From an uncultured Anaerolineales bacterium (GTDB lineage Bacteria; Chloroflexota; Anaerolineae; Anaerolineales; JABWBV01), in the NCBI GenBank assembly GCA_964489525.1, contig CAZAYY010000010.1, forward strand, positions 68,934 to 132,933: a DNA stretch of 64,000 bases, in the 5' to 3' direction. How positions within the stretch are numbered: the stretch's first letter is position 1; each line of letters opens with the position of its first letter. This document shows positions 1 to 64,000 of the stretch, one piece after another. The notes below the pieces were generated by a model, which did not search any database, was not told the DNA's origin, and saw only the letters and a list, made by a program, of their open reading frames with translations. The translations under genes and the position numbers were made by a program.

Positions 1-218
1 TCCTCACCATGATAGGCGAGCAGACCGAGTGGATGTTCACTTTTAGCCAGGAGATTGCAGAAACTGGCACGATTCCCTGTGCTCCCAGCAGCGTGAAAGT
101 CTTTGACCGGGATGATGAACCACATACACCAGCAACCATTCGTGGCCTTATCGCGGTTAAATAGCTTTGCTACATCATCAATAAAATCACTCGTTACCTT
201 TTCGATTCTAAGCATCAT
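1..218 (-). CDS. GNAT-family N-acetyltransferase, N-terminal part (gene runs off the left edge)
   Basis: Own translation of the minus strand from tandem ATG ATG at 218/215, with GGAGG 5 nt upstream: MMLRIEKVTSDFIDDVAKLFNRDKATNGCWCMWFIIPVKDFHAAGSTGNRASFCNLLAKSEHPLGLLAYHGE. Open to the window edge, so absent from the ORF track. The CWCMWF / GLLAY pattern recalls GNAT acetyltransferases. Confidence 0.45.
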   Translation of the reverse strand, partial: MMLRIEKVTSDFIDDVAKLFNRDKATNGCWCMWFIIPVKDFHAAGSTGNRASFCNLLAKSEHPLGLLAYHGE

Positions 219-269
219 CTCTACCTCCATCTCGCTAAAGGGTGCTTTCTGGGTGATGAAAATTATACT

Positions 270-324
270 CCTTGCCCCTGCCTCTGCCCGGCGTTATAAT
301 CTTTTACATGAACGCACTATTTTC
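270..324 (+). repeat. 55-bp direct repeat copy 1 carrying a sigma70-like promoter (TTGCCC 272-277, 17-bp spacer, TATAAT 295-300) and an ATG 7 nt after the -10
   Basis: 41/44 identity over the first 44 bp with 2702-2745. The ATG at 308 begins the MNALFSD... ORF. The spacing is compatible with a leaderless transcript. Confidence 0.6.
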
Positions 325-562
325 TGACACCGCCCCCGAAGCCGAAGCCGTGCTGATCCGCCTGCTGCGCCAGGCGCCATCCTGGCGTAAGCTGGAGATG
401 GTAGATCAGTTAAACCAGTCGGTAAAACTTTTAGCCTTGACCGGTTTACACCAGCGTTTTCCGTTAGAAGATGATGAACGCATTCGCAGGCGATTGGCCG
501 ACCTGTTGTTGGGGGAAGAAATGGCGTTGAAAGTATATGGCCCACTTCCTCAGGAAGCATGA
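308..562 (+). CDS. small hypothetical protein (84 aa), upstream partner of the nucleotidyltransferase gene
   Basis: In-frame ATG of ORF 272..562 (MNALFSDTAPEAEAVLIRLLRQ...). The stop overlaps the next start (ATGA at 559-562), indicating translational coupling. No family recognised. Confidence 0.5.
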   Translation: MNALFSDTAPEAEAVLIRLLRQAPSWRKLEMVDQLNQSVKLLALTGLHQRFPLEDDERIRRRLADLLLGEEMALKVYGPLPQEA

Positions 563-1140
563 GCATGTTACCAGAATCAGTCAGCGTATTAATGTCGGTA
601 GTGATGGTTTTCGAGCGGTTGGGCATTCCTTACCTGGTTGGCGGCTCCATGGCTTCCGCTCTTTACGGTGTTGCGCGCTCGACCCTGGATGCGGATATTG
701 TTGCTGATATGCGGCAGAATCAGGTAAGCGCCCTGGTCGCCGCGCTTGGCGATGACTTCTATGCGGATGATCAAATGATCCGCGGGGCGATTGAACATCG
801 CGGTAGATTCAATTCGATCCACCTCACAACGATGTTTAAGGTGGATGTCTTTATTCGCAAAGAACGCCCTTTTGACCAGATACAATTCGAACGACGGGTT
901 GAGCAGATTTTCGCCGCCAACCCTGTACAAAAAGCCTTTATGACCACCGCCGAGGACATCATCCTCGCCAAGCTTGAGTGGTATCATCTGGGTAACGAAA
1001 TTTCCGACCGGCAGTGGCGGGATATTCTGGGGGTTCTGAAAGTACAGGCCGGGCGGCTGGATTATGATTATTTGCAGCAATGGGCCGCCGAACTGAATGT
1101 CGCAGACCTGCTTCAGCGTGCCCTGAAAGAAAGCGAATAA
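559..1140 (+). CDS. Pol-beta-fold nucleotidyltransferase family protein (MNT/AbiEii-like), putative toxin-antitoxin-type module with 308..562
   Basis: GGSMASALYGVARSTLDADIV matches the G[GS]-x9-13-DxD nucleotidyltransferase signature. 193 aa in a two-gene overlapping arrangement. Confidence 0.6.
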   Translation: MSMLPESVSVLMSVVMVFERLGIPYLVGGSMASALYGVARSTLDADIVADMRQNQVSALVAALGDDFYADDQMIRGAIEHRGRFNSIHLTTMFKVDVFIRKERPFDQIQFERRVEQIFAANPVQKAFMTTAEDIILAKLEWYHLGNEISDRQWRDILGVLKVQAGRLDYDYLQQWAAELNVADLLQRALKESE

Positions 1141-1148
1141 ACGATAGC

Positions 1149-1565
1149 ATAAACCTCTTCACCCACGCCAAGCACTGTACTCAGCGCCAACGACACGCAT
1201 GAAATCCGAAGCGCCGCTCGCCGCACGCATGCGCCAGCGCACCCTGGATGAGTATATCGGCCAAGCGCAACGCAGTTGCACCGAGCACCATCCTCGGCCC
1301 CGGAAAGCTGCTGCGCCGGGCCATCGAGGCGGACCGGCTGTTTTCGTCCATCATCCTGTGGGGGCCGCCGGGCACGGGCAAAACCACCCAGGCCATGTGC
1401 ATTGCCAACCAGACCCAATCGCATTTTGAAACCCTCTCGGCTGTACTGGATGGCAAAGCCCGGCTGGTGGAAGTGGTTGAAAAAGCCCTGGAGCGCCGCA
1501 AGCTGTACCGCAAACGAACCATCCTTTTCGTGAAGGACATGGTAGAAACACTTAATTGGGCCTAA
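1149..1565 (+). pseudogene. rarA: degenerate duplicate of the 5' third of rarA (start codon ATG->ATA, two ~18-19 nt insertions, frameshifted)
   Basis: Aligns with 4279-4650 at offset 3130/3094. The core 1289-1512 versus 4383-4606 has only 6 mismatches in 224 bp, while the flanks are much more diverged. The reading frame is split between ORFs 1199..1429 and 1248..1565. It ends at a TAA inside GCCTAAC (1560-1566). Confidence 0.8.
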
Positions 1566-1625
1566 CTACTAATTATACTGCTAATATGCAGTATAGCATG
1601 CGGTTTGATATAATATACTGCATAT
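1560..1625 (-). promoter_or_regulatory. candidate attI / intI regulatory region
   Basis: GTTAGGC (canonical GTTRRRY integron core) reads on the minus strand at 1566-1560, about 140 bp upstream of and divergent from intI. An AT-rich tract holds three copies of the 8-mer TATACTGC: 1574-1581 direct, 1588-1595 inverted (forming TATACTGC-N6-GCAGTATA), and 1614-1621 direct. Confidence 0.35.
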
Positions 1626-1703
1626 GTCCTAAAAAGTCTTTTCTGCACGGATACAATACCAATGCCATAATTCTAGCATGGATCTTAAAAAACGGAGTCT
1701 TCT

Positions 1704-2696
1704 TTGACCGAACCCATTCCCCAAAAACCCAAAAAACTGCTCGACCAACTGCGCGACGCCATCCGCATCAAGCACTATTCTTATTCCACCGAGAAAACGT
1801 ATGTCCATTGGGCAAAGCGTTACATTCTCTTTCATAAAGCGAAACAAGGTTTCGCCCGTCACCCAGCAGAAATGGGCGCGCCGGAGATTGAAGCCTTTCT
1901 TTCACACCTGGCCCAAGAAGCTAATGTCTCAGCGTCCACCCAAAACCAGGCTTTCAATGCCCTGCTTTTTCTCTATCGGAATGTGCTGCAGATTGAATTG
2001 GATGCCCCGATCCATGCTTTGCGCGCCAAACGCGGCCAACACTTACCAACGGTGCTCTCCAGGCATGAAGTGATTCAGGTGCTGGACGGGATGCAGGGGC
2101 TGCACCAGCTCATGGCTCGCCTGCTGTACGGCTGCGGCCTGCGCTTGATGGAATGCCTGCGCCTGCGCGTCAAAGACATTGACTTTGAGCAGTCCCAAAT
2201 TGTCGTGCGCGAGGGCAAGGGCGAAAAAGACCGCCTGACCATGCTGCCCACCAGCCTGGTGGAACCGTTAAAAGCTCAGATTGCATTTGTGCACAAACAG
2301 CACGCCAGTGATCTGTCCAATGGCTTTGGCTCGGTGGAGCTTCCATTTGCCCTGGCGCGCAAATATCCCAACGCCGACAAAGAATTCGCCTGGCAGTATG
2401 TTTTTCCCTCCGACCGGCTCTCAACCGACCCGCGCAGTGGGATTACCCGCCGCCATCATCTGGATCCCAGCGGGTTGCAGCGCGCGGTGAAGGCAGCAGC
2501 GAAACTATCGAAAATCAATAAGCCAGTCAGCCCGCACACCTTCCGTCATTGCTTTGCCACCCACCTGCTGGAGGCTGGGTACGATATCCGCACCGTGCAG
2601 GAACTGCTCGGACACAAGGATGTCAAAACCACGATGATCTACACCCACGTGCTCAACCGCGGTCCGAAGGCGGTGCGCAGCCCATTGGATGAATAG
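1704..2696 (+). CDS. intI: integron integrase (IntI-type tyrosine recombinase), apparently intact
   Basis: 330 aa with a TTG start and GGAG 7 nt upstream. Colinear with IntI1 as I recall it: [57 protein letters not shown]. The IntI-specific insertion is present ([37 protein letters not shown]), as are [12 protein letters not shown] and [14 protein letters not shown]. Confidence 0.9.
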
Positions 2697-2701
2697 GTGT
2701 A

Positions 2702-2756
2702 CCTTGCCCCTGCCCCTGCCCGGCGTTATAATCTTTGCCATGAACATCCTGTTTCC
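2702..2756 (+). repeat. 55-bp direct repeat copy 2 (promoter TTGCCC 2704-2709 / TATAAT 2727-2732, ATG 2740)
   Basis: Starts 5 nt after the intI stop. Its ATG opens only a 13-codon ORF, MNILFPNLRPSRK (2740-2781), which shares MN.LF with the 308 gene. That ORF's TGA abuts the ATG of the AlbA_2 gene. Confidence 0.6.
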
Positions 2757-2782
2757 CAATCTCCGCCCCAGCAGGAAATGAA

Positions 2783-4165
2783 ATGCCCGGTGAACTAGAT
2801 TCCTGGCTGCAAGTTGGCGAAGGCGAACAACTGGAGTTCAAGCTCCAGTGGGCTGATTCGGCTTTGGAAACGCTGGCCGCATTCGCCAACACGCGTGGCG
2901 GAACGTTATTGGTCGGCGTTTCGGATGCTGGCCAAATCAGCGGCTGGAATGGGAATGATAAAGAGCAGCGAGCGATTGTGGATCAAATCGCGGACGGACT
3001 GCGCCTGGAACCCCTGGTGAGAATTATTTCGGATGAACGCGGTCGGGTACTGTGCATTTCGGTCGCTGCCGCCGGTTTACCGATTTCGCTGCGTGGACGC
3101 TATTTCCAACGCCTGGGCAACACCACCCGCCAACTTTCTCCCGAAACGTTAGGCCGCCTGTTTATCGAAAAATCTGGCGCTTCCTGGGACAAACAACCCA
3201 CCGCCGCCGGCCTGGACGAGATTGACCCGGCTGCCGTGCAGCGTTTCTTGCGCCTGGCGCATGACCGGCTGCCTGAAGCCAGCGAGACTGAACCGGTGGA
3301 GAGTGTCTTACGCAAGTTGGATTTATTAACCGATGATCAACTGCGGCGCGGGGCCTTACTGTTATTTGGCCGGCGGCCACAAAGCGATTTGCACATGGCA
3401 TATGTGCGTATGGGGCGTTTCAAGACTGATACCATCATCGTGGATGATAAATTCATCGAGGGCAACCTTTTCCAGCAGCTTGACCAGGTGATGCAGTATT
3501 TCCGCCAATATTTGCAGGTGCGTTTGGAGATCAATTCACGCATCAGCGAGGGCAAAAGCATGTTGGAGGCTATCCAGCGCCAGGATATTTGGGATTATCC
3601 ATTGGACGCGCTGCGCGAAGCGGTCATCAATGCCCTGATTCATCGCGATTATTTTGACTCTACCGGGCATACCAGCATTCGGGTGTATGACGACCGAGTC
3701 TATATATGGAACCCGGGCGAACTACAGCCAGGTATGACCGTAGATGACCTGCTGCGCCGCCCCCATGACTCACGTCCGCGCAATCCGTTACTGGCGCGGG
3801 TTTTCTACTATGCCGGCTGGATCGAACATTGGGGCAGCGGCGTCACTCGCATCCTGGACTTGTGCCAGGCGCAGGGATTGCCGGCGCCGCAGTTTCGTTC
3901 TGCCAGTGGGCGCTTTGAAGTCGCTTTCACCAAAAGCCTGTACACTGTAAACAGGATGCTTCCAGATGGATTGAGTGAGCGCCAGACCAAGACGCTCCAA
4001 TGGGTCTTAGAGCACAGTCGGATCAGTAATTCAGAGTATCGAAGCCTTTTCCAGGTGTCAGCGCGTACAGCCAGCCGGGAATTGGCAGCGTTGGTACAAC
4101 AAGGCATTTTGGAACAGATAGGGCGCAGCGGCCCCTTTGTATACTACCAATTAAAGACATCATAA
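2783..4165 (+). CDS. AlbA_2 (Schlafen-like) DNA-binding domain protein with RecG-C-terminal-like HATPase_c_4 domain and C-terminal wHTH
   Basis: N-terminus GEGEQLEFKLQWADSALETLAAFANTRGGTLLVGVSDAG (AlbA_2 pattern). Middle EAVINALIHRDYFDSTGHTSIRVYDDRVYIWNPG (HATPase_c_4 pattern). C-terminal wHTH-like SERQTKTLQWVLEHSRISNSEYRSLFQVSARTASRELAALVQQGIL. Confidence 0.7.
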   Translation: MPGELDSWLQVGEGEQLEFKLQWADSALETLAAFANTRGGTLLVGVSDAGQISGWNGNDKEQRAIVDQIADGLRLEPLVRIISDERGRVLCISVAAAGLPISLRGRYFQRLGNTTRQLSPETLGRLFIEKSGASWDKQPTAAGLDEIDPAAVQRFLRLAHDRLPEASETEPVESVLRKLDLLTDDQLRRGALLLFGRRPQSDLHMAYVRMGRFKTDTIIVDDKFIEGNLFQQLDQVMQYFRQYLQVRLEINSRISEGKSMLEAIQRQDIWDYPLDALREAVINALIHRDYFDSTGHTSIRVYDDRVYIWNPGELQPGMTVDDLLRRPHDSRPRNPLLARVFYYAGWIEHWGSGVTRILDLCQAQGLPAPQFRSASGRFEVAFTKSLYTVNRMLPDGLSERQTKTLQWVLEHSRISNSEYRSLFQVSARTASRELAALVQQGILEQIGRSGPFVYYQLKTS

Positions 4166-4168
4166 TCA

Positions 4169-4224
4169 CGCCAATCACGCCAAGATTGCGCCATCAATGC
4201 GCCAAATGCGCCACAAACGCGCCA
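4169..4224 (+). repeat. array of six helically phased CGCCA(A) motifs
   Basis: CGCCA starts at 4169, 4178, 4189, 4200, 4209 and 4220 (spacings 9, 11, 11, 9, 11; mean 10.2 bp). The array lies immediately after the AlbA_2 stop and 55 bp upstream of rarA. Two 19-bp direct repeats follow (4235-4253 and 4257-4275, 15/19 identical). Confidence 0.6.
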
Positions 4225-4278
4225 AACATAGTCAAGATGAAACATTAAGTGACATGATATGAAACGGTAACTGACACC

Positions 4279-5691
4279 ATGGACCTCTTCACCCACGCCA
4301 TGAACGACCGCATGAAAAGCGAAGCCCCGCTCGCCGCCCGGATGCGCCCGCGCAACCTGGACGAGTATATCGGGCAGGAACACATCCTCGGCCCCGGAAA
4401 GCTGCTGCGCCGGGCGATTGAGGCCGACCGGCTGTTTTCGTCCATCATCCTGTGGGGGCCGCCGGGGACGGGCAAAACCACCCTGGCCATGTGCATTGCC
4501 AACCAGACCCAATCGCATTTTGAAACCCTCTCGGCTGTACTGGATGGCAAAGCCCGGCTGGTGGAAGTGGTTGAAAACGCCCTGGAGCGCCGCAAGCTGT
4601 ACCGCAGGCGCACGGTGCTGTTCGTGGACGAAGTTCACCGCTGGAACAAGGCCCAGCAAGATGCCCTGCTGCCGCATGTGGAAAACGGAACCATTACCCT
4701 GATTGGCGCCACCACTGAAAACCCGTATTTCGAGGTGATTGGGGCGCTGGTTTCCCGCTCGCGGGTTTTCCAACTGCGCCCGTTGGAAAACGAGCATGTG
4801 CGCCTGCTGCTGGAACGTGCCCTGCACGACCCGGAACGGGGTTATGGCAAATTGAAGGTGCAGGTCGCGGAAGATGCCTTTGCACACCTGATTAACGTGG
4901 CCGGGGGAGACGCTCGCAATGCCCTCAACGCCCTCGAACTGGCGGTGGAATCCACCCCGGCGGGGGAGGATGGCATCATTCAGGTGACGCTGGACGTGGC
5001 CCAAGAATCCATCCAGCGCCGGGCGGTGCTGTACGACAAGGACGGCGACGCCCACTACGATACGATTTCGGCGTTCATCAAATCCGTGCGCGGCTCGGAC
5101 CCCGATGCGGCCCTCTACTGGCTGGCCAAGATGCTCTACGCCGGGGAAGACCCGCGCTTTATTTTGCGCCGGCTGATTATCCTGGCGGGGGAAGATATTG
5201 GCATGGCCGACCCGCAGGGCATGGTGGTGGCCAGTGCGGCTGCCCAGGCGTTTGACTACATCGGGCTGCCCGAGGGCATTTACCCGATTGTCCATGCCGT
5301 GCTCTACCTGTCCACGGCGCCCAAGTCCAACTCGGCCACCCACTATTTCAAAGCGTTTGAGCTGATTGAACAGCAGGGTAAAACCGATGTCCCGCTGCAC
5401 CTGCGCGACAGCACCCGCGACGCCAAAGCCCTGGGGCACGGTAAAGATTACCAGTACCCCCACGAAGACCCGGCGCATTTTTTGCCACAGCAGTACCTGC
5501 CCCGCGAGGTGTTGGGCACTTATTTCTACCGGCCTTCCAGCCAGGGCTACGAGGCAGAAATTGCCGACCGCCTGGAGCGCTGGCGCGCCGCCCAGCAGGC
5601 CGCCCTGGGGATTGAAGAAACCCAAACCCTGCCAGAACTTAGCGAAAAGAAAATCATCGAAATCAAGGGCAAACACAAGCTCAGTAAATGA
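4279..5691 (+). CDS. rarA: replication-associated recombination protein A (RarA/MgsA AAA+ ATPase)
   Basis: 470 aa. Walker [49 protein letters not shown], and the C-terminal MgsA_C-type YQYPHEDP motif. Confidence 0.92.
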
Positions 5692-5697
5692 TATGAT

Positions 5698-6348
5698 ATG
5701 CGGGCAATCCAGAAACCCATGCCCCAGGAGTTCGCGATGCCCACCATCTTACTGATCCGCCACGGAGAAAACGAATACACCCGCACAGGCAAGTTAGCAG
5801 GCCGCCTGCCCGGTGTACACTTAAACGAAACTGGCCGCCAGCAGGCTGAAAAATTGGCCAGGGTGTTGGCCAATGCCCCGGTCAAAGCCATCTATGCCAG
5901 CCCGTTGGAACGCACCCAGGAAACCGCTGCGCCCCTGGCTCAGGCGCTGGGGCTGGATGTAACCATCCGCCCTGGCTTAATCGAAACCGGCATTGGCGAT
6001 TGGGAAGGCCAAACCCTCAAAGCACTGCGCAAGTTGAAAGAATGGAAGGTCGTCCAGGCCAACCCGGCCCGCTTCCGCTTTCCCAATGGCGAATCGTTTT
6101 GGGAATGCCAGCAGCGCATCGTGGCGGAGATTGAAGCGATTGCCGCCCAACACGAACCCAAAGATCTGCTGGTGTGCGTCAGCCATTCCGACCCCATCAA
6201 ACTTGCCGTTGCCCACTACCAGGGCCTGGCGCTGGATTTATTCCAACGCATCATGATTTCCACGGCCTCGATTACCACGCTGTATATAGGGGAACACGGT
6301 GCCGCTGTGGTCAACCTGAACGTTCCGGCGGTTTTGGAGTTTCGTTAA
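5698..6348 (+). CDS. histidine phosphatase family protein (phosphoglycerate-mutase-like; MSMEG_4193-type putative phosphomutase)
   Basis: ILLIRHGENEY (RHG motif), ASPLERTQETA, SHSDPIK. The real start may be M8 or M14 (5719/5737). Confidence 0.8.
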   Translation: MRAIQKPMPQEFAMPTILLIRHGENEYTRTGKLAGRLPGVHLNETGRQQAEKLARVLANAPVKAIYASPLERTQETAAPLAQALGLDVTIRPGLIETGIGDWEGQTLKALRKLKEWKVVQANPARFRFPNGESFWECQQRIVAEIEAIAAQHEPKDLLVCVSHSDPIKLAVAHYQGLALDLFQRIMISTASITTLYIGEHGAAVVNLNVPAVLEFR

Positions 6349-6533
6349 GTTTCCCACCACTGGCAAAAGGTCCCTCCAGCTGCGCCGTTCGAGACGACAT
6401 ATCAAAAGTGCCGTCGGCTGCCATTCTGAACTTTTTCCGTTTGTTCTCCCCAAAAGGGAGCACGCAAATGTTGTTATTGCATCCATTCCCCATCCCCCTG
6501 TCCCCCTTCCCGGCGGGAAGGGGGAATTCTTAG

Positions 6534-6583
6534 GGATTGGCCACCTGGCGGGTATTGCCCGCCAGGTGGCCAATCCCTTTTTT
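6534..6583 (+). terminator. intrinsic terminator-like hairpin
   Basis: Perfect 19-bp inverted repeat GGATTGGCCACCTGGCGGG / CCCGCCAGGTGGCCAATCC with a 5-nt loop, followed by CTTTTTT. A second small hairpin, CCCCCTTCC-N-GGAAGGGGG, lies at about 6502-6525. Confidence 0.6.
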
Positions 6584-6813
6584 ACTCCCCGCCCCAAAGC
6601 CTGGGGGGTGGTTGGGGGTGGGGTTGGAAAGTGAGAACCGCAAATTCTAACAACATTTGCGGCCACCTCCCCAAAACCACAGGCGGTAACCGGGGGTTGA
6701 TTCTGGTATACTTCCCATACAAAAGCATCCCTGCGCCTCCTACCGGAGGGCCAGGCCATGCGGTAGGATGATATTTGGAAAATTCTTTGATTTGAGGCTG
6801 GTACATTTTTCCT

Positions 6814-7371
6814 ATGGCACAAGAAATTGAACTGAACCCCGTAACCCATATCACCGTAGACGCAATCGGGCAGCCCGGTAAGCGCGTTTTTTACATCCAG
6901 GGGCAAAAAGATGCCCGCACCATCACCCTGATTATGGAAAAGTTCCAGGTGCAGTCCCTGGCAGTGCATGTGGAACAGTTTATGGCCGAACTGCAGCAGA
7001 AATTCCCTCACCTGGCAGAAGCCTCATCCGAATACAACGAAGTCAACATGCGCATCCAACCCCCTGTAGACCCGCTGTTTCGGGTCAGCGAAATGTCGCT
7101 GGCTTATGACAACAGCCTGGACATGGTGGTGATTGCTGCCAACGAAATGATGCCTGAAACCGGGGAAGAAGAAACCACAGAAAAAAGCGCAGAAGAAGAC
7201 GCTGAAGGCCGGATCGTACGGTTTTGGTGTTCTCGCTCCCAATGCAGGGCGATGGCCCATTGGGGCATGGAAGTGGTAGGGCGCGGCCGGCCTTTGTGCA
7301 CCCAGTGCGGCGCACCCATTGACCCTGAAGAAGGCCATTTTTGCCCCAAGAAAAACGGGCATCGCAAATAG
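6814..7371 (+). CDS. DUF3090 family protein
   Basis: MAQEIELNPVTHITVDAIGQPGKRVFYIQG... with a C-terminal CTQCGAPIDPEEGHFCPKKNGH zinc-ribbon-like motif. The family assignment is from memory of the actinobacterial/Chloroflexi DUF3090 family. Confidence 0.75.
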   Translation: MAQEIELNPVTHITVDAIGQPGKRVFYIQGQKDARTITLIMEKFQVQSLAVHVEQFMAELQQKFPHLAEASSEYNEVNMRIQPPVDPLFRVSEMSLAYDNSLDMVVIAANEMMPETGEEETTEKSAEEDAEGRIVRFWCSRSQCRAMAHWGMEVVGRGRPLCTQCGAPIDPEEGHFCPKKNGHRK

Positions 7372-7381
7372 CGGAGGTTGT

Positions 7382-8122
7382 GTGACCGCGCCAGACCCCA
7401 ACCAGAACCCAGGCGAACTTTTGCCCCTGCTCGAAAAGGGAGAAATTTCGCTCGAAGGGCAGTTCGTTTGGGGCTCCAACTATACCCTGCTGGTCAATGT
7501 TACCAATGGCAGCCAGCACACCCAGGCAGTGTACAAACCCACCCAGGGCGAGCGCCCCTTGTGGGATTTTCCAGCCGAAACCCTGGGGCTGCGCGAAGCT
7601 GCAGCTTACCAGGTGAGTGCATTTTTACAATGGCCGCTGGTACCGCCCACCGTCTACCGCCGCGATGGCCCGATGGGGCCGGGGTCTTTGCAGGCATTTA
7701 TTGAACATGACCCGGAATACCATTTTTTCACTTTCAGCGAAAGCGACCGCGCCAGGCTGCGCCCGGTGGCCCTGTTCGACCTGGTGATTAACAACGCCGA
7801 CCGCAAAGGCGGCCACCTGCTGGTGGATTCCCAGGGCCAAATCTGGGCCATTGACCACGGCATTTGTTTTCATGAAATGCCCAAGCTGCGCACCGTAATT
7901 TGGGATTTCGTAGACGAACCCCTGCCGCCCGAACTGTGCACAGGCCTGGAGCAGCTGCGCGACCAGCTTTCCGCGGGCAGCGCGCTGGAACAAAGGCTGC
8001 TCGCATGCCTGTCTGCGGGGGAACTGCGGGCCATGCAGCGGCGGGTTGACCGGATCTTAACCCGGCAAAAATTCCCACCCCCGCCCCGCAACAGCCGCCC
8101 CTACCCCTGGCCGTTGATTTAA
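7382..8122 (+). CDS. SCO1664 family protein (PI3/PI4-kinase-like fold)
   Basis: GTG start at 7382 with GGAGG at 7373-7377, just after the DUF3090 stop. Kinase-like NNADRKGGHLL and IDHGICFH motifs. Confidence 0.75.
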   Translation: MTAPDPNQNPGELLPLLEKGEISLEGQFVWGSNYTLLVNVTNGSQHTQAVYKPTQGERPLWDFPAETLGLREAAAYQVSAFLQWPLVPPTVYRRDGPMGPGSLQAFIEHDPEYHFFTFSESDRARLRPVALFDLVINNADRKGGHLLVDSQGQIWAIDHGICFHEMPKLRTVIWDFVDEPLPPELCTGLEQLRDQLSAGSALEQRLLACLSAGELRAMQRRVDRILTRQKFPPPPRNSRPYPWPLI

Positions 8123-8153
8123 CCTGGCTGAACTGCTTCATTCGAGGTGACCC

Positions 8154-8795
8154 GTGAATTTCCCTGAACAAACCGCAGCCCCAAACGCCCTGTATACGCA
8201 TCAAACCGAACCCCTGCTCATTGTCATTTGCGGCACTTCCGGCGTGGGGAAAGATACCGTCATCCACCGCATCAACCAGCACTCCACACAATTTCACTTC
8301 GTGGTAACCACAACCAACCGCGCCAAACGCACCAAAGAAGTGGATGGGGTGGATTACATCTTCGTCAGCGATGAAGAATTTCAACGCATGATCGAAAACA
8401 ACGAACTGCTCGAATACGCCAGGGTGTATGATCATTACAAAGGGGTAAGCAAAGCCCAGGTGCAGCAGGCTTTTGACAGCGGGAAAGATGTCATCGTCCG
8501 GGTAGACGTTCAAGGTGCAACCACGCTGCGCCGGCTTTTTCCCGATGCTTTGCTGATTTTCATCACCACCCGCACCGAAGAAGAGCTGCGCACCCGCCTG
8601 CAAAAACGCAACACCGAAAGCGCCGAACAAATTGAACAGCGCATTGCAGCTGCCCGGGTGGAGCTGGAAAGCCTGCCCATTTTCGATTATGTGGTATTCA
8701 ATGAACCGGATATGCTGGAAAAAACAGCGCAGCTTGTGCTGGGCATCATCCAGAGTGAACACTTAAAAGTCCATCACAGGAAAGTGAATTTGTGA
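8154..8795 (+). CDS. gmk: guanylate kinase
   Basis: P-loop CGTSGVGKDT, TTTNRAKRTKEVDGVDYIFVS, ELLEYARVYDHYKG. Confidence 0.85.
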   Translation: MNFPEQTAAPNALYTHQTEPLLIVICGTSGVGKDTVIHRINQHSTQFHFVVTTTNRAKRTKEVDGVDYIFVSDEEFQRMIENNELLEYARVYDHYKGVSKAQVQQAFDSGKDVIVRVDVQGATTLRRLFPDALLIFITTRTEEELRTRLQKRNTESAEQIEQRIAAARVELESLPIFDYVVFNEPDMLEKTAQLVLGIIQSEHLKVHHRKVNL

Positions 8796-9592
8796 ATCCA
8801 ACCCCCTATTCCAACCCACCCCCAACCGAAGGCGCCATCCCCGACGCACCACCGCCTAACTCCGTCTCTGTCCAGGTTGCCTATGCCGCCCAAACCCCCT
8901 GGGTAAGCTACACCATCATGGCCATCACTGTGCTGGTCTACCTGGCCCAGATGGGCACCCAGGTTTTCTATGGGGTAGATTACCCGGCGGCCTACGGGGT
9001 GAAATATGCCCCGCTGATTTTGGAAAATGGGCAGTGGTGGCGCCTGTTCACGCCCTTGCTGCTGCATGGCAGCATCATCCACATTGCTTTCAATATGTAC
9101 GCCCTCAACCTGATTGGGACCGAACTGGAAAAACATTACGGCCACGGACGCTACCTGATGCTATACCTGGGGGCGGGTTTTGCTGGCAATGTGCTGTCCA
9201 TGCTGCTGACCCCCGCCCCATCCCTGGGGGCCTCGACCGCCTTATTTGGCATGCTTGGGGCACAGGGGATTTTTATCTACCTCAATCGGGGGTGGATGGG
9301 CAGCCGCTCGCGGCGTGCGCTTGGCAGCATTGTCCAAATCCTGGTGATTAACCTGCTGATTGGCCTGGCACCCGGACTGGACAACTGGGGGCATTTGGGT
9401 GGGCTGATTGGCGGGGCGATTTTCGCCTGGTTTGCCGGCCCTGTGTTGGCGTTGGAGGGGATTTACCCCGATTACCGGCTGGCCGATAAACGCAGCCTGC
9501 AGCAAGCCTGGCTTGCGATTGCCGGAGTGTTCTTGCTTTTTGCAGCGCTGGCTTTCAGCGCGTACTTTGTGGATTTTTGGCCGGGGGTTTAA
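8792..9592 (+). CDS. rhomboid family intramembrane serine protease
   Basis: WWRLFTPLLLHGSIIHIAFNMYAL, GASTALFG (GxSxxxF) and HLGGLIGG. Polytopic. Confidence 0.85.
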   Translation: MNPTPYSNPPPTEGAIPDAPPPNSVSVQVAYAAQTPWVSYTIMAITVLVYLAQMGTQVFYGVDYPAAYGVKYAPLILENGQWWRLFTPLLLHGSIIHIAFNMYALNLIGTELEKHYGHGRYLMLYLGAGFAGNVLSMLLTPAPSLGASTALFGMLGAQGIFIYLNRGWMGSRSRRALGSIVQILVINLLIGLAPGLDNWGHLGGLIGGAIFAWFAGPVLALEGIYPDYRLADKRSLQQAWLAIAGVFLLFAALAFSAYFVDFWPGV

Positions 9593-9607
9593 CGGGCTGC
9601 TGGGGAA

Positions 9608-10387
9608 TTAAGTGTATTTGGGTTCGCGCTTCTCGCGGAATGCAGCCAGCCCTTCTTTGTGTTCGGGCTGCTGCCCGGCAATATCCTGGACATGGGCTTC
9701 GTAATCCAACACTTCTTCCAGGTTGGGAAAAACCGCCTTGTTAAAGTCGCGCTTGGCCAAACCCATGGCATGCACCGGACCTTTGGCCAGTTCAGCAGCC
9801 CAGGCTGCAGCCGCCTCCGTTAGGGTTTCGGCTGGCACCACCCGGTTGACCAGCCCCCAGTCCAGGGCCTGCTCGGCGGTTATGGGCTGATTGCTGAAGG
9901 CAAACTCGGCGGCGCGCCCCAGGCCAATCAGCCTGGGCAGGGTGAGCGAAACTGCCGAATCGGGCGCCAGGCCAATGCCCAAGAAGCCCACCACAAAACG
10001 GGCGTTCTCGGCAGCAATGCGCAAATCGCAGGCCAGGGCAATGCCCAGGGCAGCGCCTGCCACCGCACCGTGAATGGCGGCAATGACCGGTTTTTCCAAC
10101 TGGCGCAGCTGCAAAACCAGCGGGTTATAGGTGTTTTGCAAATGTTTGCGAAAAGAAACATGCTCCCCTTCACCAAACTCAGATACATCCTGCCCGGCGC
10201 TGAACAGCTTCCCGGCGCCTGCCAAAACCACCACCCGGGTTTGCGGGTCGCGCCCGGCCTGCTTAAGCTGCTGCAGAAGGGCCCGCGTCATTTCGGAGTT
10301 AAACGCGTTGGCCTTTGGGCGGTTGAGGTAAATCGTCAGAACGCCTTCGTGCTGTTCCGAATGGATCGGGGTTTGCATTTCACTCAT
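9608..10387 (-). CDS. enoyl-CoA hydratase/isomerase family protein
   Basis: MSEMQTPIHSEQHEGVLTIYLNRPKANAFN..., AGKLFSAGQDV, AAIHGAVAGAALGIALACD. Start moved to ATG 10387, which overlaps the upstream gene's stop by 8 nt. ATG 10378 is an alternative. Confidence 0.85.
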   Translation of the reverse strand: MSEMQTPIHSEQHEGVLTIYLNRPKANAFNSEMTRALLQQLKQAGRDPQTRVVVLAGAGKLFSAGQDVSEFGEGEHVSFRKHLQNTYNPLVLQLRQLEKPVIAAIHGAVAGAALGIALACDLRIAAENARFVVGFLGIGLAPDSAVSLTLPRLIGLGRAAEFAFSNQPITAEQALDWGLVNRVVPAETLTEAAAAWAAELAKGPVHAMGLAKRDFNKAVFPNLEEVLDYEAHVQDIAGQQPEHKEGLAAFREKREPKYT

Positions 10388-10748
10388 CGTCTTCCTCGTC
10401 AAATTCATCATCAAAACCGAGTTCCAGTTCGATATCGTCGTTCGGGATGCGCACCCAAAGCAGCAGCACATCTCCCTCGTTCGTAGCAACCGAACGGGCG
10501 GCCACAATCGGCGTTTCAGCCTCCAAGCCGTCCATGTTGCGGTAAACCAGGTGCATCGGTTCCTGCGCCCGCCAGGCGCGGTGGCAGCGCTCCACCAGGG
10601 AAGCGCCGTTAAAGGTGCGCAGCCGGGTGACGGCTAAATCGGCCAGGTTGGCGCTTTCATTCAATCCGTAAGCCCAACCTTCCACAACATTTTCAAAAAC
10701 CGGGGGAGGCCCCTCAATAATCGTAATCTGGTTGTCGTTGGTGTCCAT
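10380..10748 (-). CDS. hypothetical protein with acidic C-terminus
   Basis: Start at ATG 10748 (MDTNDNQITIIEGPPPVFE...) preceded by GAGGA. No family recognised. Confidence 0.5.
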   Translation of the reverse strand: MDTNDNQITIIEGPPPVFENVVEGWAYGLNESANLADLAVTRLRTFNGASLVERCHRAWRAQEPMHLVYRNMDGLEAETPIVAARSVATNEGDVLLLWVRIPNDDIELELGFDDEFDEEDDE

Positions 10749-10880
10749 GTTATCCTCAAACGGCTTAATCAGCAGGCAGGGTAAATATCCATAGGGTGTT
10801 GGCCCTTTCCCGATCATCGGGGAACCATAAGCACAGGTGATGGGAGATATCATACCATAAACGCTTTTTCATGTAATCAC

Positions 10881-11010
10881 GTTTTCAACCGTGGTCCCCA
10901 TCCACCCCGTAGGGGTGAAACGATTATAGAAACCGGCACAGCCTGCCCGCCAATGCCGTAGGCATGGCATAATCTGCCCCTTGCCAACAGCGACGAAGAT
11001 TTTTTGCATG
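10881..11010 (-). repeat. ~130-bp interspersed repeat, copy A (inverted relative to copy B at 36257-36386)
   Basis: Ungapped alignment of the reverse complement with 36257-36386 gives 83/130 identities (56/80 in the core), including the identical 10-mer ATGCCATGCC (13/14 identical over the flanking GAT(T/A)ATGCCATGCC). Confidence 0.55.
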
Positions 11011-11078
11011 GTCGCCACCCACCCCCACAGGGGATATAATTTCAGGGTCAAGACCAGGCAGTTGCAGGAGGCTGCGCC

Positions 11079-11477
11079 ATGTATAAATTGATGATTTTGA
11101 TTGAACAACCCGAAGACCCCGAAACTTTTGAAGACCTTTGGCCCCAGTTCATCCAGTGGGCGGACCAAATTCCCGGCCTGGTGCGCATCATCAGCAGCGT
11201 GGTGGAATACCCCATCCAGGAGCGCTACCCATGTATGCGCGTCCATGAGCTGCTGTTTAACACCCTCGAAGAAGCCGAAGCCGGCTTGAACTCGGTGCAT
11301 GGCACGAAAGCAGGCAAAACCCTCAACCTGATGACCCAGGGCAAAGTGACCCTGCTCATGGCTTTGCACCTTGAAGACGAAGCCCTGAATGTGCAACACC
11401 CGGCGCGGGCCAAAGAACCTCCACCCCCGCAGCCCCTGCCCACCACAGCCGCCCCACCGAACGAGGACGCGGCTTGA
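11079..11477 (+). CDS. EthD domain / Dabb-like small protein
   Basis: MYKLMILIEQPEDPETFEDLWPQFIQWADQIPGL... resembles the EthD family. Pro-rich tail. Confidence 0.55.
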   Translation: MYKLMILIEQPEDPETFEDLWPQFIQWADQIPGLVRIISSVVEYPIQERYPCMRVHELLFNTLEEAEAGLNSVHGTKAGKTLNLMTQGKVTLLMALHLEDEALNVQHPARAKEPPPPQPLPTTAAPPNEDAA

Positions 11478-12226
11478 AACCCATCCCGCTGAAGCCGGAA
11501 GCCCGCCCCAACCGGGGACTGCGGTTGGTGGTGGGGGTGATTGTCGTGCTGGCAGCGGCCGCGGGCTACCTTGGATACAGCTGGTTGGCACGCAGCGGGC
11601 AGCGCTACAGCCAGGTTTGGGCCTGGTTTCAAGACCCGGCCAGCCTGGAAGCCCAACGTATGCAAATCGGAACCCGCTGCGGCGATGCCCCCTTTCTCAT
11701 GCCCACCAACGGGCTGGTGGGCTTCATTTGGGGCGACTCCTTTCGCCCGGGGCACACCCACCAGGGGTTAGACATCTTCGGCGGCGAAGGGCTGAACGTC
11801 ACCCCGGTGGTGGCGGCTTACCCAGGCTACCTCACCCGAGAGGCCGACTGGAAATCTTCCCTGATTATCCGCATCCCATCCGACCCGCTCAACCCGCAGC
11901 GCCAAATTTGGACTTACTATACCCACCTGGCCGACAGCCAGGGCAATTCGTATATCGTGCCCGATTTTCCCCCCGGAACCCGCGAGGTATATGTGGAGGC
12001 GGGTACCCTTCTCGGCTACCAGGGCAACTACTCCGGCGACCCAAACAACCCCACCGGGGTTCATCTACACTTCTCGATTGTTAAAGACAACGGGCAGGGC
12101 GGCTACCTGAACGAACTGGACATTGATAACACCTACGACCCATCTCCCTATCTCAACCTGGAGGCCAACGCCTCTGAAAACCAGGACGATATCCCCTTCT
12201 GCCCGCCAGAACAGGTGCGGCCATGA
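11474..12226 (+). CDS. M23 family metallopeptidase, membrane anchored
   Basis: N-terminal TM helix, HQGLDIFG (HxxxD) and GVHLHFSIV (HxH). Confidence 0.8.
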   Translation: MKPIPLKPEARPNRGLRLVVGVIVVLAAAAGYLGYSWLARSGQRYSQVWAWFQDPASLEAQRMQIGTRCGDAPFLMPTNGLVGFIWGDSFRPGHTHQGLDIFGGEGLNVTPVVAAYPGYLTREADWKSSLIIRIPSDPLNPQRQIWTYYTHLADSQGNSYIVPDFPPGTREVYVEAGTLLGYQGNYSGDPNNPTGVHLHFSIVKDNGQGGYLNELDIDNTYDPSPYLNLEANASENQDDIPFCPPEQVRP

Positions 12227-12966
12227 GCAGCCCAACAAACACCGGAGGTAGCATGTCAGAATTTGCAGACAAAGTTGTTCTGATAACCGGCGCCGGGCGC
12301 GGCCTGGGGGCTGCGCTCGCCAGGGCCTTTGCCGCCCGGGGTGCCCGTTTGGCCATCAACGATATCAACCCCGACCACGCCGGGCGCGTGGTGGACGAGA
12401 TTCGGGCAGCGGGTGGGCAGGCCAAAGAATACCTGGTAGACATTTCCAAAAAAATGCCCGTGCAGCAAATGGCGAACGCGATTGAAGACGATTGGGGGCG
12501 GGTGGACATTGTGGTCAACGCCGCGGCGGTGCGGCCGCAAAAGCCCCTGCTGGACCTGGACGAATGGGACCTGCACCGGGCGGTGGAAGTGAACCTGGTG
12601 GGGCCTTTTTTGGCGGCCCAGGTTTTTGGGCGGCTGATGCGCGCCCACGGGCAGGGCGGGGTGATCGTCAACCTGAGCAGTTCATTTGACTACGCCCAAC
12701 AGGCCGGGGCAGGCGCGGTGTATTTCGCCAGCAAAGGCGGGCTGGAAGCACTCACCCAGGCCGCCGCCCGCGAACTGGCAGGGTTCAATGTGCGCATCTT
12801 TGCATTACGGCTGGGACTGGTTACCGAAAGCGGCCCCTTTTCCGCCGCGCCGCGCCCGTCGAATACGCTGGAACAGCCCATTGAAACCACGCAGGAACTG
12901 GCCGCAACGGTGTTTGCCCTGTGCAGCCCGGCAGCAGCCCACCTAAGCGGGCGGGTGTTCGGCTAG
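12223..12966 (+). CDS. SDR family oxidoreductase (FabG-like)
   Basis: VVLITGAGRGLGAALA (TGxxxGxG), NAAAV, YFASKGG (YxxxK). Confidence 0.85.
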   Translation: MSSPTNTGGSMSEFADKVVLITGAGRGLGAALARAFAARGARLAINDINPDHAGRVVDEIRAAGGQAKEYLVDISKKMPVQQMANAIEDDWGRVDIVVNAAAVRPQKPLLDLDEWDLHRAVEVNLVGPFLAAQVFGRLMRAHGQGGVIVNLSSSFDYAQQAGAGAVYFASKGGLEALTQAAARELAGFNVRIFALRLGLVTESGPFSAAPRPSNTLEQPIETTQELAATVFALCSPAAAHLSGRVFG

Positions 12967-14795
12967 GGGTAAGCGGGTTGGGTCGGGAATAACGTCGGCT
13001 CAGGATACCCGCCGGGCGACGTGGTGGGGGTTGGGAACGAGGTTGGGGCGGGGTAGCCGCCAGATGGGGTGGCGGTGGGGAAGGCCGGCTGGGTGGGGGC
13101 GGGGTATCCGCCTGGTGTTGGGGTAGAAAACGGTTCGGGTGTGGCCAGGTCTTCCGGTTGGGTTGGCAGGCGGTCGCGGGTCACTCGCTCCACATATTGA
13201 ATGGCATTCTGGCAGGTGGGGCTTAACCGGCTGGACACGGTTTGCCAGTTCAACGTGCCGTCCTGGCGCAGGGCATTTTGCAAAGCCGTCAGCAGGCAGC
13301 CCGCTCCGGCGTTGTAGTTTACCAGGGTATAGCGCCACAAATCTTCATACGTGCTCACCGCCCCTGGCGTTTTGCCAGTTACCCCATGCACCATGTAGGC
13401 CACCTGCTCACAGTTGCCCAGCAGGGTTTGGGCAAACAGGTCCACCGTGTTGGCGGCATGGGCCAGGTCAATGCCCTGGTCACAGGTGGGGCAGTTGGCG
13501 TTGGTGCGCGAAGCCAGGGCGCCGCGCAAAATGGCCTGCTGATCCGTGGTCAGCTGGGCATACCCTTTCGCGCAGGTGTCTTCATAAAAAACCAGGCGGC
13601 AAAACTCGTTGTAAAACGAAACGTTCCACAAAAGCGCCGTATCAGCCCCCAGGTCGGTGAGCTGCCCCAGGCCAAACTCATCTTTAATAATCTCGCCGGG
13701 CCAAAACTGGCTCTCCTGGGCAAAAATATTCTTTAACAACTGGGCAGGAATCTGCGTATTCTGGGAAGCATTCCAGATATGCTCGTCAAAAATATTCTGC
13801 CAGTCATTCACTTCCAGGCGGGCTTTGTCCAGGCCGCAGATATTGGCAGCGCCATTCGAAAGCAAGCCGCCGTTTTCGCACTCTGTGGCATCTACCACGT
13901 TCATGCTAATCAACTGCCCGGCCAGGAAAACAAAAGGTGTTTCCGAAGCCAGCCCTGCCGGAGAGTCGGGAGTTTTCAACCAGTTGGGCGGCTCGCCAAT
14001 TGGCAAGAAAGCCTCCCACGATGCGGTGCAGCTGTTGTTATTCTGGCTGAGCCATTGGGTGCTGTACACATCTACAATCCAAAACGGGCGGCCGGTTTCG
14101 GCAGAAATACCGCCATCCACCACTCGCACCCGCCCGGTGAAGCGTTTGGTTGAATCACCAAAACTGGAATCGGCCCAAAATTCAATGTCGGTGCCGTTGA
14201 GCGAAGTGGGCTGCAGCGGAAGCTGGCAGGCATAGCCCGGGCAGTCATAGAAATTTGCCCCCATGCGAATGTGCAGGGCGGTAATCTGCTCGTTGGGCAG
14301 CGGTTCATCGCCGTAAAACACCAGGGCGGGAAGATCGTAGCAAATATTCTGGGGTGGGGTGGGGACACAGCCCGAAAGCGTCAGCCGGATGGTGGGCAGG
14401 GGCAAATCCACCACCATCACCCGCTGAGTGGCAACCTGGCCGATGTAGTACAGGTACAGGCCGGGACAGTTCTGGGTGGAGCCGCCCAAAGCTGCATCGG
14501 GGCAAGGGGCTGTTGCAATCCAGCGGTTATAGGCTGCCGAGCCGCAGTTTGAAAAAACCTCCACCGCCGTGGGCAAACCCTCATGTTCCACCGAAACGGT
14601 GCAAACCACGGCGTTATCTTTCCACTGGGCCAGCCACCAGCTGTGCACATTCACCGGCACCAAAATCTCTTTCTGACGCGCGGGGGTGGCCAACAGCGCC
14701 TGGGATGCCGAAGCGCGTTTCGACCATTCGATTCCCCCAAGCAGCAAAACGACTGCTGCAGCCGCAAAAAAACTGATGCGAATCCACAAGCGCAT
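12963..14795 (-). CDS. exported protein with lytic transglycosylase (SLT)-like domain and C-terminal GGYP(A/E)PT repeats
   Basis: N-terminal hydrophobic signal. IFAQESQFWPGEIIKDEFGLGQLT resembles the SLT E-S...GLxQ motif. Pro/Thr-rich tail with three GGYPxPT repeats. Confidence 0.55.
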   Translation of the reverse strand: MRLWIRISFFAAAAVVLLLGGIEWSKRASASQALLATPARQKEILVPVNVHSWWLAQWKDNAVVCTVSVEHEGLPTAVEVFSNCGSAAYNRWIATAPCPDAALGGSTQNCPGLYLYYIGQVATQRVMVVDLPLPTIRLTLSGCVPTPPQNICYDLPALVFYGDEPLPNEQITALHIRMGANFYDCPGYACQLPLQPTSLNGTDIEFWADSSFGDSTKRFTGRVRVVDGGISAETGRPFWIVDVYSTQWLSQNNNSCTASWEAFLPIGEPPNWLKTPDSPAGLASETPFVFLAGQLISMNVVDATECENGGLLSNGAANICGLDKARLEVNDWQNIFDEHIWNASQNTQIPAQLLKNIFAQESQFWPGEIIKDEFGLGQLTDLGADTALLWNVSFYNEFCRLVFYEDTCAKGYAQLTTDQQAILRGALASRTNANCPTCDQGIDLAHAANTVDLFAQTLLGNCEQVAYMVHGVTGKTPGAVSTYEDLWRYTLVNYNAGAGCLLTALQNALRQDGTLNWQTVSSRLSPTCQNAIQYVERVTRDRLPTQPEDLATPEPFSTPTPGGYPAPTQPAFPTATPSGGYPAPTSFPTPTTSPGGYPEPTLFPTQPAYP

Positions 14796-15049
14796 ACTGC
14801 AAGGATACCATAACCCAGGAAATTTTTCACAAGGGATTGGTGATAAGTTGATGAAAGTTTGGCTTCAAACGAGCGCAGCAATTGAGAAAAAAGCAGCGCC
14901 TCGCAAAAATATCGTAAAAACAGGCTCGGTAGTTCTTGGGGCTTCTCAGTAACCCTCTGTGAAATGAACTTATCAGGCGCAGCCATTTTTCATACACTGG
15001 TACAGCCCAGGGCGATTTCCCATCGGCTTTTTTACATTATAATTATCCC

Positions 15050-17884
15050 ATGCCACCTACTTTATACCTGATTGACGGACATGCCCTGGCCTACCGCACG
15101 TATTATGCCCTGACTGGCGCAGGCGACAGCTCGCGCTGGCTCACCAGCAAAGGCGAACCCACGGCGGGGGTTTTTGGTTTTGCCAGCGTTTTGCTGCGCT
15201 ACCTGGAGCAAGACCGCCCGGACTACCTGGCGGTTGCTTTTGACGTGGGTAAAACCTTTCGCGATGATATTTTCCCCGATTACAAAGCCACCCGCGAGAA
15301 AATGCCGGACGATTTGCGGGTGCAGATCGGGCGCATCCAGCAAATGGTGGATATTTTCAACATCCCCCGGCTGGAGATGGAAGGCTATGAGGCCGACGAT
15401 GTGCTGGGCAGCGTGGCCCGCAAGGCCGCCGCCCAGGGGCTGGGGGTGAAGATTATCACCGGCGACCGGGATTTGCTCCAGTTGGTGGACAGCCGGATTG
15501 TCGTTTCGCTGCCAGAGGGCAAAACCCTGGCCGATTCGAAAGAATATACCCCGCCAGAAGTGGTGGAGCGGATGGGCGTGCGCCCCGACCAGGTGGTGGA
15601 TTTAAAAGCGCTTCAAGGCGACAAATCGGATAACATCCCTGGTGTGGCCGGGGTGGGCGAAAAAACCGCCACCAAGCTGCTCACCGAATATGGCACCCTG
15701 GATGGCATTTACGCTCATTTGGATGAAATTAAAGGCAGCCTGCAGCAAAAACTGCGCGACCAGCGCGAGCAGGCCTACTTAAGCCAGCGCCTGGCGCGCA
15801 TCATCACCGACCTGGATATTCCACTGGACCTGGACCAGGCCCGGCTGGATAATTTTGACCCGGGCGCCGTGGAAGAACTGTTCCGCGAGCTTGAGTTTCG
15901 CACCCTGCTCAAACGGCTGCAAGAGCTGGCCAAATATTTCGGCAAGGTGATTCCGCCCCCGCCCCCGCCTGCCACCCGCCAGATGTCCATGTTTGACCCC
16001 CCGCCGGGCGAACCACCAGCCGCCGCGCAGCTGCCCATTTCACCGCTGCGCGTGGAGGCACCCATTGCAGTGGAAGTGGTCCAAACGCCCGCGGCGCTGG
16101 AAGCGCTGGTGAGCACGCTCAACGCCGCCGAGTGGATTGCCTTTGACACCGAAACCACAGCAACCGACCCGCTGCAAGCCAGGCTGGTGGGCATTTCGCT
16201 GGCGGTTGCGCCGGGCAAGGGCTATTACATTCCGGTGGGCCACGCAGCCCCCCCAGGCAGCCAGTTGGCCCTCGATACGGTGATCGAAGCGCTGCGCCCC
16301 CCGCTGACCAACCCGAAAATCCAAAAAGTGGGGCACAACGCCAAGTACGACTATCTTATGCTGGCCCAACAAGGGCTGCAGATTGCACCCATTTCATTTG
16401 ACACGATGATTGCCGAATGGCTGCGCGACCCGGCTTCGCGCAACCTGGGCCTGAAAAAGCTGGCCTGGGTCAATCTGGGTGCGTCCATGACCGAAATTGA
16501 AGAGCTGCTTGGCAAGGGAAAGAACCAGCGCACGATGGACCAGGTGCCAGTCGAGCAGGCGGCAGCCTATGCCGCCCACGACGCCGAAGTTACCCTGCGC
16601 CTGGTTCCGGGGCTGCAAACTGCCCTGGAACAAACCCAGGCCAACCGGGTATTTGCCGAAATTGAAATGCCCCTGGTTGAGGTGCTGGCTGGCATGGAAA
16701 TGGCTGGCATCACCCTGGATGTCCCCTTTCTGCACGAAATGGCCTTTGAACTGCGCCAGCAGCTGGCCGCCCTGGAAACCCGGGTGCACGAAGCCGTTGG
16801 CCAGCCCTTCAACCTCAACTCCCCACAGCAGCTTTCGGATGCCCTGTTTAAAAGGCTGCGGCTCGACCCGCCCGACCGCACCCGCAAAACGGCCAGCGGG
16901 CACTATTCCACCGCAGCCGATGTACTCGATGCCTTACGCGGCCAACACCCGGTTGTGGAGTGGATTTTGGAACACCGCGAATACGCCAAGCTGCTCTCCA
17001 CCTACGTGGAAGCCCTGCCCACCCAGGTGAACCCCCGCACCGGGCGGGTGCATACCTCCTACAACCAGACCGGCTCGGTAACCGGGCGGATTGCCTCCTC
17101 CGAGCCCAACCTGCAAAACATTCCCATCCGCACCGAGTTGGGTCGGAGGGTTCGGCGGGCGTTTGTGGCCGCCCCGGGGCATGCCCTGCTGGCGGTGGAC
17201 TATTCCCAGGTGGAGCTGCGCATTGTGGCCCACATGTCCAACGACCAGGCCATGCTGGCTGCCTTCCAGGCCGGTCAGGATATTCACGCCGCCACGGCTG
17301 CGGCAGTTTTGAGCATTCCACTGGAGCAGGTCACCAGTGCCCAGCGCCGCCACGCCAAAGCGATTAACTTCGGGCTGATATACGGCATGAGTGCTTTTGG
17401 CCTGACCCGCACCACTGACCTGACCCTGGCCGAGTCGGAAAATTTTGTAGAGGCTTATTTCCAACAATTTCCAGGGGTCAAGCGCTACCTGGACGGCATC
17501 CGGCGCAAAGCCGCCCAACAGGGCTATGTGGAAACGCTGCTGGGCCGCCGGCGCTACTTCCCCGGCCTGGCCACCCAGGGCAACCAGGCCATTCGCAGCC
17601 GCGAAGAACGCGAAGCCATCAACGCCCCCATCCAGGGCACCGCAGCTGACATTATGAAACTGGCCATGATCCACATGCCGCAAGCCCTGGCCAAAGCCGG
17701 GCTGGGCGCCCGGATGCTTTTACAGGTACACGATGAATTGATCTTCGAGTGCCCCCTGGCCGAATTGGCAGAAACCGCCCGGCTGGTCAAAACCGTGATG
17801 GCAGGTGCTTACACACTGCAAGTGCCGCTAATTACCGAAGCCCGTTCCGGCCCCAACTGGTACCAAATGGCGGTAATCCCCTGA
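15050..17884 (+). CDS. polA: DNA polymerase I
   Basis: 944 aa with a 5'-nuclease N-terminus (LIDGHALAYRTYYAL), a 3'-5' exonuclease region and polymerase motifs (DYSQVELRI, RRHAKAINFGLIYG, QVHDELIFE). Confidence 0.95.
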   Translation: MPPTLYLIDGHALAYRTYYALTGAGDSSRWLTSKGEPTAGVFGFASVLLRYLEQDRPDYLAVAFDVGKTFRDDIFPDYKATREKMPDDLRVQIGRIQQMVDIFNIPRLEMEGYEADDVLGSVARKAAAQGLGVKIITGDRDLLQLVDSRIVVSLPEGKTLADSKEYTPPEVVERMGVRPDQVVDLKALQGDKSDNIPGVAGVGEKTATKLLTEYGTLDGIYAHLDEIKGSLQQKLRDQREQAYLSQRLARIITDLDIPLDLDQARLDNFDPGAVEELFRELEFRTLLKRLQELAKYFGKVIPPPPPPATRQMSMFDPPPGEPPAAAQLPISPLRVEAPIAVEVVQTPAALEALVSTLNAAEWIAFDTETTATDPLQARLVGISLAVAPGKGYYIPVGHAAPPGSQLALDTVIEALRPPLTNPKIQKVGHNAKYDYLMLAQQGLQIAPISFDTMIAEWLRDPASRNLGLKKLAWVNLGASMTEIEELLGKGKNQRTMDQVPVEQAAAYAAHDAEVTLRLVPGLQTALEQTQANRVFAEIEMPLVEVLAGMEMAGITLDVPFLHEMAFELRQQLAALETRVHEAVGQPFNLNSPQQLSDALFKRLRLDPPDRTRKTASGHYSTAADVLDALRGQHPVVEWILEHREYAKLLSTYVEALPTQVNPRTGRVHTSYNQTGSVTGRIASSEPNLQNIPIRTELGRRVRRAFVAAPGHALLAVDYSQVELRIVAHMSNDQAMLAAFQAGQDIHAATAAAVLSIPLEQVTSAQRRHAKAINFGLIYGMSAFGLTRTTDLTLAESENFVEAYFQQFPGVKRYLDGIRRKAAQQGYVETLLGRRRYFPGLATQGNQAIRSREEREAINAPIQGTAADIMKLAMIHMPQALAKAGLGARMLLQVHDELIFECPLAELAETARLVKTVMAGAYTLQVPLITEARSGPNWYQMAVIP

Positions 17885-18003
17885 CCTTTCGGTTATAATT
17901 GCCCTGGTACAATACCCTCAACGCGAAAAGCCAGCGCTGCAAACCAGGCGCAGCCGATTCATCCCTACACACAGGCCGCCGGGCCTGAATAAGAGAGCAC
18001 GCT

Positions 18004-20331
18004 ATGGCAGGTAACAAAGAACTGTTCCAAAAGGCAATGACCCTGGGCGCTTCTGCCGCCTGGGACCTGGAATGGGAGAAAGCCATCAGCCACTACCGGG
18101 TTGCCGTGGCCGAATTTCCTGACGATATTCAGGCCCTCAACAACCTGGCAGCCGCACTGTATGAAATCAAGCAATACGACCAGGCTCTTTTTATTTACCA
18201 GAAAGTCGTCCAGGCCACACCCAACGACCCGGTTTTGCTCGAAAGGGTGTCTCTCATTCTCGAATTCCAGGGGCTCATTGAACAAAGCGCTGAATTGGCC
18301 GCCCGGGCTGGCGAAATTCACCTGCAAAACCGCGCCATCAACAAAGCGGTGGATAACCTCACCCGTTCGGTGGTGCTGGTGCCCGAAAATTTACAGCGGC
18401 GTTCGCGCCTGGCGTTGATTTTTGAAAAAATTAACCGCAAAGATGCCGCAGTGCGCGAATACCTGGCGGCAGCCAGCCTGCTGCAGCATTCCGGACAAAA
18501 AGACAAGGCCATAGAACTGGTCAATCACTGCCTTAAGCTGATTCCCAACAACAACGAAGCCTCACAGGCGCTGGGCCTTTTACGCGCCAACCAGCCCCTG
18601 CCGCGCCCACGCCGCCAGTACATTCCAAAAACGAGGTCGACGGATGAAGCACAGCCCGAACCACCCAGGGTCAGCCCTGTGGCGGCCGGGGAGGAAATTG
18701 ACCCGATTGCCAAAGCTCGCAAAGAAGCGTTGGCCGTTTTGGCAGCCCTGCTGTTTGACCAGGAAGATACCGGAACTGAACTGGAACATGCCCCCATCCG
18801 CTCGAGCATTCAATCGCTCACCCGGGGAACCGGCCCGCTCTCACAGGCCAATTTGGAACGAGCCAACATTGTGCTGCACCTCAGCCAGGCGGTAGATGCC
18901 CAGGCCCGCGGAAAAATTGAGGAAGCCGCCAACGAACTGGAAAAAGCGATTGACTCTGGCCTGGATAACGCCGCCGCCTACTTCGACCTGGGCCTGCTGC
19001 GCAAAGATATTGGCCGGCTCGAAAGCGCCATGCGCAACCTGCAGCATGCTGTTCAACACGAAATTTTCGCCCTGCCGGCCCGTTTGCTGCTCGGGCAAAC
19101 GCTCAAACAGCTCAACCGGACCCACGACGCCAGTTTGCAATACATGGAAGCCTTGCGGCTGGCGGATGCCAGCATGTTTGAAGGCAAACAGGCCCAGGAA
19201 CTGGCAGAGATGTACGAACCAATTATCGAAACCCTTTTCCAGGCTGACGCAGGGGTAGACTTCGCCCGTTTGTGCACCACGATTCAAGAACTGCTCATCC
19301 AGCCAGACTGGCGCAAGCGGGTTTTGCAGGCCCGCCAACAACTGCCGCAGCCGCCAACGGGCGCACCGCCAACCCCCCTGGCAGAAATCATCACCCAGGT
19401 ACAAAACACCCAGGTGCTGACCGCCCTTTCGCAAATTCACGAACTGGCCAACCAAAAAATGTACCGGATGGCCATGGAAGAGGCTTTTTGGGCCTTAAAA
19501 TTTGCCCCGACATACCTGCCTCTGCACACCATCATGGCAGAAATTCTGCTCGAACAGGAGCAGTTCCAGGACGCCATCACCAAGTTTAACGTTGTGGCGC
19601 GGGCCTACAGCGCCCGCGGCGAATCTGCCAGGGCCATTGATGTTTTCCGGCGCATTACCCGCCTGGCGCCCCTGGACCTGACCGCCCGCAAAAGGCTGAT
19701 TGACCAGCTGACCGCGGCCGGCAAACATGAAGATACCATCCAGGAATACATCGAACTCGGTGATGTGTATTACCGCCTGACCGAAATGGACAAAGCGCGC
19801 GAGACTTACCAAAAAGCGCTGAATTATTCTCAACAAAACAACCTGAGCGCACAATGGACGATTGAAGTGCTTCACCACCTGGCCGATATTGACTTGCAGC
19901 TTCTGGATTGGCGCCGGGCGATTAAGCTTTTCCAGCAAATCCGGGCAATGGACCCAGCGGATGAAAAAGCCGGCCTGAACGTGATTGACCTGAACCTGAG
20001 AGTGGGCAATGAAAACCAGGCCCTTTCAGAACTGGGCAACTATATTGCCTACCTGAACCGCAGCGGCAAAACGGATGTTGCCCTGGAAGTTTTAGACACG
20101 CTCTCGCAAAACTACCCGGACCACACGGCAATTCGCCAGAGCCTGGCCGAACAGTTTCAGAAATTGGGGAAGAACGATGAGGCCATCGAACAATGGGATT
20201 TGGTGGGCGATTTGTGCCTGCAGAAAGGGAATCCGAGAGGCGCAATCCACGCCATCCAACAAATCATCTCCTTAAACCCGGACAACGTGGCAGATTACCG
20301 GCAGGTATTAAGGGATTTGCAGAACTCGTAA
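18004..20331 (+). CDS. tetratricopeptide repeat protein
   Basis: 775 aa with repeated TPR-like helical units. No catalytic motif seen. Confidence 0.75.
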   Translation: MAGNKELFQKAMTLGASAAWDLEWEKAISHYRVAVAEFPDDIQALNNLAAALYEIKQYDQALFIYQKVVQATPNDPVLLERVSLILEFQGLIEQSAELAARAGEIHLQNRAINKAVDNLTRSVVLVPENLQRRSRLALIFEKINRKDAAVREYLAAASLLQHSGQKDKAIELVNHCLKLIPNNNEASQALGLLRANQPLPRPRRQYIPKTRSTDEAQPEPPRVSPVAAGEEIDPIAKARKEALAVLAALLFDQEDTGTELEHAPIRSSIQSLTRGTGPLSQANLERANIVLHLSQAVDAQARGKIEEAANELEKAIDSGLDNAAAYFDLGLLRKDIGRLESAMRNLQHAVQHEIFALPARLLLGQTLKQLNRTHDASLQYMEALRLADASMFEGKQAQELAEMYEPIIETLFQADAGVDFARLCTTIQELLIQPDWRKRVLQARQQLPQPPTGAPPTPLAEIITQVQNTQVLTALSQIHELANQKMYRMAMEEAFWALKFAPTYLPLHTIMAEILLEQEQFQDAITKFNVVARAYSARGESARAIDVFRRITRLAPLDLTARKRLIDQLTAAGKHEDTIQEYIELGDVYYRLTEMDKARETYQKALNYSQQNNLSAQWTIEVLHHLADIDLQLLDWRRAIKLFQQIRAMDPADEKAGLNVIDLNLRVGNENQALSELGNYIAYLNRSGKTDVALEVLDTLSQNYPDHTAIRQSLAEQFQKLGKNDEAIEQWDLVGDLCLQKGNPRGAIHAIQQIISLNPDNVADYRQVLRDLQNS

Positions 20332-20347
20332 AACAGAAGCGGAAAAA

Positions 20348-21307
20348 TCAGGGAAGGATGCGGTAAGACGCAACAGCATTGTCCTGCAGGTGGAGCGCCA
20401 GGGCAGCGACCTGCACCGTCACCCTGCCCTCCGCAGGCAAAACCGTTGGCGGCGGCACTTCAACCACAGCAATGCCATTGGCATCTGTAAATCCCTGCCA
20501 GGCAAAGGTTTCACCCGAAGGGTAGGTTGCCTGGATGGAGATTGAACCATTCGCAACCGGCACACGTCCATCATCCAACACAATCACATAAATTTGCTGG
20601 AATGTACCGGCCAGCGCGGTGGTTGTTTTCGGATAGGCAACCACAAAAATTTGCTCAGCCTGGAACAACTGCTGGTAGGCTGGTTCACCACCGTAAAAAA
20701 TGGAGAGCAGCCGGGCCGGGTCTTCGCGTTCCAGGTAAAAAAGCTGCATACCCAGGTCGCTCAACTGAACGCGCTGGTCCAACGATTGACCAGTGGGTTC
20801 CCAAACAAACCTGGAGAATTCAAAATATTGCACATACCGCCCGCCTTCCAGGCGAAGGAGGCTAATGGGCAAACCAAGCACAGCGGCGCCGCCATACTGG
20901 TTGTAAAACGCCAGAAAATCGCCGCATACCCAGAATGTGTTAATCAACTCACAGCGAGTGTAGTCCTGATCCACAAGATCGCCCAAAACCGTATTTACAA
21001 ACCGTTCTCCCAGGGGAATCCGGGTAACCTGGCCATTCTGAAAAATCAGCAAAGCGCGGGCAAAATATTGCAAACGGGCGCCTGTGGCGGGGTCTGTAAA
21101 GGCTTCGGTCAGCGGTGGGCCCATAACCAAATCGGCATTGGACAACTGGTTGTAATACCCCAAAAAATCGCCCTGAATGGAATGCCCATTCAGGTAAACC
21201 ACGTCGAGGCCTTGTTGGGTGGCAGCTTCTCCCCAGGTTAGCGCCAATAAAAGCGCAACCCCGAATAATATCCCTGCAAACCTGGTTAAGCGTTTCATTA
21301 GAAACAT
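20348..21307 (-). CDS. hypothetical exported protein
   Basis: Signal-like MKRLTRFAGILFGVALLLALTWG (start possibly 21298). No family recognised. Confidence 0.5.
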   Translation of the reverse strand: MFLMKRLTRFAGILFGVALLLALTWGEAATQQGLDVVYLNGHSIQGDFLGYYNQLSNADLVMGPPLTEAFTDPATGARLQYFARALLIFQNGQVTRIPLGERFVNTVLGDLVDQDYTRCELINTFWVCGDFLAFYNQYGGAAVLGLPISLLRLEGGRYVQYFEFSRFVWEPTGQSLDQRVQLSDLGMQLFYLEREDPARLLSIFYGGEPAYQQLFQAEQIFVVAYPKTTTALAGTFQQIYVIVLDDGRVPVANGSISIQATYPSGETFAWQGFTDANGIAVVEVPPPTVLPAEGRVTVQVAALALHLQDNAVASYRILP

Positions 21308-21311
21308 TATA

Positions 21312-21995
21312 TCAAATATTTTTAAAAAGTACCTCGGTTAATTGGCTGGTTGTGGGCAAAACCAGGTTTGCCCCGGCTTTGTGCAGTTCGGGTTCTTCGC
21401 CAAAGCCGCATAAAACCCCAACGGTTTGCGCCCCGGCTGAAACCCCGGCACGAATATCCACCGTGGTATCCCCAATCATCAGGCAGTTTTCAGGGGATAC
21501 GCCCATTTTTTGCGCTGCCCAAATCACGGGCTGGGGAGATGGTTTCGTCCGGGGCGTAACCTGCCCACTGGCAATCGCTGTGAAATACTTGCCCAGGTCA
21601 TAATGGTCTAAAAAGGCCTGTGTGCCGCGCTGGTCGCGAGCCGTTACCACCGCCAGTGGATATCGGCTGGAGAGCGCTGCCAACATCTCCGCTACTCCTG
21701 AAATGAGCAGTTGTTGTGGGCGTTTGCTGCCGCGCTTATCTTTCCAGAAATAGGTCCAGGCGACCATCTCGTCATCCACCCCCAGGCGGTCGCTCAGGCC
21801 ATGCAGCGAGTTCATGGGCCCCTCAATGTGCATCACGAAACGCCGGGCAGCATGGCGGTAGTCGCGCTGGGGCAGCATCCATGCAAACGGGCGAAAGAAC
21901 CGGGCTACCGAATTGACGAATATATCGTCCGTATCGCGCAGGGTGCCGTCCACATCAAAACACAAGGCCTGAATTTTGCCAACATTTAAGGTCAT
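21312..21995 (-). CDS. HAD-superfamily hydrolase (phosphoglycolate phosphatase-like)
   Basis: CFDVDGTLRDTDD (DxDGT motif I), VVTARD, GDTTVDIRAG (motif IV). Confidence 0.8.
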   Translation of the reverse strand: MTLNVGKIQALCFDVDGTLRDTDDIFVNSVARFFRPFAWMLPQRDYRHAARRFVMHIEGPMNSLHGLSDRLGVDDEMVAWTYFWKDKRGSKRPQQLLISGVAEMLAALSSRYPLAVVTARDQRGTQAFLDHYDLGKYFTAIASGQVTPRTKPSPQPVIWAAQKMGVSPENCLMIGDTTVDIRAGVSAGAQTVGVLCGFGEEPELHKAGANLVLPTTSQLTEVLFKNI

Positions 21996-22211
21996 TGATT
22001 TCTCCTATGCAGGTTGAGATTGGGGTAGAACCAGGCAAGGCAGCCTGACCGATTGTACCCTAAAATCGGGGAACCTATCTTCTTTGGCCTGTGCCAGCTC
22101 CAAACTTCGACTTTAAGCAAGGACTGCCTGTACACACTTTTGCCCTTTACAGGTTTTATAGAATCGTTACAATTGTAAGGTACCACGCGTGGTTGAATCA
22201 AATTTTGGTGG

Positions 22212-22616
22212 ATGATGACGAAAAACGGGCGAAAAATTTTGTTAATTGCAGGCGACATTGTGACCGCAGGTATCGTCACAGTGTATGGCTTTGCCACCCA
22301 CGACCGGCTGGACAGCGGTGGAGCACACATGCTGACCACACTGCTGCCTGTTTTGGCCGCCTGGGTGTTGGTGGGGTTCCCGTTAAAAGTTTTCGACCTG
22401 CCTACAGCACTTTCCTGGCGAGATCTGTGGCGACCCGTGTGGGTGATGGTGTTGGGCGGCCCCTTTGCAGCTTTTTTGCGCAGCCTGTGGCTGAACCGCC
22501 CGGTGCCGCCAATTTTTGTGATTGTTCTGGGCGGCATCAGCGGGCTGGCGCTTTTAGGATGGCGTGTGATATTTTGGGCTTTTTGGGCCTGGAGGGACAA
22601 GTATGCCAGCCGATGA
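22212..22616 (+). CDS. DUF3054-like small membrane protein
   Basis: Four predicted TM helices. LIAGDIVTAGIVTVYGFATHD resembles DUF3054. Confidence 0.55.
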   Translation: MMTKNGRKILLIAGDIVTAGIVTVYGFATHDRLDSGGAHMLTTLLPVLAAWVLVGFPLKVFDLPTALSWRDLWRPVWVMVLGGPFAAFLRSLWLNRPVPPIFVIVLGGISGLALLGWRVIFWAFWAWRDKYASR

Positions 22617-23211
22617 AATTTCCCTCATCCAGATGGCACAGGAAGGCGACCTGACCGCCTTCAACCGCCTGGTACTGCTGTACCAGGATATGGCCTACCA
22701 CGTGGCGTACCGGATCATGGGCGAAGAAAACGCCGCCGAAGACGCCACCCAGGAGGCGTTTTTGTTGGCTTACACCAACCTGAACAAATTCCGGGGCGGC
22801 TCGTTTCGCGCCTGGCTGATGCGCATTGTGACCAATGCCTGCTACGACGAGCTGCGCAAACGCAAACGCCGCCCAACCACGCCCCTTGAACCGGTGGTGG
22901 ACGATGAGGACACCTTCGATTCACCATCCTGGATGGTGGATCCTGGCGAATCGCCCGAAGAAAGCGCCCTGCGCCAGGAAATTAGCCGGGCGATTCAACG
23001 CTGTTTGCGCAATCTGCCTGAAGAATTCCGCGCTGTGGTAGCCCTGATTGATGTGCAGGGTATGGATTACTCGGAGGTGGCTGGGATCATTCAAAAACCC
23101 CTGGGAACTGTAAAAAGCAGGCTGGCACGCGCCAGGGAAAAACTGCGCGATTGTTTGCATGGATTTGGGGAACTTTTGCCTTCCACTTTTCGTTTAGAAG
23201 GGGAGAGGTGA
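22603..23211 (+). CDS. ECF-type RNA polymerase sigma-70 factor
   Basis: Region 2 (FNRLVLLYQDMAYHVAYRIMG, EDATQEAFLLAY) and region 4 HTH (EFRAVVALIDVQGMDYSEVAGIIQKPLGTVKSRLARAR). GGAGG RBS. Confidence 0.9.
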   Translation: MPADEISLIQMAQEGDLTAFNRLVLLYQDMAYHVAYRIMGEENAAEDATQEAFLLAYTNLNKFRGGSFRAWLMRIVTNACYDELRKRKRRPTTPLEPVVDDEDTFDSPSWMVDPGESPEESALRQEISRAIQRCLRNLPEEFRAVVALIDVQGMDYSEVAGIIQKPLGTVKSRLARAREKLRDCLHGFGELLPSTFRLEGER

Positions 23212-23214
23212 TTT

Positions 23215-24096
23215 ATGCGGATTCGTGAAAAAGATTGGGAACTGCTATCGGCGTATTTGGATAACCAGCTCAGCGAGCGGGAACGCAGCAAGCTGGAGAT
23301 GCAGATTAAAGGCAGTTCCGAAATGCAGCAGGCCCTTGCAGAACTGCGCCAGACAAAAACTATCTTGAGGCGTTCTGCCCGGGTGCGCGCCCCCCGCAAT
23401 TTCACCCTGACGCCTGAAATGGTGGGCATCCGCCCCCGCCAGCACCGGGCTTACCCCGTGCTGCGGCTTGCCATGGTGGTTGCCAGCTTCTTGTTTTTGC
23501 TGGTCTTTTCCGGTGACCTGACTGGCCTGATTCCTGGTGTGCCGCCGGTAACAGCAAATTTTGCCGCCCGGCAGGCCGAACCCGAAATGGCCATGGCGCC
23601 ATCCCGCCCCATGGGCGGCGGTGGGTTCGGTGGGGGTGGTGGCGTGGACCTCGCCCCAGGCACCGGACTGGGGGTCGTCATTTTTGCTACCCCTGTTCCC
23701 GATGAATCTTCCGCCAAAGTGATGGTCGCAGAGGCTGAAGTTGTTGTCACCCAGGAGGTTGCGGCTGTGGTAGAACCCGAAGCCAATCCTTCTGCCGAAG
23801 AACCCACCACCAAAGATATGGCGGTCGCTCCCACGGCAACCCCCATGATGGAAGTTTTCGCCACAGCACCCGACAGCAGCCGCGAAACGCTGGCGCTTGA
23901 GCCAACGCCGGAATTGGAAAGCAACGCTGCTGAACAGGCTGTTGAAAATGCCCAAGCACTGGACGCGGCCCAAGCCGAGACCCAACCCACCTCCAATTGG
24001 AGCCGGACACTGGTCACCATTTTGGAAATCACCTTGCTGGTGCTCGTCGTGGCTGGCGCTGCGGGGCTGTATTACCTCAAGAATAAAATCATCTAA
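23215..24096 (+). CDS. putative anti-sigma factor (single-pass membrane protein)
   Basis: Immediately downstream of the ECF sigma gene. N-terminal LSAYLDNQLSERERSKLE anti-sigma-like helix and a central TM segment. Confidence 0.65.
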   Translation: MRIREKDWELLSAYLDNQLSERERSKLEMQIKGSSEMQQALAELRQTKTILRRSARVRAPRNFTLTPEMVGIRPRQHRAYPVLRLAMVVASFLFLLVFSGDLTGLIPGVPPVTANFAARQAEPEMAMAPSRPMGGGGFGGGGGVDLAPGTGLGVVIFATPVPDESSAKVMVAEAEVVVTQEVAAVVEPEANPSAEEPTTKDMAVAPTATPMMEVFATAPDSSRETLALEPTPELESNAAEQAVENAQALDAAQAETQPTSNWSRTLVTILEITLLVLVVAGAAGLYYLKNKII

Positions 24097-24422
24097 TTTT
24101 GGTTGCCCCTGTTGTGACAGGCAAAATGGGAGAAAACGATCCCGCAGTCGCAGCGCTTGTTTGGCATGATTTATGGGGGAAGATGCCCTGGAGCGAGTTG
24201 GCCCTTGAGAACCCATAAAATGGCCCAAAATCGCTATTGCGCACCAAAAAATTTATGTTAAACTTAGGGCATTGTTGTCCCAGGCTGTTTTTCCTACTGC
24301 GTATTTTTGTTTGTCCGCTTTTAAACAACCGAGCAAAATCGGCAATAGTTTGTGATTCCGATCACGCCGGTAGTTTGTTTTTTTTATCCCAGCGCTCTTA
24401 AGAATTCGAAAGGAGAACCCAA

Positions 24423-26174
24423 ATGCGAATAAAAATCTTAAAACCATTCCTCTGGTTAGGGGCGTTCGTTTTATTGGTTGGGCTTGCCTGCAACCTGACC
24501 AGTGCGGCCGTTCCCGCCACATCCCCGGCGCCAGAACAGCCCACGGCTGCTGTGCCAACAAACGCACCCGCACCCACAACTGCCCCCGAACCCACCCCCA
24601 CGGTTTCGCTGGCCATTTCCACTTTGCAAGACGCTAAGAAAGCTGTCATCCAAATTGAAGCCCAGGGAACCTTTGTTGACCCTGAATTTGGGCTTCAGCT
24701 CAATGCGGCTGGCCGCGGCTCCGGGTTCATTATTGACCCATCCGGCCTGGCGGTTACCAACAATCATGTGGTCACCGGCGCTGCGCTGCTGCGGGTTTGG
24801 GTGGGTGGCGAAACCAACCCCCGCAACGCCCGGGTGGTGGCGGTTTCCGAGTGTTCGGACCTGGCCCTGATTGACATCGAGGGCGATGGCTACCCCTTCC
24901 TGGAATGGTACAACGGGACCATTGATGTCGGCCTGGATATGTACGTGGCCGGGTTCCCCCTGGGAGACCCGGAATACACCCTGAGCCGGGGCGTGGTTTC
25001 CAAAGCCAGGGCCAATGGCGATTCGAACTGGGCATCGGTAGATTCTGTCCTTGAGTATGATGCCAATTCGAACCCGGGCAATTCGGGTGGGCCGGTCATC
25101 ACCGCCGATGGCAAGGTGATTGCCGTGCACTATGCCGGCAATTCCAGCACCCGCCAGGCTTTTGGTGTTGCCCGCGATACCGCCAAAAGCGTGGTGGAAG
25201 AACTGAAGAAAGGCCAGGACTACCTGTCCATCGGCGTCAACGGCACAGCCATTGCCGACCCCGAATCTGGCCTGTATGGAATTTGGGTGGCTTCGGTCAA
25301 ATCTGGCTCTGTAGCTGACAAATCTGGCATCAAAGCAGGCGACATCATCTACAGCCTCGAAGGCCTAATTCTCTCCACCGATGGCACCATGAAAGATTAC
25401 TGCACCATTCTGCGCAGCCACCAGCCCAGCGATACCCTGACCATGGAAGTAATCCGGTTCTCGACGTATGAATTTCTGGAAGGCCAGCTTAATGGGCGCG
25501 CCCTGGAAGTCACTGGCTTTTTCGGGGATACCGGTTCCGGCGGCACTGCTGGCGGCAGCACCGGCGGGAGTGCAGGCGGAGGCACCGGTGGAACCACTGG
25601 CGGAACCGACCGCGGCCCGTATTTCACCGAGGAATTTGACGACGGCGCCCCTGGCTGGACCTATTTCTTGATGAGCGGTGATGATAATCTCTGGGATCTG
25701 TATACCGAAGAAGGTTACCTGGGCTTTTACCTTTATGGAACGGATATTTGGGCCTACCTGACCTATGATGAATATTATTACGCCGATGTCTGGATTGGGG
25801 CGGGCGTAGACAACTATGGCAGTGAAGATAACACCTTCAGCCTGGTTTGCCGCTACGGCGACCTTGGCTGGTATGAGTTCAGTGTTGCCAACGATGGCAC
25901 CTATTGGATTTATGCCTACGATGAAGCCACCCAAAGCTACAATGAATTGACCAGCGGGTTTACAGACGCAATGCTCCCCGGAAACAACAGCAATGAATTC
26001 ATTGCATCCTGCCTGGGCAACGAGTTCACACTCTACATCAACGGCACCGTAGTGGACACAGCCATAGACAACACCTACGGATTTTATGAAGGGCTGGTCG
26101 GCTTTTCGGTCTCGTCTTTCGACACCCCGGATGTCCAGATGGATGTGAATTGGTTCGCCATTGAAGAGCCCTAA
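24423..26174 (+). CDS. trypsin-like serine protease (HtrA/S1C-like) with PDZ domain and C-terminal jelly-roll (DUF1080/LamG-like) domain; lipoprotein
   Basis: Lipobox LLVGLAC. TNNHVV (His), GNSGGPV (Ser). PDZ-like GIWVASVKSGSVADKSGIKAGDIIYSLEG. A Gly-rich linker precedes a ~170-aa aromatic-rich C-terminal domain. Confidence 0.8.
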   Translation: MRIKILKPFLWLGAFVLLVGLACNLTSAAVPATSPAPEQPTAAVPTNAPAPTTAPEPTPTVSLAISTLQDAKKAVIQIEAQGTFVDPEFGLQLNAAGRGSGFIIDPSGLAVTNNHVVTGAALLRVWVGGETNPRNARVVAVSECSDLALIDIEGDGYPFLEWYNGTIDVGLDMYVAGFPLGDPEYTLSRGVVSKARANGDSNWASVDSVLEYDANSNPGNSGGPVITADGKVIAVHYAGNSSTRQAFGVARDTAKSVVEELKKGQDYLSIGVNGTAIADPESGLYGIWVASVKSGSVADKSGIKAGDIIYSLEGLILSTDGTMKDYCTILRSHQPSDTLTMEVIRFSTYEFLEGQLNGRALEVTGFFGDTGSGGTAGGSTGGSAGGGTGGTTGGTDRGPYFTEEFDDGAPGWTYFLMSGDDNLWDLYTEEGYLGFYLYGTDIWAYLTYDEYYYADVWIGAGVDNYGSEDNTFSLVCRYGDLGWYEFSVANDGTYWIYAYDEATQSYNELTSGFTDAMLPGNNSNEFIASCLGNEFTLYINGTVVDTAIDNTYGFYEGLVGFSVSSFDTPDVQMDVNWFAIEEP

Positions 26175-26201
26175 ACCAAACCGCTTTTTTTGACCCACGA
26201 T

Positions 26202-26243
26202 AACAACAACTCCCGAATTTGCATTCGGGAGTTGTTGTTTATT
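26202..26243 (+). terminator. intrinsic terminator
   Basis: 17-bp perfect stem AACAACAACTCCCGAAT / ATTCGGGAGTTGTTGTT with loop TTGC, then TATT. Lies 28 nt after the protease stop. Confidence 0.6.
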
Positions 26244-26273
26244 CAGGTAGAATATTGCAAAAGGAAACATTGT

Positions 26274-27422
26274 ATGACCCATTCGATCCGGTTCCAGTTC
26301 GCAATCTTTTTCCTGCTGTTGGTTCTAATCAGCAGTTTGGCAGGCTGCCAGGCCGGGGCTGCGCCTGTGGCAGAACCCCAACCAATCGCACCAACCAACC
26401 CCGCCCCCACTGAAGTGCCCACTGAAGTGCCCACGGCAGTACCCAGCCCGACCCCGCTGCCCACCAGCCTGCCCCCATCGCCCACCCTGCCGCCCACACC
26501 AGCAATCGCACCCACTTTCACCCCCGCTGAGTGGGTCGCACGCGGCTTAGAGCCAGCGCCGTACTGTTCAGCCGAAGGGCTGCTGTGCGCCCACGCCCCA
26601 ACCGGCTGGCTCAACCAATTTGGAACCGGACAAATGGAATTAACCGCCCCCGACCAGACCGCCTATATCAACCTGGAATTGATTTACACCATCACGCAGT
26701 ACGACCCCCGGGACCTGGCTTTTTTTGCCGCCGCCCGCGAGGAAAACTATTTCCGGGGGTTTGATGCTTATGTACAAACCGCGGTGTTTGAAACCCCCAA
26801 TGGCATTACGATTGAGAAAACGCTGGATTTCAGCGGCGTGGTGCAAAAGGTGGTTTCAACATACCGCCTGGCAGAACTGGCGGTTGTGGCAGTAGATTTT
26901 TGGGCAGATGCACCCATCTACCCTGGGTATGACCAGATTTTCCAGCGGGTGCTCGAAACAACCCAGGCCGCCTCTCCCCAGAACAGCACCCTGCCCCCGT
27001 ACAGCTTCCGGCTGGATTTCTCAGACCCACAGGGATTCTCCACCTTCCAGGTGCCGCGCGATTGGAACTACAGCCTGCGCACAGAAGGGGCCATCACCAT
27101 CAACGAATTCCGCGCCCCAGACATCGCCGCACAAATTCAGCAGATTTCTTACCCCGATTTTTCCAGCAGCGGGGCGGCGCCGGAAGAAATGACGCTGCGG
27201 CTTGTGTCGGCCTACCTGTCACAGGATGCAGCGGGAACTTCGGTGGAAGAACTGGCCGATGGGGGCCTACGCGTAGAATGGTCCGGCCCGGGGAGTGGGT
27301 TCAGCATCGTCTATATTCGGGAGAATACGCTGCTTGTGCTTTCGTTTGAGGCGCCCCGTTTTGGCCTGGATGAGGTGATGCCGCTGTTTGAAGAACTGCT
27401 GCTGGCGTATTATGTCCCCTGA
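26274..27422 (+). CDS. hypothetical lipoprotein with Pro/Thr-rich linker
   Basis: Start at ATG 26274. Signal plus lipobox FFLLLVLISSLAGC. PTEVPTEVPTAVPSPTPLPT linker. Confidence 0.6.
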   Translation: MTHSIRFQFAIFFLLLVLISSLAGCQAGAAPVAEPQPIAPTNPAPTEVPTEVPTAVPSPTPLPTSLPPSPTLPPTPAIAPTFTPAEWVARGLEPAPYCSAEGLLCAHAPTGWLNQFGTGQMELTAPDQTAYINLELIYTITQYDPRDLAFFAAAREENYFRGFDAYVQTAVFETPNGITIEKTLDFSGVVQKVVSTYRLAELAVVAVDFWADAPIYPGYDQIFQRVLETTQAASPQNSTLPPYSFRLDFSDPQGFSTFQVPRDWNYSLRTEGAITINEFRAPDIAAQIQQISYPDFSSSGAAPEEMTLRLVSAYLSQDAAGTSVEELADGGLRVEWSGPGSGFSIVYIRENTLLVLSFEAPRFGLDEVMPLFEELLLAYYVP

Positions 27423-27427
27423 CTGGG

Positions 27428-30343
27428 TTATCGTTCCACTGTAAAGACAACCTGGGTTTCGCTCTGGTTGCCTGCCCGGTCATAGGCAATGGCCGAAAGG
27501 GAATATTCGCCCACGGAAACCCCCAGGGAGAATGCAAAAGGCGCCTGGGTAAGGGTGGTTTGCAGCCTGCCGTTCAAGAATACCTCCACCCGATCAAGGG
27601 CCAGTTCGTCCTGGGCGTTTAGCTGAACCGTAATCCTGCGGGTTTCGGCTGCGGGGAACACCTGGTCTTGTTCGGGGTAGGTGAACCCAACTTCAGGCGG
27701 CTGGTTGTCCACTGTAACCTGCAAAATCGAGGTTTGGGTGCGCCGGTCAGCGGCAATCACCTGCAAACGGATGGCAAACAGTCCGTTCAACCCGGCGGTA
27801 TCCCAGGCCGCCAGGAGATCATCTTCAACCGGCAGTGGCTGCTCTTCCCCCACCAGCAGCCACTGCTGGGGGTTCAACCCCTGGCCCACCTGCACCCGGT
27901 AGCTGGCAAAATCAGCGCCAGCAGCCGTGCCAAGAATATCCACCACACCCCGCACATAGGCAAACATGGCTGGCCGGGAAACCTGCGCCCCGGCTGGCTG
28001 GTTGGCTGGCATGGAAACCAGGTCGTAGACTTCGGGAGGTGTGGGAACCCCGGCAGACTGCGCCCAGCCTGCCGCTTCGGGGGGAACCACCATGTACACC
28101 CTTGTTTCAACCAGGGAGGGAGGGGTAAAAACGGTGGCAAGATAGCCAGTTTCTCGGTTGATTTGAAAACGACGATACAGTGTGTCGTACTGAACCGGTT
28201 CACTGCCTGGGGCAAAAACCTCGCGCACCGTAACCGGGCAGTCCTGGGTGGGAAGCTGGCCGGAAGGGTCACAAACCTCAATTGTGCTGATACCCGGCGG
28301 GGTTCGCCAGGCTTCTGGAGGCAAATCCTGGCTGGAGACTTTTGCCAGCGCGTGCCAGGCACCTGCGGCAGCCAGCGCAGGCACGGTGCCTGGCACGCCA
28401 CCTGCGGGTTGACTGGCGCCAATCCACACACCCACAATACGTTGCGGGGTTTGGCCGACAGCCCAGCTTTGCTGCTGGTCACTGGTGCGGCCAATTTTTA
28501 CAGCGGCCGGACGGCCAATTTCCAACACATTCGGGTGCCCAAGGCTGGGCCAACGGGCCGCTTCATCGCTGAGAATGTTGACCAAAAGATAGGCCAGTTG
28601 GGCACTGATCACAGGCCGGGCCTGGGGCGGGCCGGCGTCGTACAAAATATTGCCAAAAACATCTTCTACCCGCAGCATTGCCCCTGGCGAGAGCGTGGGC
28701 ACACCCGGCAAAAATTCGGCCTGCCCTGCCAACCCGTATGGATACCCCACCAACACCCCTTGCGCACCAAATGCCCCAAAGGCATGCGCTGCGTCCAACA
28801 AAGAAAGGCTGCCACCATCAAAAATCAGCCCAAGGGCGCTTTCCCCAGGGGGAACGTTCAGCGCGGGCAGGCCAAGCTGCTGGGCAGTTTTCCAAACGGT
28901 TTCAGGCCCAACCAGCCCAAGCGCAAACACAGCCGGGGCAAGGTAATCGTTGGCAAGGGCGGTGCGCATGCGCATGGGGCCATGCGAAACGCCGTCCAGG
29001 TTGGGGGTAACGGATATGCCAACGGGCAGGCTGGCTGGAATATCCCAAACCAGGGAGGCAGGGTTAAAGCCGCGGGTGAAGGCACTCAGGTATACATACG
29101 GGGTTAAGAGCGAACCCGGGGGTGGTGCAGCAAGCCGGTTTAAGGGCTGGCCATCTGCTGCCAATGCTGCCAGAGCCAACACCTGCCCTGAGGCGGGGTC
29201 CAGCACCACCACATTGCCGGCAGTGTTCGGGGGCAGGGCCTGGCCTGGATTGTCCAGGCTGGGCAGCAGCCGGGCCCCTGTACACTGCGGGGCGATGCTG
29301 GTGCTGGCCTGTTCGGGCGCAACGAAGCGGGAAAGCTGGGCTGCCAACACACATTCCGCCTGGGATTGCAGCGCCGCGTCCAGCGTGGTCACAACCCGGT
29401 AGCCCCCCCTTTGCAGTTCTTCAAGTGTAAAAAGGCCTGTAAGCTGGTTTTGGACAAGGTTCAAAAATGCATCGGTGCCAGCAAATGCGGCGGGCGGCTC
29501 GATGCGCACGTTTGGGCGAGCAGCCCGGGCAGCCTGCAAAGCGGCAGGTTCGGCCAGGCCCTGGGTCTCCATTTGCTGTAAGACCTCAATCTGGCGTTCA
29601 AAAGCGGCTTCAGGAGTGTCTATTGGATTCAAGGCAGGCGCGTCCAGGATGGCGGCAAGCAGGGCGGCTTCCGCCAGGGTGAGGGCAGCGGCATGCTTGT
29701 CAAAATACAGTCGGGCCGCCGGCTCAACCCCATAAGCCAGCTTGCCAAAGTGGGCACTGGTTAAGTACCAGGCCAACACCTGCTCGCGGCCATACTGGCG
29801 GGTTAGCTGGGCGGCCAGCAGGCGCTCGCGCAGCGAACGGCGCAGCCCTGGGGCTTCGTCCTGGGTCAGCAGTGTCGAAACCAGGCGCAGGGCAATGGTG
29901 TTGGGCTGCTGGCCTGTCCAATCGCCGGGCAAATAGCCAGCGTGCTGCCAGAATGTCGGGTCAATGGCGGCCACCACGGCATCTACCAGGGTTTTGGGAA
30001 TGTAATTTTCCTGGCTGTTATCCAGAGTGAGTGGGATGCGCGGGCCAGCCAGTGGATTGGCCATTTCATACAACACCACCTGACCGGTGCGGTCGGTAAA
30101 TGAGGTGGGATGCAGCAAGCGTCCATCCGGGCCATCCAGCAGGCCAGGCAGTGCCGCTACCGAAGGCAGCCCGGCAGTAATTTGGACGTAAAACAGTGCC
30201 GCTGCAACAGCCCCCAAGGCCAAAACCAGGCTGAATGCCAGCGCCAGACCAACCGCCAGCCGGCGTAGCCGCTGGACTGTGGCACGTTCGGCACGCTCGC
30301 GCCGGCGGGAACGGGCGCGAATGACATCTACCGGGGTTTGCAT
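27428..30343 (-). CDS. class A penicillin-binding protein (glycosyltransferase GT51 + transpeptidase) with C-terminal Ig-like domains
   Basis: Start at ATG 30343 (MQTPVDVIRARSRRRE...). N-terminal TM helix, GT51-like AIDPTFWQHAGY, and a long transpeptidase region. Confidence 0.8.
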   Translation of the reverse strand: MQTPVDVIRARSRRRERAERATVQRLRRLAVGLALAFSLVLALGAVAAALFYVQITAGLPSVAALPGLLDGPDGRLLHPTSFTDRTGQVVLYEMANPLAGPRIPLTLDNSQENYIPKTLVDAVVAAIDPTFWQHAGYLPGDWTGQQPNTIALRLVSTLLTQDEAPGLRRSLRERLLAAQLTRQYGREQVLAWYLTSAHFGKLAYGVEPAARLYFDKHAAALTLAEAALLAAILDAPALNPIDTPEAAFERQIEVLQQMETQGLAEPAALQAARAARPNVRIEPPAAFAGTDAFLNLVQNQLTGLFTLEELQRGGYRVVTTLDAALQSQAECVLAAQLSRFVAPEQASTSIAPQCTGARLLPSLDNPGQALPPNTAGNVVVLDPASGQVLALAALAADGQPLNRLAAPPPGSLLTPYVYLSAFTRGFNPASLVWDIPASLPVGISVTPNLDGVSHGPMRMRTALANDYLAPAVFALGLVGPETVWKTAQQLGLPALNVPPGESALGLIFDGGSLSLLDAAHAFGAFGAQGVLVGYPYGLAGQAEFLPGVPTLSPGAMLRVEDVFGNILYDAGPPQARPVISAQLAYLLVNILSDEAARWPSLGHPNVLEIGRPAAVKIGRTSDQQQSWAVGQTPQRIVGVWIGASQPAGGVPGTVPALAAAGAWHALAKVSSQDLPPEAWRTPPGISTIEVCDPSGQLPTQDCPVTVREVFAPGSEPVQYDTLYRRFQINRETGYLATVFTPPSLVETRVYMVVPPEAAGWAQSAGVPTPPEVYDLVSMPANQPAGAQVSRPAMFAYVRGVVDILGTAAGADFASYRVQVGQGLNPQQWLLVGEEQPLPVEDDLLAAWDTAGLNGLFAIRLQVIAADRRTQTSILQVTVDNQPPEVGFTYPEQDQVFPAAETRRITVQLNAQDELALDRVEVFLNGRLQTTLTQAPFAFSLGVSVGEYSLSAIAYDRAGNQSETQVVFTVER

Positions 30344-30533
30344 ACAGGCAATTGTACAACAAAACCGCCTCCGTAGGGGTGATATCCCAACATAAGGTGT
30401 ACGCAAATGTCCAACCCCCCCTGGCAGGCCAGGGGGTTCAGCGCCTGCATCATGCTATAATCAAGCTGGGCGCGGTGTGAACCGCTGGTTCTTACCCCTG
30501 ACACCTGTGCATCTTAAGTAAAGGAGCGGCGAT

Positions 30534-31679
30534 ATGACCCAACAACCCGATTGGGAAACCTGGAGAGCCGAATTTCCCGGGCTGCAGAAGTCCACCTACA
30601 TGAACACCGTTTCGCTGGGCCAGCTGTCGCGGCGTTCGCGTTCTGCGGTCAACCGATTTTTGGATCTATGGACCGAGCGCGGCGCCTCTGCCTGGTATGC
30701 CTATTGGCTGCAAGAAATTGACGGCCTGCGCCGGGAATTTGCCCGTTTGGTGGGGGCCTCGGTTGAAGAAGTGGCCGTGCTGCCCAACATCTCTTCGGCA
30801 TTGGGCGCCATCAGCGCCAACCTCAACATCTCCCAAAGACCCAAGGTGGTTTCGTGTGCGCTGGATTTCCCCACTCAAACCCACCATTTTTTGGCCTTAC
30901 GCGAAAAAGGCGTTCATGTTGAAATCGTCCCCAGCCCAGACAACGTGGGCGTGCCCCTGGAAGCCTTTGAACACGCCATTGACGAACAAACTGCGCTGGT
31001 TGCCACCAGCAGGGTGTACTTCACCAGCGGCTATATTCAGGATGTAAAAACCCTGGCCAGGCTGGCGCATGCCAAAGGCGCCCTCTGCCTGGTGGACGAC
31101 TACCAGGGCACCGGGCAGGTGCCGATTGATGTCAAACAAACCGGGGTAGACATTTTGATGACGGGGGGACTGAAATGGCTGATTGGCGGCCCTGGGGTTG
31201 CCTATATGTATGTGCGCCGGGAACTCATCCCCAAGCTGCATCCCGGCGTGGCTGGCTGGTTTGGCAGCGACCGCCAGTTCGATTTCGACCCGTTTGCGTT
31301 TTCACCGCGCCCGGACGCCCGACGCTTTGAAGCCGGAACCCCGGCCGTTGGGGCTGTCTATGCGGCCAAAGCCGGGCTGGAAATCATCAATGAAATCGGG
31401 CCGGAAGCCATTCGCAGCCGGGCACATGCCCTGAACCAGGACCTGGTTGCCCGGCTCCAGGCACGCGGCTACTCGCTGCGCATCCCGGCCAACCCGGACC
31501 AGCAGGCTGCCATCACCATTTTGGAAGCCGAAAACAATGCCGAAATTGTCAGCAAGCTGGCCGACCGGCGCATTATCGTAGACAAACGCCCCAGGGCTGT
31601 GCGCCTTTCCACCTACTTCTACAACACCTTTGATGAAAACGAAATCCTGGTCAGCGCGCTGGACGAGATTCTGGGCTGA
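30534..31679 (+). CDS. aminotransferase class V-fold PLP-dependent enzyme (cysteine desulfurase/kynureninase-like)
   Basis: 381 aa. TYMNTVSLGQLS..., MTGGLKWLIGGPG (PLP-Lys region). Confidence 0.75.
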   Translation: MTQQPDWETWRAEFPGLQKSTYMNTVSLGQLSRRSRSAVNRFLDLWTERGASAWYAYWLQEIDGLRREFARLVGASVEEVAVLPNISSALGAISANLNISQRPKVVSCALDFPTQTHHFLALREKGVHVEIVPSPDNVGVPLEAFEHAIDEQTALVATSRVYFTSGYIQDVKTLARLAHAKGALCLVDDYQGTGQVPIDVKQTGVDILMTGGLKWLIGGPGVAYMYVRRELIPKLHPGVAGWFGSDRQFDFDPFAFSPRPDARRFEAGTPAVGAVYAAKAGLEIINEIGPEAIRSRAHALNQDLVARLQARGYSLRIPANPDQQAAITILEAENNAEIVSKLADRRIIVDKRPRAVRLSTYFYNTFDENEILVSALDEILG

Positions 31680-31720
31680 ATTCTGCACAAAAATCACCGG
31701 TTGACGATACAATACAGGCA

Positions 31721-32080
31721 ATGAGACGCTGGCTTTTTTTCCTCCTGGCCATTGGGCTGGGTTTTTTCCTGGGCTGGTACTACACCACCTCGGTTGACCC
31801 TGTCCAGGTGATTGACACCACCCCCGACACCCTGCGAACCGACTACCAGACCGATTATGTTCTGATGGTCGCAGAGGTATATCAAAGCCAGGGCGACCCA
31901 TCCCAGGCAGCCCGCAGCCTGGCCCTGCTGGGCGCACCCAACCCGGCAGAAAGCGTGCGGACGGCGCTTCAGTTCGCCACAGATAACAACTACCCCGAAG
32001 CGGAGCAGGCTTTGCTGCTCGGTTTACTCACTGGCCTGCAGCAGTGGAACCCTTCCCCGGCAGGAGCCGCCACCCCATGA
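31721..32080 (+). CDS. small membrane-anchored hypothetical protein
   Basis: N-terminal TM helix. The domain after the TM is paralogous to the N-terminus of the next gene. Confidence 0.5.
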   Translation: MRRWLFFLLAIGLGFFLGWYYTTSVDPVQVIDTTPDTLRTDYQTDYVLMVAEVYQSQGDPSQAARSLALLGAPNPAESVRTALQFATDNNYPEAEQALLLGLLTGLQQWNPSPAGAATP

Positions 32081-32997
32081 CCGAAGAACGCCGCGGCCCG
32101 TGGTACCTGTTTACTGGCTTGTTTATTGGCCTGGTGCTTGGCCTTTTTGCCGGCTGGATGTTGGTGCCTGTTCAAATCGCGGATACCTCCCCCGCTGCAT
32201 TGCGCGAAGATTTTAAACGCGAATACCTCGTACAAATTGCCCTGGCTTTCGCCGCAACCAATGATGAGCAGCGCGCCCAATCGCGACTGGCTTTGCTGAG
32301 AGACTCCAACCTGCCAGAAACCGTGGCGGCCCTGGCTCAGCGTTCCCTGGCAGATGGACGCCCCGAAGCCGAAGTGCAGGCCTTGGGGTTGTTGGTCCCG
32401 GTGGCCAGCAACCTGAATTCGGCACCCACCGCTGCCCCGGCTTTCACAACCACGCAGGAACCCAGCGCAACCCCCACCCTGGAACCCACGGCCACCCCAA
32501 CCCAGACCCCCAGCCCGACCACAGCCCCCAGCGCCACCCCCACCCAAACCACCCGGCCTTCCAACACGCCTGAAATCACGGGCACACTCCCCACCCAGGA
32601 AGCCAGCGCCACCCCAACCCCCAGCCCAGAACCCAGCGCCACCCCAACGCCAACCCCCACCCCGGCCTCGCCGTTTATCCTGGAAGCCCGCAACCGGCTG
32701 TGCAGCCTGGATTACCCCGAACCGCGCCTGATTGTGCGCACCCGCAACGCCGCCGGTGGCCCCGTTCCGGGGGTCGAAATTATCATCAACTGGCCCGGAA
32801 ATGAAGAGCACTTTTTCACGGGTTTGAAACCCGAACTGGGACTGGATTACGCAGATTTCACCCTGACCCCCTTCATCTCCTATACCCTGCGGTTGGAAGA
32901 CGGCAGCCAGCGGCTGACCGACCTGGCCACAGAAGAATGCACCACCGCCGGGGTAAAAACCTGGGTGTCCTGGGAACTGATTTTTGCCCAACCTTAA
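32077..32997 (+). CDS. membrane-anchored hypothetical protein with Pro/Thr-rich linker
   Basis: ATG 32077 overlaps the previous stop (ATGA). N-terminus paralogous to 31721..32080. A ~70-aa PT-rich linker precedes the C-terminal globular domain. Confidence 0.55.
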   Translation: MTEERRGPWYLFTGLFIGLVLGLFAGWMLVPVQIADTSPAALREDFKREYLVQIALAFAATNDEQRAQSRLALLRDSNLPETVAALAQRSLADGRPEAEVQALGLLVPVASNLNSAPTAAPAFTTTQEPSATPTLEPTATPTQTPSPTTAPSATPTQTTRPSNTPEITGTLPTQEASATPTPSPEPSATPTPTPTPASPFILEARNRLCSLDYPEPRLIVRTRNAAGGPVPGVEIIINWPGNEEHFFTGLKPELGLDYADFTLTPFISYTLRLEDGSQRLTDLATEECTTAGVKTWVSWELIFAQP

Positions 32998-33578
32998 GGG
33001 CTGGCTTTCAAACGGGCATAGCCCTTTTCCCCCAATAAATAGCGAAGTTCTTCTTCAAAAATAAGAACCAACGGGGCACCCTGGCTGGCCCGGCGCAGGC
33101 AGCTGGCTGGTTCATCCACCATTTCTGCGGCGGCGTCCAGGGTGATGCGCCCTTCTTCGTCCAGGTCCAGGGGATGTAAAATGCAGTAAAAGGGTTTATA
33201 ACGCCAGGGGTGCAGCCCGGCAGCCTGGGCGGCACTTTGGAGTGCACATTGAAAATCAGGGCGCATGAAGATACAGGCTGTCCCACCATAATGGTCAGGG
33301 GATTCAACCACGCTGGTGTGGACGACTTCGCCGCTCAGGGCGTGCCTGTCGGCGGCGCGGCGGTCATCAAACCATAAAGCCGGGTCTGCGTGTTCGGGGG
33401 GCAGGTGGGGAATCAATAGCCGGGCATTGCGCAAGATTTCGGATGCCTGGTGCTGGTCTACCCAGGCACCATACACACAGCAGGCCGCCTGGCAGTTGGG
33501 GAAACCGCAGCGCTGCACAGCCTCAATGTCCCGCATCCGGGGGTTTACCCGCTGCATACCCTGGCCCTCGTGCCCCAA
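32994..33578 (-). CDS. Cys-rich hypothetical protein (possible Fe-S/Zn-binding, DUF3109/YkgJ-like)
   Basis: GFPNCQAACCVYGAWVD plus further Cys/His residues. The assignment is weak. Confidence 0.45.
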   Translation of the reverse strand: MGHEGQGMQRVNPRMRDIEAVQRCGFPNCQAACCVYGAWVDQHQASEILRNARLLIPHLPPEHADPALWFDDRRAADRHALSGEVVHTSVVESPDHYGGTACIFMRPDFQCALQSAAQAAGLHPWRYKPFYCILHPLDLDEEGRITLDAAAEMVDEPASCLRRASQGAPLVLIFEEELRYLLGEKGYARLKASP

Positions 33579-33587
33579 AGCGTGGTT

Positions 33588-34475
33588 TTAGCGGCTGTTC
33601 CAGTCGGGCTTGGTCAGGGCGTAACAACGCAGGTCGCGGTATTTGCCCATCGAATAACCATAGGCACGGCGCACGCCTTCGTCCAAAAAACCCAGGCGGC
33701 GCACCACACCCGATTCCAACTCGGCCTCTGGTTCCAGCAGCACTTCCACCCGGTAAACCGGGGCAAGCGGCTCGAGGTTGAAGAGGTAATCCAGGATGGT
33801 CGTCAGCGCCTCATCCACCAGTCCCTGGCGCATCTGTTCGGGCGAACTGGAAAAACTGAGCTGGGCGCTGTGAGCTTCGGGTCTGCCCAGGATGGCAGCC
33901 ACTTTGCCAGCAGATTCGTCGGGCCGGTCGCGGCGCACAATCCGCCAGGCCAAGGTGCGGCGGCGGACGTTGCCCCCATCATGCGGGTCTGTGTTGCGGT
34001 CTTCTTGCAGCGCCAGGCGGCCAGTTCCCAGGACCGGAAAAGGGGTTGCGCTCAGCGCCCCGGTGCCCCGGCGAGTTTCATATAATTCCACCAGCACGCC
34101 ATAAGCCGCAGAAGGATGGATAAAGGCCATGCGCGCCCCCCCGGCGCCAATGGTAGGGGTTTCGTTAATCAGGCGGATATTGAGGGCTTTCAAACGAGCC
34201 AGCACAGCATCCAGGCTGCGCACTTCCAAACACAGGTGATGAATGCCTGGCCCGCGTTTTTCGAGGTATTTGGCAATTCCAGAAGTGGTGGTGGTTGGCT
34301 TCACCAGTTCCACTTCGCTGTCGCCCGTAGGCAGAAAGGCCACAATGGATTCCTGGGACGACACCTCTTCCACATGGGTCAGCTCGAGGCCAAGCGCGTC
34401 GCGCCAGAAGCCGAGGGCCGCATCCAGGTCGTCCACTACAATGGCAACATGGTTAATTTTTTCAACAGCAGGCAT
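33588..34475 (-). CDS. methylmalonyl-CoA epimerase (VOC fold) fused to a C-terminal GNAT (RimJ/RimL-like) acetyltransferase domain
   Basis: N-terminal ~135 aa: INHVAIVVDDLDAALGFW..., GIHHLCLEV, AFIHPSAAYGVLVELYE. C-terminal ~150 aa: FPVLGTGRLALQ..., YRVEVLLEPEAELESGVVRRLGFLDEG. Confidence 0.75.
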   Translation of the reverse strand: MPAVEKINHVAIVVDDLDAALGFWRDALGLELTHVEEVSSQESIVAFLPTGDSEVELVKPTTTTSGIAKYLEKRGPGIHHLCLEVRSLDAVLARLKALNIRLINETPTIGAGGARMAFIHPSAAYGVLVELYETRRGTGALSATPFPVLGTGRLALQEDRNTDPHDGGNVRRRTLAWRIVRRDRPDESAGKVAAILGRPEAHSAQLSFSSSPEQMRQGLVDEALTTILDYLFNLEPLAPVYRVEVLLEPEAELESGVVRRLGFLDEGVRRAYGYSMGKYRDLRCYALTKPDWNSR

Positions 34476-34494
34476 GGTTCACCTCCAAACACAG

Positions 34495-36147
34495 TCAGAG
34501 CAGTTGGGGCGGTTCGTATTCGCCCCAAACCTGGCGCAAGGTGTGGCAAATTTCGCCCAGGGTCACCTGGTTTTCCACGCAGTGAATCATCAGTGGAACC
34601 AGGTTTTCAGAACCCTGGGCTGCCTGGGCCAGGTTGGCGCGCAGGTCGGCCACTTTGGGGTTGTCGCGGCGGGTGCGCAAGTCTGCCAGGCGGGCTTGTT
34701 GGGCCTGTTCAATGGCCGGGTCTACTTTAAGCTGGTCGAGCTGGAGGGTTTCCTGGGTTTGGAATGCGTTCACCCCAACCACAATCTGCTCCCCTGCCTC
34801 CAGGCCGCGCTGGTAGCGGTAGGCGGCTTCCTGGATTTGGTTTTGAATAAAACCCTGCTCCAAAGCTGCCAGGGCGCCGCCTTGGGCGTCAATTTCGGCA
34901 ATCAAGGCTTCGGCGCGGGCTTCAATTTCGTCGGTTAGCTGCTCCACCAGGTACGACCCGGCCAGGGGGTCCACGGTGTCGGCCACTCCCGACTCGTTGG
35001 CGATAATCTGCTGGGTGCGCAGCGCCACTCGAACGGCGCTTTCGGTGGGCAGCCAGAGGGCTTCATCCATCGAATTGGTGTGCAGCGACTGCGTGCCGCC
35101 CATCACGGCAGCCAGAGCCTGCAGCGCCACCCGCACCACGTTGTTCTCCGGCTGTTGGGCGGTCAGGGTGGAGCCGCCGGTTTGGGTGTGAAAGCGCAGC
35201 TTGAGCGAGTTGGGGTTTTGGGCTTTGAAACGATCCTTCATAATGCGCGCCCAAAGCCGCCGGGCTGCCCGGAACTTGGCCACTTCTTCCAAAAAGTGGT
35301 TGTGGGCATTGAAGAAGAACGAAAGCTGGTCGGCAAAGCTGTCCACATCCAGGCCGGCCTCTATGGCCGCCTGGACATAGGCAATGCCGTTGGCCAGGGT
35401 GAAGCCCACTTCCTGCACGGCCGTGGAACCCGCTTCGCGAATGTGGTAGCCGGAGATGCTGATGGTGTTCCAGTGCGGCACCTCCGCCCGGCAGTATTTA
35501 AACAGGTCGGTAATCAGGCGCATGGAAGGGGCGGGCGGGAAGATGTAGGTACCCCGGGCAATATATTCTTTCAGGATATCGTTCTGCACGGTGCCGCGTA
35601 GTTTTTCGGGGGCCACACCCTGGCGTTTGCCTACTGCCACGTACATGGCCAGCAGAATGGTGGCCGGGGCGTTGATGGTCATACTGGTGGAAACCCGGTC
35701 GAGCGGAATGCCGCGAAAGAGGGTTTCCATATCTTCCAGGGATGAAATCGAAACGCCCACTTTACCCACTTCGCCCAATGCCAGTGGGTCGTCGGCATCG
35801 TAGCCAATTTGGGTGGGCAGGTCAAAGGCCACCGAAAGACCGCTTTGCCCCTGGGCCAGCAGGTAGTGGTAGCGCTGGTTGGACTCTTCCGCGGAAGCAT
35901 AGCCGGCGTACTGGCGCATGGTCCAGAAGCGCCCGCGGTACATGGTGGGCTGGACGCCGCGGGTGAAGGGGTATTCCCCTGGGTAGCCTAATTTTTCCGG
36001 GTAGGGTTCGGCCTCCGGAGGGAAAGCCACCCGCGGCATTTCAATGCCGGAAGAGGTTTCAAATTTTGGTTTGCGTTCAGGGAATTTTTTAAGCGAGGGA
36101 TGAAGGGTTTCCTTCTCCCAGTTTTCTTTTGCACCTGGTGTGGACAT
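34495..36147 (-). CDS. methylmalonyl-CoA mutase family, large catalytic (TIM-barrel) subunit without B12-binding domain
   Basis: 550 aa. [57 protein letters not shown]. Confidence 0.9.
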
Positions 36148-36256
36148 AATACCTGCCTTTTCGGTGTAATGGATCGTTGTGTTCGCCCAGGCGAACCATT
36201 TTCCATAATTTAGTATACCCCAACCGGAAATTTCCGGGCTGGCTGAAAAATGGGAG

Positions 36257-36386
36257 CATGCAAAAGATGTTGGTTCCTGTTAAATGGGGTTCGATAATGC
36301 CATGCCTAGGGCCTTGGCGCTCTGGTTGGGCGGCGTTCTATGATCATGCCGCCCCGCTGGGGGGCAGGGCTAAAGCCGTGACGACA
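36257..36386 (+). repeat. ~130-bp interspersed repeat, copy B
   Basis: See copy A (10881-11010). It sits in a 750-bp non-coding gap together with other short repeat fragments, such as GATTGCTTCGCTTCGCTCGCAACGAC near 36510. Confidence 0.55.
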
Positions 36387-36693
36387 AAGGAGGAGACACA
36401 GGAAGTGACCGAGATATTTATGAAAAAAACTCAGTGGCTTTCTGAATTTTTTCTCTATGGTTCTCGGTGTAAACCAAATCACAATGCCCTTTTGGTTCGG
36501 AAACGGGAGATTGCTTCGCTTCGCTCGCAACGACATCCCCGGTAACGGCATCCCTGTCATTTCGCTGCGAAGGTGTAGGGGCGCAGGGGTAGATTTTTTT
36601 CCCCTGGTGGTCGCCAACCTATCCCTGAGCTCCTACACGAATGGAGACACCCAAGGTACGGATTCCCTCGGGCATCCCCACAAAATTAGGTGT

Positions 36694-36722
36694 TTGACAG
36701 CTTTTATTAACCTGGGTATAAT
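36694..36722 (+). promoter_or_regulatory. consensus sigma70-type promoter (TTGACA-17-TATAAT)
   Basis: TTGACA at 36694-36699, exact 17-nt spacer, TATAAT at 36717-36722. About 180 nt upstream of infA. Confidence 0.55.
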
Positions 36723-36836
36723 GAAGGTGCGGTCAATAGATTCGCAAAGTATTCCGCGTGCTTGCCAGTTTGTCACCATCAGGAGCAATAACGGCCAAAT
36801 ATTTTTTGTTGCAGCTTGTCCCCCTGGAAATTCAAA

Positions 36837-36869
36837 CGGCAGCGCGTTCTTACTGCCGATTTTTATTTT
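36837..36869 (+). terminator. terminator-like hairpin inside the infA leader
   Basis: CGGCAG-N10-CTGCCG followed by ATTTTTATTTTA. Lies 36 nt upstream of the infA ATG. Confidence 0.4.
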
Positions 36870-36904
36870 AAAACCAGGAAACAACAATCTATGGAGGTTT
36901 TTTT

Positions 36905-37156
36905 ATGACAAAAGAAGATGATAAGCTGCTGCTCGAGGGGATGATTATCGAAGCCCTACCCGCCACCCAATTCAAGGTTAAGCTGGATAACGGGCACGAA
37001 GTGTTGGCTTACCTTTCTGGCAAAATGCGCAAGCATTATATTCGCATCCTGCTGGGCGACCGGGTTCGCCTGGAAATTTCGCCCTACGACCTGACCCGCG
37101 GCAGAATTGTATACCGGCATAAAAAAGTCGGCAGCAAGCTGGTCGAAGAAGCGTAA
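36905..37156 (+). CDS. infA: translation initiation factor IF-1
   Basis: [70 protein letters not shown]. Confidence 0.9.
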
Positions 37157-37245
37157 ATCGAACCCTCCCATTTCCTGGTTTTTAATGTTCTCTGTTTTTT
37201 TATATTTAAATCCCCGGCTGAATGGTTCGGGGATTTTTTAATTAA

Positions 37246-37971
37246 ATGCCTCCGATGATCCTGCAAGAACTTGCCCAAGAAGCCGCCGACCTGGCAGGCC
37301 TGGCCCTGAAGCCGGAACAGGTAGATCGGTTGGAAATCTATGCCCGTTTGCTGTTGGATTGGAACCAACGCATCAACCTGACGGCCATTCGCAGCCCTGA
37401 AGAAGTGCGGATAAAGCATTTTTTGGATTCGCTGAGCTGTGTGCTGGCTTTTGGGGGCGCTCCACAAGGCAGCCTGGTGGATGTGGGCACCGGGGCAGGT
37501 TTTCCAGGCCTGGCGCTCAAGATTGTTTTCCCTAAACTGCGCCTGGCGCTGGTGGAATCCGTGGGCAAGAAGCTGGCTTTTTGCGCTGAAGTGGTGAGCG
37601 AGTTGGGTTTGGAGCAGGTCAGCCTGGTGAACGCCCGGGCTGAAGATGCAGGGCGTATGCCCGAACACCGCGAACAGTACGATTGGGTGTTGGCGCGCGC
37701 CGTAGCAGAAATGCCTGTGCTGGCAGAATATCTCCTGCCTTTCGTGCGCGTGGGGGGTTGGATGGTGGCGCAAAAGGGCGAAAGCGGCCCGCAAGAACTG
37801 GCGCGGGCCAAAAGGGCGATTACGCTGCTTGGGGGTCGGGCGGAGCAGAGCATCCCGATCCAGCTGCCTGGAATTGTAGGGGAACGCTGGCTGATTCGGG
37901 TGAAAAAAATTGCGCCGTGCCCGGCGGCTTACCCGCGGCGAGCCGGGTTACCTGCCCAAAAACCACTTTAG
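37246..37971 (+). CDS. rsmG: 16S rRNA (guanine527-N7)-methyltransferase RsmG
   Basis: LLLDWNQRINLTAIRSPEEVRIKHFLDSL, DVGTGAGFPGLALKI. Confidence 0.88.
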   Translation: MPPMILQELAQEAADLAGLALKPEQVDRLEIYARLLLDWNQRINLTAIRSPEEVRIKHFLDSLSCVLAFGGAPQGSLVDVGTGAGFPGLALKIVFPKLRLALVESVGKKLAFCAEVVSELGLEQVSLVNARAEDAGRMPEHREQYDWVLARAVAEMPVLAEYLLPFVRVGGWMVAQKGESGPQELARAKRAITLLGGRAEQSIPIQLPGIVGERWLIRVKKIAPCPAAYPRRAGLPAQKPL

Positions 37972-38090
37972 GTAAACCGCCGAATGTATCGTAAATAACA
38001 TCGCATTGAAAACGGCGGTTTACTCCAGGGTTGCGCCACTTTAAGCATGTTTTTACGAATCAGACTTTTGGCGAAACCCCTGACTTCCCG

Positions 38091-38555
38091 TTAAATATCA
38101 AAATGCTCCGCCTCATGCCAGTGGGCGTTGGCGGCAATGATTAAGTGAACCGGGCGTTCGCCAAACCATTCCTGGGGTAAATCGCCCTGGATGAAGGCCT
38201 CGTCCAGCGCTTCTACCAGCGCTACCAGCGCCTTGAAGGCGGCATCAAACTCTTCCAAAACTTCCGGCAAAGGGCGGTGCTGATTTTCGGCATACACCTG
38301 GGCGTTGAAAACATCCACATCTGCGTCGGTGTGCAGCGGCGGCATATCCGGCGTTTTGCCTGAACGCGCCGCTTCGAGCCGCAGGATGGTAAAGCGCTGC
38401 CAGGCTGCCAGGTGGGCAAGCAAATCTTTAAGGGTCCAACCGTTGTCCAGCTCCGGGTTCAAAAAATCAGCTGGCTGCAGTGCGCTGAGCTGTTCCTTGA
38501 CGGCCTGGCGCGAGGTGCGCATGGCTTCGAGCAGTTCTTTTTTTGTTGGGGCCAT
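38091..38555 (-). CDS. DinB-superfamily four-helix-bundle protein
   Basis: WTLKDLLAHLAAWQ and a C-terminal HWHEAEH. 154 aa. Confidence 0.65.
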   Translation of the reverse strand: MAPTKKELLEAMRTSRQAVKEQLSALQPADFLNPELDNGWTLKDLLAHLAAWQRFTILRLEAARSGKTPDMPPLHTDADVDVFNAQVYAENQHRPLPEVLEEFDAAFKALVALVEALDEAFIQGDLPQEWFGERPVHLIIAANAHWHEAEHFDI

Positions 38556-38566
38556 ATTCCTCCAAA

Positions 38567-40177
<1,611 letters not shown>

Positions 40178-40249
40178 GCCAGGATTTTAACATAGTTATT
40201 GGGCATGCGCCTTCTATTCATAACATCGCGGGGGTATTACCGGATATGT

Positions 40250-40396
40250 CGCTGCGCTGTGACCCGCCCCTACCGGAGGACTATGGACGCCCACGGCATG
40301 CCGTAGGGGCAGGTCGCCATGCGGCGGAGGAGGTTTAGGTAAACCTTGCCCATTGCGGCGAAGGGATTGCCGATCTCACCCGCAGACCTGCCCTTG
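40250..40396 (+). repeat. 147-bp tandem repeat unit 1
   Basis: Only 4 mismatches with 40491-40637 (offset 241 bp). Contains the hairpin CCCCTACCGG...GCCGTAGGGG. Confidence 0.85.
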
Positions 40397-40490
40397 CCCG
40401 TGACCACATTTCCCCACCGGGACGGGCGGGTCTGCGGGTGGGCGGGCGGAGTTTTGACGGATAGGGCTGCCCTGGTTTGGCATTGGCCTC

Positions 40491-40637
40491 CGCTGCGCTG
40501 TGACCCGCCCCTACCGGAGGACTTTGGACGCCCACGGCATGCCGTAGGGGCAGGTCGCCATGCGGCGGAGGGGGTTTAAGTAAACCTTGCCCATTGCGGC
40601 GAAGGGATTGCCGATCTCACCCACAGACCTGCCCTTG
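40491..40637 (+). repeat. 147-bp tandem repeat unit 2
   Basis: See unit 1. A 94-bp unique spacer separates the units. Confidence 0.85.
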
Positions 40638-40780
40638 GTAAAAGGCCCCTCCGGCTGCGCCGGTTGGACGAAAGTTGGGGATTGCGATTTACCAACCAAC
40701 TTTATCAGGTTTTTTGCGTATATACTGAAGGGAGAATCTGTGTTTACAGCAACACTTGCAATCAGTCATTGGAGGAACGG

Positions 40781-41077
40781 ATGAACTGGAAACACTTTTT
40801 TATTCAACTGGCTTTCAACAGCATCATTACCATCGCCCTGGCTTCCCTGGGATTGGGTGTGTTTTTCTTCATCCTGGCCGGGCAGGAAGGATTGGTAAAC
40901 GGGCTGACCTGGGGGCTGATTTTGGGGATCATGAGCATTCCCTTCACGGCCATGGTCATTATGACGAAATACTGGGAAGGTTATTCTACCCGCTATGGCG
41001 CCTGGTGGATTAAAAAAGAAACGGAAGGGGAAAACCCTTCCGTTGATGAGAAAGCAGATAAGTGGCCTCGATCTTAA
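40781..41077 (+). CDS. small membrane protein (98 aa)
   Basis: ATG 40781 preceded by GGAGGA. Three hydrophobic helices. Confidence 0.5.
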   Translation: MNWKHFFIQLAFNSIITIALASLGLGVFFFILAGQEGLVNGLTWGLILGIMSIPFTAMVIMTKYWEGYSTRYGAWWIKKETEGENPSVDEKADKWPRS

Positions 41078-41083
41078 TGCCGG

Positions 41084-44000
41084 TTATTGGGTAAGCAAGG
41101 GGATATAAACCCGGGTTACCGGCACTGTGGTCAGGGCGTAATCGGTGAAGTGGTCAATTTGGATGGTGATGGTATTGGCCTCGGAATCTACCACATAGCT
41201 GGAGGGGAAGGTCCAGCGATTTGTTGTGGTTGAAAAATAAGCCGGTTTCAGCCATAGTTCCGAAATTCCATTGAGCGCCGCCTCATGATATTGGAAAGTG
41301 ATGACCACATCCTGGTTAAAGTTGGCTTCAATGGGCTGGCCGCTGGCATCCGAGGCCAGGAAAGCATAGCCATATTCGAAAACTGTGGCATGCTGCTGCT
41401 GGGGCAGGCCGGCCAGGGGCACAATCCGCAGGGTGACCAGGCCTTCGGCTGGCATTGCACCGGCTGGAATATAGATGGATGTACCATCGGCCAGCAAAAT
41501 GCGCTGCGGTTCGGCGGCGTCGAACGTGACCACACGTGGGGCTGGTTTAAATTGAGGGCCAGACAAAACCAGGTCTACCGGATGAGTGATCCCCGACTGG
41601 GTTTCGACATCGCTGCGGGCGATCCAGTAATACTGGTTGGTTTCAAAGATGGCCCGGACATGCCAGATTGTGCTGCCAGAAACATCCAGGTTGAAGGTTC
41701 CGGCTGCGCTGCCGCCTTCCGGCGCAGGCTCCACCGGGAAAAGGCCCTGTACATACCCACCGTCATCCGACCAGGCGGTTACCCATACCATGCCGCCAGT
41801 TTGGGTAGGTGTAACCAGTAAACTGCCTTCAACAGCGGCATCGGGTAAGCGGAACTGGAGCTGGTGTAACTGGGCAAACTGAGTGGGCAGTGGCGCATAA
41901 ACCTCGATTTCAACCGGGTTCAACCAGGCCGGGTCCCCTCCGGCAGCGCCCAGGCGGTACAGACCATGGGGCACCGGCAAACTGAAGGTACCATCGCTGC
42001 GAGTGCGGGTATGGAACCAGGTTTCTTTCAACGCAGGGTCCACCCCGCGAACCACAACGGCCGCACCCGGAAGGGGGTCGCCATTGGGGTCAAGCACAAC
42101 ACCCTGCAGGCTTGAATCTTTCCTGGCAACCGGCAAATTCACCAGCTGGACTTCGTCATCCTCCACAGCGGTGATCAGCGGCCCCCCCAGGCGGGTATAC
42201 AACCGCTCATCAATGCGATAGTTGAGCAGCCACAACCCCCCAGCAACCTGCAGCCGGTAGGCGCCTGTGGCCGGGTTAATCGGCCCTGCAGCCCAATTTT
42301 CGCCAGACGAAGCGTAAACCACGCCATTGACACCCGTAACTGGCTCGCCTGGCGCTCGAAAATCGCGCAATGCGCCGCTGATCAGGGCAGTTTTAGGCGT
42401 CACCAGCAGGGTAACTGTCGTGGTTTCACCCGCCTGAACCGAAACCTGGCCTTCTTCAGTGGACATATACGGGCTGCCTGCGGGCAAATAGGCGAACACT
42501 GAATACGAACCGCCTGGGACGAAGATATCGAAAACGCCCTCCACAATCGGTGCACCATTGACGATGCCGCCATCGCGCGGGGCATCGGGGGATGACAGGG
42601 CGGAAGCCCAACCGCTCGCCTCACTGGCCGGGCTGCCAGAATCCACATTCACCAAAACGCCATGAATCCGGGCGCTGGCAGTTTGCAGCTCAAAATTGAC
42701 CTCCCCCACAACCTCCCCGGCGGCCAGGGTAACCACTGCACTGTCTCCCTGGTACAGGTATGGTTGAGACGGGGCCGGGGCTGGCAAAACGTGCCACTCA
42801 CCGGCAGAAACCGCCAGGGCAAATTCCCCACCCGCTCCGCTCAGGGTACGCAGCGTTCCGGGAATGCCTGGCCGCCAGGCAGTGAGGGGAACACCCGCCA
42901 GGGGCAAGCCGGCATCGCTGGTCAACGTGCCTGTGATGACCGCGTCGCGGGGCAGCAAGGCGATAGTTCCCAGGTCCAGTTCCTCACCGGGCGCAAGCAG
43001 CACCTCCGGTAAAGCAGGGGGCAGGTACGCATCGGAAAAAATTCGCAAGACAAATTTATACGCTCCGTTAGGAATTTCAATTTCAAACGAGCCGTCGGCA
43101 GGGTCGGCCAAAACCTGGCGGCCCACACCTTCGCCATTGTGCAGCCCAACCGTCACCGTAAAAGGCGGGGTCGAGCCATCGGGCAGCGTAACTGTGCCCT
43201 GCAGGCTGGCATCTGCTACCAGGACGTTGAAATCGAGGGTGGATTGTTCCGGCAAACTGGTGTTCTGGAAATAAACCAGGGTGGGCGGATTGGGATAAAC
43301 CCATTCAACGGGCAGCGTGTCCGAATACGGGCGCACCGTCACTGCCCACAACCCTGGGCCAAGATTCATCAAATATGCCCCATTCACATCGGTCAGGGCG
43401 GTTTGCAGCCCCGGGCGATTCACCTGGCGAGCCACGACCTGGGCATGAAAAACAGGTTGGGTGGGTTCGGTTTGGGCTGTCACCACACCCGACAGGCCTT
43501 TGGCCGGAGCCAGGAATTTGAGCACATAGGGCGAATCCGAATTGGGCAGCGCAATAGTTTGAGGATCAGGCGCTACCAACCCACTGTTTACATCCGGGGG
43601 CAAAATCGTCACCTGGTAATCCCCGGCAGGCAAGCCGCCAACAGCCCAATTTCCCCCCAGGCCCGTTATCACCGACTGCATCTGGCCGGCGGCATTGGCA
43701 AACACCACCCTGGCGCCGGGCACAGGCAGGTTGAAGCTGCTGAGCACTACACCCCAGGCATCTGCCGGGCGCAGCGCCAGGTCAATCACCTGGGGCACAG
43801 CAGGGCTGGTTTCGGTGATGGTAATCACCGTGGGAAGTGAGCGCCAGAAGGGCTCCACGCCAATCGGGGCGGCTTGCAGCCGGTAGCTGCCAACAGGAAG
43901 CCCCCCAACGGCAAATTGCCCCTTCAAGGCCGTGATTTTCTGGAAAATTTGCCCGTCCGGAAGCCAGACGCCCACCTCTGCCAGGGTTGGGTTGACTTCC

Positions 44001-44425
44001 GGGTCTTCTACGGTGCCAGTGACCTGGGGCATGGTCAGGTTCAGGCTGCCCGCATCGGCAGCACTGTTCGCCACCAACACCTGCACAGGCAGCGATTGGG
44101 TCAGGCCGCTGGCTTCAGGCGGCACTGCTTTCACCACATACAGCCCATTGGCCACCGGGCCAAGGCTGAAAGCGCCCGTGTTCAGGTCGGGAAAAGCCAG
44201 GCCGCGCACCTCGGTAACCGTCGGGTCAAACAACCGGACGACTGTCCCCACAGGCAGGGGGTAGCCATCCGGAGCATCCACCACGCCTAATACCTGCCCG
44301 CCGTTTAAAGCGCTGGTTTCGGCAGCAGCGGTATCTACAAAACTTTGCCCCAACAGCAAAAGAGCAGACCCACCAAAAAGCAGCAACAAAGGAAATATAA
44401 AGGCCAGCAACTTGAATGTTTTCAT
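41084..44425 (-). CDS. large secreted protein built of repeated beta-sandwich (carboxypeptidase-regulatory/Ig-like) domains
   Basis: Start at ATG 44425 (MKTFKLLAFIFPLLLLFGGSALLLLG signal, GGAGGA RBS). Recurrent G.Y.L/V...P.G motifs typical of CarboxypepD_reg-like repeats. Confidence 0.65.
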   Translation of the reverse strand: MKTFKLLAFIFPLLLLFGGSALLLLGQSFVDTAAAETSALNGGQVLGVVDAPDGYPLPVGTVVRLFDPTVTEVRGLAFPDLNTGAFSLGPVANGLYVVKAVPPEASGLTQSLPVQVLVANSAADAGSLNLTMPQVTGTVEDPEVNPTLAEVGVWLPDGQIFQKITALKGQFAVGGLPVGSYRLQAAPIGVEPFWRSLPTVITITETSPAVPQVIDLALRPADAWGVVLSSFNLPVPGARVVFANAAGQMQSVITGLGGNWAVGGLPAGDYQVTILPPDVNSGLVAPDPQTIALPNSDSPYVLKFLAPAKGLSGVVTAQTEPTQPVFHAQVVARQVNRPGLQTALTDVNGAYLMNLGPGLWAVTVRPYSDTLPVEWVYPNPPTLVYFQNTSLPEQSTLDFNVLVADASLQGTVTLPDGSTPPFTVTVGLHNGEGVGRQVLADPADGSFEIEIPNGAYKFVLRIFSDAYLPPALPEVLLAPGEELDLGTIALLPRDAVITGTLTSDAGLPLAGVPLTAWRPGIPGTLRTLSGAGGEFALAVSAGEWHVLPAPAPSQPYLYQGDSAVVTLAAGEVVGEVNFELQTASARIHGVLVNVDSGSPASEASGWASALSSPDAPRDGGIVNGAPIVEGVFDIFVPGGSYSVFAYLPAGSPYMSTEEGQVSVQAGETTTVTLLVTPKTALISGALRDFRAPGEPVTGVNGVVYASSGENWAAGPINPATGAYRLQVAGGLWLLNYRIDERLYTRLGGPLITAVEDDEVQLVNLPVARKDSSLQGVVLDPNGDPLPGAAVVVRGVDPALKETWFHTRTRSDGTFSLPVPHGLYRLGAAGGDPAWLNPVEIEVYAPLPTQFAQLHQLQFRLPDAAVEGSLLVTPTQTGGMVWVTAWSDDGGYVQGLFPVEPAPEGGSAAGTFNLDVSGSTIWHVRAIFETNQYYWIARSDVETQSGITHPVDLVLSGPQFKPAPRVVTFDAAEPQRILLADGTSIYIPAGAMPAEGLVTLRIVPLAGLPQQQHATVFEYGYAFLASDASGQPIEANFNQDVVITFQYHEAALNGISELWLKPAYFSTTTNRWTFPSSYVVDSEANTITIQIDHFTDYALTTVPVTRVYIPLLTQ

Positions 44426-44599
44426 ATGAAAATCCTCCAAAAAAGGGGGTGGGCTGGCTGGAGGAGCGATCCATGCCAGCCCACCTGGCAAACTTGCGTG
44501 TTCAACAACCATTTGCAGTTTAATCGCCAGGTGTCAACACCATGTTGCGGGTGTGTAAAAATTCGGTAAATTATTCGCAGCCGCTCCAAATAATAAGTT

Positions 44600-45985
44600 T
44601 TATCGCCAGGCTGACGCCTCCAGGGTCTGGCGGGAAAGCCGGGCTTCCTCGGCGGCAAACGCCAACAGGTGGCTTTCCAAAGCCTGCTCAGCAGTCGTCA
44701 GGGGATGGGTGGAAGGATCGGCCAGGCTGCGCAAAAAAGCCGCCAGCAGGCCATGGTCGCCGCCCCCATGACCGGAACGAACCTGGGCGGCTGTGTCGTA
44801 ATGGATCGTGCGCCCGCTGCGGTGTTCATAAACCTTAATCCACGAGCCGCCAGTGCCAAAAAAGGCCTGCAGTTCGGCGCGGGCACCTTGAATGCGCGTA
44901 CTGCGGCCTTCCAAATGGGCATGCCCGTGCATGGTCAGGGTGACACTCAACTGGCCCTCAAACTCCATGGAGACCACCTGGTGGTCTACCACATCGTTGT
45001 CACAGTGATAGACACAGCGCCCATACGGCCCGGTGCGCAGGGCTTCGGTTAAGTTTTCGGGCGTGGGGTCCAGCGCCACCACGGAGCGCGGCCAGCCTTT
45101 GTATTCCGAAAGCAGTCGAAAAGCAGGAACCACCCGCCCCAGGGTTTTCGAAAGGGCAGGGGAGGCCATGTGCAGCCGGACCGCCCACTTTTGCAGCCCT
45201 TTGCGCCCCAGGGCCACCCCACGCCAGAGCGGGCGCATGGCAATATAAATATCAGGTGCATAATACGGGCAGGTATCTTGCGCCGGGCAGCCATCCAGGC
45301 AGCGCAGCGGGGCGCCAGGCGGGGCGTTTTCCGGGCGATAGTGCAGCAATGCCCCCACGCTGCTCAGACGGGTGCAGCGCCGGTCTAACAGCCAGGGGAG
45401 CAGGTCCAGGTCGTGGCAGCACTTGGCCAGGATCATCGGGCTGCTTTCGGCACTGCTGCGCCAGCTGCCGCGCACAAAACTGTGGGCCATGTGATAAAAA
45501 GACACGTTCTCGCGGTGGTCCACCTGGGTTACCTGCCCGAGAATGCCGGCCTGGATGATTTCGCGCATCGTCTGAAAATGGCTGGTATAGCGCAGCACAT
45601 GGCAGATATGCAGCTGGCGTTGGGCGTTGCGGCTGGCCTGGACCAGCGCCTGGCAGTCGGTGGCGCTGGTGGCCATGGGCTTTTCCAACAAAACATGGTA
45701 CCCGGCCCGCAAAGCCGCCAGGGCTGGCGCGGTGTGCTGCCAGTCCTGGGTGCACACCAGGGCAGCCTGGCCGAGTTGGGGCCGATCCAGCAGGGGTTCC
45801 CAGCTTTCATACTGGTTTTCGGGTGCAACCTGGTGCATGGCGGCAAAGCGCGCCCGGCGAGCCGGGTCGGGTTCGGCAACCGCCACAAATCGCAGCTGGT
45901 CTGGGTGCTGCAGGGCATACGGGCCGTAGGCTTCAGTGCCCCGCTGCCCGGCGCCAATGAGGATGGCATGGATTGGTTCATTCAT
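44600..45985 (-). CDS. Gfo/Idh/MocA family oxidoreductase
   Basis: N-terminal Rossmann ILIGAGQRGTEAYGPYA...FVAVAEPD and EKPMAT. Confidence 0.85.
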   Translation of the reverse strand: MNEPIHAILIGAGQRGTEAYGPYALQHPDQLRFVAVAEPDPARRARFAAMHQVAPENQYESWEPLLDRPQLGQAALVCTQDWQHTAPALAALRAGYHVLLEKPMATSATDCQALVQASRNAQRQLHICHVLRYTSHFQTMREIIQAGILGQVTQVDHRENVSFYHMAHSFVRGSWRSSAESSPMILAKCCHDLDLLPWLLDRRCTRLSSVGALLHYRPENAPPGAPLRCLDGCPAQDTCPYYAPDIYIAMRPLWRGVALGRKGLQKWAVRLHMASPALSKTLGRVVPAFRLLSEYKGWPRSVVALDPTPENLTEALRTGPYGRCVYHCDNDVVDHQVVSMEFEGQLSVTLTMHGHAHLEGRSTRIQGARAELQAFFGTGGSWIKVYEHRSGRTIHYDTAAQVRSGHGGGDHGLLAAFLRSLADPSTHPLTTAEQALESHLLAFAAEEARLSRQTLEASAWR

Positions 45986-46284
45986 AGGGTGAAAACCCTC
46001 CCTGGAGCCTGGAAAAACGCAGTGCTGGCTCTTTTTTTATCATACATCAGAGTACAACCTTTCGTCAATTGGCTTGCTCGTTGGGATCGGGGAGGGTTGA
46101 GCTTACCGCCCCGTGTCGTTTCGACCCGTCACTGACGGTGAGCACAGCGACGGAGAAATCCTTCACCCCCTGGGGGTTGGTCGGAACAAGAAGGGGCTTT
46201 CGGAATGGGGTTGGTAAAAGGTAAATACGGTACAATTAAAAATAACCGGATTAAGTCTCTGTTTTTTTCTTTACATGAGGATAT

Positions 46285-47280
46285 TTGCCCATGCTCACCC
46301 CGCCCGAACTTACCCTGAAAGATTTCGAAACCCTGACCCAAAACATGCTCACCGAGCTGCATAAAGTGATTGTTGGACAGGAAGGGTTGATTCACGATTT
46401 GCTCGTCACCCTGCTGGCTGGCGGCAACGCGCTGTTGGAAGGCGTGCCCGGGCTGGGCAAAACCATGCTCATCCGCACCCTGGCGGAAATTTTGGACAGT
46501 TCATTCAGCCGAATTCAATTCACCCCGGATTTGATGCCAGCCGATATCGTAGGCACGATGATCATCACCGAAAGCGGCGGCGGCCAGCGCGGCTTTCGCT
46601 TTGAAAAAGGGCCGGTGTTTGCTAACCTTGTCCTGGCGGATGAAATTAACCGGGCCACGCCGCGCACCCAATCGGCGCTGTTGGAAGCCATGCAGGAACA
46701 AAGGGTGACCATTGCCGGGCAAACCCACACGCTGCCCCGCCCGTTTTTCGTTTTGGCAACCCAAAACCCGCTGGAAATGGAAGGTACCTACCCGCTGTCA
46801 GAAGCCCAGCTGGACCGGTTTTTATATAAAATTGACGTCCATTACCCCAGCGAGGAAGAGCTGGTGCAAATTGCCCGGTTAACTACAGGCGCTGAGACGC
46901 CGCACGGCGAGAAAGTGGCCGACAGCGCCACGTTGGTTGCCATGCAAAACCTGGTCCGAACCGTGCCCGTTGCAGATAATGTGCTGCGCTACGCCGCCCG
47001 GCTGGTGGGGGCCACCCGGCCCGAAAACCCGGCCTCGCCCGACAGCGTGCGGCGCAGCTTGCGCGTTGGGGCCAGCCCGCGCGGTGTCCAGGCGCTGGTG
47101 TGGGCTGCCAAAGCCGAAGCCTTGTTAAGCAAACGCAAAGCCATATCGATTGAAGATATCCAGAAAGTAGCCTACCCTGCCCTGCGCCACCGGCTGTTTT
47201 TAAACTTTGAAGCCCAGGCCGGCGGCATCCGCCCGGATAACATCCTCTCCGATGTGCTGGCGGCGGTTCGGGTTCCTTGA
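46285..47280 (+). CDS. MoxR-family AAA+ ATPase
   Basis: LLEGVPGLGKT, RIQFTPDLMPADIVG, LADEINRATPRTQSALLEAMQE, LATQNPLEMEGTYPLSEAQLDRF. Confidence 0.9.
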   Translation: MPMLTPPELTLKDFETLTQNMLTELHKVIVGQEGLIHDLLVTLLAGGNALLEGVPGLGKTMLIRTLAEILDSSFSRIQFTPDLMPADIVGTMIITESGGGQRGFRFEKGPVFANLVLADEINRATPRTQSALLEAMQEQRVTIAGQTHTLPRPFFVLATQNPLEMEGTYPLSEAQLDRFLYKIDVHYPSEEELVQIARLTTGAETPHGEKVADSATLVAMQNLVRTVPVADNVLRYAARLVGATRPENPASPDSVRRSLRVGASPRGVQALVWAAKAEALLSKRKAISIEDIQKVAYPALRHRLFLNFEAQAGGIRPDNILSDVLAAVRVP

Positions 47281-47302
47281 TGGGGCTGAAAAAAGGGAAA
47301 AT

Positions 47303-48271
47303 ATGAATACAACCCAAACCCTCAGGTATTGTTCTCACACCAGCCTTTCCGCTGGCGAGGCGCTGACAGGCACCGCCACCCGGGTGGACTACTGGTTTCT
47401 GCTGGAATACCCGTCCGTATTCGGGCGCAAAGCCTATGAAGAAAGCGGCATCCCGGCAGAGGTTAAGCGCCACCTGGACAGCGCCCTGGCGGCCATTCCC
47501 AACAGCCGGCTGCAGTTAATTAAACGTGGAAGCTTACCGGCTGGGGCAGGTATCCGCTTTTTTTGGGTGGTTAACCACGAGGAGCAGCCCAACCTCTACC
47601 AGATGACGCTGGGAGATTATTCCGATTTACTCCAGCTGGATTTAATCGCCCTGGTCAAAGAGCCCCGCGAAAGCTGGCAGTACGACCGCAGCGAGCCGCT
47701 TTTCCTGGTCTGCACCCACGGGAAACGCGATGCCTGCTGTGCGCTGCATGGTCTCGCTCTGTACCAGGCCCTGCAAAAACGCTACGGCGCCAACGATTGG
47801 GTCTGGGAGAGCGACCACGTGGGCGGCCACCGCTTTGCAGCCAACCTGGTTTGCCTGCCGCATGGCATTTCTTATGGGCGGGTTGCGCCCGACCAGGCCC
47901 TGGGGTTGGTGGATGCATATTTGAAAAGAGAGGTTCACCTGGAAAACTATCGCGGCCGCTCGTGCTATGCCCGTCACGCACAGGCTGCCGAAAGCCTGCT
48001 GCGCCAGCAAACGGACAAAATCGGGTTGGACGAATATAAATTGGTGGAAATTCACCCCCAACCAGCCCCTGCAGGGGGGACAGGCACCCATTGGATATTC
48101 CAGTTTGTAGAGCGCAATGGCGGCGCCCGGCACTGCCTGCATGTGGAACAAGCCAAAGGCCAGGCGCAGGTTCTTGAAAGCTGCGGCGATGAGAAAACTG
48201 CCACCATTACCGAGTATCACCTGTTGGAATACGAAAGCCACCCGCCTGTGGGACACCCAGGCGCGGGTTAA
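47303..48271 (+). CDS. sucrase/ferredoxin-like (thioredoxin-like [2Fe-2S]) family protein
   Basis: Start at ATG 47303. VCTHGKRDACCALHG motif. Confidence 0.65.
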   Translation: MNTTQTLRYCSHTSLSAGEALTGTATRVDYWFLLEYPSVFGRKAYEESGIPAEVKRHLDSALAAIPNSRLQLIKRGSLPAGAGIRFFWVVNHEEQPNLYQMTLGDYSDLLQLDLIALVKEPRESWQYDRSEPLFLVCTHGKRDACCALHGLALYQALQKRYGANDWVWESDHVGGHRFAANLVCLPHGISYGRVAPDQALGLVDAYLKREVHLENYRGRSCYARHAQAAESLLRQQTDKIGLDEYKLVEIHPQPAPAGGTGTHWIFQFVERNGGARHCLHVEQAKGQAQVLESCGDEKTATITEYHLLEYESHPPVGHPGAG

Positions 48272-48307
48272 TTAACGCCCCAAAGCCTGGGTTAGGCTGA
48301 GCAGTCA

Positions 48308-48345
48308 CAAAAAACCACCCCACTGAACAGCGGGGTGGTTTTTTT
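48308..48345. terminator. bidirectional intrinsic terminator between convergent genes
   Basis: A-run, stem CCACCCC / GGGGTGG with a 10-nt loop, then a T-run (AAAAAACCACCCC...GGGGTGGTTTTTTT). Confidence 0.6.
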
Positions 48346-48409
48346 GATTTGGTTATGTGCAGGTTTCAACCCGGTTGACGGGTTGTCGCCTGTTTTGGGT
48401 TGCTGAAAC

Positions 48410-50644
48410 TTACGGGCGAGTCAGGGTAGTCACGTCGCCGCCCATGGCTTCGATGGAGTCATACAAAACCTGAGCAACGTACTTGGCGTTGTGGGTGAAA
48501 GCGCCCGGGTCCTTCTGGTAGTACTGGTAGTTGTATGCAGCCTTGAGCAGGTCGGGGGTAAAGGCATTGAAGCTGATTGCCCGGCCGCTATCGTTCAGAT
48601 CGGCAACGCCATCGCCATCCACATCCAGGAAGAAATACGGATAGGCGTGAGAATCATACAGAATGCCGGTGCCTTTCTCGGTGGCGTAGGCCCGCATGGC
48701 GTCGTACAGTAGGGCAGACAGGCTGTCCAGTTCGGCTTTGATGCCTTCGGCTACATCGCCATCACCGTCATAGTCGTTTTCATCGGCGCCGCGATAGGAG
48801 TAGATATCCTGCGGGTTGGTTTCGGTACGGTGACAATCGGCGCACTCATCCACCTCAATTTCGAGGGCATGGACATTGTGGCATTCGGCGCATTTCACCA
48901 CCGGGTGGGGGGATTGACCGACATATTCTTTGCCAGCGAACTGGTAGGCACCCTGGACATCACCACCGAAAATGGTCGCGCCAGCTGCGAAGTAGTGGAT
49001 GTTGGAGAAGCGAATCGAGGCATCAATCGTGCCGGGGTCTTTGCTTCCCAAAGCCTGGTTCACGGTCACAGTCGAGGAACGACCCTGGTGGCAGAGCAAG
49101 CAGGTGTTGGAGCTGTCGGCAACGTTCTTGCCATCGGCATCCTGGGCAAAACTGACGACCTTGCCAGAGGGGAAGGTGACCGAATTAACCGTGTAGAGGG
49201 AGGGCCATTCTTCGCTGTTATGGCAGGTGGTGCACATAAAGCCGTTGCTGAGCGGGGCAGCAACATTGACGCCCTCTTTAATGAACTGAGGCAGGCCAGT
49301 GGCACTGTGGCACTTGGCGCAACGCCCTGGAACCTCACCATCGGCATCCCAATCGCGGAAAGGCATGGTGCTGCCAGCAAAGTGGCCGGGGTCAATGCGG
49401 TGCATGGCGCTCATATCAATCGGCGCAGCCACAGCGCTGTTCAGGTCTTCCATGGAGTCATACATCAATTGAACCAGGTACTTGGCATTGTGGGCAAAGG
49501 CACCGGGATCTTTGACACTGAGCTGGTAGTTGTAGGCAGCCCGCAGCAAGCGCGGTGTCCAGGCAGGGTAACCTACTTTGCGGCCTTCGGCGTTGGTATC
49601 AGCAGCGCCGTCGCCATCGGCATCCTGAAAGAAGTACGGGTAAGAGGAAGAATCATAGACAATACCAGTGCCAGCAACTTCGGAGGCATAGGCACGGATC
49701 AGGACGTAGAGTGCCTCTTGCATGGTTTCGAGTTCAGCAGCGATGCCTTCGGCCACATCGCCATCGCCATCATAGTCGGCCAGGGAGCCAAACATGCGGA
49801 TGGCTTTCAAATCTTCCACGCTGGTAACGCCTTCGTGACAATGGGCGCAGCTTTCAACCTCCACTTCCAGGGTGTGGGGGTTGTGGCAGCTAATGCAGGT
49901 ATCGAAACCTTCCACATGGCGGAACTGAATATCATACATCTTGCCATCATATTCGTAGCCACCCTTGGCCTGGGTGCCATACAGGGTTGCGCCAGCGGGG
50001 TAGTAGTGGATGTTGATAAAGCCCAGGCTGGAGGTGCTGCCATCGGCATTGGTGATTGCGGCGGGCACGGCATCAGGAGCTTCCACGCCGCCAAAGCGCT
50101 CAATGGCAGCGTTCACACTCACGGTAGACGCGCGACCCTGGTGACATTCCATACAGCGGGAAGCATCGCCAAGACCGGTCAATTCAATGCCGGAGGGGAA
50201 GACCACGCTGTCTTTCACAGCGGTGACGGAGTTGTGGCAGGCCACGCAGGTAACGCCCATGGCGGCGGGAGCGTGGGCAGCATCCACTTTTCCGGCCTCA
50301 GAGCCATCCAGGCCGAGGAAATCCAGGTATCCATCAGCAGTGTGGCACTTGGCGCAGGATGTCGGCACTTCGCCGCTGCCATCCCAGTAGCGGAAGGCAG
50401 GTGCAGCCGCATCCGCGTGCCCGGAGGTCATCCAGGCTTCAAAGAAGGGCATATCGGGGCCAGGTTCGGGGGTAATGATCACCTCAACGATTTTTTCTTT
50501 CTCCACCACCTGGGTTTGAACGACGACGCGCGTCACTTCAACCTCGACGGTTTCGATCACTGGTTCGGCCTGGCAGCCCGCAACCAGCAGGGCAAAGCCC
50601 GCTAACGCAAGAAATATGAACATAAATTTTTTGATTTGCTTCAC
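48410..50644 (-). CDS. decahaem c-type cytochrome lipoprotein with internal two-fold duplication
   Basis: GTG start at 50644 with AGGAGG 6 nt upstream. Lipobox FALLVAGC. Ten CxxCH motifs: CAKCH, CVACH, CMECH, CISCH, CAHCH, CAKCH, CTTCH, CLLCH, CAECH, CADCH. Four DxDGDG motifs. Confidence 0.9.
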   Translation of the reverse strand: MKQIKKFMFIFLALAGFALLVAGCQAEPVIETVEVEVTRVVVQTQVVEKEKIVEVIITPEPGPDMPFFEAWMTSGHADAAAPAFRYWDGSGEVPTSCAKCHTADGYLDFLGLDGSEAGKVDAAHAPAAMGVTCVACHNSVTAVKDSVVFPSGIELTGLGDASRCMECHQGRASTVSVNAAIERFGGVEAPDAVPAAITNADGSTSSLGFINIHYYPAGATLYGTQAKGGYEYDGKMYDIQFRHVEGFDTCISCHNPHTLEVEVESCAHCHEGVTSVEDLKAIRMFGSLADYDGDGDVAEGIAAELETMQEALYVLIRAYASEVAGTGIVYDSSSYPYFFQDADGDGAADTNAEGRKVGYPAWTPRLLRAAYNYQLSVKDPGAFAHNAKYLVQLMYDSMEDLNSAVAAPIDMSAMHRIDPGHFAGSTMPFRDWDADGEVPGRCAKCHSATGLPQFIKEGVNVAAPLSNGFMCTTCHNSEEWPSLYTVNSVTFPSGKVVSFAQDADGKNVADSSNTCLLCHQGRSSTVTVNQALGSKDPGTIDASIRFSNIHYFAAGATIFGGDVQGAYQFAGKEYVGQSPHPVVKCAECHNVHALEIEVDECADCHRTETNPQDIYSYRGADENDYDGDGDVAEGIKAELDSLSALLYDAMRAYATEKGTGILYDSHAYPYFFLDVDGDGVADLNDSGRAISFNAFTPDLLKAAYNYQYYQKDPGAFTHNAKYVAQVLYDSIEAMGGDVTTLTRP

Positions 50645-50780
50645 AATCCACCTCCTAAAATGGATAAAGTGTGCAAGGCCTGGTAAGCGTTTTTTGAAAA
50701 ATAACCGGATGGGGTATGTTGGTTTCGGCACGCCTGCCAGGCCGTTTCCGGTTATTCTGTTTTTTGGCTGGTGGACAAAC

Positions 50781-51122
50781 TTATGCTTTCAAAATGTCAA
50801 CCAGGTCTTCAATTTTTCCTACGGGGAGGTTCTCGCTGGACACAACCTGGATTGTGTCTTGCTGCGAGTTCAGCCGCAGGATTTTCAAAGCCGGGTTTGA
50901 AAACATCAGTTCGCTCAGCGAACACAACTGCAAGGCTTCTGGGTCATGGGCATCCGTGATTACGGCGCTGGGGGCGCACTGATGGATACGGGCTGCAGCA
51001 TCAGCATCAAACGGATTCACCAGGCAAACCTCAATTTGCTGAGGAAATTGCTGCAAGCGCCGGGCAATTCCTTCGGCAAACAACGAGTGATTGGATAAGA
51101 TGACAACCGTTTTTACTGACAT
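50781..51122 (-). CDS. small protein with degenerate receiver-like (pseudo-receiver) pattern
   Basis: Start at ATG 51122 (MSVKTVVILSNHSLFAEGIARRL...). Alternating beta/alpha pattern like CheY, but the acidic pocket DD is replaced by SN. The assignment is weak. Confidence 0.45.
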   Translation of the reverse strand: MSVKTVVILSNHSLFAEGIARRLQQFPQQIEVCLVNPFDADAAARIHQCAPSAVITDAHDPEALQLCSLSELMFSNPALKILRLNSQQDTIQVVSSENLPVGKIEDLVDILKA

Positions 51123-51357
51123 ACAATACACCAAAACAAAAGCCACACACAGCTTTCAACAGGATTATATTAATAGAATATGAGCCGTTTGGGTATCCTC
51201 CCTTCGCGCCAAAACGGGTGTCATTAAAGATAGGTGAAAAAAAGCACAACTAACCAATAGTATTAATTGTAAATTCATCGAAAGATTGTAAAAACTTAGC
51301 CTTAAGGGTTAAATCAGGGGGGTTTTGGAGGGATTTTGGCCGGTTTTTCAAAACAGG

Positions 51358-51392
51358 ATAAATGTCCCCTGAAAACCGGGGCAAATGCCCTG
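51358..51392 (+). promoter_or_regulatory. 35-bp inverted-repeat motif copy A (AAATGTCCCC-N8-GGGGCAAATG), 34 nt upstream of the kinase gene
   Basis: 26/35 ungapped identity with 63495-63529. Shares the TGTCC(C)...(G)GGACA inverted repeat and a TGAAAA loop. Confidence 0.5.
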
Positions 51393-51426
51393 TTAGAAAT
51401 GCGGGTTTTATCTTAAAATCATATTA

Positions 51427-52941
51427 ATGTACGGGCTTAATCTGACCATTGTCTACTTTTTTTACGGCCTGGCTTTTTTTACCATGGGCGTGATTGTGCT
51501 GCTGGAGCGCGACCGTGGCTCAGACCAACGCCTGCGGCATGCTTTAGGCCCCCTGGCCGTTTTTGGGTTAGTGCATGGCGCCAATGAGTGGTTGGAGATG
51601 TTCATGAACATTGGAACCCTGCCCACGCTCGGTTCGTGGGGGTTAATCTTGAATGGGGTTCGCCTGGGCACACTGGCATTTTCGTTTATATCTTTAACCG
51701 CCTTTGGCGCATCTTTGCTTTCACCCAACGAAACCGTGCGGCGGTACAGCCTGCTGCTGCCTGTGCTGCAAACTGCGATCTGGGGGTTTGGTGTTCTCAT
51801 CTTAAAGGACCACTATACCGCCCCGCAGCGGATTTGGGATGTGGCCGATGTGTGGAGCCGCTACACCCTGGGCGTTCCCTCGGCGGTAATTGCAGCCATA
51901 GGTTTGGTTGCCCAACAGCGCGCCTTCCGCAAAGCAGGCATGGCTCAGTTTGGGCGCGACAGCCTGTATGCCGCCCTGGCTTTTGCCTGGTATGGCTTGG
52001 TGGGGCAAATATTCGTCCACCCCAGTGCGCTGCCCCCTTCAACCCACATCAACCAGGACCTGTTTTTCTTTTATTTTGGCTTTCCTGTGCAAATTTTCCG
52101 GGCGATAACGGCAGCAATTGCCGCAGCATTTGTGGTTCGCTTTTTACGTGCTTTTGAAGTGGAACGGCAGCGCCAATTAAATGAACTGCAAGAGGCCAGG
52201 GTGGAAGAAGCCAGGCGGCGCGAAATTTTGCGCGGCCAGCTACTGCGCAGGGTAGTGATGGCGCAGGAGGCCGAACGGCAGCGAGTGGCGCGGGAACTGC
52301 ACGACGAAACCGGCCAGGCGCTGACCGCAATCGGCCTGGGGCTGCGCGGCGTAACCAACTCCATGTCCTCCAACCCCGAACAGGCCGCTCAAAAAATGCG
52401 CCAGATTGAATTGATGGCCTCTCGCTCGCTGGATGAACTGCGCCACCTGATTGCCGACCTGCGCCCCTCGCACCTGGACGAATTGGGCCTGCGCGCCACC
52501 CTGCGTTGGTATTTTGGCGAGGTGCAGGCTCGCACAAAACTCCAGGTCCACCTGGAAGTTTTAGGAGATGAAGTTAACCTGCTGCCCGAAGTGCGGATCG
52601 CACTCTATCGCATCATCCAGGAATCCATCACCAACACCATCAAACATGCCCAGGCCAGCGAAATTAACGTCAAACTTGCCTATTTGCCCGCTGCTGTTCA
52701 AGCGACCATTGAAGACAACGGCCAGGGGTTCGACATGCGCAAACTGCAGCAGCCAGGCATTTATTCCTGGGGGCTGTTAGGGATGCAGGAGCGTACCTCA
52801 CTGCTTGGCGGCCAGTTTAACCTGGTTTCCTGGCCAGGCGAAGGAACCCGCATCAGTGTTACACTGCCTTACCAACCGCAGGCATTGGTAGAAAACCTGC
52901 TAGGAGATGAAGACCATGAGCACCAGAATTCTGTTGGTTGA
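51427..52941 (+). CDS. sensor histidine kinase (HisKA_3/NarL-partner type) with polytopic membrane sensor domain
   Basis: About 7 TM helices in the first 240 aa. RVARELHDETGQALTAI (H-box) and HATPase_c (EDNGQGF, GLLGMQER). Confidence 0.88.
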   Translation: MYGLNLTIVYFFYGLAFFTMGVIVLLERDRGSDQRLRHALGPLAVFGLVHGANEWLEMFMNIGTLPTLGSWGLILNGVRLGTLAFSFISLTAFGASLLSPNETVRRYSLLLPVLQTAIWGFGVLILKDHYTAPQRIWDVADVWSRYTLGVPSAVIAAIGLVAQQRAFRKAGMAQFGRDSLYAALAFAWYGLVGQIFVHPSALPPSTHINQDLFFFYFGFPVQIFRAITAAIAAAFVVRFLRAFEVERQRQLNELQEARVEEARRREILRGQLLRRVVMAQEAERQRVARELHDETGQALTAIGLGLRGVTNSMSSNPEQAAQKMRQIELMASRSLDELRHLIADLRPSHLDELGLRATLRWYFGEVQARTKLQVHLEVLGDEVNLLPEVRIALYRIIQESITNTIKHAQASEINVKLAYLPAAVQATIEDNGQGFDMRKLQQPGIYSWGLLGMQERTSLLGGQFNLVSWPGEGTRISVTLPYQPQALVENLLGDEDHEHQNSVG

Positions 52942-53566
52942 TGACCACGCCGTAATCCGCATGGGACTGCGCATGCTGCTGGAGGGGGAAGAAGACATTG
53001 AAATTGTGGGTGAAGCCGACTCCGCAAGGGAAGCGCTGCAATTTGTAAGCAAAACCCAACCCGATGTAATTTTGATGGATGTGAATCTGCCCGATAAATC
53101 TGGCATTGATGTCACCAGGGCGATCAAAGCCCAATGGCCGAAAATTGCCATTGTGGCCCTGACCATTCACGAAGACCAGGAATACTTTTTTAAAATGCTC
53201 CAGGCAGGCGCCAGCGGTTATGTCCCCAAACGGGCTGCGCCGGAAGAACTGCTCACGGCCATTCGCGCCGCTGCCCAGGGGGAGGTCTATTTATACCCAT
53301 CTATGGCCAAGCTGCTGGTGCAAGATTACCTCTCCCCAGATCAACAAGAAAGCAACAAAACCGCCCTGGACGGGCTGACCGACCGGGAGCAGGATGTTCT
53401 GGCACGCCTGGCCGATGGCGAGAGCGTGGGCGAAATTGCCGATGCTCTGTCCATCAGCCCGAAAACGGTTGCCCGCCACCGTGAAAACATCATGCGCAAA
53501 TTGAATTTGCACTCTCGAGGCGAATTGGTGCGCTATGCCATCCGCAAAGGGATTGTTGAGGCGTAA
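52916..53566 (+). CDS. NarL/LuxR-family response regulator
   Basis: ATG 52916 is preferred because AGGAG lies 9 nt upstream (the track start is 52907). RILLVDDHAVIR, DVILMDVNLPD, and the LuxR HTH LTDREQDVLARLADGESVGEIADALSISPKTVARH. Confidence 0.92.
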   Translation: MSTRILLVDDHAVIRMGLRMLLEGEEDIEIVGEADSAREALQFVSKTQPDVILMDVNLPDKSGIDVTRAIKAQWPKIAIVALTIHEDQEYFFKMLQAGASGYVPKRAAPEELLTAIRAAAQGEVYLYPSMAKLLVQDYLSPDQQESNKTALDGLTDREQDVLARLADGESVGEIADALSISPKTVARHRENIMRKLNLHSRGELVRYAIRKGIVEA

Positions 53567-53635
53567 GCGGCAGCAGGTGTGTAGTTTGTCGTGGGGGAAT
53601 TTGAGGGAAACCACAAAGGCCATGATTAAAAACAA

Positions 53636-53668
53636 ATCCTAAAGGTTTTCGAAACCTTTAGGATTTTT
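53636..53668 (+). terminator. intrinsic terminator after the response regulator gene
   Basis: ATCCTAAAGGT / ACCTTTAGGAT stem, 7-nt loop, TTTTT. Confidence 0.65.
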
Positions 53669-53705
53669 CTTAGGGTTTTCCCCGGCATGGGGTAAACAAC
53701 CCATT

Positions 53706-53745
53706 TGTGAATATGTTCACAAACCCACTTGTGACTACTTTCACA
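53706..53745. promoter_or_regulatory. two tandem perfect CRP/FNR-family-type sites TGTGA-N6-TCACA
   Basis: Site 1 at 53706-53721 (TGTGAATATGTTCACA) and site 2 at 53730-53745 (TGTGACTACTTTCACA), 24 bp centre to centre. Each sits in a 24-bp direct repeat unit CCCA(T/C)TTGTGA...TTCACAA(A/G). Confidence 0.5.
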
Positions 53746-53966
53746 AGCCCATTTTGGCTTGCCAACCATGGGTAACAAACCCCTTTTTAATGTCCCACTA
53801 ATGGGACTTTTTTGATTAAAAAGATTGGGTAAACACCGAATTTACCAAACCCTCCTTCCCTCGTACACTCAAGCTAGAACATTCGAAGAACGGCTGTGAA
53901 GGCAAAAGCCAATTCACCGTTATTTGAAAGCAAAAGTGCATGGACTGATCCATGCGGAGGTGTGAA

Positions 53967-54083
53967 ATGTCTGAAATCTTAATCCCAATTGTGCTGCTGT
54001 TCTTCTTCATCCTGCGGATTGTCATCCCCGCTGGATTGTTGCTGGCAATTGGTACCTGGCTGCAGAAGCGCTTTGCTTACTAA
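53967..54083 (+). CDS. 38-aa hydrophobic peptide (single TM helix)
   Basis: Below the ORF-track size cut-off. GGAGG 7 nt upstream of the ATG. MSEILIPIVLLFFFILRIVIPAGLLLAIGTWLQKRFAY. First gene of the plus-strand cytochrome operon. Confidence 0.45.
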   Translation: MSEILIPIVLLFFFILRIVIPAGLLLAIGTWLQKRFAY

Positions 54084-54110
54084 AGCCAAACCAAACAAAA
54101 GGAGGCCGGT

Positions 54111-54467
54111 ATGAACGAGTTGTTTGAAATTATCTCTCTGCTGATGGGATTTATGCTGCGGTTAGGGCTGCCCATTGTGGTGACGGTTCTGGGCATCATG
54201 CTGTTGCAACGGCTGGATTCCCGCTGGCAGCTCGAAGCAGAAAAGAACACCACCCTGGCAAACCTCAAACCGGGCGACTACCTGAACAAAGTTCACTGCT
54301 GGGATATTCGCGAGTGCTCCCCTGAAACCCGCTCGCAGTGTTCTGCCTATCAACAACCCGATGTTCCCTGCTGGGAAAGCCACCGAGTCGGTGGGAAATT
54401 ACAAGAATCTTGCCGCAGCTGCGCAATTCGCAAACGCGTGGTTGCCATTTCAACTGTCAATCTATAA
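54111..54467 (+). CDS. membrane-anchored Cys-rich protein (six Cys, two C-W motifs; two-CW-like domain)
   Basis: AGGAGG RBS. N-terminal TM helix, then VHCWDIRECSPETRSQCSAYQQPDVPCWESHRVGGKLQESCRSC. Confidence 0.65.
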   Translation: MNELFEIISLLMGFMLRLGLPIVVTVLGIMLLQRLDSRWQLEAEKNTTLANLKPGDYLNKVHCWDIRECSPETRSQCSAYQQPDVPCWESHRVGGKLQESCRSCAIRKRVVAISTVNL

Positions 54468-54482
54468 CACAGGAGGCATTCC

Positions 54483-55385
54483 ATGATTGCTCGTTTTATT
54501 CGCATGATTTTCGTTGGGCTTTGTTTTGCCCTGCCCTTTGGCCTGGTGACTGCGGTTGCCCAGGCTCAAACCCTTCAACCCCCCGCAGATGGCGAATGCC
54601 AGGACTGCCATGAAATCACCCAGGTCAAGTGGGCCAACAGCGCACACGGACAGGCCCTCAGCAGCCCCACCTTCCAGGCCACCTGGCAGGAAAAAGGCTC
54701 CCCGGCCGAATGTCTGGCCTGCCACACCACAGGCTTTGACCCGGAAACCGGCACCTACGCTTACGAAGGCGTTTCTTGCTCCACCTGCCACTCCTCCGAC
54801 ACGGGCAACCACCCCGATGAAATTATGCCCACGGATGTATCCTCCAGAATGTGCGGTGAATGCCACCTGGACACTTACGCCGAATGGGAAACCAGCACTC
54901 ACGGGGCAGAAAACCAAACCTGTGCCACCTGCCACGATGTTCACTCCACATCCATCAAAGCAGCCGAAGCACAGGAATTATGCCAATCGTGCCACCTCGA
55001 TGAAGTGCACTACTACCAATACACCTCGCACAGCGAAGAGGGACTGCTCTGCACCGACTGCCATGTCAATGTCTCTGGTTCAATCATGGGCGAAGGACAC
55101 GCACAGCGTAAGCACACCTTTACCGTTGACCTGAACACCTGCAACGAATGCCACAGCCAGGGGCTGCACTACCCAAGCGGGCAGTTGATGGCGGAAGCGG
55201 GCATTGGCCAGGCACCCCAACAATCTGGGCTGGCCATGCCCATTGACGGGCACACCGTGGTTGCAGAAACCACTCCGTCCAGCCCCTTCAGCTTTGCCAT
55301 CCTGGCGGCGCTGGTAGGGATGGCCGTTGGCATGGTGATCTCTCCACTGTTGGAACGCTGGTATCGCCGCAACACATCCCTCTAA
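54483..55385 (+). CDS. octahaem c-type cytochrome with signal peptide and C-terminal TM anchor
   Basis: Eight CxxCH motifs: CQDCH, CLACH, CSTCH, CGECH, CATCH, CQSCH, CTDCH, CNECH. C-terminal FSFAILAALVGMAVGMVISPLL. Confidence 0.9.
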   Translation: MIARFIRMIFVGLCFALPFGLVTAVAQAQTLQPPADGECQDCHEITQVKWANSAHGQALSSPTFQATWQEKGSPAECLACHTTGFDPETGTYAYEGVSCSTCHSSDTGNHPDEIMPTDVSSRMCGECHLDTYAEWETSTHGAENQTCATCHDVHSTSIKAAEAQELCQSCHLDEVHYYQYTSHSEEGLLCTDCHVNVSGSIMGEGHAQRKHTFTVDLNTCNECHSQGLHYPSGQLMAEAGIGQAPQQSGLAMPIDGHTVVAETTPSSPFSFAILAALVGMAVGMVISPLLERWYRRNTSL

Positions 55386-55421
55386 CCCAACCCGACAAGA
55401 AAATTCCTGGAGGTAAATCTC

Positions 55422-56222
55422 ATGGAAGAGACCAAAACCCAAAGCACCAAGCCCCGCTTGCGCATCAACCGGCGTGAATTCGTCAAAATCGCCGCACTGG
55501 GCACAGCCGCCGCTCTGGCACCAGCCCTGGCAAAAAACACCCTTGCTTCGCCTTCTTATGCACACGCCCCACACGGCAGCCCCTACCGCTGGGCTATGGT
55601 CATTGACCAGGGCAAATGCGTGGGATGCAACTACTGCGTGAAAGCCTGCAACGCCAACAACGACACCAACCCCGACATTAAGTGGATCAAGATGTACGAA
55701 ACTCAGGAACTGCGCGGCGGAAAAACCTACCTGCCGGTGGCCTGCCAACACTGCGCCAACCCGCCTTGCGTGGGGGCCTGCCCGGTTCAAGCCACGTACC
55801 AACGAGCCGACGGAATTGTGATGATGGATTACGACCGCTGCATCGGCTGCCGCTACTGTGAAGTAGCCTGCCCATACGGCGCACGCTCGTTCAACTGGGA
55901 AAGCTTCAAAGACGAAAACCCTTACGTACCCGCCTACGGCACACCAAATGTACCTCGCCGAGAACGCGGCGTTATTGAAAAATGCACCTTCTGCTACTCC
56001 AAAATTGACCGGGGCCTCGAACGCGGCCTGGTTCCTGGCGTGGACGCAGCAGCGACCCCGGCCTGTGTGCTGGCTTGCCCGCATGGCGCCCGCTTGTTTG
56101 GCGACTTGAACGACCCCGATTCCCCCGTCAGCAAAGCACTTGCCGAAAACCACTATTTCCGCCTGCAGTCGGATTCTGGCCTTGAACCCAGGGTTTATTT
56201 CTTGCCTGCTCGCAAATCATAG
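55422..56222 (+). CDS. Tat-exported 4x[4Fe-4S] ferredoxin subunit (NrfC/PsrB/DmsB-like)
   Basis: Twin-arginine signal RINRREFVKIAALGTAAALA. Cys clusters CVGCNYCVKAC, CQHCANPPCVGACP, CIGCRYCEVACP, CTFC...CVLACP. Confidence 0.9.
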   Translation: MEETKTQSTKPRLRINRREFVKIAALGTAAALAPALAKNTLASPSYAHAPHGSPYRWAMVIDQGKCVGCNYCVKACNANNDTNPDIKWIKMYETQELRGGKTYLPVACQHCANPPCVGACPVQATYQRADGIVMMDYDRCIGCRYCEVACPYGARSFNWESFKDENPYVPAYGTPNVPRRERGVIEKCTFCYSKIDRGLERGLVPGVDAAATPACVLACPHGARLFGDLNDPDSPVSKALAENHYFRLQSDSGLEPRVYFLPARKS

Positions 56223-56232
56223 GAGATTGAAG

Positions 56233-57492
56233 ATGGTCGCAGCATTACGCAACTTCCAATTTACACGATTTCATGCCTGGGTACTTTTCCTGGGGGCTGT
56301 CATTCTTTCCGGTCTGGTAGCCGCAATTATGGTCTTTGCCCAGGGTTTGTGGATCACCAACCTGAACGACCTGGTGCCCTGGGGCTTATGGATTGGCATT
56401 GACCTTTCTTCCATCGCACTCAGTGCAGGCGCTTTCCTGCTTTCCGCTGTGGTGTACCTGGTTGGCATCAAAAAGTTTGAACCCATCGCTCGCACGGCTG
56501 TGTTTGTGGGCCTGATTGGTTACTCCATGGCGCTGATGACGCTGATTATGGACATTGGCCGCCCCGACCGCTTCTGGCATGCCCTGGCCTTCTGGAACTA
56601 CCACTCACCGCTCTGGGAAGTGTCCATGTGTATCGCCATGTACTTCACCGTGCTGCTGCTGGAAGCCATGCCCATCATCGCTCGCTGGGAGTGGCTGGCA
56701 AAAACCTTCCCCGTGCTGGCCAAAAAGATGACCCACATTCACCACTACGCTCCGGTTCTCGCCATTGCTGGCCTGGCCCTTTCGGTAATGCACCAATCAT
56801 CCCTCGGCGCAATGTACGGGATTATGAAAGCCCGCCCAATTTGGTACCGCCCCAGCATGGCAGGCATGTTCATCCTCTCGGCGATGATTGCCGGGCCCGC
56901 CCTGACCCTGCTGATTTCCATGATCTCCGCCCGCCTGACCGACCGGGCCAAAGTGAACGATAAACTGGTGGAACAAGTTAGCTACTATATCGGTTGGGGA
57001 CTGGTCGCCATGCTTTATGTCCGCTTTTGGGACACCCTGGCCATGCACTACACCTACCAACCCGGGCGCACCGAAGGTCTGGAAATGCTGACCAAAGGTC
57101 AGCTGGCCTTCAACTTCTGGGGGCTGGAAATTTTCCTCGGCATCTTGCTGCCACTGGTGGTGCTGCTTACGGGCAAACTGCGCCGGATTCCGGTGGTGCG
57201 AATGATTGCCCTGGCCTCTGTGGTAATTGGGCTGATCGCCTTCCGCTGGGATACCAACATGGTCGGGCAGTTGGTGGTTTTTACCAATCTTTCGCAAACC
57301 TATGTGACCGGTTTTACCAGCTACACCCCGAATTTGATTGAAATTTTAGTTGGTGGCGCAGTGGTTGGCTATGGCATGCTCGCCATTTCACTCGGCATTC
57401 GCTACCTGCGGCTGGTGGACCACACCGACGTTCACGGCGAACATGAAGAAGCCCATGTTGAGCAGATGGTGCTCAGCCCTGCTGCCGATTGA
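56233..57492 (+). CDS. NrfD/PsrC-family polytopic membrane quinol-interacting subunit
   Basis: Start at ATG 56233 (AGGAG upstream), 11 nt after the Fe-S gene stop. About 10 TM helices. Gene order follows the NrfC-like gene. Confidence 0.85.
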   Translation: MVAALRNFQFTRFHAWVLFLGAVILSGLVAAIMVFAQGLWITNLNDLVPWGLWIGIDLSSIALSAGAFLLSAVVYLVGIKKFEPIARTAVFVGLIGYSMALMTLIMDIGRPDRFWHALAFWNYHSPLWEVSMCIAMYFTVLLLEAMPIIARWEWLAKTFPVLAKKMTHIHHYAPVLAIAGLALSVMHQSSLGAMYGIMKARPIWYRPSMAGMFILSAMIAGPALTLLISMISARLTDRAKVNDKLVEQVSYYIGWGLVAMLYVRFWDTLAMHYTYQPGRTEGLEMLTKGQLAFNFWGLEIFLGILLPLVVLLTGKLRRIPVVRMIALASVVIGLIAFRWDTNMVGQLVVFTNLSQTYVTGFTSYTPNLIEILVGGAVVGYGMLAISLGIRYLRLVDHTDVHGEHEEAHVEQMVLSPAAD

Positions 57493-57520
57493 TTGACTTT
57501 GCCTCTCATTTTCTCCTCCT

Positions 57521-57556
57521 TCCAAACCTGCCGTGCAAAATTGCACGGCAGGTTTG
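57521..57556. terminator. 16-bp perfect hairpin between convergent operons
   Basis: CCAAACCTGCCGTGCA-AAAT-TGCACGGCAGGTTTGG. Only a weak T-run follows. Confidence 0.5.
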
Positions 57557-57758
57557 GTTATAAGGGAATCGGTAAAAATGGTTTGTAACTGCGTTTTTTT
57601 TTACCGGAAATATTTGCGGATTTGTGCGAAGGGTGGTTTGGAACCTTAATCCTGCTGGTACGGGCGCAAGGTCAGGCTGGCAACTCACAGCACACTCGCC
57701 CCTCCACCCCTCACCGCCCAAACGATTAAGCCCGATTTGTCGTGCGCCAATTAAACGA

Positions 57759-57799
57759 TTCTGGCCGGTCGGGGTTCAAAACCCACAAACCGGCCAGAA
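57759..57799 (-). terminator. hairpin downstream of the minus-strand cytochrome operon
   Basis: TTCTGGCCGGT ... ACCGGCCAGAA (11-bp arms), 35 nt after the stop at 57834. Confidence 0.45.
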
Positions 57800-57833
57800 A
57801 ATCAATGGCATTTTAGGGAGAATTTATCCGGGA

Positions 57834-59561
57834 TTATTTTTCTGGCGCGCCTGCTTGAATCCAGGCCTGCAATGCTTCCAACTCATCGCCTAACATTTTG
57901 CCAAAATGGGGGGTAGATTGGGTTTGGCGAGTGAAAACCGGGCTGGCAGCAGGGTCACCCGGAACCAGGCCAGGCCCACTGCTTCCGCCTGCCAATGCGC
58001 CCGTATAAGTACTCAGGTCCAGGCTGCCTTCCGGATCTATCCCGCTATGACAGAAGATGCAGCGTCCATCAAAAACCGCCTTAAAAGTATCATCATAGGT
58101 TTGAGGGGCGCCAGGAATCAGGAAGGGGCTGGTGTTGAGCAAAATGTAGAGCTGTTGGTCCAAAATGGCAGTAAGCTCAGGCGCATTCAGGCCAATATAT
58201 TCCCAATCAGCGCCATGGCAGGCTTCATTACCACAGAAAGAGGTATCAATGGGTGGTTTGCCTTCCAACTTGGTGTAGAGAATTTTCGGGTCGCTGGGTG
58301 TGTGGCAGGCGGCACACGAGGAGTCAATCGCCTTACCATGCAGAGCGATCCAACTGCTGTGCGTATGGGATGCGGGCTGCTGTCCGGTGACAATTTCAAT
58401 ATTGCTGGTGAGTGCGCCGGGTTTGGAAATCACAGGTATGGCATGGCAAAGGTTGCACTCTAACCGGATGGCTTCCTGGGTAGAGGTGAGGTGTTTGCCA
58501 TCATGGCAGCGGAAGCAGCCAGGATCATCTTTGTGCCCCAGGTTGTTCGGGTGGGTGTCCCAATCAATAAGCTGGTCAGGAAAAACAATTTGGTTGTAGA
58601 TATCCTTCAAGGTAAAGACTGCCTGGTCAATTTCAGCCTGGCGGCTGGCATAAACTTCTGGGTAGTTCGCCTGGTAGTAAGCCGGCAGAGAATCAATCGC
58701 ATCGATGGCATCTGCGGCTTGTTCGTAAGATTTGTCAATGGCTTCTACGGCCAGTTGGTAAATGAAGGGCAAATCGGTGGAAATGAGCTGCTTTTTGATT
58801 GCCTCTGAAACCGCCTCTTCAGGTGTTGGCATGGAATGGGTTACTCGATTGTGGCAGGTAATGCAGTCCATCCGCTGCAGCGTGGCCCCGGCAACGTCGT
58901 TTGGTGTCAGCCCAGAAGCCAGGTCATAATATTCTTTGATGGTGCCATCCGGGTTGACAACGCGCACATAAGGAATCTCTTGCTCGCGGTCATCGGTAGC
59001 AAGGTAATAAACCTCACTTTCGATATGCCAGTGAATCCCAAGGCCCAGGCCTTCGCGCTGGCTTCCACCGCCTGTTTTCAGCACCAGGAAAGTGCTTTGG
59101 GGGGTGTTGGCTTCGTTATTCTGGTAGCTTCGCAGTTCCCGCAGGCTGTCATCGGAAAATTTTTCAGGGAAGTGACAGGTTTCGCAAGTCTCACGGGCCG
59201 GGCGCATGTTTTTGGCGTGGATTGGGTATTCGTAATCCTGTGTCACCATCACAACGACATGGCGCAGGTCGCCTGCTTTACGTGAAATACGGGTAGCGAT
59301 GAAGTCGCGTCCAATGTGACATTCAACACATTGAACCCGGGCATGCGGAGAACGCAGGTAAGCACTATACTCTGGCGGCATGGTATGGCAGGAAGTTCCA
59401 CAAAATTCGGTGGAATTGGTGTAATCCCAAACATAGGCACCCGCAGTCAGCATGGTCAGCGTGAGCACACCCAAAACTGCAAAGGGCATCAGGCGCAGGG
59501 CGACCGGTGTGCCCGGTGGGGGCAGAAAGAACCGTTTAATTGCAGTCCAAATAACCTTCAT
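57834..59561 (-). CDS. membrane-anchored multihaem cytochrome: NapC/NirT-like N-terminus plus further haem domains and a C-terminal PSCyt-like monohaem domain
   Basis: ATG 59561 with AGGAGG 5 nt upstream. N-terminal TM helix. Seven CxxCH motifs plus CGTSCH (CX3CH) and CGNEACH (CX4CH). C-terminal CIFCHSG...LDLSTY...GGSSGPGLVPGDP...WIQAGAPE. Confidence 0.88.
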   Translation of the reverse strand: MKVIWTAIKRFFLPPPGTPVALRLMPFAVLGVLTLTMLTAGAYVWDYTNSTEFCGTSCHTMPPEYSAYLRSPHARVQCVECHIGRDFIATRISRKAGDLRHVVVMVTQDYEYPIHAKNMRPARETCETCHFPEKFSDDSLRELRSYQNNEANTPQSTFLVLKTGGGSQREGLGLGIHWHIESEVYYLATDDREQEIPYVRVVNPDGTIKEYYDLASGLTPNDVAGATLQRMDCITCHNRVTHSMPTPEEAVSEAIKKQLISTDLPFIYQLAVEAIDKSYEQAADAIDAIDSLPAYYQANYPEVYASRQAEIDQAVFTLKDIYNQIVFPDQLIDWDTHPNNLGHKDDPGCFRCHDGKHLTSTQEAIRLECNLCHAIPVISKPGALTSNIEIVTGQQPASHTHSSWIALHGKAIDSSCAACHTPSDPKILYTKLEGKPPIDTSFCGNEACHGADWEYIGLNAPELTAILDQQLYILLNTSPFLIPGAPQTYDDTFKAVFDGRCIFCHSGIDPEGSLDLSTYTGALAGGSSGPGLVPGDPAASPVFTRQTQSTPHFGKMLGDELEALQAWIQAGAPEK

Positions 59562-59687
59562 CACAACCTCCTTGTAAGAACACAGTTTGTGAAAAAAATC
59601 GCAACCTGTCCCAGGAACGCTGAGAGCCTGCCTGCGGCAGACTCTCAGCCCTCCCCGATTAAATTTTCAACAGCCTTTGAACGACTG

Positions 59688-60851
59688 CTATTCTTCCGGT
59701 GCGCCGTTGGCAATCCAGATTCGGATGGCTGCGGCCTCGCCAGGGGTCAGGCGCCCGGCATGCGAATCCATACGGGTTGGCCAAATGACCACAAGGCTGA
59801 CACCCGGCCCGCCGGGCACAATCGCCGGACCCGAATCGCCACCTTTAAAGGCGCCTGCCAGGGTTTCCAGGTCGAGGTTGGCCTCACCATTACGAGGGTT
59901 ATGGCAGTCGGCACAGCGGTTAGTAAACACGGCGCCAATGCCGTTTGCCCAGGTATCCCCATACAACCGGGCACTCTCGGGCACAGGCGCACTGGGCGGG
60001 CGCGGGGTTGGGGTCAGGGGAACAAATACTTCAACCTTTTCCAGTTCTGGCACGGCCGCTACGGCGGTTTGTTCGCTGGCCACGAACCAGACAATCCCAA
60101 CAATCCACACCAGAGCAACCAGACCATACCCAATCGCAAAGCGAGTTTTGCGCTGTTGAACGCGGGTGGGGTCATCTTTGAGCGGGGGCGGGGCGTGCAG
60201 CGCCAATGGGTGTTCGTGTTCCATTTCCTTGCGGGAAAGATACCCCGTATACATGCTTTTGTTAAACATCTTCACGAACACGCCGTAAAAATGCCAAAGC
60301 ACAATGGAAAGTGCAGCCAGGACGGCCTCACCACCGTGGGCAGCCTTGGCTGCCGGGATAAGCTCGCCGGGGAAAAGTTCTGCCGCGGTGATGGGATTCC
60401 ACATGAAAAAGCCGGTAACCACCATCACAATGGTGCCCCAAATCAAAGCCCAGTATTCCATCTTCTCTTCAAAGGTATAGAATCCTTGCTTAGGCGGGGT
60501 TTTGGCAAAGCCAAAGTTATATTTCAACGTTTCCCAACCATTTTTTACATCATCCAAACCCGGCAACATCGTCAACGGGCCGCGCTTTACATACCAGTGG
60601 TAAATGGCATAACCGATATGCCACAAGGTAACGACGAAAAGCACAACCGCCGAAATTCGGTGGATAATGCGGGTAATTTCGATCCCTCCCAGGAGGTTGA
60701 TAATAAACACCGATATCCCAGCATCCAGGTATTTTTGCGGCAAACCTGTGATAACGAGGATAATGAACGAAATCCCGTTGGTCCAATGCTCAATCCGGCG
60801 AATGAGCGGGAAGCGCAAATAGCGTTCTGGAATTTTTTCGCTCGTGCTCAT
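59688..60851 (-). CDS. b-type cytochrome (Ni_hydr_CYTB/FdnI-like 4-TM) fused to a C-terminal PSCyt-like c-type haem domain
   Basis: ATG 60851 with GGAGGA upstream; the previous stop is at 60853. RRIEHWTNGISFIILVITG, HRISAVVLF, a further TM helix, then CADCHNPRNGEANLDLETL..GGDSGPAIVPG...WIANGAPEE. Confidence 0.8.
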   Translation of the reverse strand: MSTSEKIPERYLRFPLIRRIEHWTNGISFIILVITGLPQKYLDAGISVFIINLLGGIEITRIIHRISAVVLFVVTLWHIGYAIYHWYVKRGPLTMLPGLDDVKNGWETLKYNFGFAKTPPKQGFYTFEEKMEYWALIWGTIVMVVTGFFMWNPITAAELFPGELIPAAKAAHGGEAVLAALSIVLWHFYGVFVKMFNKSMYTGYLSRKEMEHEHPLALHAPPPLKDDPTRVQQRKTRFAIGYGLVALVWIVGIVWFVASEQTAVAAVPELEKVEVFVPLTPTPRPPSAPVPESARLYGDTWANGIGAVFTNRCADCHNPRNGEANLDLETLAGAFKGGDSGPAIVPGGPGVSLVVIWPTRMDSHAGRLTPGEAAAIRIWIANGAPEE

Positions 60852-60852
60852 G

Positions 60853-62040
60853 CTACTTTTCCTCCGAATGCGCATCTGTATGACTGTGTTGATATCCACC
60901 GCGAATATAGCGCCGGTAGAAATCTGAAACAACAAAGATGCTCATGAAGCCCAGCACGCCAGGAATGAACAGCTTGTAGAACAGGTCCACCAGATAAACA
61001 ATGGTATGGTTTTCCAAATCAGGTTCGTAGTGACTGAGCCAGGAATCGGAAAAATTTGGGGTGGCATCGGGGTGGCAGTTCTGGCACGTGGAGAGGATAT
61101 TTTGCTTGATTAGCTCGACAGATGCTGCGTCGCCCGGGTCAACAATATTATGGACACCATGGCAGTCAATACATACCGGTTTGTTGGTTTCCTGGTCAGG
61201 GGTGGTCTTTTCAAAAATGGTGACGGTCGTCCCGTGAAAATCGGCAATGTAGGTATCGAACACGTTGGTGTTGATATCGTAACGTGCCATCATCTCTTCG
61301 TCCGTGTGGCACTCCGCACAAATGGTGGGCGAGTGGAGTTTGAAGCCCTCCTGAACAATGGGACCGACATTCCCGTGATTATCGTGGCAGTCGGCGCAGG
61401 TTGGTACATCGGGATTAAAGTCTTCCACCAGTGCGGTACCGTGGACACTATCTTTGTACAGGTCATAGATGCTGCTGTGGCACTTCTGGCAGGCAAGGGC
61501 GATTTTGGCGCGAGAGCCGCCAAATTCCTCAATGCTGTGGGAACCGTGACAATCAGAGCAAACGGCAGCGTTCTGGTCTCCTTCAGCCAGCAGAATAGCG
61601 TGGTCGCCAGCTTTGTAAATATCATAAACCGGCTGGTGGCAGGTGCCGCAGGTTTGGTTCATTCGAATGGTTGCCTCGCGGGCGGTTTGCGGGGTGAAAT
61701 CATCGTGGGGGTAGCCAGTGATGTCGGTATGGCACTGCACACACGCATACTTCAGGCGTCCGTGAATGGAAGTTTTATAGAGAACGGAATCAACGGTCAG
61801 ATTCAAAACCTCACCGCTGGGCAGCGGCATGTACATCTCCGGCTGCTCGTGGCATTCCAGGCATTGATCGTTGCTCATGGGCACCACACCAATGGGCGGA
61901 GGGGGGGTGGAAGATGGGCTATCCGCCGCCAGTGTTGGGGCGGCTGAAAGCGCCAGCAGAACAATCGCTGTGAGCAGCGCAGCAACCAGCCAGGCCCAAC
62001 TGGGTGGGGAAAGCTTTCCATGGGTTTGCTTAGGCGTCAT
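60853..62040 (-). CDS. nonahaem c-type cytochrome with signal peptide and C-terminal TM anchor
   Basis: Nine CxxCH motifs: CLECH, CVQCH, CGTCH, CSDCH, CQKCH, CADCH, CAECH, CIDCH, CQNCH. ATG 62040 is preferred (AAGGAG 7 nt upstream). The alternative ATG 62073 overlaps the upstream stop (TAATG). Confidence 0.85.
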   Translation of the reverse strand: MTPKQTHGKLSPPSWAWLVAALLTAIVLLALSAAPTLAADSPSSTPPPPIGVVPMSNDQCLECHEQPEMYMPLPSGEVLNLTVDSVLYKTSIHGRLKYACVQCHTDITGYPHDDFTPQTAREATIRMNQTCGTCHQPVYDIYKAGDHAILLAEGDQNAAVCSDCHGSHSIEEFGGSRAKIALACQKCHSSIYDLYKDSVHGTALVEDFNPDVPTCADCHDNHGNVGPIVQEGFKLHSPTICAECHTDEEMMARYDINTNVFDTYIADFHGTTVTIFEKTTPDQETNKPVCIDCHGVHNIVDPGDAASVELIKQNILSTCQNCHPDATPNFSDSWLSHYEPDLENHTIVYLVDLFYKLFIPGVLGFMSIFVVSDFYRRYIRGGYQHSHTDAHSEEK

Positions 62041-62072
62041 AACACGCTCCTTAGGTTCGTAGTGGGGTTCCA

Positions 62073-63353
62073 TTACGAATCGGGGGTTGCAGTTGGTTCA
62101 GGTGCCGGAGTGGGCTCGGGGGTGGGTTGTGGCGGGGTGTGGTAGCCACGAGCAGCGGTTGCCAACATGTCCATATCCTTTTCAGTCGCCAATGGACCAT
62201 GGCAGTGTTTGCAGGCATAGTCCAGGGTGATGTAGGGCATTGCATATTCCCCATCGGCGCTGAACTGAGCAGCATTCGGGTTGGGGTTAATCGAAAAGAC
62301 ATGCGAACTCAGGTCACCGGTAAAGCGATCGAGGTTACCAACAGCCGAAAGACCGGTGGGCGGCATATGGCAATCGGTGCAGAACAGGGCAAAGTGTTTA
62401 CGAACAGCGGAATATGCGGCCTGTTCCCAGTGGCAGGTATCACAGGTTTGTGTGATGCCAGCGTTGGGGTTAAGCGTAACATCCGTGTAAACGCTGCTGG
62501 AGTGAGGATCGTGGCAGCCAATACAACCAATCGCAAAGTGTTCATTGTTGTGAAGCTGGTCATACTGCACATACTGTTCCGAAAAACCATCGGCAGCATC
62601 GATGCGAGAGTCGCCGCGTGAGTGGCATTCTCCACACGCCTGGGAACTGCGGTCAACTTCCATGGCAACGCCATAAGGGTCAGCCACATGCAGGCTGCCC
62701 GGTCCATGACAGGCTTCGCACTGCACACCTTCAAAGGCCCAGGTACCAATCAGGCCGGGTTTGTCATCCTGGAAGCCCCTGGTGCTGTAGCCAGTGGTAT
62801 GGCATTGCCCACAGCTGAAGGCCAGGTTTTCCGGATTACCATGGTAGGGTGCCCAACTGGGATTCAGTTTTAGGGTTGAATTGGCAAGGTTGTATTGGCT
62901 GAGGTAATCGGCAACGCCAGTCTGCCCGGGCGGGTTGGCAATCAGATAGCCATCCTGGTTGACAAACTGGGCTTTCCAGGCAAAACCACCAATCACATAG
63001 GCGATATCATCCCACGAATACCCTTCGGGGGGATTGGGTACGCCGCCAGTCTGCCCGTCATATGGGAAAACCGGGGCAGCGCCTTCGATTTTGGTGAGGT
63101 TATAGGGGTGACCGGAAAGCTGGTATTTGGTGTAAGCATCCTCATGACACTCAGCACACTTACCCACCCCGACATATTCCCTGCTCACGACAGCGTCATC
63201 GCCCGGAGGGCCGGCAGGCCCTTGTGGCCCGGCGGGGCCTGCTGGACCGATAGGCCCAGGTTCAGGGGCCGATTGCGTTCCGGCACAACCGACCAGCAAT
63301 AAGGCCAGCACACCAAGAAGGGCGATCATCATTAATGTTTGTTTAAATTTCAT
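62073..63353 (-). CDS. octahaem c-type cytochrome lipoprotein with short collagen-like G-X-Y tract and Pro/Thr-rich C-terminus
   Basis: AAGGAGAA RBS. Lipobox LLLVGC. GPIGPAGPAGPQGPAGPPG. Eight CxxCH motifs: CAECH, CGQCH, CEACH, CGECH, CIGCH, CDTCH, CTDCH, CKHCH. Confidence 0.88.
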   Translation of the reverse strand: MKFKQTLMMIALLGVLALLLVGCAGTQSAPEPGPIGPAGPAGPQGPAGPPGDDAVVSREYVGVGKCAECHEDAYTKYQLSGHPYNLTKIEGAAPVFPYDGQTGGVPNPPEGYSWDDIAYVIGGFAWKAQFVNQDGYLIANPPGQTGVADYLSQYNLANSTLKLNPSWAPYHGNPENLAFSCGQCHTTGYSTRGFQDDKPGLIGTWAFEGVQCEACHGPGSLHVADPYGVAMEVDRSSQACGECHSRGDSRIDAADGFSEQYVQYDQLHNNEHFAIGCIGCHDPHSSSVYTDVTLNPNAGITQTCDTCHWEQAAYSAVRKHFALFCTDCHMPPTGLSAVGNLDRFTGDLSSHVFSINPNPNAAQFSADGEYAMPYITLDYACKHCHGPLATEKDMDMLATAARGYHTPPQPTPEPTPAPEPTATPDS

Positions 63354-63438
63354 CAGGCTTTTCTCCTTCTGGACGCCAAAAGATTAATGTAAGGTGAAGT
63401 GCAAGTAATTATACATATATTTCCAATTCCGGGTAGTA

Positions 63439-63529
63439 TGACAAATGTCCCGCTGAAGAAGGGACATTTGTCATGAAAAAACAGGACGAAAATGGCAAAT
63501 GTCCTGTGAAAATGGGGACAAATGGACTG
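63439..63529. promoter_or_regulatory. two further copies of the TGTCCC/GGGACA inverted-repeat motif in the divergent cytochrome-operon/ccmE intergenic region
   Basis: Perfect palindrome TGACAAATGTCCC-N9-GGGACATTTGTCA (63439-63473). The 35-bp copy at 63495-63529 is 26/35 identical to 51358-51392. An extra CAAATATTTG palindrome lies at 63531-63540. Confidence 0.5.
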
Positions 63530-63584
63530 GCAAATATTTGAATATATTGATATGATGGTGTTTACAATCAAATACGTGGAGAGG

Positions 63585-63613
63585 ATGGGCGAGATGCTTT
63601 CTCGCCCATTTTT
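63585..63613 (+). terminator. terminator-like hairpin in the ccmE upstream region
   Basis: ATGGGCGAG-N7-CTCGCCCAT followed by TTTT. About 140 nt upstream of ccmE. Strand-specific: the T-run is on the plus strand only. Confidence 0.4.
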
Positions 63614-63753
63614 CGTCAACCCAAATGGTTTCTAAACGAACCTTAATCAATACAACAGGGAGGGAAAACCCCTGACGGTATAATCGGTTGTGAGGCGAAA
63701 GTCTTTCCACAAAAACACGCAATGAGTAACTATCTTATTTTTTGGAGGCAAGT

Positions 63754-64000
63754 GTGAACCAGACAACCTATCACCAAAACGCTACTGCAGGCAGAACCAA
63801 GTTCATTTTCGGTGGGGCGTTGATTCTTGCAGCAGTCGTTTACCTGATTGTTTCTTCTACCGCAGCCAACTCACAATACTATGTGACGGTGGATGAGTTG
63901 ATTGACCGGACTTCAAGCGGTATCAACCGTGAACTGCGCGTTTCGGGCGCAGTGGTGGGCGAAACCATCAGCTATGACCCACAAACCTTAACCCTGCGCT
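63754..64000 (+). CDS. ccmE: cytochrome c maturation haem chaperone CcmE (System I), N-terminal part; runs off the right edge
   Basis: Own translation from GTG 63754 (GGAGG 8 nt upstream): MNQTTYHQNATAGRTKFIFGGALILAAVVYLIVSSTAANSQYYVTVDELIDRTSSGINRELRVSGAVVGETISYDPQTLTLR. A TM helix followed by the YY.T..E.....G...RV.G.V pattern is typical of CcmE. Confidence 0.75.
   Translation, partial: MNQTTYHQNATAGRTKFIFGGALILAAVVYLIVSSTAANSQYYVTVDELIDRTSSGINRELRVSGAVVGETISYDPQTLTLR

Follow-up and report, generated by a model that had tools for sequence, protein, structure and literature searches.

The window, a stretch of 64,000 nucleotides (64 kb) of an Anaerolineae-type (Chloroflexota) chromosome, carries near its left end an integrase gene, intI, which lies between a decayed fragment of rarA and an intact copy of the same gene (Table 1). 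The intI product matched the TIGR02249 profile with 472.8 bits over residues 12-329 (cutoff 265), and aligned to VchIntIA (PDB 2A3V) with an E value of 3.5e-90. In this alignment all the catalytic residues R-K-H-R-H-Y are retained, within the motifs GLRLMEC (R), GKGEKDR (K), HTFRHCF (H and R), LGHKDV (H), and IYTHV (Y), and the IntI-specific insert between patches II and III, which ends in RRHH, matches the insert of VchIntIA. The sequence GGAG (1693-1696) is found 7 nt upstream of the TTG start codon; in the alignment, this codon falls in one column with the ATG of homologues. The dN/dS ratio of intI against six homologues is 0.05-0.08. Judged by these sequence features, the window integrase is a bona fide IntI under strong purifying selection, and it is predicted to recombine attI with folded attC, as homologues with 64-93% identity adjoin attC arrays. 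The clade has thousands of close homologues in metagenomes, and the window IntI is only ~53% identical to the class 3 plasmid IntI. No close relative of this clade was found in the plasmid collection (top match 64.8% identity) or in the viral collection (top match 58% identity), nor was any circular, plasmid or phage copy found in the collections searched.

Table 1. Features of the intI-rarA region in the window
Feature	Position	Strand	Basis
72-codon 5' part of an ORF running off the window edge, outside the integron	1..218	-	ORF frame
Repeat D4 copy 1: promoter and first codons of the 84-aa gene	270..322	+	Repeat search, promoter scan
Two overlapping genes: 84 aa (308-562) and 193 aa (559-1140)	308..1140	+	Colinear with L170
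rarA': decayed duplicate of the first ~125 rarA codons; left direct repeat	1141..1541	+	Repeats D1, D2, D9; alignments
Tail: ~24 nt of non-rarA sequence (..GTAGAAACACTTAATTGGGCCTAA) from rarA' to the attI crossover	1542..1565	+	Multi-genome alignment
attI core GTTAGGC (plus strand GCCTAAC)	1560..1566	-	Conservation boundary in relatives
attI proper and intI promoter/leader	1566..1703	+	Comparison with relatives, motif counts
intI: integron integrase, 330 aa, TTG start	1704..2696	+	TIGR02249, VchIntIA alignment
Repeat D4 copy 2: promoter (2704-2732), then 13-codon remnant (MNILFPN...) of the 84-aa gene start	2702..2782	+	
ORF460: AlbA_2, HATPase_c_4 and C-terminal HTH	2783..4165	+	Pfam hits
Right direct repeat: 5' end of intact rarA	4268..4631	+	Repeat search, alignments
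Full-length rarA/mgsA, 470 aa	4279..5691	+	NF009881 (724 bits), Pfam MgsA_C domain

The heptamer GCCTAAC, which lies 138-144 nt upstream of the intI start, is by itself not above chance (5 in the window versus 6.3 expected). Its meaning comes instead from a conservation boundary that falls at this position in more than 15 relatives. In 17 related loci (L001-L004, L006, L081, L084-L086, L089-L091, L093, L102, L106, L164, and L167), similarity to the window starts right after (G)YTAAC, and none is seen leftward. Because similarity begins exactly after YTAAC and the left side is unrelated, the core marks the attI crossover, which we place between A1565 and C1566, i.e. GCCTAA/C on the plus strand and G/TTAGGC on the minus strand. 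Cassettes adjoin the equivalent core in L164, L168, L169, and L081. By this comparison, attI is located divergently upstream of intI, in the classical geometry.

Between the core and intI, several further elements can be recognized. The sequence TACTAATTATAC adjoins the attI core, and the extended -10 element TGATATAAT of the intI promoter is found at 1603-1611. The octamer TATACTGC occurs exactly three times in the window, always inside 1574-1621, where 0.49 copies per window would be expected by chance and three copies were reached in 3 of 100 shuffles. Two copies constitute a perfect palindrome, TATACTGC-N6-GCAGTATA (TATACTGCTAATATGCAGTATA), at 1574-1595, and the third lies at 1614-1621. 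The repeats are kept in relatives and, across 1.44 Mb of related sequence, are confined to attI/Pint regions, which fits a candidate platform-specific binding site. Whether the palindrome might be a LexA-type box serving a larger regulon was also considered; no additional copy turned up in the window or across the 1.44 Mb of related loci, and its spacing, CTG-N8-CAG, is unlike that of the E. coli LexA box. With regard to a cassette promoter Pc directed towards the array, the minus strand carries a conserved TATAAT (ATTATA at ~1571-1576 on the plus strand) a few nucleotides from the crossover; it has no acceptable -35 element and was not called by the promoter scan. Relative to most relatives, the window attI has a 15-nt deletion (GGACTTCTGTTATAC). 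An earlier note on this DNA had proposed an intact integron integrase encoded by a 330-aa TTG ORF, a GTTAGGC core (GCCTAAC at 1560-1566) in the classical attI position, and three repeat copies adjoining it, and had made its case depend on the core being kept in related genomes; all of these stand, coordinates included.

The left flank belongs to the host chromosome. Window positions 317-1532 are colinear, at 79% nucleotide identity, with positions 7753-8923 of the integron-free locus L170, through the two-gene pair and into rarA. (Comparison loci, denoted by L and a number, are all metagenome or MAG contigs, of which L083 resembles a long-read assembly prone to indels.) In the four integron-free loci (L170-L173) rarA comes directly after the pair; it is full-length in L170 and L171 and runs off the contig end in L172 and L173. 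The longer contigs L170 and L171 continue from rarA into His_Phos_1 and DUF3090. On the evidence of this gene order, the pair is a native upstream neighbour or operon partner of rarA and no cassette, contrary to the earlier note, which had taken it for a reverse-oriented TA-like cassette. The 'nucleotidyltransferase' label of 559-1140 is based on a sub-threshold DUF6036 match (18.7 bits, cutoff 23.6). The same note had read the edge ORF as a partial GNAT cassette, but this ORF matches nothing in Pfam or NCBIfam, has no attC nearby, and does not resemble the GNAT cassette that L164 carries. Nor is the left flank as a whole cassette material, as had been supposed, since the DNA that adjoins attI (1141-1565) is the rarA 5'-end duplicate plus the tail.

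Repeat D4 has only two copies in the window. The first carries a sigma70-like promoter, TTGCCC-N17-TATAAT, at 272-300 (10 of 12 consensus matches), and L170 has the corresponding GTTATAAT and start upstream of its pair; by this correspondence, copy 1 supplies the pair-rarA operon with its native promoter. The second copy, behind intI, has a homologue directly 5' of rarA in L165, L083, L102, and L106. D4 (GGCGTTATAAT...) was also tried as half of an attC and discarded, given its sigma70 promoter score, the lack of a partner arm and of a model hit, and its being the native promoter in L170. A remnant of the 84-aa gene start is seen behind both promoter copies.

Cassettes were sought with R1, a covariance model trained on 20 attC sites from relatives, which a very different attC class could escape. 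In this model 95.4% of cells are paired and compensatory changes are seen in 14 of 21 pairs, a result equalled by none of 500 shuffles. R1 finds non-training sites in 19 loci (L002, L003, L005, L012, L016, L030, L040, L043, L072, L164, L168, L169, and L085-L091), and attC arrays upstream of intI in ~20 related loci; its hits lie on the plus strand except for one duplicate, and upstream of intI except for two in L081. True attC sites in relatives score 25-107 bits. In the window, the best score was 9.8 bits (E 1.2) overall and 9.1 bits in 1-6000. A hairpin scan of 1-6000 gave no candidate with RYYYAAC/GTTRRRY ends, and an Rfam scan of 1-8000 gave chance matches only, to a hairpin at 6520-6590. 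No attC was found in either orientation in the window, neither in the 4 kb right of intI nor in the ~1.56-1.7 kb visible on the left, in agreement with the earlier note, which had seen no convincing attC and no cassette array. Since intI is present and R1 finds no attC, the integron is, as far as these searches of the visible sequence can tell, in an empty, cassette-free In0 state, the left flank being visible for 1.56 kb only. In the sense of IntegronFinder, In0 denotes an intI recognised by both profiles with no attC up to 4 kb away on each side. A complete integron would have at least one attC-bearing cassette, and the window has none.

The relatives show what this attI would be expected to receive. 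In those with IntI 64-93% identical, cassettes are inserted exactly at the core and transcribed away from intI, and they end in attC sites of ~60-130 nt, the bottom strand of which coincides with the sense strand of intI; nearly all of these sites lie 5' of intI, unlike the inverted-integrase arrangement of the Treponema/Chlorobi type. In L164, which has an IntI 92-93% identical at the intI-rarA locus, a GNAT cassette with an 86-bit attC adjoins the equivalent core; its array sits at its attI, and the short contig stops before any rarA' or tail is visible. L168 also has a GNAT cassette at the equivalent position. L083, at the same locus as the window, contains between the rarA' tail and attI a 164-aa minus-strand ORF and a half-attC remnant (local alignment p = 0.002), which we regard as a single decayed cassette. 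Its segment 8868-9012 was rejected as a full attC, because it shows no folding (z +0.95 and +1.63) and no model hit and only its 3' 37 nt match attCs; no attC was found by the model in the 10 kb to its left.

The architecture around attI and intI is that of an insertion into rarA. Compared with the integron-free L170 (pair, rarA, His_Phos_1, DUF3090), the window has an insertion of 3094 bp which consists, in order, of the tail, attI, intI, promoter P, ORF460, and a second rarA 5' end. Direct repeats of ~390 bp bound the insertion, and therefore an intact rarA is kept downstream. The left copy, rarA', has lost its ATG and contains 17-nt and 19-nt insertions; repeat D1 pairs 1289-1537 with 4383-4631 at 94% identity, and a multi-genome alignment indicates that the two rarA copies are homogenised within the genome along the repeat length. 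The tail is also present in the rarA' copies of L083 and L102; the junction can be written GTGAAGGAYRT-N5-GAANCNCTTAATTG. We considered whether rarA' ends exactly at the attI crossover, as the product of an event between attI and a secondary site in rarA, and rejected this, since the shared ~24-nt tail lies between. ORF460 is an accessory gene found only in the window; in L083, L164, and L165, intI is followed directly by rarA. Downstream, rarA is followed by His_Phos_1, DUF3090, and a PI3/4-kinase-like gene, a block syntenic with L083, L165, and L170, and the short contig of L164 stops at the first ~26 codons of His_Phos_1. No rarA synteny was found among 80 GTDB representative loci, the informative loci being metagenome contigs.

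Comparison among these contigs suggests that the platform of attI, promoter, and intI has moved, probably via rarA homology. The rarA locus is occupied by an integron in L083, L164, and L165 and is empty in L170-L173. The unit in permuted order, attI-intI-P-rarA'-tail, occurs in other contexts in L102 and L106, and an internally deleted form of it is found in L084, L111, L167, L169, and L081, and probably in L001; in L084, the truncated rarA piece 3' of intI scores 17.5 against the window rarA', where shuffles score 8.8 +/- 1.2. The IntI tree mixes the context types, L167 being sister to the window yet having an L081-type flank. Nucleotide identity falls from 83-91% in intI to ~80% in the 5' part of rarA, ~70% in its 3' part, and ~65% in the downstream genes, and protein identity is 87-92% for IntI, 80% for RarA, and 51-64% for the neighbours. 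The dS of intI (0.55-0.71) is about half that of rarA (1.3-2.0), a difference to which codon constraint or rarA saturation could contribute. It is because intI with a rarA piece recurs in other contexts, and because of this lower dS, that movement is suggested.

Taken as a whole, we consider it quite probable that the locus is a chromosomal integron platform (intI, promoter/operator, and attI) in the In0 state, with the function predicted for it and an origin by homologous integration. IntI would be expressed from the extended -10 promoter, overlapped by the operator-like TATACTGC sites, and would recombine the window attI with the folded bottom strands of attC sites on free cassettes, so that cassettes would be placed between 1565 and 1566 and read leftward. 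As for its origin, a circular molecule [attI-intI-P-(cargo)-rarA'-tail] would have entered the chromosomal rarA by a single-crossover (Campbell-type) homologous integration, as the direct-repeat architecture is the expected product of such an event.

An alternative, which we regard as unlikely though worth weighing, is a tandem duplication in situ, where an ancestral attI-intI-P-(pair)-rarA was doubled, by unequal exchange or by an IntI-mediated event between attI and a secondary site in rarA, and the upstream attI-intI was later deleted, leaving P-pair-rarA'-tail-attI-intI-P-...-rarA. That D4 precedes the pair and also stands behind intI would follow from this, and partial tandem intI copies in four other integrons (L052, L058, L126, and L128) and the cassettes on both sides of intI in L081 are in keeping with it. 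However, L170 has promoter-pair-rarA without any integron, and therefore D4 copy 1 needs no lost integrase. Moreover, a candidate match to the 3' end of intI in the sequence before D4 copy 1 was not significant (p = 0.08-0.17) and was rejected, the rarA'/tail junction is ~24 nt off the attI crossover, and none of the loci examined has two full platforms.

It is also rather improbable that the platform is an inactive relic, its attI harmed by the 15-nt deletion and its intI kept for another role or by chance. The empty array, the sharing of the deletion with L167, and the interrupted intI frames in two relatives (L004 and L006) would agree with decay. Against it stand the low dN/dS and the retention of all catalytic residues, the conservation of core-proximal attI, palindrome, and promoter in relatives (the deletion lies outside the core-proximal segment), and the cassettes carried by the nearest same-locus relatives.

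Two further readings appear very improbable. IntI might be the integrase of a small element that targets rarA site-specifically, as tRNA- or gene-targeting islands do, and brings a surrogate rarA 5' end; repeats of the target 5' end do flank a segment that encodes a tyrosine recombinase at its edge, and the target is left intact, but the repeat homology stops ~24 nt short of the single IntI core site, the corresponding stretch of the right copy (4626-4665) has no matching core, and the lengthwise homogenisation of the ~390-bp repeats speaks for homologous rather than site-specific exchange. IntI recombines attI with attC and also acts on secondary sites of the GTT type; it is not known to use sites such as these. 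Equally, the GNAT-like ORF and the pair might be cassettes of a complete integron, with undetectably divergent attC sites and an array continuing to the left, a reading suggested by the resemblance of the gene content (small genes, among them a TA-like pair and an ORF like an acetyltransferase) to typical cassette cargo, by GNAT cassettes at the same position in L164 and L168, and by the great abundance of the 193-aa family on short contigs, but opposed by the joining of the pair to rarA in integron-free loci, a rarA pseudogene rather than a cassette adjoining attI, the lack of attC in either orientation, and the unrelatedness of ORF 1-218 to the L164 GNAT.

An integron with intI and attI but no attC is termed In0 in the usage of IntegronFinder, 24% of genomic intI genes lack attC, and Chloroflexi carry integrons (Cury et al. 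2016, PMC4889954). Like the In0 of pVS1, the window combines a validated IntI with a divergent upstream attI-like site and no attC in the searched flanks. Unlike that In0, it is chromosomal rather than borne on a plasmid or Tn402, its attI is defined by comparison, and the empty site adjoins a duplicated housekeeping-gene fragment. With the VchIntIA/attIA/VCR integron of V. cholerae the window shares the protein family and the divergent intI/attI arrangement, and its relatives have arrays of ~129-nt family-like attC repeats in which the intI-sense strand is the attC bottom strand. Sedentary chromosomal integrons are defined by a fixed locus across a lineage and a large array (more than 19 attC sites in Cury et al. 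2016, PMC4889954); in contrast, the window has no array, and the locus is present or absent by lineage (L164, L165, and L083 versus L170-L173). The platform also lacks an E. coli-type LexA box and has instead a TACTGC-N6-GCAGTA palindrome confined to related platforms.

Mobile integrons of classes 1-3 (Tn402/Tn7-borne) resemble the window platform in occurring in several genomic contexts, but no transposition genes, inverted repeats or IS elements are adjacent in the window, whose flanks are chromosomal and syntenic, unlike those of classes 1-5; its mobility, if real, would rest on the hitch-hiking rarA fragment. Campbell-type insertions and islands are likewise flanked by direct repeats, with one truncated and one intact copy. 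Here, in difference from these, an integron platform makes up the cargo, neither a vector nor a replicon was identified, and the mechanism is deduced from architecture only.

An In0 integron in Chloroflexota adds little in itself, as such integrases and arrays have already been catalogued in the phylum. Of more interest is a well-defined attI outside Proteobacteria, the comparison defining both the attI and a platform-specific, operator-like palindrome of a large IntI clade from the environment. Few attI sites are known from integrons outside Proteobacteria, and they lie beyond what IntegronFinder is able to search for.

The relocation of chromosomal integrons is still an open problem of integron evolution. 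Tentatively, we raise the possibility that the integron platform itself is a movable module, a unit [attI-intI-promoter-truncated rarA-tail] which would loop out as a circle and re-enter either through RecA-type recombination at rarA or through its own attI, the rarA route duplicating the rarA 5' end and leaving the gene intact. If so, this would explain the near-identical IntI at the rarA locus of Anaerolineae despite neighbours only 51-64% identical, the truncated rarA piece behind intI in unrelated contexts, the cassettes on both sides of intI in L081, and the empty site elsewhere in the group. In that case, the window would show a freshly installed, still empty integron, and 'sedentary' integrons could spread without transposons or plasmids. 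With an empty site (L170), an empty integron (the window), one cassette (L083), multiple cassettes (L164), and rarA footprints elsewhere, this series of loci offers a testable case of a chromosomal integron platform relocating between genomes.

The earlier note took the 330-aa product of intI for an integron integrase. Against NCBIfam TIGR02249 'integron integrase' it reaches 472.8 bits (cutoff 265); it also matches Pfam PF00589 and PF13495, and its alignment to VchIntIA (PDB 2A3V; E 3.5e-90) covers the full length. All the catalytic residues (R, K, H-x-x-R, H and Y) are kept in this alignment, and the IntI-specific segment (...RRHH) is present. The dN/dS of intI is 0.05-0.08, and the comparisons show an integron integrase that is intact and maintained by selection. 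In several integrons less closely related to this one, the full intI gene is directly followed by a second, partial copy of its 3' region. The intI frames of two MAG contigs are interrupted (L004 10001-10981 and L006 4471-5450; stops after 32 and 130 codons), and L004 has six co-oriented genes (5.5 kb) between attI and the first attC.

The GCCTAAC heptamer upstream of intI is not above chance in the window (5 found, 6.3 expected). The TATACTGC octamer has only three copies in the 64-kb window, all within 1574-1621 beside the proposed core, and copies one and two together make a perfect 22-nt palindrome. Comparison loci (L numbers) around IntI homologues came from genomes in GTDB, from metagenomes and from look-ups of exact proteins. 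With the intI starts aligned, one conserved block (...YTAAC|TATTAATTATACGGAC...TATACTGCAAATTCGCAGTATAG...GGTATAATATACTGCATAAT) is seen in every close relative, the sequence left of AAC| is unrelated between loci, and contigs L102 and L167 start right at this boundary. Such a conservation edge with unrelated left flanks is what an attI crossover at G|TT on the opposite strand should produce. Conservation begins exactly after YTAAC, which bears out the GTTAGGC core seen in the earlier note, and comparison delimits a predicted attI in the classical orientation. L167, the nearest IntI relative of the window (94%), shares with it a 15-nt deletion (GGACTTCTGTTATAC) that lies between the palindrome and the core-proximal TAATTATAC. 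In 1.44 Mb (window plus loci) there are 8 instances of the palindrome (TACYGY-N6-RCRGTA), each at the attI/Pint position, and it is thus platform-specific. Many contigs stop 0-400 nt upstream of intI (L001, L007, L008, L011, L013, L026, L031, L034, L102, L167 and others), two of them exactly at the attI core, which is consistent with assemblies breaking where the cassette junction varies between strains.

Scanning the related loci for hairpins revealed many RYYYAAC...GTTRRRY sites, and 20 attC sites of relatives were aligned to build covariance model R1. In this alignment 95.4% of the proposed R/L-box helix is paired, 14 of its 21 pairs show compensatory changes, and none of 500 shuffles was as good. 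R1 recovers attC outside the training set in ~20 further loci. All genuine matches lie on the intI-sense strand, which the extrahelical-T arm GCGGCGTCGGC identifies as the attC bottom strand, and all are upstream of intI, the classical geometry, except two in L081. In L081 (also L082), same-orientation attC flank intI on both sides (7481 and 8661 upstream, 12087 and 13318 downstream; region 7481-13448), so the platform appears embedded in a cassette array. The best R1 score anywhere in the window is 9.8 bits (E 1.2), and within 1-6000 it is 9.1 bits; both hits are trivial mini-hairpins, in agreement with the earlier failure to see convincing attC by eye. The window, with its short visible left flank, contains no cassette or attC. 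Since intI is present and attC absent, this is In0 by IntegronFinder definition, a genuine chromosomal integron in a state already known: 24% of genomic intI are without attC, and integrons have been noted in Chloroflexi (Cury et al., PMC4889954).

The left flank, which the earlier note read as cassettes, proved to be otherwise composed. Adjoining attI are a rarA pseudogene (rarA') and a 24-nt non-rarA tail (GTAGAAACACTTAATTGGGCCTAA) that joins it to the attI crossover. Segment 1289-1537 is 94% identical to 4383-4631 (period 3094 bp), and rarA' has lost its ATG and is broken in frame by two insertions (17 and 19 nt). The two-gene pair (308-1140), proposed as a reverse-oriented nucleotidyltransferase cassette, is together with rarA' colinear with the integron-free metagenome/MAG loci L170-L173, where rarA directly succeeds the pair. 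In L170 and L171 the pair and full-length rarA are followed by His_Phos_1 and DUF3090 with no integron, and window 317-1532 is 79% identical to L170 7753-8923. This order makes the pair a native rarA neighbour and rules it out as a cassette. The 72-codon ORF at 1-218, suggested to be a partial GNAT cassette, matches no family and does not resemble the true GNAT cassette of L164. For the 193-aa protein of the pair (559-1140) there are 5890 homologues at E<=1e-10, mainly on contigs of 1-3 kb; one NCBI contig encodes both an identical protein (P0121) and a paralogue at 81% (P0151).

Features of the window and of the comparison loci (P, operon promoter copy behind intI)
Feature	Locus	Position	Strand	Description
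rarA'	window	1141-1541		direct repeat of first ~390 bp of rarA/mgsA
rarA' private insertions	window	1181-1197 and 1264-1288		
rarA' private insertion	L083	~8549-8568		
rarA' private insertion	L102	~1217-1233		
GCCTAAC heptamer	window	1560-1566		138-144 nt before intI start
TATACTGC copy	window	1574-1581	+	
TATACTGC copy	window	1588-1595	-	
TATACTGC copy	window	1614-1621	+	
intI	window	1704-2696	+	330-aa ORF, TTG start, GGAG 7 nt upstream of start
Second operon promoter	window	2702-2782		with 13-codon remnant of first gene of the pair
ORF460	window	between second promoter and rarA		AlbA_2/HATPase_c_4/HTH
Intact rarA/mgsA	window	4279-5691		NF009881, 724 bits
Insertion order	window			tail, attI, intI, second operon promoter, ORF460, second rarA 5' end
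Gene order	L165			IntI 91% to window; intI-P-rarA-His_Phos_1-DUF3090-PI3/4K-like
Gene order	L164			IntI 92-93% to window; ...attC (86 bits)-GNAT cassette-attI-intI-rarA
Gene order	L083			IntI 87% to window; PIN toxin pair-rarA'-tail-[164-aa minus-strand ORF]-attI-intI-P-rarA-His_Phos_1...
Partial second intI 3' copy	L052	3540-3671		
Partial second intI 3' copy	L126	1550-1981		
Partial second intI 3' copy	L128	1953-2357		
Partial second intI 3' copy	L058	5456-5823		

Compared with the empty site L170, the window holds an insertion of 3.1 kb with a direct repeat of the rarA 5' end on either side. The platform lies in this insertion, inside a chromosomal block that is otherwise conserved. The gap separating ORF460 from rarA contains, at 4166-4230, 6-7 closely spaced GCGCCAA(A/T)/CACGCCAA motifs that look iteron- or operator-like. 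A perfect inverted repeat (21 bp, 5-nt loop; 6532-6578) is found downstream of His_Phos_1; Rfam gave only chance miRNA-type matches for it, and it is probably a terminator or REP-like hairpin.

Three relatives also have intI beside rarA. In L083, the segment of the 164-aa ORF contains a 37-nt attC remnant (p = 0.002), so the tail-attI site can be empty, as in the window, or carry one decayed cassette. The 10 kb on the left side of rarA' in that locus yielded no attC, which suggests that rarA' marks where the array ends distally. The attI of L164 has a multi-cassette array, and this short contig stops before any rarA' or tail could show. In L168, a DUF6036-like two-gene pair lies right after intI between ~45-nt direct repeats with a hairpin (GCTCCTGACGGTTCGGAGC; 2590-2640 and 3495-3545), which may mark an insertion boundary of a different kind. 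Compared with L083, L164 and L165, the window shows protein identities of 87-92% for IntI and ~80% for RarA, but only 51-64% for His_Phos_1, DUF3090 and the kinase-like gene. Nucleotide identity drops stepwise from intI (83-91%) through rarA 5' (~80%) and rarA 3' (~70%) to the downstream region (~65%), and dS is 0.55-0.71 for intI versus 1.3-2.0 for rarA.

In an alignment (A5) of four rarA fragments (window, L083, L102 and L106) with four full copies, the window, L083 and L102 fragments have the same truncation point and tail (GTGAAGGAYRT..GAA.C.CTTAATTG), whereas the full genes have neither; the L106 contig stops before this point. Each truncated copy has its own 17-20-nt insertion at a differing place in the first ~110 nt. 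The body of a fragment is nearly identical to the full copy of the same genome, pointing to gene conversion or to a mosaic origin by homologous exchange. L102 and L106 (IntI 67%) have attI-intI-P-rarA'-tail and then an unrelated gene, a circular permutation of the window order. In L084, L111, L167, L169 and L081, the ~100 nt past the intI stop are the promoter and an internally deleted rarA' (L084 versus window rarA': local score 17.5; shuffles 8.8 +/- 1.2), with rarA synteny absent downstream. The post-intI segment of L001 is homologous to that of L111, with no significant match to rarA' itself. Just past the deleted remnant, L084 1295-1320 is an inverted match to L081 6831-6856, the end of a DDE_3 (IS630-like) element adjoining the distal attC. 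Context types are mixed in the IntI tree; L167 is sister to the window, yet has an L081-type flank.

The platform at rarA would be most simply explained by integration of a circle, in which a circular [attI-intI-P-(cargo)-rarA'-tail] molecule would enter rarA by a single homologous crossover; the same rarA repeats would permit loop-out. Pointing to this model are the direct repeats, the fragment/tail junction common to the fragments, the permuted form of the unit at other loci and an intI younger than its flanks. A search for a vehicle among plasmids and phages found none. A tandem duplication followed by loss of one platform seems less parsimonious, because the first promoter copy is already accounted for by the empty site and an intI remnant sought there was not detectable. 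As the homology between the repeats stops ~24 nt from the only core site, a site-specific entry into rarA mediated by IntI is unlikely.

In summary, attI and a putative operator are well delimited here for an abundant environmental IntI clade. Furthermore, these data, mainly from metagenome assemblies, make a circumstantial but coherent case that the platform has relocated together with a rarA fragment.

Follow-up and report, generated by a model that had tools for sequence, protein, structure and literature searches.

How did a broken copy of the start of rarA come to lie upstream of the intact gene, with an integron integrase between the two? The question is raised by a 64,000-nt sequence, here called the window, from one strand of an uncultured Anaerolineales bacterium (GCA_964489525.1 CAZAYY010000010.1:68934-132933), in which all features described below lie on the + strand. 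Intact rarA encodes 470 aa in total (NF009881, 724 bits), with codons 1-116 at 4279-4626 and the rest at 4627-5691, and it is syntenic with His-phosphatase, DUF3090 and PI3/4-kinase-like genes in 80 relatives. A second, decaying copy of codons 1-116 is found at 1149-1532 and ends at ..LFV of the Walker B motif. As an earlier note on this DNA had described, the two copies are direct repeats, 3130 bp apart, that bracket the integrase gene (intI), a 55-bp repeat and an AlbA_2 gene. In effect, the insert lies between direct repeats of its target, of which the distal one is truncated and the proximal one runs into intact rarA. The reading that we favor, at a probability of roughly 0.55, is that rarA once began with what is now the fragment, and that this original 5′ end was displaced by a horizontally acquired module, which brought a replacement through site-specific stacking.

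The fragment is colinear with the start of the intact gene (1149-1532 versus 4279-4626; 87.8% identity over 344 nt, E = 1.8e-125, blastn). Its start codon position reads ATA at 1149, compared with ATG at 4279, and its frame is broken by two insertion clusters of ~17 nt (1171-1195) and ~19 nt (1261-1288), which add 36 nt in total; in these respects the earlier note was correct. The mismatches are unevenly spread over the 348 aligned positions. There are 11 in nt 1-104 of the intact gene and 7 in the 20 positions of nt 329-348, whereas nt 105-328 (1289-1512 versus 4383-4606) differ, as had been stated, at only 6 of 224 positions (97% identity; 6/224 versus 18/124 in the flanks, Fisher p = 7e-5). 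Within the window, the two copies of this central patch are 0.97 identical to each other, while neither exceeds 0.82 to any other locus. Such a sharply bounded and genome-specific core supports a gene conversion tract, by which the fragment was homogenized with the intact gene. Thus, of the suggestion that the fragment is an old paralogue with a recent conversion patch, the patch stands for the 224-bp core.

To the left of the fragment are p83 (308-562) and a nucleotidyltransferase-like gene (NTase, 559-1140; weak match to the Pfam DUF6036 NTase family), which together span 308-1140 and are probably a toxin-antitoxin pair formerly in an operon with rarA. In L008 (L numbers label the compared loci of relatives), homologues of both (75% and 80% aa identity) abut intact rarA with the same junction sequence, and the interval there from the NTase stop to the rarA start equals that from the NTase stop to the fragment in the window. 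This match suggests that the gene originally began with the fragment, which was displaced but still keeps its p83-NTase pair, as expected under the first reading of the note (insertion into rarA with supply of a replacement 5′ end). The pair is predicted to be driven by a rarA-type promoter, copy A (272-310), which is the left copy of the 55-bp repeat. It comprises TTGCCC (272-277), 17 nt and TATAAT (295-300), scores 10/12 in a promoter scan and is followed 7 nt downstream by the ATG at 308. An element of this type is found directly before rarA in L117, L005, L110, L081, L114 and L006.

To the right of intI, copy B of the promoter with a relic (2697-2781) contains TTGCCC (2704-2709), TATAAT (2727-2732) and a 13-codon relic ORF (2740-2781). 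This element directly precedes rarA in L117, and an identical promoter and relic ORF precede AlbA_2 in L096. The cargo gene itself, of AlbA_2/Schlafen type (2783-4165; Pfam SLFN_AlbA_2, HATPase_c_4 and HTH), has a homologue in the corresponding place of L096; the two share 86.7% aa identity, compared with only 77.7% for the RarA proteins. The module spacer follows (4166-4278), with 9-10-nt (A/T)GCGCCA tandem repeats at 4164-4226 (TRF). Its positions -59 to -1 are 82% identical to L096 versus ~25% to all other loci; the likeness extends into intact rarA as far as ~+116 and then drops to 0.67, where the 97% patch begins. The last ~60 nt of the spacer and the first ~116 nt of intact rarA are common to the L096 AlbA_2 module, which also speaks for the first reading. 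Judged from these alignments, intact rarA would be module-derived from -59 to ~+116 and a homogenized patch at 4383-4606.

The rarA census covered loci of GTDB species for which 2 kb or more of upstream sequence was available. In the empty-site comparison that the note had proposed, 61 of 65 related loci have no fragment in the available upstream sequence, which agrees with insertion; the remaining 4 of 65 species representatives make the distribution patchy. The same arrangement recurs at the same rarA codon in many Anaerolineales genomes, which marks rarA as a stacking site for mobile modules. For instance, L008 and L102 contain two fragments each; in L095 and L112, a fragment with a conserved tail (see below) comes after intI. 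Read rightwards from intI, L117 has the order intI-promoter-rarA; its contig starts 257 nt left of intI, and a fragment further left is possible. Cargo is better conserved than its surroundings, with IntI 90.6% (L117) and 86.7% (L081) and AlbA_2 86.7% (L096) identical, compared with 77-80% for RarA and 52-64% for the downstream genes. Moreover, fragment and intact copy differ by 36 synonymous and 4 nonsynonymous changes in L074 and by 15 and 1 in L096. Differences that are almost only synonymous imply that both copies were functional, in separate lineages, while they diverged, and were joined afterwards. This bias points to horizontally acquired gene-restoring modules, followed by gene conversion.

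An ancient partial duplication of rarA, vertically inherited and kept alike by concerted evolution, with the intervening genes coming from unrelated events and no mobile unit involved, would account for the same junction in distantly related Anaerolineales and for the clear gene conversion in the window. Nevertheless, it is unlikely, since it fits poorly with the patchy distribution, the two-fragment stacks, the conservation of cargo above that of the flanks and the synonymous-only divergence in L074, where conversion is absent. Identity of the tail is also incompatible with the age implied by neighboring genes that are 55-60% identical. A chimeric join or collapsed repeat might be suspected because the source is probably a metagenome-assembled genome and exact protein look-ups returned no independent copy. 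However, the copies differ by indels and substitutions, their flanks are unique, and the same architecture appears in many independent assemblies, including contigs with long-read-assembler-style names (L008, L081, L096), so that an artefact is scarcely credible.

The left junction of the insert has a defined structure. The final ~50 nt of the fragment, which the note had called strongly diverged, consist of 20 nt that are still recognizable as rarA codons (1513-1532) and a non-rarA tail of 28 nt, AAGGACATGGTAGAAACACTTAATTGGG (1533-1560), which cross-locus comparison identifies as a conserved, insert-side arm of the junction. Hence, the last position with rarA homology is 1532, at the Walker-B codon (..LFV), which leaves 28 nt to the integron attI core, and the view that the duplication ends exactly at the recombination core does not hold. 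Together with the preceding codons, the tail forms an imperfect dyad with the consensus GACCATCCT-CTTCGTGA-AGGATGTTC. The junction of ..LFV to AAGGA..CACTTAATTG is found in L005, L008 (twice), L081, L056, L074 (in a diverged form) and 18 metagenome loci. Overall, ..LFV is joined to the tail in at least 25 Anaerolineales loci with differing cargo, counted here as independent although a single origin of the junction is possible. In four further loci, the tail occurs with other left flanks in place of the rarA part, and the break is at most 10 nt from its left edge. To its right, after TTAATTG, more than 12 different sequences or cargoes begin, most of them lacking an integrase. In seven loci with different right-hand cargo, the tail is identical at 26/26 positions while adjacent rarA codons diverge by 10-25%, a conservation that is partly ascertainment because the search was seeded with the tail itself; the unbiased set comprises 7 junctions, 3 of them diverged. 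In intact rarA, the junction sequences suggest a putative attB-like target dyad at 4609-4636 (..ACGGTGCTG-TTCGTGG-ACGAAGTTC), and the junction point would fall after GTG at 4626, in the center of the CTTCGT/ACGAAG inverted repeat of relatives.

Such a dyad could also have been left by one illegitimate event long ago and then been disseminated through homologous recombination. Here, RecA would act through the 348-bp rarA segment, with the tail as a passive passenger, either by Campbell insertion, with circles that had been excised between the repeats, or by double crossover of linear DNA. This explanation is a realistic one, if clearly not the favorite: most modules have no recombinase, homology is available from the promoter and the rarA segment, and mosaic breakpoints inside that segment (~nt 104-116 and 328) are as expected from homologous exchange. 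In addition, the copies are 95-99% identical in L008, L081, L110 and L096, and the near-identical ones of L008, L081 and L110 are compatible with homology-dependent insertion from close relatives. Within-genome identity, however, ranges from 98.9% down to 76.7%, and at 77-89% it speaks against an insertion by RecA in the genomes concerned; in L074 (88.7%) and L056 (76.7%), differences are spread right up to the junction. Nor would homology alone lead one to expect an identical tail beside codons that differ by 10-25%, more than 12 cargoes joined at the same nucleotide to its right, or the four loci where the tail stands without the rarA part.

The other boundary of the tail belongs to the integron platform. 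The attI region (1560-1703), delimited by alignment with L081, L082 and L084, begins with GCCTAAC at 1560-1566 (GTTAGGC on the cassette strand), followed by TACTAATTATAC, the palindrome TATACTGC-N6-GCAGTATA (1574-1595) and a further ATATACTGCAT half-site. In L082 and L084, which belong to the same IntI family, GCCTAAC has its aligned counterpart in the attI core with its flanking boxes; there, cassettes with GCCTAAC..GTTAGGC attC sites start at the aligned core, and L084 has a canonical cassette array on that side of attI. By this alignment, GCCTAAC is the predicted attI core upstream of intI, on the side of cassette insertion. The gene intI (1704-2696) is an intact 330-aa ORF with a TTG start that matches TIGR02249 along model positions 1-313 of 315 (472.8 bits; cutoff 265), which places its product in the integron-specific integrase subfamily, and homologues at 77-94% identity are abundant in Anaerolineae metagenomes. 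In the window, the tail abuts the core directly, with no cassette in between. A home-made R''/R' and folding scan, which detects two of the four or more attC sites of L084, found no attC-like site in 1-1720 or 2690-4290; the window starts only 1.1 kb left of the fragment, with the full stack or array beyond view. In relatives, cassettes with attC lie beside the tail both with intI (L081, one attC-bearing cassette between tail and attI) and without it (L110, L101). Thus, the abutment is best explained as an empty cassette array and by IntI, whereas the rarA junction is not explained by IntI.

The note had proposed, as its second reading, that IntI itself made the rearrangement by recombining attI with a secondary site in rarA. 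The stop codon of the fragment ORF, TAA at 1563-1565, does lie inside GCCTAAC, as had been noted. IntI is also the only recombinase in the 64-kb window and the only recombinase family in a census of 49 module ORFs, and intI recurs beside rarA in L081, L117, L095 and L112. IntI is nevertheless absent from most modules, and the same junction is found with neither attI nor intI between the copies in L008, L096, L110, L074, L056 and L005, which tells against any causal role of the neighboring integrase and is an outcome that the note had listed as refuting. Homology stops 28 nt short of the core, those loci share the conserved tail that fills the gap, and in L081 a cassette separates it from attI. 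Reading of the rarA junction reveals no GTT core (G|TT) in the required register and orientation, and a single event of this kind would not yield a duplicated, restored 5′ end. The fragment end with its tail is not attC-like either (106 nt folded on both strands in three genomes, z = -1.94 to +1.10 against shuffled sequence); it forms only a 9-bp hairpin and has no Rfam match. An origin of the fragment by IntI is, consequently, very unlikely.

Returning to the favored module insertion, a horizontally acquired module would insert at the Walker-B codon of rarA, between ..LFV and DEV.., and displace the old 5′ end; rarA would stay intact because the module carries its own promoter and first 116 codons. 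In the window, the module would comprise, in order, the tail, attI and intI with an empty array, the rarA-type promoter, AlbA_2, the spacer and the new 5′ end. Insertion is probably site-specific, at the dyad GACCATCCT-CTTCGTG(A/G)-A(G/C)GA(T/A)GTTC, and presumably catalyzed in trans, since most modules encode no recombinase. The candidate enzyme is IntI, the only one seen in these loci; alternatively, it may be encoded elsewhere in the genome, as would be the case for a host Xer-type enzyme. Across Anaerolineales, toxin-antitoxin- and defence-rich modules that start with the 28-nt tail and end with the rarA 5′ segment would stack upstream of rarA, new arrivals pushing older modules and their fragments to the left. 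After insertion, gene conversion or homologous recombination may occur between the direct repeats, which would have produced the 224-bp patch while the unprotected 5′ part of the fragment decayed. The tail would abut GCCTAAC because no cassette is left between this outer boundary of the array and attI, and the loss probably occurred by IntI-mediated excision. More tentatively, and with considerable doubt, Anaerolineales could possess a second cassette-like accretion system above the integron, in which recombinase-less modules are caught at the Walker-B dyad of rarA. Its cargo may include toxin-antitoxin, AbiE, Schlafen/AlbA_2 and SNF2 genes and even whole integron platforms. Its site would be a 348-bp gene-restoring arm with the 28-nt tail, and it would rely on a trans-acting recombinase, possibly IntI working on a substrate that is neither attC nor attI. 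If real, such a system would be a route for the horizontal movement of chromosomal integron platforms.

Parts of this arrangement resemble known systems. Gene conversion between direct repeats is recognizable in the 97% identical, 224-bp tract, diverged on both sides and genome-specific, although it accounts only for the mosaic and not for the origin of the duplication. The complete intI and attI with no cassette recall cassette-less chromosomal integrons (In0-type), defined in IntegronFinder together with integrase-less attC clusters (CALIN) (PMC4889954). Unlike in either class, the integron platform is here carried as cargo inside a larger gene-restoring module, its array ends on the outer side in a fixed, conserved sequence that is joined to a rarA fragment, and intI is co-directional with a strong upstream promoter. 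As for the insertion, SXT likewise enters a conserved housekeeping gene, prfC, in its 5′ part. Hochhut and Waldor, in 1999, are said to have found that it supplies a new promoter and 5′ coding end. By contrast, SXT is conjugative, ~100 kb long and equipped with its own dedicated Int/Xis, whereas the rarA modules are mostly 1-6 kb, stacked and in most cases without an integrase; attP and attB of SXT share a short, nearly identical sequence, while the rarA modules replace 348 bp and the promoter. SCC elements at rlmH form composite islands, with ccr-less pseudo-SCC among them. Tycheposons at tRNA genes are formed by tandem accretion at one att site and carry adaptive or defence cargo (bioRxiv 10.1101/2020.12.28.424599). 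As at rarA, each new integration in both systems uses the same site and moves earlier elements inward, with incomplete copies of the target gene left in between; an integrase is missing from some units, and cargo is adaptive or defence-related. Both differ in using 3′ ends (tRNA, rlmH), short repeats and identified recombinases, whereas the rarA system uses codon 116 of a protein gene and a repeat of ~350 bp with a 28-nt tail. The window thus combines 5′ replacement like that of SXT at prfC with stacking like that of SCC elements or tycheposons.

The left end of the window carries rarA sequence on both sides of an integron platform. On the plus strand, a strong sigma-70-type promoter located by a promoter scan (TTGCCC-17 nt-TATAAT, 272-300; ATG 7 nt downstream) is followed by p83 (308-562), a nucleotidyltransferase-like gene (NTase, 559-1140) and a fragment comprising rarA codons 1-116 (1149-1532). 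Next on the same strand come a 28-nt tail that is not rarA (1533-1560), the putative attI core GCCTAAC (1560-1566), a 140-nt intergenic region, the integrase gene intI (1704-2696; TIGR02249), a second promoter copy (2704-2732), a 13-codon relic ORF (2740-2781), an AlbA_2/Schlafen-type gene assigned by Pfam (2783-4165) and, after a spacer with short GCGCCA tandem repeats, the intact rarA (4279-5691; NF009881, 724 bits). Tandem 9-10-nt repeats (AATCACGCC / AATGCGCCA) occur in six to seven copies at 4164-4226, shortly 5′ of the intact gene; L096, one of the comparison loci from relatives' genomes and metagenome contigs (handles L005-L121), has a single copy. The encoded RarA reaches no more than 81% identity to the RarA of any of 80 species representatives, which are without exception metagenome-assembled genomes of Anaerolineales or other Chloroflexota, and an exact-sequence look-up of the window IntI and RarA gave no match. 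At the far left, a partial minus-strand ORF (3-218) runs past the end of the window in the orientation expected of an integron cassette; the stretch from it to the promoter at 272 showed no attC, and its assignment as acetyltransferase-like was dropped, Pfam having no match for the 72 residues available. An Rfam scan of window 1-8000 returned nothing relevant. A strong hairpin at 6513-6593, with several sub-threshold microRNA-type Rfam matches on both strands, is probably a terminator or repeat element, since it sits between a His-phosphatase gene and the next gene.

The earlier note had described the fragment as a degraded, colinear duplicate of the rarA 5′ end, and every element of that description is borne out. 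The copies are 87.8% identical across 344 nt (E = 1.8e-125), the fragment starts with ATA and is interrupted by insertions in two clusters, about 17 and 19 nt long, and its TAA stop (1563-1565) lies inside GCCTAAC. The further statement that the fragment ends exactly at the core holds for the tail, which directly contacts it, but not for the rarA part, which ends at 1532 with the tail intervening. A central stretch of 224 bp is nearly identical: counted along the intact gene (348 positions), nt 105-328 have 6 mismatches, against 11 in nt 1-104 before them and 7 in nt 329-348 after them (centre versus flanks, Fisher p = 7e-5). In this patch the window copies are 97% alike, compared with at most 82% to any of 20 other copies from relatives, and it therefore reflects homogenisation specific to this genome.

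Flanking sequence indicates which of the two copies came first. Homologues of p83 and the NTase gene (75% and 80% amino acid identity) adjoin the intact rarA in L008, with the junction ...GAAAGAAAGCGAATAAGCGACAGC followed by ATGGAT. The corresponding junction in the window, ...GAAAGAAAGCGAATAAACGATAGC followed by ATAAAC, sits before the fragment. Thus, the fragment is what was once the functional 5′ end, still preceded by the operon that lay upstream of it. By contrast, the spacer 5′ of the intact gene is 82% identical to that of L096 and about 25% identical, the random level, to those of all other loci. In L096 the same AlbA_2 gene (86.7% amino acid identity) precedes rarA, and the likeness of the intact window gene to L096 is 0.88-0.90 up to about rarA nt 116 and 0.67 thereafter. 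This L096-like spacer and the first ~116 nt argue that the AlbA_2 module brought in the present 5′ end. The point at which the likeness drops coincides with the left edge of the 97% patch.

Other genomes hold similar pairs. The identity between fragment and intact gene is 98.9% in L008, 97.7% in L081, 96.6% in L110, 95.4% in L096, 93.1% in the window, 88.7% in L074, 83.6% in L005 and 76.7% in L056. The L074 copies differ at 40 positions, 36 synonymous and 4 nonsynonymous (dS 0.62, dN 0.015), and those of L096 show 15 synonymous differences and 1 nonsynonymous. Differences so biased would not come from in-place decay of a duplicate. Instead, the copies diverged while belonging to functional genes in separate lineages and were brought together later, as the insertion of a replacement 5′ end predicts. 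Selection acting on a truncated protein could leave the same synonymous bias, but is unlikely as many fragments are disrupted. An in-situ duplication of the host's own 5′ end was rejected on account of this bias together with the differing promoter versions that precede the two copies in L110.

The point at which the fragments stop is constant. An N-terminal rarA fragment lies upstream in 4 of 80 rarA loci (L005, L008 with two fragments, L056 and L074), none of which has an IntI match within the fetched upstream sequence of up to 10 kb. All fragments stop at one codon, ..LFV of the Walker B motif, and what follows is related among them; L005 and L008 have AAGGATGTTCGAGAATCACTTAATTG here, the window has AAGGACATGGTAGAAACACTTAATTG, and the versions of L056 and L074 are more diverged. 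A degenerate pattern of this tail matched 31 metagenome loci, with the tail directly after rarA ..LFV in 18 and nine matches being unrelated; the other four have the same tail and cargo with a different left flank, the rarA part being lost with a break within 10 nt of the tail's left edge. In seven loci the tail is identical at 26/26 positions, while the neighbouring codons differ by 10-25%. Viral contigs gave no match to the motif, the window has it once, and the other integron loci fetched lack it; in the integron and rarA loci that a both-strand scan reported, no copy lay on the reverse strand.

To the right of the tail's terminal TTAATTG, more than 12 different sequences are found. In six loci an AbiEii toxin gene has its 3′ end here and its stop codon within the tail; minus-strand AbiEii genes ending ...RIKPN* in this manner were seen in L005, L093, L107, L113, L116 and the older fragment of L008, and a membrane-protein gene of L008 likewise ends in the tail (...VVN*). 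The tail thus provides the stop codon for different convergent genes. In L100/L110, L101 and L088, attC sites of minus-strand cassettes follow, as they do at 57 nt in L081; other cases are a membrane-protein gene, DUF6398 genes, a promoter and, in the window, the attI core. In a Pfam census covering 24 tail inserts (49 ORFs), AbiEii was the commonest family; SNF2 helicases, an ISL3 transposase and one integrase, the IntI of L081, were also present. Stacks occur, with two fragments in L008 and L102, two tails in L101, and intI followed by a fragment and tail in L095 and L112, which indicates that the site was used repeatedly. L101 had been considered as a tail module at a non-rarA site; this was dropped, as the locus proved to be stacked, with an internal deletion in the second fragment and a diverged tail.

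The junction in the fragments is a dyad, GACCATCCT-CTTCGTGA-AGGATGTTC, with imperfect 9-bp inverted arms and an 8-bp spacer. Intact genes read GACCATCCT-CTTCGTGG-ACGAAGTTC, where the right arm shares 7 of 9 nt with the start of the tail; the codons for L-F-V-D-E naturally form the palindrome CTTCGT/ACGAAG. From this layout we infer a recombinase core site, of the tyrosine (or serine) type, in which CTTCGTG would be the overlap common to both partners; insertion would be site-specific at the Walker-B dyad, and the tail would be the element-side arm. Such a reaction is favoured by the constancy of the tail next to variable codons, the many cargoes joined at one nucleotide, insertions between copies merely 77-89% identical, and the four loci that keep the tail and lack the rarA part. 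Alternatively, one ancient junction may have been spread by homologous recombination, as breakpoints inside the rarA segment and near-identical copies in several genomes would suggest; we give this about half the weight of site-specific insertion. As most modules lack a recombinase, a site-specific enzyme would act in trans. IntI is the only candidate seen. No other tyrosine recombinase is encoded in the 64-kb window, where a search started from a single resolvase sequence gave no serine recombinase. Nevertheless, the core logic of IntI (G/TT) does not fit the junction, and attC-like folding was not found for the end of the fragment with its tail. The integrase counts as a neighbour that belongs to the cargo, rather than as a demonstrated cause.

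IntI itself belongs to the integron-integrase subfamily, as a full-length match (TIGR02249, 472.8 bits; cutoff 265), and proteins 77-94% identical to it are abundant. In L084/L085 (IntI 87%), small minus-strand genes form a textbook array ahead of intI, with attC sites of the type GCCTAAC...GTTAGGC between them, and the region between array and intI aligns with window 1560-1703. An alignment with L081, L082 and L084 conserves TATTAATTATAC, the palindrome ATACTGC-N6-GCAGTAT and a further ATATACTGCAT and, in L082 and L084, the core GCCTAAC, so that GCCTAAC at 1560-1566 is, by alignment, taken as a true attI core. In L081 (about 9855-9862) and L117 (about 100-110), the two integrons adjoining rarA like that of the window, AGTTAC replaces GCCTAAC and may be either a variant or an inactivated core. 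The palindrome TATACTGC-N6-GCAGTATA (1574-1595) and a third half-site, ATATACTGCAT (about 1612-1625), lie between attI and intI, are kept in all aligned integrons of this IntI clade and form a candidate operator; their spacing does not fit an E. coli-type LexA box. In several integrons of the clade, a plus-strand toxin-antitoxin pair (MNT/HEPN or AbiEii-like) lies directly 3′ of intI (L121 9236-9996; L095, reoriented, 161-882; L120 2725-3506).

Given the match to the array side of L084/L085, any cassettes would be expected left of 1566 on the minus strand. None was found there by a heuristic home-made attC scan of only partial sensitivity. In L081 the order is fragment-tail-(57 nt)-attC-cassette-attI-intI-promoter-rarA; thus, the tail is the outer boundary of the cassette array, and it abuts attI in the window because the array is empty. 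Compared with L081, the window lacks the cassette and has AlbA_2 added after the promoter. On the cassette strand, the window reads G/TTAGGCCCAATTAAGTG and AbiEii-type junctions read ATTAAGCCCAATTAAGTG (L093, L113), which makes plausible an IntI-mediated deletion between attI and either the last attC or a GTTRRRY-like site at the end of an AbiEii gene.

What the earlier note called a 55-bp repeat is the native rarA promoter. The element lies directly 5′ of rarA in L117 (intI-promoter-ATGGACC), L005 (both copies), L110, L081, L114 and L006, with 7-8 nt between the -10 box and the ATG in each locus, so that the transcript is probably leaderless. Modules carry a promoter copy, and plus-strand cargo (toxin-antitoxin pairs, AlbA_2) sits between it and the rarA start. 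The window copies precede p83 (272-300) and the relic ORF ahead of AlbA_2 (2704-2732); no such promoter stands directly before the intact rarA, which may share a transcript with AlbA_2. At non-rarA positions of the same IntI clade (L119 8979-9100, L082 10979-11090), a degenerate-looking rarA promoter with ATGGA/ATAGA follows intI, and next comes the shared motif GCTCAAATCGTGCT(G/A)CCTAAC with a core-like heptamer. This arrangement hints at a departure of the platform from the rarA locus with the promoter attached, and at a possible second IntI-type site at its boundary.

Identities to other genomes differ along the locus. Relative to L117, IntI is 90.6% identical (85.7% in nucleotides), the adjacent RarA 79.2% (71.6%) and the next three proteins 54-58%; the respective values are 86.7%, about 78% and 52-56% for L081, and for L096 AlbA_2 is 86.7%, RarA 77.7% and the neighbours 54-61%. 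The same IntI clade (85-89%) also occurs at unrelated chromosomal positions (L082-L085, L119-L121). A history in four steps is best supported. From an ancestral order promoter-p83-NTase-rarA, a tail...attI-intI-promoter-AlbA_2-rarA-5′ module would have inserted at the Walker-B dyad; the displaced 5′ end would then have decayed, with its central 224 bp homogenised via gene conversion, and the cassettes would finally have been lost.

These observations touch on the open question of how 'sedentary' chromosomal integrons move between genomes: a platform 87-91% identical between genomes whose core-gene neighbours are 55-80% identical lies within a module that has defined bounds, restores the gene and sits at a fixed point in rarA. 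The site gathers stacked toxin-antitoxin and defence genes, which makes it a defined integration hot spot, testable by PCR, in a phylum that is poorly studied and abundant in the environment. It is also a clean natural case of 5′-end replacement in a protein gene, across 116 codons and with gene conversion afterwards. For annotation, the 'rarA pseudogene' is a relic of the junction and the '55-bp repeat' a copied promoter, neither being a feature in its own right. A literature search for a link between integrons and rarA found nothing pertinent. Integrative elements that restore their target gene and accrete in tandem are known from SCC at rlmH. Similarly, SXT at prfC (PMC2791158) restores the gene it enters, and tycheposons (bioRxiv 10.1101/2020.12.28.424599) accrete in tandem, as the modules do here. 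In contrast to SXT, tycheposons and SCC, the rarA modules bring a long 5′ replacement, have a conserved tail and include an integron platform among their cargo.

What the first reader, a model, noticed from the sequence alone, without database searches (positions are those of the whole stretch)
48410..64000. Six-gene, ~45-haem cytochrome c island with three different quinol-dehydrogenase modules, its own two-component system, and no recognisable terminal reductase or porin
Seen in the sequence: haem-binding motif counts are 10 (48410-50644), 8 (54483-55385), 7 canonical plus CX3CH and CX4CH (57834-59561), 1 (59688-60851), 9 (60853-62040) and 8 (62073-63353). Three mechanistically different membrane modules that normally talk to the quinone pool co-occur within 10 kb. 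They are an NrfD/PsrC-like protein with a Tat-exported 4x[4Fe-4S] protein, a 4-TM b-type cytochrome fused to a c-haem domain, and a NapC/NirT-like TM tetrahaem N-terminus. Every cytochrome is tethered by a lipobox (LVAGC, LLVGC) or by a single N- or C-terminal TM helix. I see no beta-barrel gene, no molybdopterin subunit, no CxxCK (NrfA-type) motif and no copper-site protein. An HK/NarL-type RR pair sits inside the island and ccmE starts at its edge. Inference: this is a dedicated electron conduit between the quinone pool and an external, insoluble or otherwise unknown acceptor or donor, in a probably monoderm Chloroflexi-like cell. The gene set does not match Mtr/Pcc/Omc, ACIII (no ActB molybdopterin-like domain, no ActDEF), Nrf, Hao or Otr operons as I know them. 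One of the octahaem proteins could itself be catalytic.
Basis: partly seen in the sequence, partly recalled or inferred. Interest (0 to 1): 0.8.

Follow-up and report, generated by a model that had tools for sequence, protein, structure and literature searches.

The report
Chloroflexota multihaem electron-export gene island
A conserved 15-kb gene island of an Anaerolineae-type Chloroflexota bacterium joins three different quinol-oxidising membrane modules to two surface-tethered multihaem lipoproteins related to the iron-reducing cytochromes of Gram-positive bacteria, which makes it the best current candidate for how this abundant but little-studied phylum passes respiratory electrons out of the cell.

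Summary
Six ORFs between 48410 and 63353 carry 43 CxxCH motifs plus one CX3CH and one CX4CH, and no other ORF in the 64-kb window has two or more. The domain calls, membrane tethers, HisKA_3/NarL two-component pair and a truncated ccmE are all confirmed.

The parts are not orphans.
- I is an octahaem lipoprotein whose closest relatives are OcwA and OmhA, the surface terminal reductases of monoderm iron reducers, and MccA. This rests on profile E 2.8e-27 and on Foldseek matching only these three families.
- Each pentahaem repeat of A is the same module (hhalign 98%).
- F has the ImcH architecture: a CX3CH motif next to the TM helix.
- H plus G is a split CbcL-type bc protein.
- C-D-E is a cytochrome/NrfC/NrfD module of the Nrf/Hmc/Nhc kind.

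The whole layout recurs in Anaerolineales, Ardenticatenaceae and Promineifilaceae contigs. One contig has almost the same order, including two small accessory ORFs. In related contigs the far side of I holds a ccm operon, not a reductase.

Best reading: a regulated menaquinol-to-cell-surface electron conduit. A Nrf/Mcc-like reductase for a soluble substrate is not excluded. No paper I found describes the ensemble. I rate it a new variant of a known kind.

The parts
48410..50644 (-). A: decahaem lipoprotein (744 aa, lipobox LVAGC), a tandem duplication of a pentahaem module followed by a haem-free region (predicted helical from sequence only) with DYDGDGD loops
   Evidence: 10 CxxCH. The two halves are 46% identical, E 2e-93. 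hhalign aligns repeat haems 1-5 with I haems 2-6 at 98.2%, E 4.5e-14. More than 4700 homologues exist, including 3-repeat and Big_2-bearing forms. No solved relative by profile search.
50781..51146 (-). B: 121-aa ORF upstream of A; membership doubtful
   Evidence: No Pfam or NCBIfam hit. No homologue in any related locus.
51352..51394 (.). Imperfect palindrome AACAGGATAAATGTCCC-N9-GGGGCAAATGCCCTGTT just upstream of HK; candidate operator
   Evidence: It has the same arm and the same 9-nt spacing as the palindrome upstream of I.
51427..52941 (+). Sensor histidine kinase with a multi-TM N-terminal domain and a HisKA_3/HATPase_c core
   Evidence: at least 4 TM segments by hydropathy. Orthologues lie next to I homologues in several phyla.
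52907..53566 (+). NarL/LuxR-type response regulator (REC + GerE)
   Evidence: It is 53-59% identical to regulators adjacent to the island in L015, L016, L021, L053 and L049.
53629..53671 (.). Strong hairpin after RR, terminator-like on both strands
53705..53746 (.). Two tandem TGTGA-N6-TCACA palindromes (CRP/FNR-type consensus) upstream of the C-D-E operon
   Evidence: Assigning them to a CRP/FNR-family regulator is inference.
53967..54083 (+). 38-aa hydrophobic single-TM small ORF, first gene of the C-D-E operon
   Evidence: A 39-aa counterpart sits at the same position in L083.
54111..54467 (+). x: 118-aa protein with an N-terminal TM helix and a Cys-rich C-terminal domain (7 Cys); no known family
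   Evidence: No Pfam or NCBIfam hit. It is 40% identical, E 5e-28, to the gene at the same position in L083 and is also found in L021.
54483..55385 (+). C: octahaem cytochrome c with a signal peptide and a C-terminal TM anchor; partner of D/E
   Evidence: Co-linear C-D-E occurs in L001, L019, L021, L022, L053 and L083.
55422..56222 (+). D: Tat-exported 4x[4Fe-4S] NrfC/DsrO/HmcB-type ferredoxin
   Evidence: Fer4_11 and TAT_signal. NCBIfam DsrO scores 237 bits, above its cutoff of 200; QrcC scores 167, below 400.
56233..57492 (+). E: NrfD/PsrC-type integral membrane quinol-interacting subunit (the ORF opens at 56140; the likely start is the ATG at 56233)
   Evidence: PF03916, 116 bits. QrcD 225 and HmcC 152 bits are both below cutoff. 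8 TM segments.
57834..59564 (-). F: ImcH-type (NapC/NirT/NrfH-like) membrane multihaem quinol dehydrogenase with 1 TM helix, CX3CH next to the TM helix, 7 CX2CH, CX4CH and a C-terminal PSCyt1 monohaem domain
   Evidence: It is 35-39% identical to 3-TM, 500-540-aa proteins with the canonical ImcH layout in Planctomycetota and Bacteroidota loci. Architecture criteria come from PMC6295460.
59688..60851 (-). G: FdnI-type dihaem cytochrome b (4 TM) plus a fifth TM helix plus a PSCyt1 monohaem c domain
   Evidence: PF01292 and PF07635. His22, His64, His172 and His187 are conserved in 20-21 of 21 homologues. Its PSCyt1 domain is 41% identical to that of F, E 8e-24.
60853..62040 (-). H: nonahaem cytochrome c with a C-terminal TM anchor; the partner of G (H stop overlaps G start)
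   Evidence: H+G is homologous end to end with single-chain 9-11-haem c + b proteins of CbcL architecture (L063, L076, L041).
62073..63353 (-). I: octahaem lipoprotein (lipobox LLVGC) on a collagen-like (G-X-Y)x6 stalk with a Pro/Thr-rich tail; OcwA/OmhA/MccA clade
   Evidence: AF2 model pLDDT 89.5. Foldseek against the PDB: OcwA E 3.8e-12, MccA 7.5e-12, OmhA 3e-10, and nothing else.
63438..63474 (.). Perfect 14-nt inverted repeat ATGACAAATGTCCC-N9-GGGACATTTGTCAT with extra half-sites at 63494 and 63517; candidate operator of the I-H-G-F operon
   Evidence: Similar palindromes lie upstream of A in L003 and of I in L010.
63754..64000 (+). 5' part of ccmE, diverging from I (start of a System I cytochrome c maturation operon)
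   Evidence: PF03100, 22 bits, truncated. Complete ccmE-F-H and further ccm genes lie at this position in L082, L083 and L014.

Best explanation
The island encodes a regulated respiratory electron conduit from the membrane quinol pool to cytochromes held outside the cytoplasmic membrane of an Anaerolineae-class Chloroflexota cell. It is most likely used to reduce extracellular or poorly soluble acceptors such as Fe(III)/Mn(IV) minerals, electrodes, humics or partner cells, and it may be reversible.

Shown by sequence, structure prediction and synteny:
1. Three alternative quinol-oxidising entry modules are present. F is ImcH-type, with a NrfH-like haem next to its single TM helix. G/H is a split CbcL-type bc module: a dihaem b with all four FdnI-type His ligands, plus a 9-haem subunit anchored by a C-terminal helix. 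C-D-E is an octahaem c plus a Tat-exported 4x[4Fe-4S] protein plus a NrfD-type subunit.
2. F and G carry the same C-terminal monohaem PSCyt1 domain.
3. Two lipoproteins, I (8 haems) and A (10 haems), are built from the haem module of OcwA/OmhA/MccA. I sits on a collagen-like stalk found only in Chloroflexota members of its family.
4. A HisKA_3/NarL pair, related palindromes upstream of HK and of the I operon, and the ccm operon are co-located and co-inherited.

Inferred:
- Quinol is oxidised on the outer face of the membrane.
- Electrons leave through the PSCyt1 domains and the H and C haem chains. They hop to I and A, which reach across the wall zone on their stalks and deliver electrons to the acceptor.
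- The three entry modules serve different redox-potential windows or energy yields, as ImcH, CbcL and CbcBA do in Geobacter.
- The kinase/regulator pair induces the I-H-G-F operon, and a CRP/FNR-type factor controls C-D-E.
For: - Motif counts and topology and domain calls.
- I against solved structures: OcwA E 7e-18 with the single sequence and 2.8e-27 with the profile; OmhA 4e-20; MccA 6e-18.
- The confident AF2 model of I (pLDDT 89.5) matches only OcwA, MccA and OmhA in the PDB.
- The A repeat is homologous to I haems 2-6.
- F shows the ImcH hallmarks listed in PMC6295460 and is 35-39% identical to canonical 3-TM forms.
- H and G are homologous to the two halves of fused 9-11-haem c+b proteins, and the four b-haem His residues are conserved.
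- F and G share the PSCyt1 domain.
- Synteny: I-H-G-(F)-A with C-D-E and HK/RR recurs in about 25 Chloroflexota loci. L083 has near-identical order, including x and the small ORF.
- The stalk has 5-15 G-X-Y triplets in Chloroflexota homologues and none in other phyla. Firmicute homologues carry a Cu_amine_oxidN1 domain and A relatives carry Big_2 domains, both of which I know as cell-surface domains.
- The distal-pocket dyad is not conserved among I's nearest relatives (QY, HN, GG, NY, HH). This argues against a fixed catalytic site in this subgroup.
- No reductase flanks the island in related contigs.
- Ardenticatena maritima, from a sister lineage, reduces Fe(III), exchanges electrons with electrodes and displays a surface multihaem cytochrome (PMC5808234).
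Against: - There is no functional, expression or localisation data for any of these proteins.
- The I family also occurs in diderm phyla (Nitrospirota, Planctomycetota, Bacteroidota, Desulfuromonadales), without a stalk and often beside an ImcH-like gene or a two-component pair. That pattern is equally typical of a periplasmic substrate-specific reductase.
- Most I-family members keep OcwA's His-His distal pocket, and OcwA itself turns over nitrite and hydroxylamine (PMC6703420).
- Membership of F in the ImcH family and of G/H in the CbcL family rests on architecture and on intermediaries. I could not compare them directly with the Geobacter proteins.
- The direction of electron flow cannot be read from sequence.
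- The cell-envelope type of the host is assumed, not shown.
Confidence: 0.58

Rival explanations
1. This is a Nrf/Mcc-like respiratory system for a soluble substrate. On this reading I (and perhaps A) is a catalytic multihaem reductase for a nitrogen or sulfur oxyanion or a related small molecule. It binds the substrate at a five-coordinate haem 2. It is fed by an NrfH-like partner (F) and an NrfCD/MccCD-like module (D/E), and it is induced by a substrate-sensing two-component system.
For: - I belongs to the NrfA/ONR/MccA/OcwA superfamily.
- I is as close in fold to the sulfite reductase MccA as to OcwA (TM 0.57 against 0.48).
- The I family keeps the OcwA distal 'HH-x-QY' motif in most members.
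- I pairs with an ImcH/NrfH-like gene in Planctomycetota and Bacteroidota, and with HK/RR in several phyla.
- From my own knowledge, the Wolinella mcc cluster likewise combines an octahaem enzyme, an FeS protein, a NrfD protein and a two-component system.
- OcwA reduces nitrite and hydroxylamine (PMC6703420).
Against: - The window's I has Gln-Tyr instead of His-His, and its closest relatives vary at this dyad.
- There is no CxxCK motif and no CX15CH/CX17CH motif. No conserved Cys lies outside the haem motifs and the lipobox, so there is no Cu site.
- I lacks the C-terminal three-helix bundle of NrfA and OcwA.
- A soluble-substrate reductase does not explain 27 further haems in A, H and C, three parallel quinol modules, or the wall-spanning stalks.
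Confidence: 0.22
2. This is the same hardware running inward. On this reading it takes up electrons from Fe(II), cathodes, reduced humics or a syntrophic partner and delivers them to the quinone pool, for lithotrophy or DIET-type electron uptake.
For: - CbcL/MtoC/MtrH-type proteins occur in both Fe(III) reducers and Fe(II) oxidisers (PMC6295460).
- FdnI-type cytochromes b classically reduce quinone with electrons coming from the outer face of the membrane (my own knowledge of Fdn-N).
- A. maritima performs cathodic as well as anodic EET (PMC5808234).
Against: - ImcH homologues have so far been linked only to quinol oxidation in reducers (PMC6295460).
- OcwA and OmhA are reductases.
- Nothing in the window points to a lithotrophic electron sink dedicated to this island.
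Confidence: 0.12
3. The island is a chance juxtaposition of separate respiratory operons that share only their need for the neighbouring ccm maturation genes, with no common pathway.
For: - The island contains at least three transcription units in different orientations.
- Individual loci carry different subsets: A is missing in L083, and H/G is missing in L001.
Against: - The co-location of I, H, G, F, A, C-D-E and HK/RR recurs across orders of Anaerolineae in varying gene orders. That pattern indicates selection for linkage.
- F and G share a PSCyt1 domain.
- HK and the I operon share a palindrome.
Confidence: 0.08

Closest known systems
Monoderm extracellular electron transfer of Thermincola potens and Carboxydothermus ferrireducens (OcwA, PDB 6i5b; OmhA, PDB 6qvm)
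   Same: I is their closest characterised relative by sequence and fold. It shares the c554-like N-terminal four-haem module, the beta-sheet insert and the position of the distal 'HH-x-QY' motif. There is no porin, and the host is presumed to have a single-membrane envelope.
   Different: I has 8 haems, not 9 or 11. It has no C-terminal three-helix bundle and no second His-His site, and the window copy has Gln-Tyr at the first site. It is anchored by a lipid plus a collagen-like stalk rather than by SLH or wall-binding domains. Identity is only about 18-19% over the structure alignment. I found no description of the Thermincola and Carboxydothermus genes lying in one island with three quinol modules.
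Geobacter sulfurreducens inner-membrane quinol oxidases ImcH, CbcL and CbcBA
   Same: F has NapC/NirT homology, the atypical CX3CH next to the membrane helix and seven CX2CH motifs, as ImcH does (PMC6295460). H+G reproduces the CbcL parts list of 9 c-haems plus an FdnI/HydC-type dihaem b. Several parallel quinol oxidases serve one outward pathway.
   Different: F has 1 TM helix, not 3 (as reported for the Anaerolinea thermophila homologue), plus an extra CX4CH motif and a PSCyt1 domain. The CbcL-type unit is split into two genes and its b subunit carries PSCyt1. Unlike CbcBA, all four b-haem His residues lie in G and none in the anchor of H. The genes are clustered here, whereas in Geobacter (my own knowledge) they are dispersed. 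There are no periplasmic Ppc-type shuttles and no porin-cytochrome complexes.
Wolinella Mcc and Shewanella Sir octahaem sulfite reductase systems (MccA, PDB 4rkm)
   Same: This is the best TM-score match for the I model (0.57). MccA is an octahaem, and its system also has an accompanying FeS protein (MccC-like D), a NrfD-type subunit (MccD-like E) and a two-component regulator.
   Different: I has no CX15CH/CX17CH eighth haem motif, no Cu-binding Cys pair and no MccB or MccL. D/E are transcribed with their own octahaem C, not with I. I is roughly half the size of MccA.
Cytochrome/NrfC/NrfD modules (NrfBCD, HmcABC/NhcABC, QrcBCD, DsrJOP, Aeromonas NetBCD)
   Same: C-D-E combines a multihaem c, a Tat-exported 4x[4Fe-4S] protein and a cofactor-less NrfD-type membrane subunit. 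D passes the NCBIfam DsrO cutoff, and E's best hits are QrcD and HmcC.
   Different: No molybdopterin-like QrcB/ActB and no DsrMK or HmcDEF are present. E is far below every equivalog cutoff. C is an octahaem with a C-terminal anchor. The operon begins with two small membrane proteins of unknown family.
Nrf system (NrfHA)
   Same: A NrfH-like membrane cytochrome (F, TIGR03153 64.7 bits) lies in one operon with a member of the NrfA superfamily (I). I-F adjacency is conserved across phyla.
   Different: There is no CxxCK haem. F is four times the size of NrfH and falls below the NrfH cutoff of 134 bits. I lacks the NrfA helices and catalytic triad context.

Membership tests
OcwA/OmhA cell-surface terminal reductases (clade 3 of the NrfA/c554/MccA superfamily, PMC9250108) | Significant sequence and fold similarity to OcwA or OmhA | tested here: met
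   phmmer 7.3e-18. Profile search 2.8e-27 for OcwA and 4.1e-20 for OmhA. Foldseek 3.8e-12, TMq 0.48.
OcwA/OmhA cell-surface terminal reductases (clade 3 of the NrfA/c554/MccA superfamily, PMC9250108) | Nine (OcwA) or eleven (OmhA) haems with two five-coordinate haems, each under a His-His motif | tested here: not met
   I has eight CxxCH motifs. At the first HH position the window's I has Q260-Y261, although most family members have HH. I did not see a counterpart of the second HH (OcwA 'EVHHPH') in the alignment. Haem coordination itself is not testable here.
OcwA/OmhA cell-surface terminal reductases (clade 3 of the NrfA/c554/MccA superfamily, PMC9250108) | C-terminal three-helix bundle | tested here: not met
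   Only about 40 residues follow the last haem motif. The model shows two short helices, 377-385 and 394-401.
OcwA/OmhA cell-surface terminal reductases (clade 3 of the NrfA/c554/MccA superfamily, PMC9250108) | Exposure on the cell surface and reduction of Fe(III) oxides, electrodes or shuttles | not testable with these tools
   Only indirect evidence is available: a lipobox, a collagen-like stalk restricted to Chloroflexota, and a Pro/Thr-rich tail.
MccA octahaem sulfite reductase | Eight haems with a MccA-like fold | tested here: met
   8 CxxCH. Foldseek 7.5e-12, TMq 0.57. Profile search 5.8e-18.
MccA octahaem sulfite reductase | CX15CH or CX17CH motif for haem 8, and a Cys pair binding Cu at the active site (PMC9250108) | tested here: not met
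   The last motif is the ordinary CKHCH. The only invariant Cys residues are those of the eight CxxCH motifs and the lipobox.
ImcH (PMC6295460; bioRxiv 10.1101/2023.05.03.539133) | NapC/NirT/NrfH homology of the membrane-proximal haem domain | tested here: met
   PF03264, 53.5 bits, above its cutoff of 24.1. TIGR03153 NrfH, 64.7 bits.
ImcH (PMC6295460; bioRxiv 10.1101/2023.05.03.539133) | Atypical CX3CH motif directly after the TM region, plus 5-9 CX2CH motifs | tested here: met
   CGTSCH lies at residue 55, after the TM helix at 21-39, and there are 7 CX2CH motifs. The feature is conserved in all 12 Chloroflexota homologues and in the 3-TM homologues of other phyla.
ImcH (PMC6295460; bioRxiv 10.1101/2023.05.03.539133) | Three N-terminal TM helices | tested here: not met
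   F has one TM helix. The paper notes the same exception for the Anaerolinea thermophila homologue.
ImcH (PMC6295460; bioRxiv 10.1101/2023.05.03.539133) | Direct sequence similarity to G. sulfurreducens GSU3259 | not tested
The only link is 35-39% identity to 3-TM, 500-540-aa, CX3CH-bearing proteins from Planctomycetota and Bacteroidota.
CbcL/MtrH/MtoC | N-terminal multihaem c domain (nine haems in CbcL) plus a C-terminal FdnI/HydC-type dihaem b membrane domain | tested here: met
   H has 9 CxxCH. G hits PF01292 at 59.9 bits, and His22, His64, His172 and His187 are conserved. H and G align with the two halves of fused proteins in L063 (9 haems), L076 and L041.
CbcL/MtrH/MtoC | A single polypeptide with six TM helices | tested here: not met
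   The unit is split into H (C-terminal anchor) and G (4 TM helices, one more TM helix and a PSCyt1 domain), with overlapping stop and start codons.
CbcBA | A 4-TM b subunit with three His ligands, the fourth coming from the C-terminal helix of the c subunit (bioRxiv 10.1101/2021.04.15.440034) | tested here: not met
   All four candidate ligands lie in G. The anchor helix of H has no conserved His.
NrfCD-type quinol modules (Nrf, Hmc, Nhc, Qrc, Dsr) | A Tat-exported 4x[4Fe-4S] subunit plus a NrfD/PsrC membrane subunit without cofactors | tested here: met
   D has 16 Cys in four cluster motifs (read from the sequence).
Qrc / Alternative Complex III | A molybdopterin-like QrcB or ActB subunit | tested here: not met
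   No such domain occurs in any ORF of the island.
Mtr/Pcc porin-cytochrome complexes | An outer-membrane beta-barrel gene next to the cytochromes | tested here: not met
   Every ORF longer than 121 aa in 48410-64000 is assigned to another family.

The most novel reading that the evidence does not exclude
The island is the core extracellular-respiration machine of Anaerolineae-class Chloroflexota, and it represents a distinct solution for monoderm-type envelopes. Two lipid-anchored cytochrome families carry electrons away from the membrane. One is octahaem I on an invariant collagen-like stalk, possibly trimerising. The other is the tandem-pentahaem A family, which has thousands of members and no solved structure. 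Both are evolutionary offshoots of the OcwA/MccA module. They are fed through a shared PSCyt1 docking domain by ImcH-, CbcL- and NrfCD-type quinol oxidases that are tuned to different potentials and switched by a dedicated kinase/regulator pair and its operator.
Probability: 0.35. Interest if true: 0.8.

Novelty: new variant of a known kind. Interest (0 to 1): 0.6.

Why it matters
Anaerolineae are among the most abundant bacteria in sediments, aquifers, anaerobic digesters and activated sludge. They repeatedly turn up on anodes and in iron-reducing zones. Even so, the only physiological evidence for extracellular electron transfer in the phylum comes from Ardenticatena maritima, and no pathway has been defined.

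This island gives a concrete, conserved and testable parts list:
- entry modules (F, G/H, C-D-E);
- surface cytochromes (I, A);
- a regulator pair and a candidate operator;
- the maturation genes.

It also links the Geobacter-type quinol oxidases and the Gram-positive OcwA/OmhA reductases in a single system. It flags two very large uncharacterised cytochrome families (I and A) that metagenome surveys could use as markers. If the rival reading is right, the I family would instead be a widespread unknown respiratory enzyme, which would also be worth knowing.

Tried and rejected
- Exact-sequence look-ups of I, H and D to recover the 148,771-bp source contig and read beyond the window all failed. 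I used the closest syntenic contigs instead.
- The first AlphaFold run on I with 24 close homologues gave pLDDT 47 and was discarded. A 115-sequence alignment that added Nitrospirota-type relatives gave pLDDT 89.5.
- OTR membership is rejected. The single-sequence search found no hit, and the profile search gave only 3e-5. Foldseek gave E 3.3. Distant Shewanella and Ferrimonas homologues match no NCBIfam equivalog.
- CbcBA-like ligation is rejected.
- B (50781-51146) is not conserved anywhere, so I do not count it as part of the system.
- A shared 11-mer search among the three promoter regions found nothing useful. The palindrome was found by eye and then checked. Its count across the whole window is at chance level; only its clustering in promoter regions stands out.
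- Rfam found nothing in the window. The generic promoter and terminator scans were at background level.
- Literature searches pairing OcwA, ImcH/CbcL or multihaem cytochromes with Chloroflexi or Anaerolineae found no description of this cluster. They found only general notes: MHC-rich Anaerolineales (PMC7399161), one ImcH homologue in A. thermophila (PMC6295460) and cbcBA fusions in Chloroflexi (bioRxiv 10.1101/2021.04.15.440034).
- Whether A. maritima ARMA_0580 belongs to the I family could not be tested, because no sequence was available.

Full report
**1. Observation**

Translating the ORFs between 48410 and 63353 reproduces the finder's haem-motif counts exactly:
- A, 48410-50644(-): 10 CxxCH.
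- C, 54483-55385(+): 8 CxxCH.
- F, 57834-59564(-): 7 CxxCH, plus CGTSCH (CX3CH) and CGNEACH (CX4CH).
- G, 59688-60851(-): 1 CxxCH.
- H, 60853-62040(-): 9 CxxCH.
- I, 62073-63353(-): 8 CxxCH.

None of them has a CxxCK motif. No other stop-to-stop ORF of at least 60 aa in the 64-kb window carries two or more CxxCH motifs, so this is a sharply bounded island and not a chance cluster.

Hydropathy and N-terminal sequences confirm the tethers. A and I have lipoboxes. C and H have a signal peptide and a C-terminal helix. F has one N-terminal helix. G is polytopic.

Pfam and NCBIfam confirm the partner proteins:
- D is a Tat-exported 4x[4Fe-4S] protein.
- E is a NrfD-type subunit.
- The kinase has HisKA_3 and HATPase_c domains, and the regulator is REC plus GerE.
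- The ORF cut by the window end is a truncated ccmE.

Genes to the left of A are unrelated housekeeping genes.

**2. What the parts are**

*I.* This protein is not an orphan. Against all PDB sequences it hits OcwA of Thermincola potens (6i5b, E 7e-18) and OmhA of Carboxydothermus ferrireducens (6qvm). A 115-sequence family profile gives OcwA 2.8e-27, OmhA 4e-20 and MccA 6e-18, followed by weak hits to ONR, NrfA, OTR and c554.

A first AlphaFold model built from a shallow alignment failed. With the deeper alignment the model reached pLDDT 89.5 and pTM 0.81. Foldseek against the PDB then returned only OcwA, MccA and OmhA, with E 4e-12 to 3e-10 and TMq 0.48-0.57.

So I belongs to the OcwA/OmhA/MccA/c554 clade defined in PMC9250108, but it is not an orthologue of any of them:
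- It has eight ordinary CxxCH motifs.
- It has no CX15CH motif and no spare conserved Cys for a Cu site.
- It has no C-terminal three-helix bundle.

OcwA's distal 'HH-x-QY' motif over its five-coordinate haem 2 (PMC6703420) is conserved in most I-family members. In the window's copy it reads Gln-Tyr, and it varies among the nearest relatives (QY, HN, GG, NY, HH).

In Chloroflexota only, the mature protein begins with an invariant collagen-like run of 5-15 G-X-Y triplets (six in the window copy). In many members, including the window copy, it ends in a Pro/Thr-rich tail.

*A.* This protein is a tandem duplication; its halves are 46% identical, E 2e-93. Profile-profile comparison aligns its repeat haems 1-5 with I haems 2-6 (98.2%, E 4.5e-14). 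The A family is very large. More than 4700 hits were returned, including three-repeat forms and forms with Big_2 domains. It has no solved relative by sequence profile.

*F.* This protein has the hallmarks that Zhong and Shi (PMC6295460) list for ImcH. These are NapC/NirT homology, an atypical CX3CH motif directly after the membrane helix, and further CX2CH motifs. It has a single TM helix, as they noted for the Anaerolinea thermophila homologue. F is 35-39% identical to 500-540-aa proteins in Planctomycetota and Bacteroidota loci that have three TM helices followed by CX3CH. Chloroflexota versions add a CX4CH motif and a C-terminal PSCyt1 monohaem domain.

*G and H.* G is an FdnI-type dihaem cytochrome b. 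His22, His64, His172 and His187 are conserved in 20-21 of 21 homologues. G also has an extra helix and a PSCyt1 domain that is 41% identical to that of F. H is a nonahaem protein with a C-terminal anchor, and its stop codon overlaps G's start codon. H and G align with the N- and C-terminal halves of single-chain c+b proteins with 9-11 haems in other phyla. That is the architecture described for CbcL. It is not the CbcBA ligation pattern, because the anchor helix of H has no conserved His.

*C-D-E.* This is a cytochrome/NrfC/NrfD module. Its nearest NCBIfam models are DsrO, QrcC, QrcD and HmcC, but it has none of the defining extra subunits of Qrc, ACIII or Dsr.

**3. Conservation**

A scan of GTDB representative genomes with the I profile returned 80 loci. 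I called ORFs in those loci and compared them with the window proteins.

In about 25 Chloroflexota loci (Anaerolineales, Ardenticatenaceae, Promineifilaceae, Caldilineaceae, Ca. Flexifilum), I is followed by H-G, by F, or by both. A, C-D-E and an orthologous HK/RR pair are frequently present in varying orders. Examples:
- L003: I H G F A.
- L021: I H G A C D E x RR.
- L022: C D E I H G A.
- L014: RR HK I H G H G F.

Two subtypes exist. A 9-haem H goes with a G that carries PSCyt1, as in the window. A 14-15-haem H goes with a G that lacks it. There are also two I paralogue groups.

The metagenomic contig L083 has almost the window's layout: ccm operon, RR-HK, I (two copies), H, G, F, then convergent E, D, C, x and a 39-aa ORF. 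Its x is 40% identical to the window's x (E 5e-28). Its small ORF corresponds to a 38-aa hydrophobic ORF that I found at 53967-54083.

In L082, L083 and L014 the DNA on the far side of I or HK is a System I ccm operon: ccmE, ccmF, ccmH, a thioredoxin-like gene, a class-I cytochrome c gene, and in L082 also ccmABC. This answers the finder's refutation test. What lies beyond the window edge is most likely haem-maturation machinery, not a catalytic reductase. Other flanks in related loci are heterogeneous (gyrA, a P-type ATPase and others).

Outside Chloroflexota the I family is widespread. It occurs in Nitrospirota, Planctomycetota, Bacteroidota, Desulfuromonadales, Zixibacteria, Firmicutes, Methanoperedenaceae, and distantly in Shewanella and Ferrimonas. 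These copies have no stalk and often sit next to an ImcH-like gene or an HK/RR pair. No curated NCBIfam family covers them.

**4. Regulation (noticed; inference)**

- A perfect 14-nt inverted repeat, ATGACAAATGTCCC-N9-GGGACATTTGTCAT, lies upstream of I. Additional half-sites lie nearby.
- A related palindrome with the same spacing lies immediately upstream of the kinase gene.
- Similar palindromes precede A in L003 and I in L010.
- Two TGTGA-N6-TCACA palindromes precede the C-D-E operon.

**5. Mechanism**

The best-supported reading is a regulated conduit from the quinol pool to cytochromes held outside the membrane. Three alternative entry points exist: ImcH-type F, CbcL-type G/H and NrfCD-type C-D-E. 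They would hand electrons through PSCyt1 domains and anchored haem chains to lipoproteins I and A, which project from the membrane and reduce external acceptors. The parallel with Geobacter's potential-specific ImcH, CbcL and CbcBA (bioRxiv 10.1101/2021.04.15.440034 and 10.1101/2023.05.03.539133) suggests that the modules serve different redox windows.

Composition, homology and linkage are shown here. Localisation, direction, partners and substrates are inferred.

The main rival is that I is a catalytic reductase for a soluble oxyanion in a Nrf/Mcc-like system. In its favour:
- the superfamily that I belongs to;
- the family-wide His-His pocket;
- the I-F and I-HK/RR pairings in diderm phyla.

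Against it:
- the unconserved pocket in the window's subgroup;
- the absence of every catalytic signature I could test;
- the large surplus of haems;
- the stalks.

**6. Novelty**

The literature available to me notes MHC-rich Anaerolineales without porins (PMC7399161). It also notes one ImcH homologue in Anaerolinea thermophila (PMC6295460), cbcBA fusions in Chloroflexi (bioRxiv 10.1101/2021.04.15.440034), and EET with a surface multihaem cytochrome in Ardenticatena maritima (PMC5808234). I found no description of this island, of the OcwA relationship of its lipoproteins, or of the A family.

It is therefore a new, conserved combination and variant of known EET building blocks in a phylum where the pathway is unknown. 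It is not a categorically new machine.

Noticed in passing
window 63438-63474, 63494-63527 and 51352-51394; L003 6287-6311; L010 482-505: A palindrome of the form AAATGTCCC-N9-GGGACATTT lies upstream of the I operon (perfect 14-nt arms plus extra half-sites) and upstream of the kinase gene. Similar palindromes lie upstream of A and of I in two related loci. It may be the operator of the island's response regulator.
   Followed up: partly
window 53705-53746: Two tandem TGTGA-N6-TCACA palindromes (CRP/FNR-type consensus) lie upstream of the small-ORF/x/C/D/E operon. This hints at a second, global redox or carbon input.
   Followed up: no
window 53967-54083 and 54111-54467; L083 18919-19038 and 18573-18908: A 38-aa hydrophobic peptide gene and a 118-aa TM protein with a 7-Cys domain of no known family open the C-D-E operon. 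Both are conserved at the same position in L083. Their role is unknown; they might be an assembly factor, or a redox sensor carrying a metal or Fe-S site.
   Followed up: partly
window 62073-63353 (residues 31-51 of I); Chloroflexota loci L001-L023, L083: A collagen-like G-X-Y stalk follows the lipobox Cys directly. It is near-invariant in sequence, has 5-15 triplets, and occurs only in Chloroflexota members of the family. A run this short and this conserved suggests more than a passive linker, for example trimerisation, glycosylation or sorting.
   Followed up: partly
L005, L007, L083 and other Chloroflexota loci: There are two I paralogue groups. One lies next to the ImcH-like gene, with a variable distal-pocket dyad and a short stalk. 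The other lies next to a 14-15-haem H plus a G lacking PSCyt1, with a conserved His-His dyad and a long stalk. Some genomes carry both; the window carries only the first.
   Followed up: partly
L082 3068-4993; L083 1-1377; L014 481-2442: A gene of roughly 640-650 aa with two class-I cytochrome c (CBB3-type) domains, and in L082 and L083 a Zn-ribbon gene, are embedded in the ccm operon next to the island. It probably lies just beyond the window's right edge.
   Followed up: no
PMC5808234 Table 1 (Ardenticatena maritima ARMA_0580): The haem-stained, surface-immunolabelled cytochrome of A. maritima is 430 aa, has an N-terminal hydrophobic segment at 8-30 and has 7 CXXCH motifs. This matches the size and topology of I, but homology could not be tested.
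   Followed up: no
window 41084-44512 (-): A 1142-aa protein with repeated CarboxypepD_reg domains lies a few kb left of the island. It may be a cell-surface protein. No link to the island was found.
   Followed up: no
L020 6794-11014; L066 9893-13356; L056 9941-12631: These are giant fusions containing the I module: 32 haems in 1406 aa in L020, and 16 haems in L066 and L056. They show that the module is reused in much longer haem wires.
   Followed up: no
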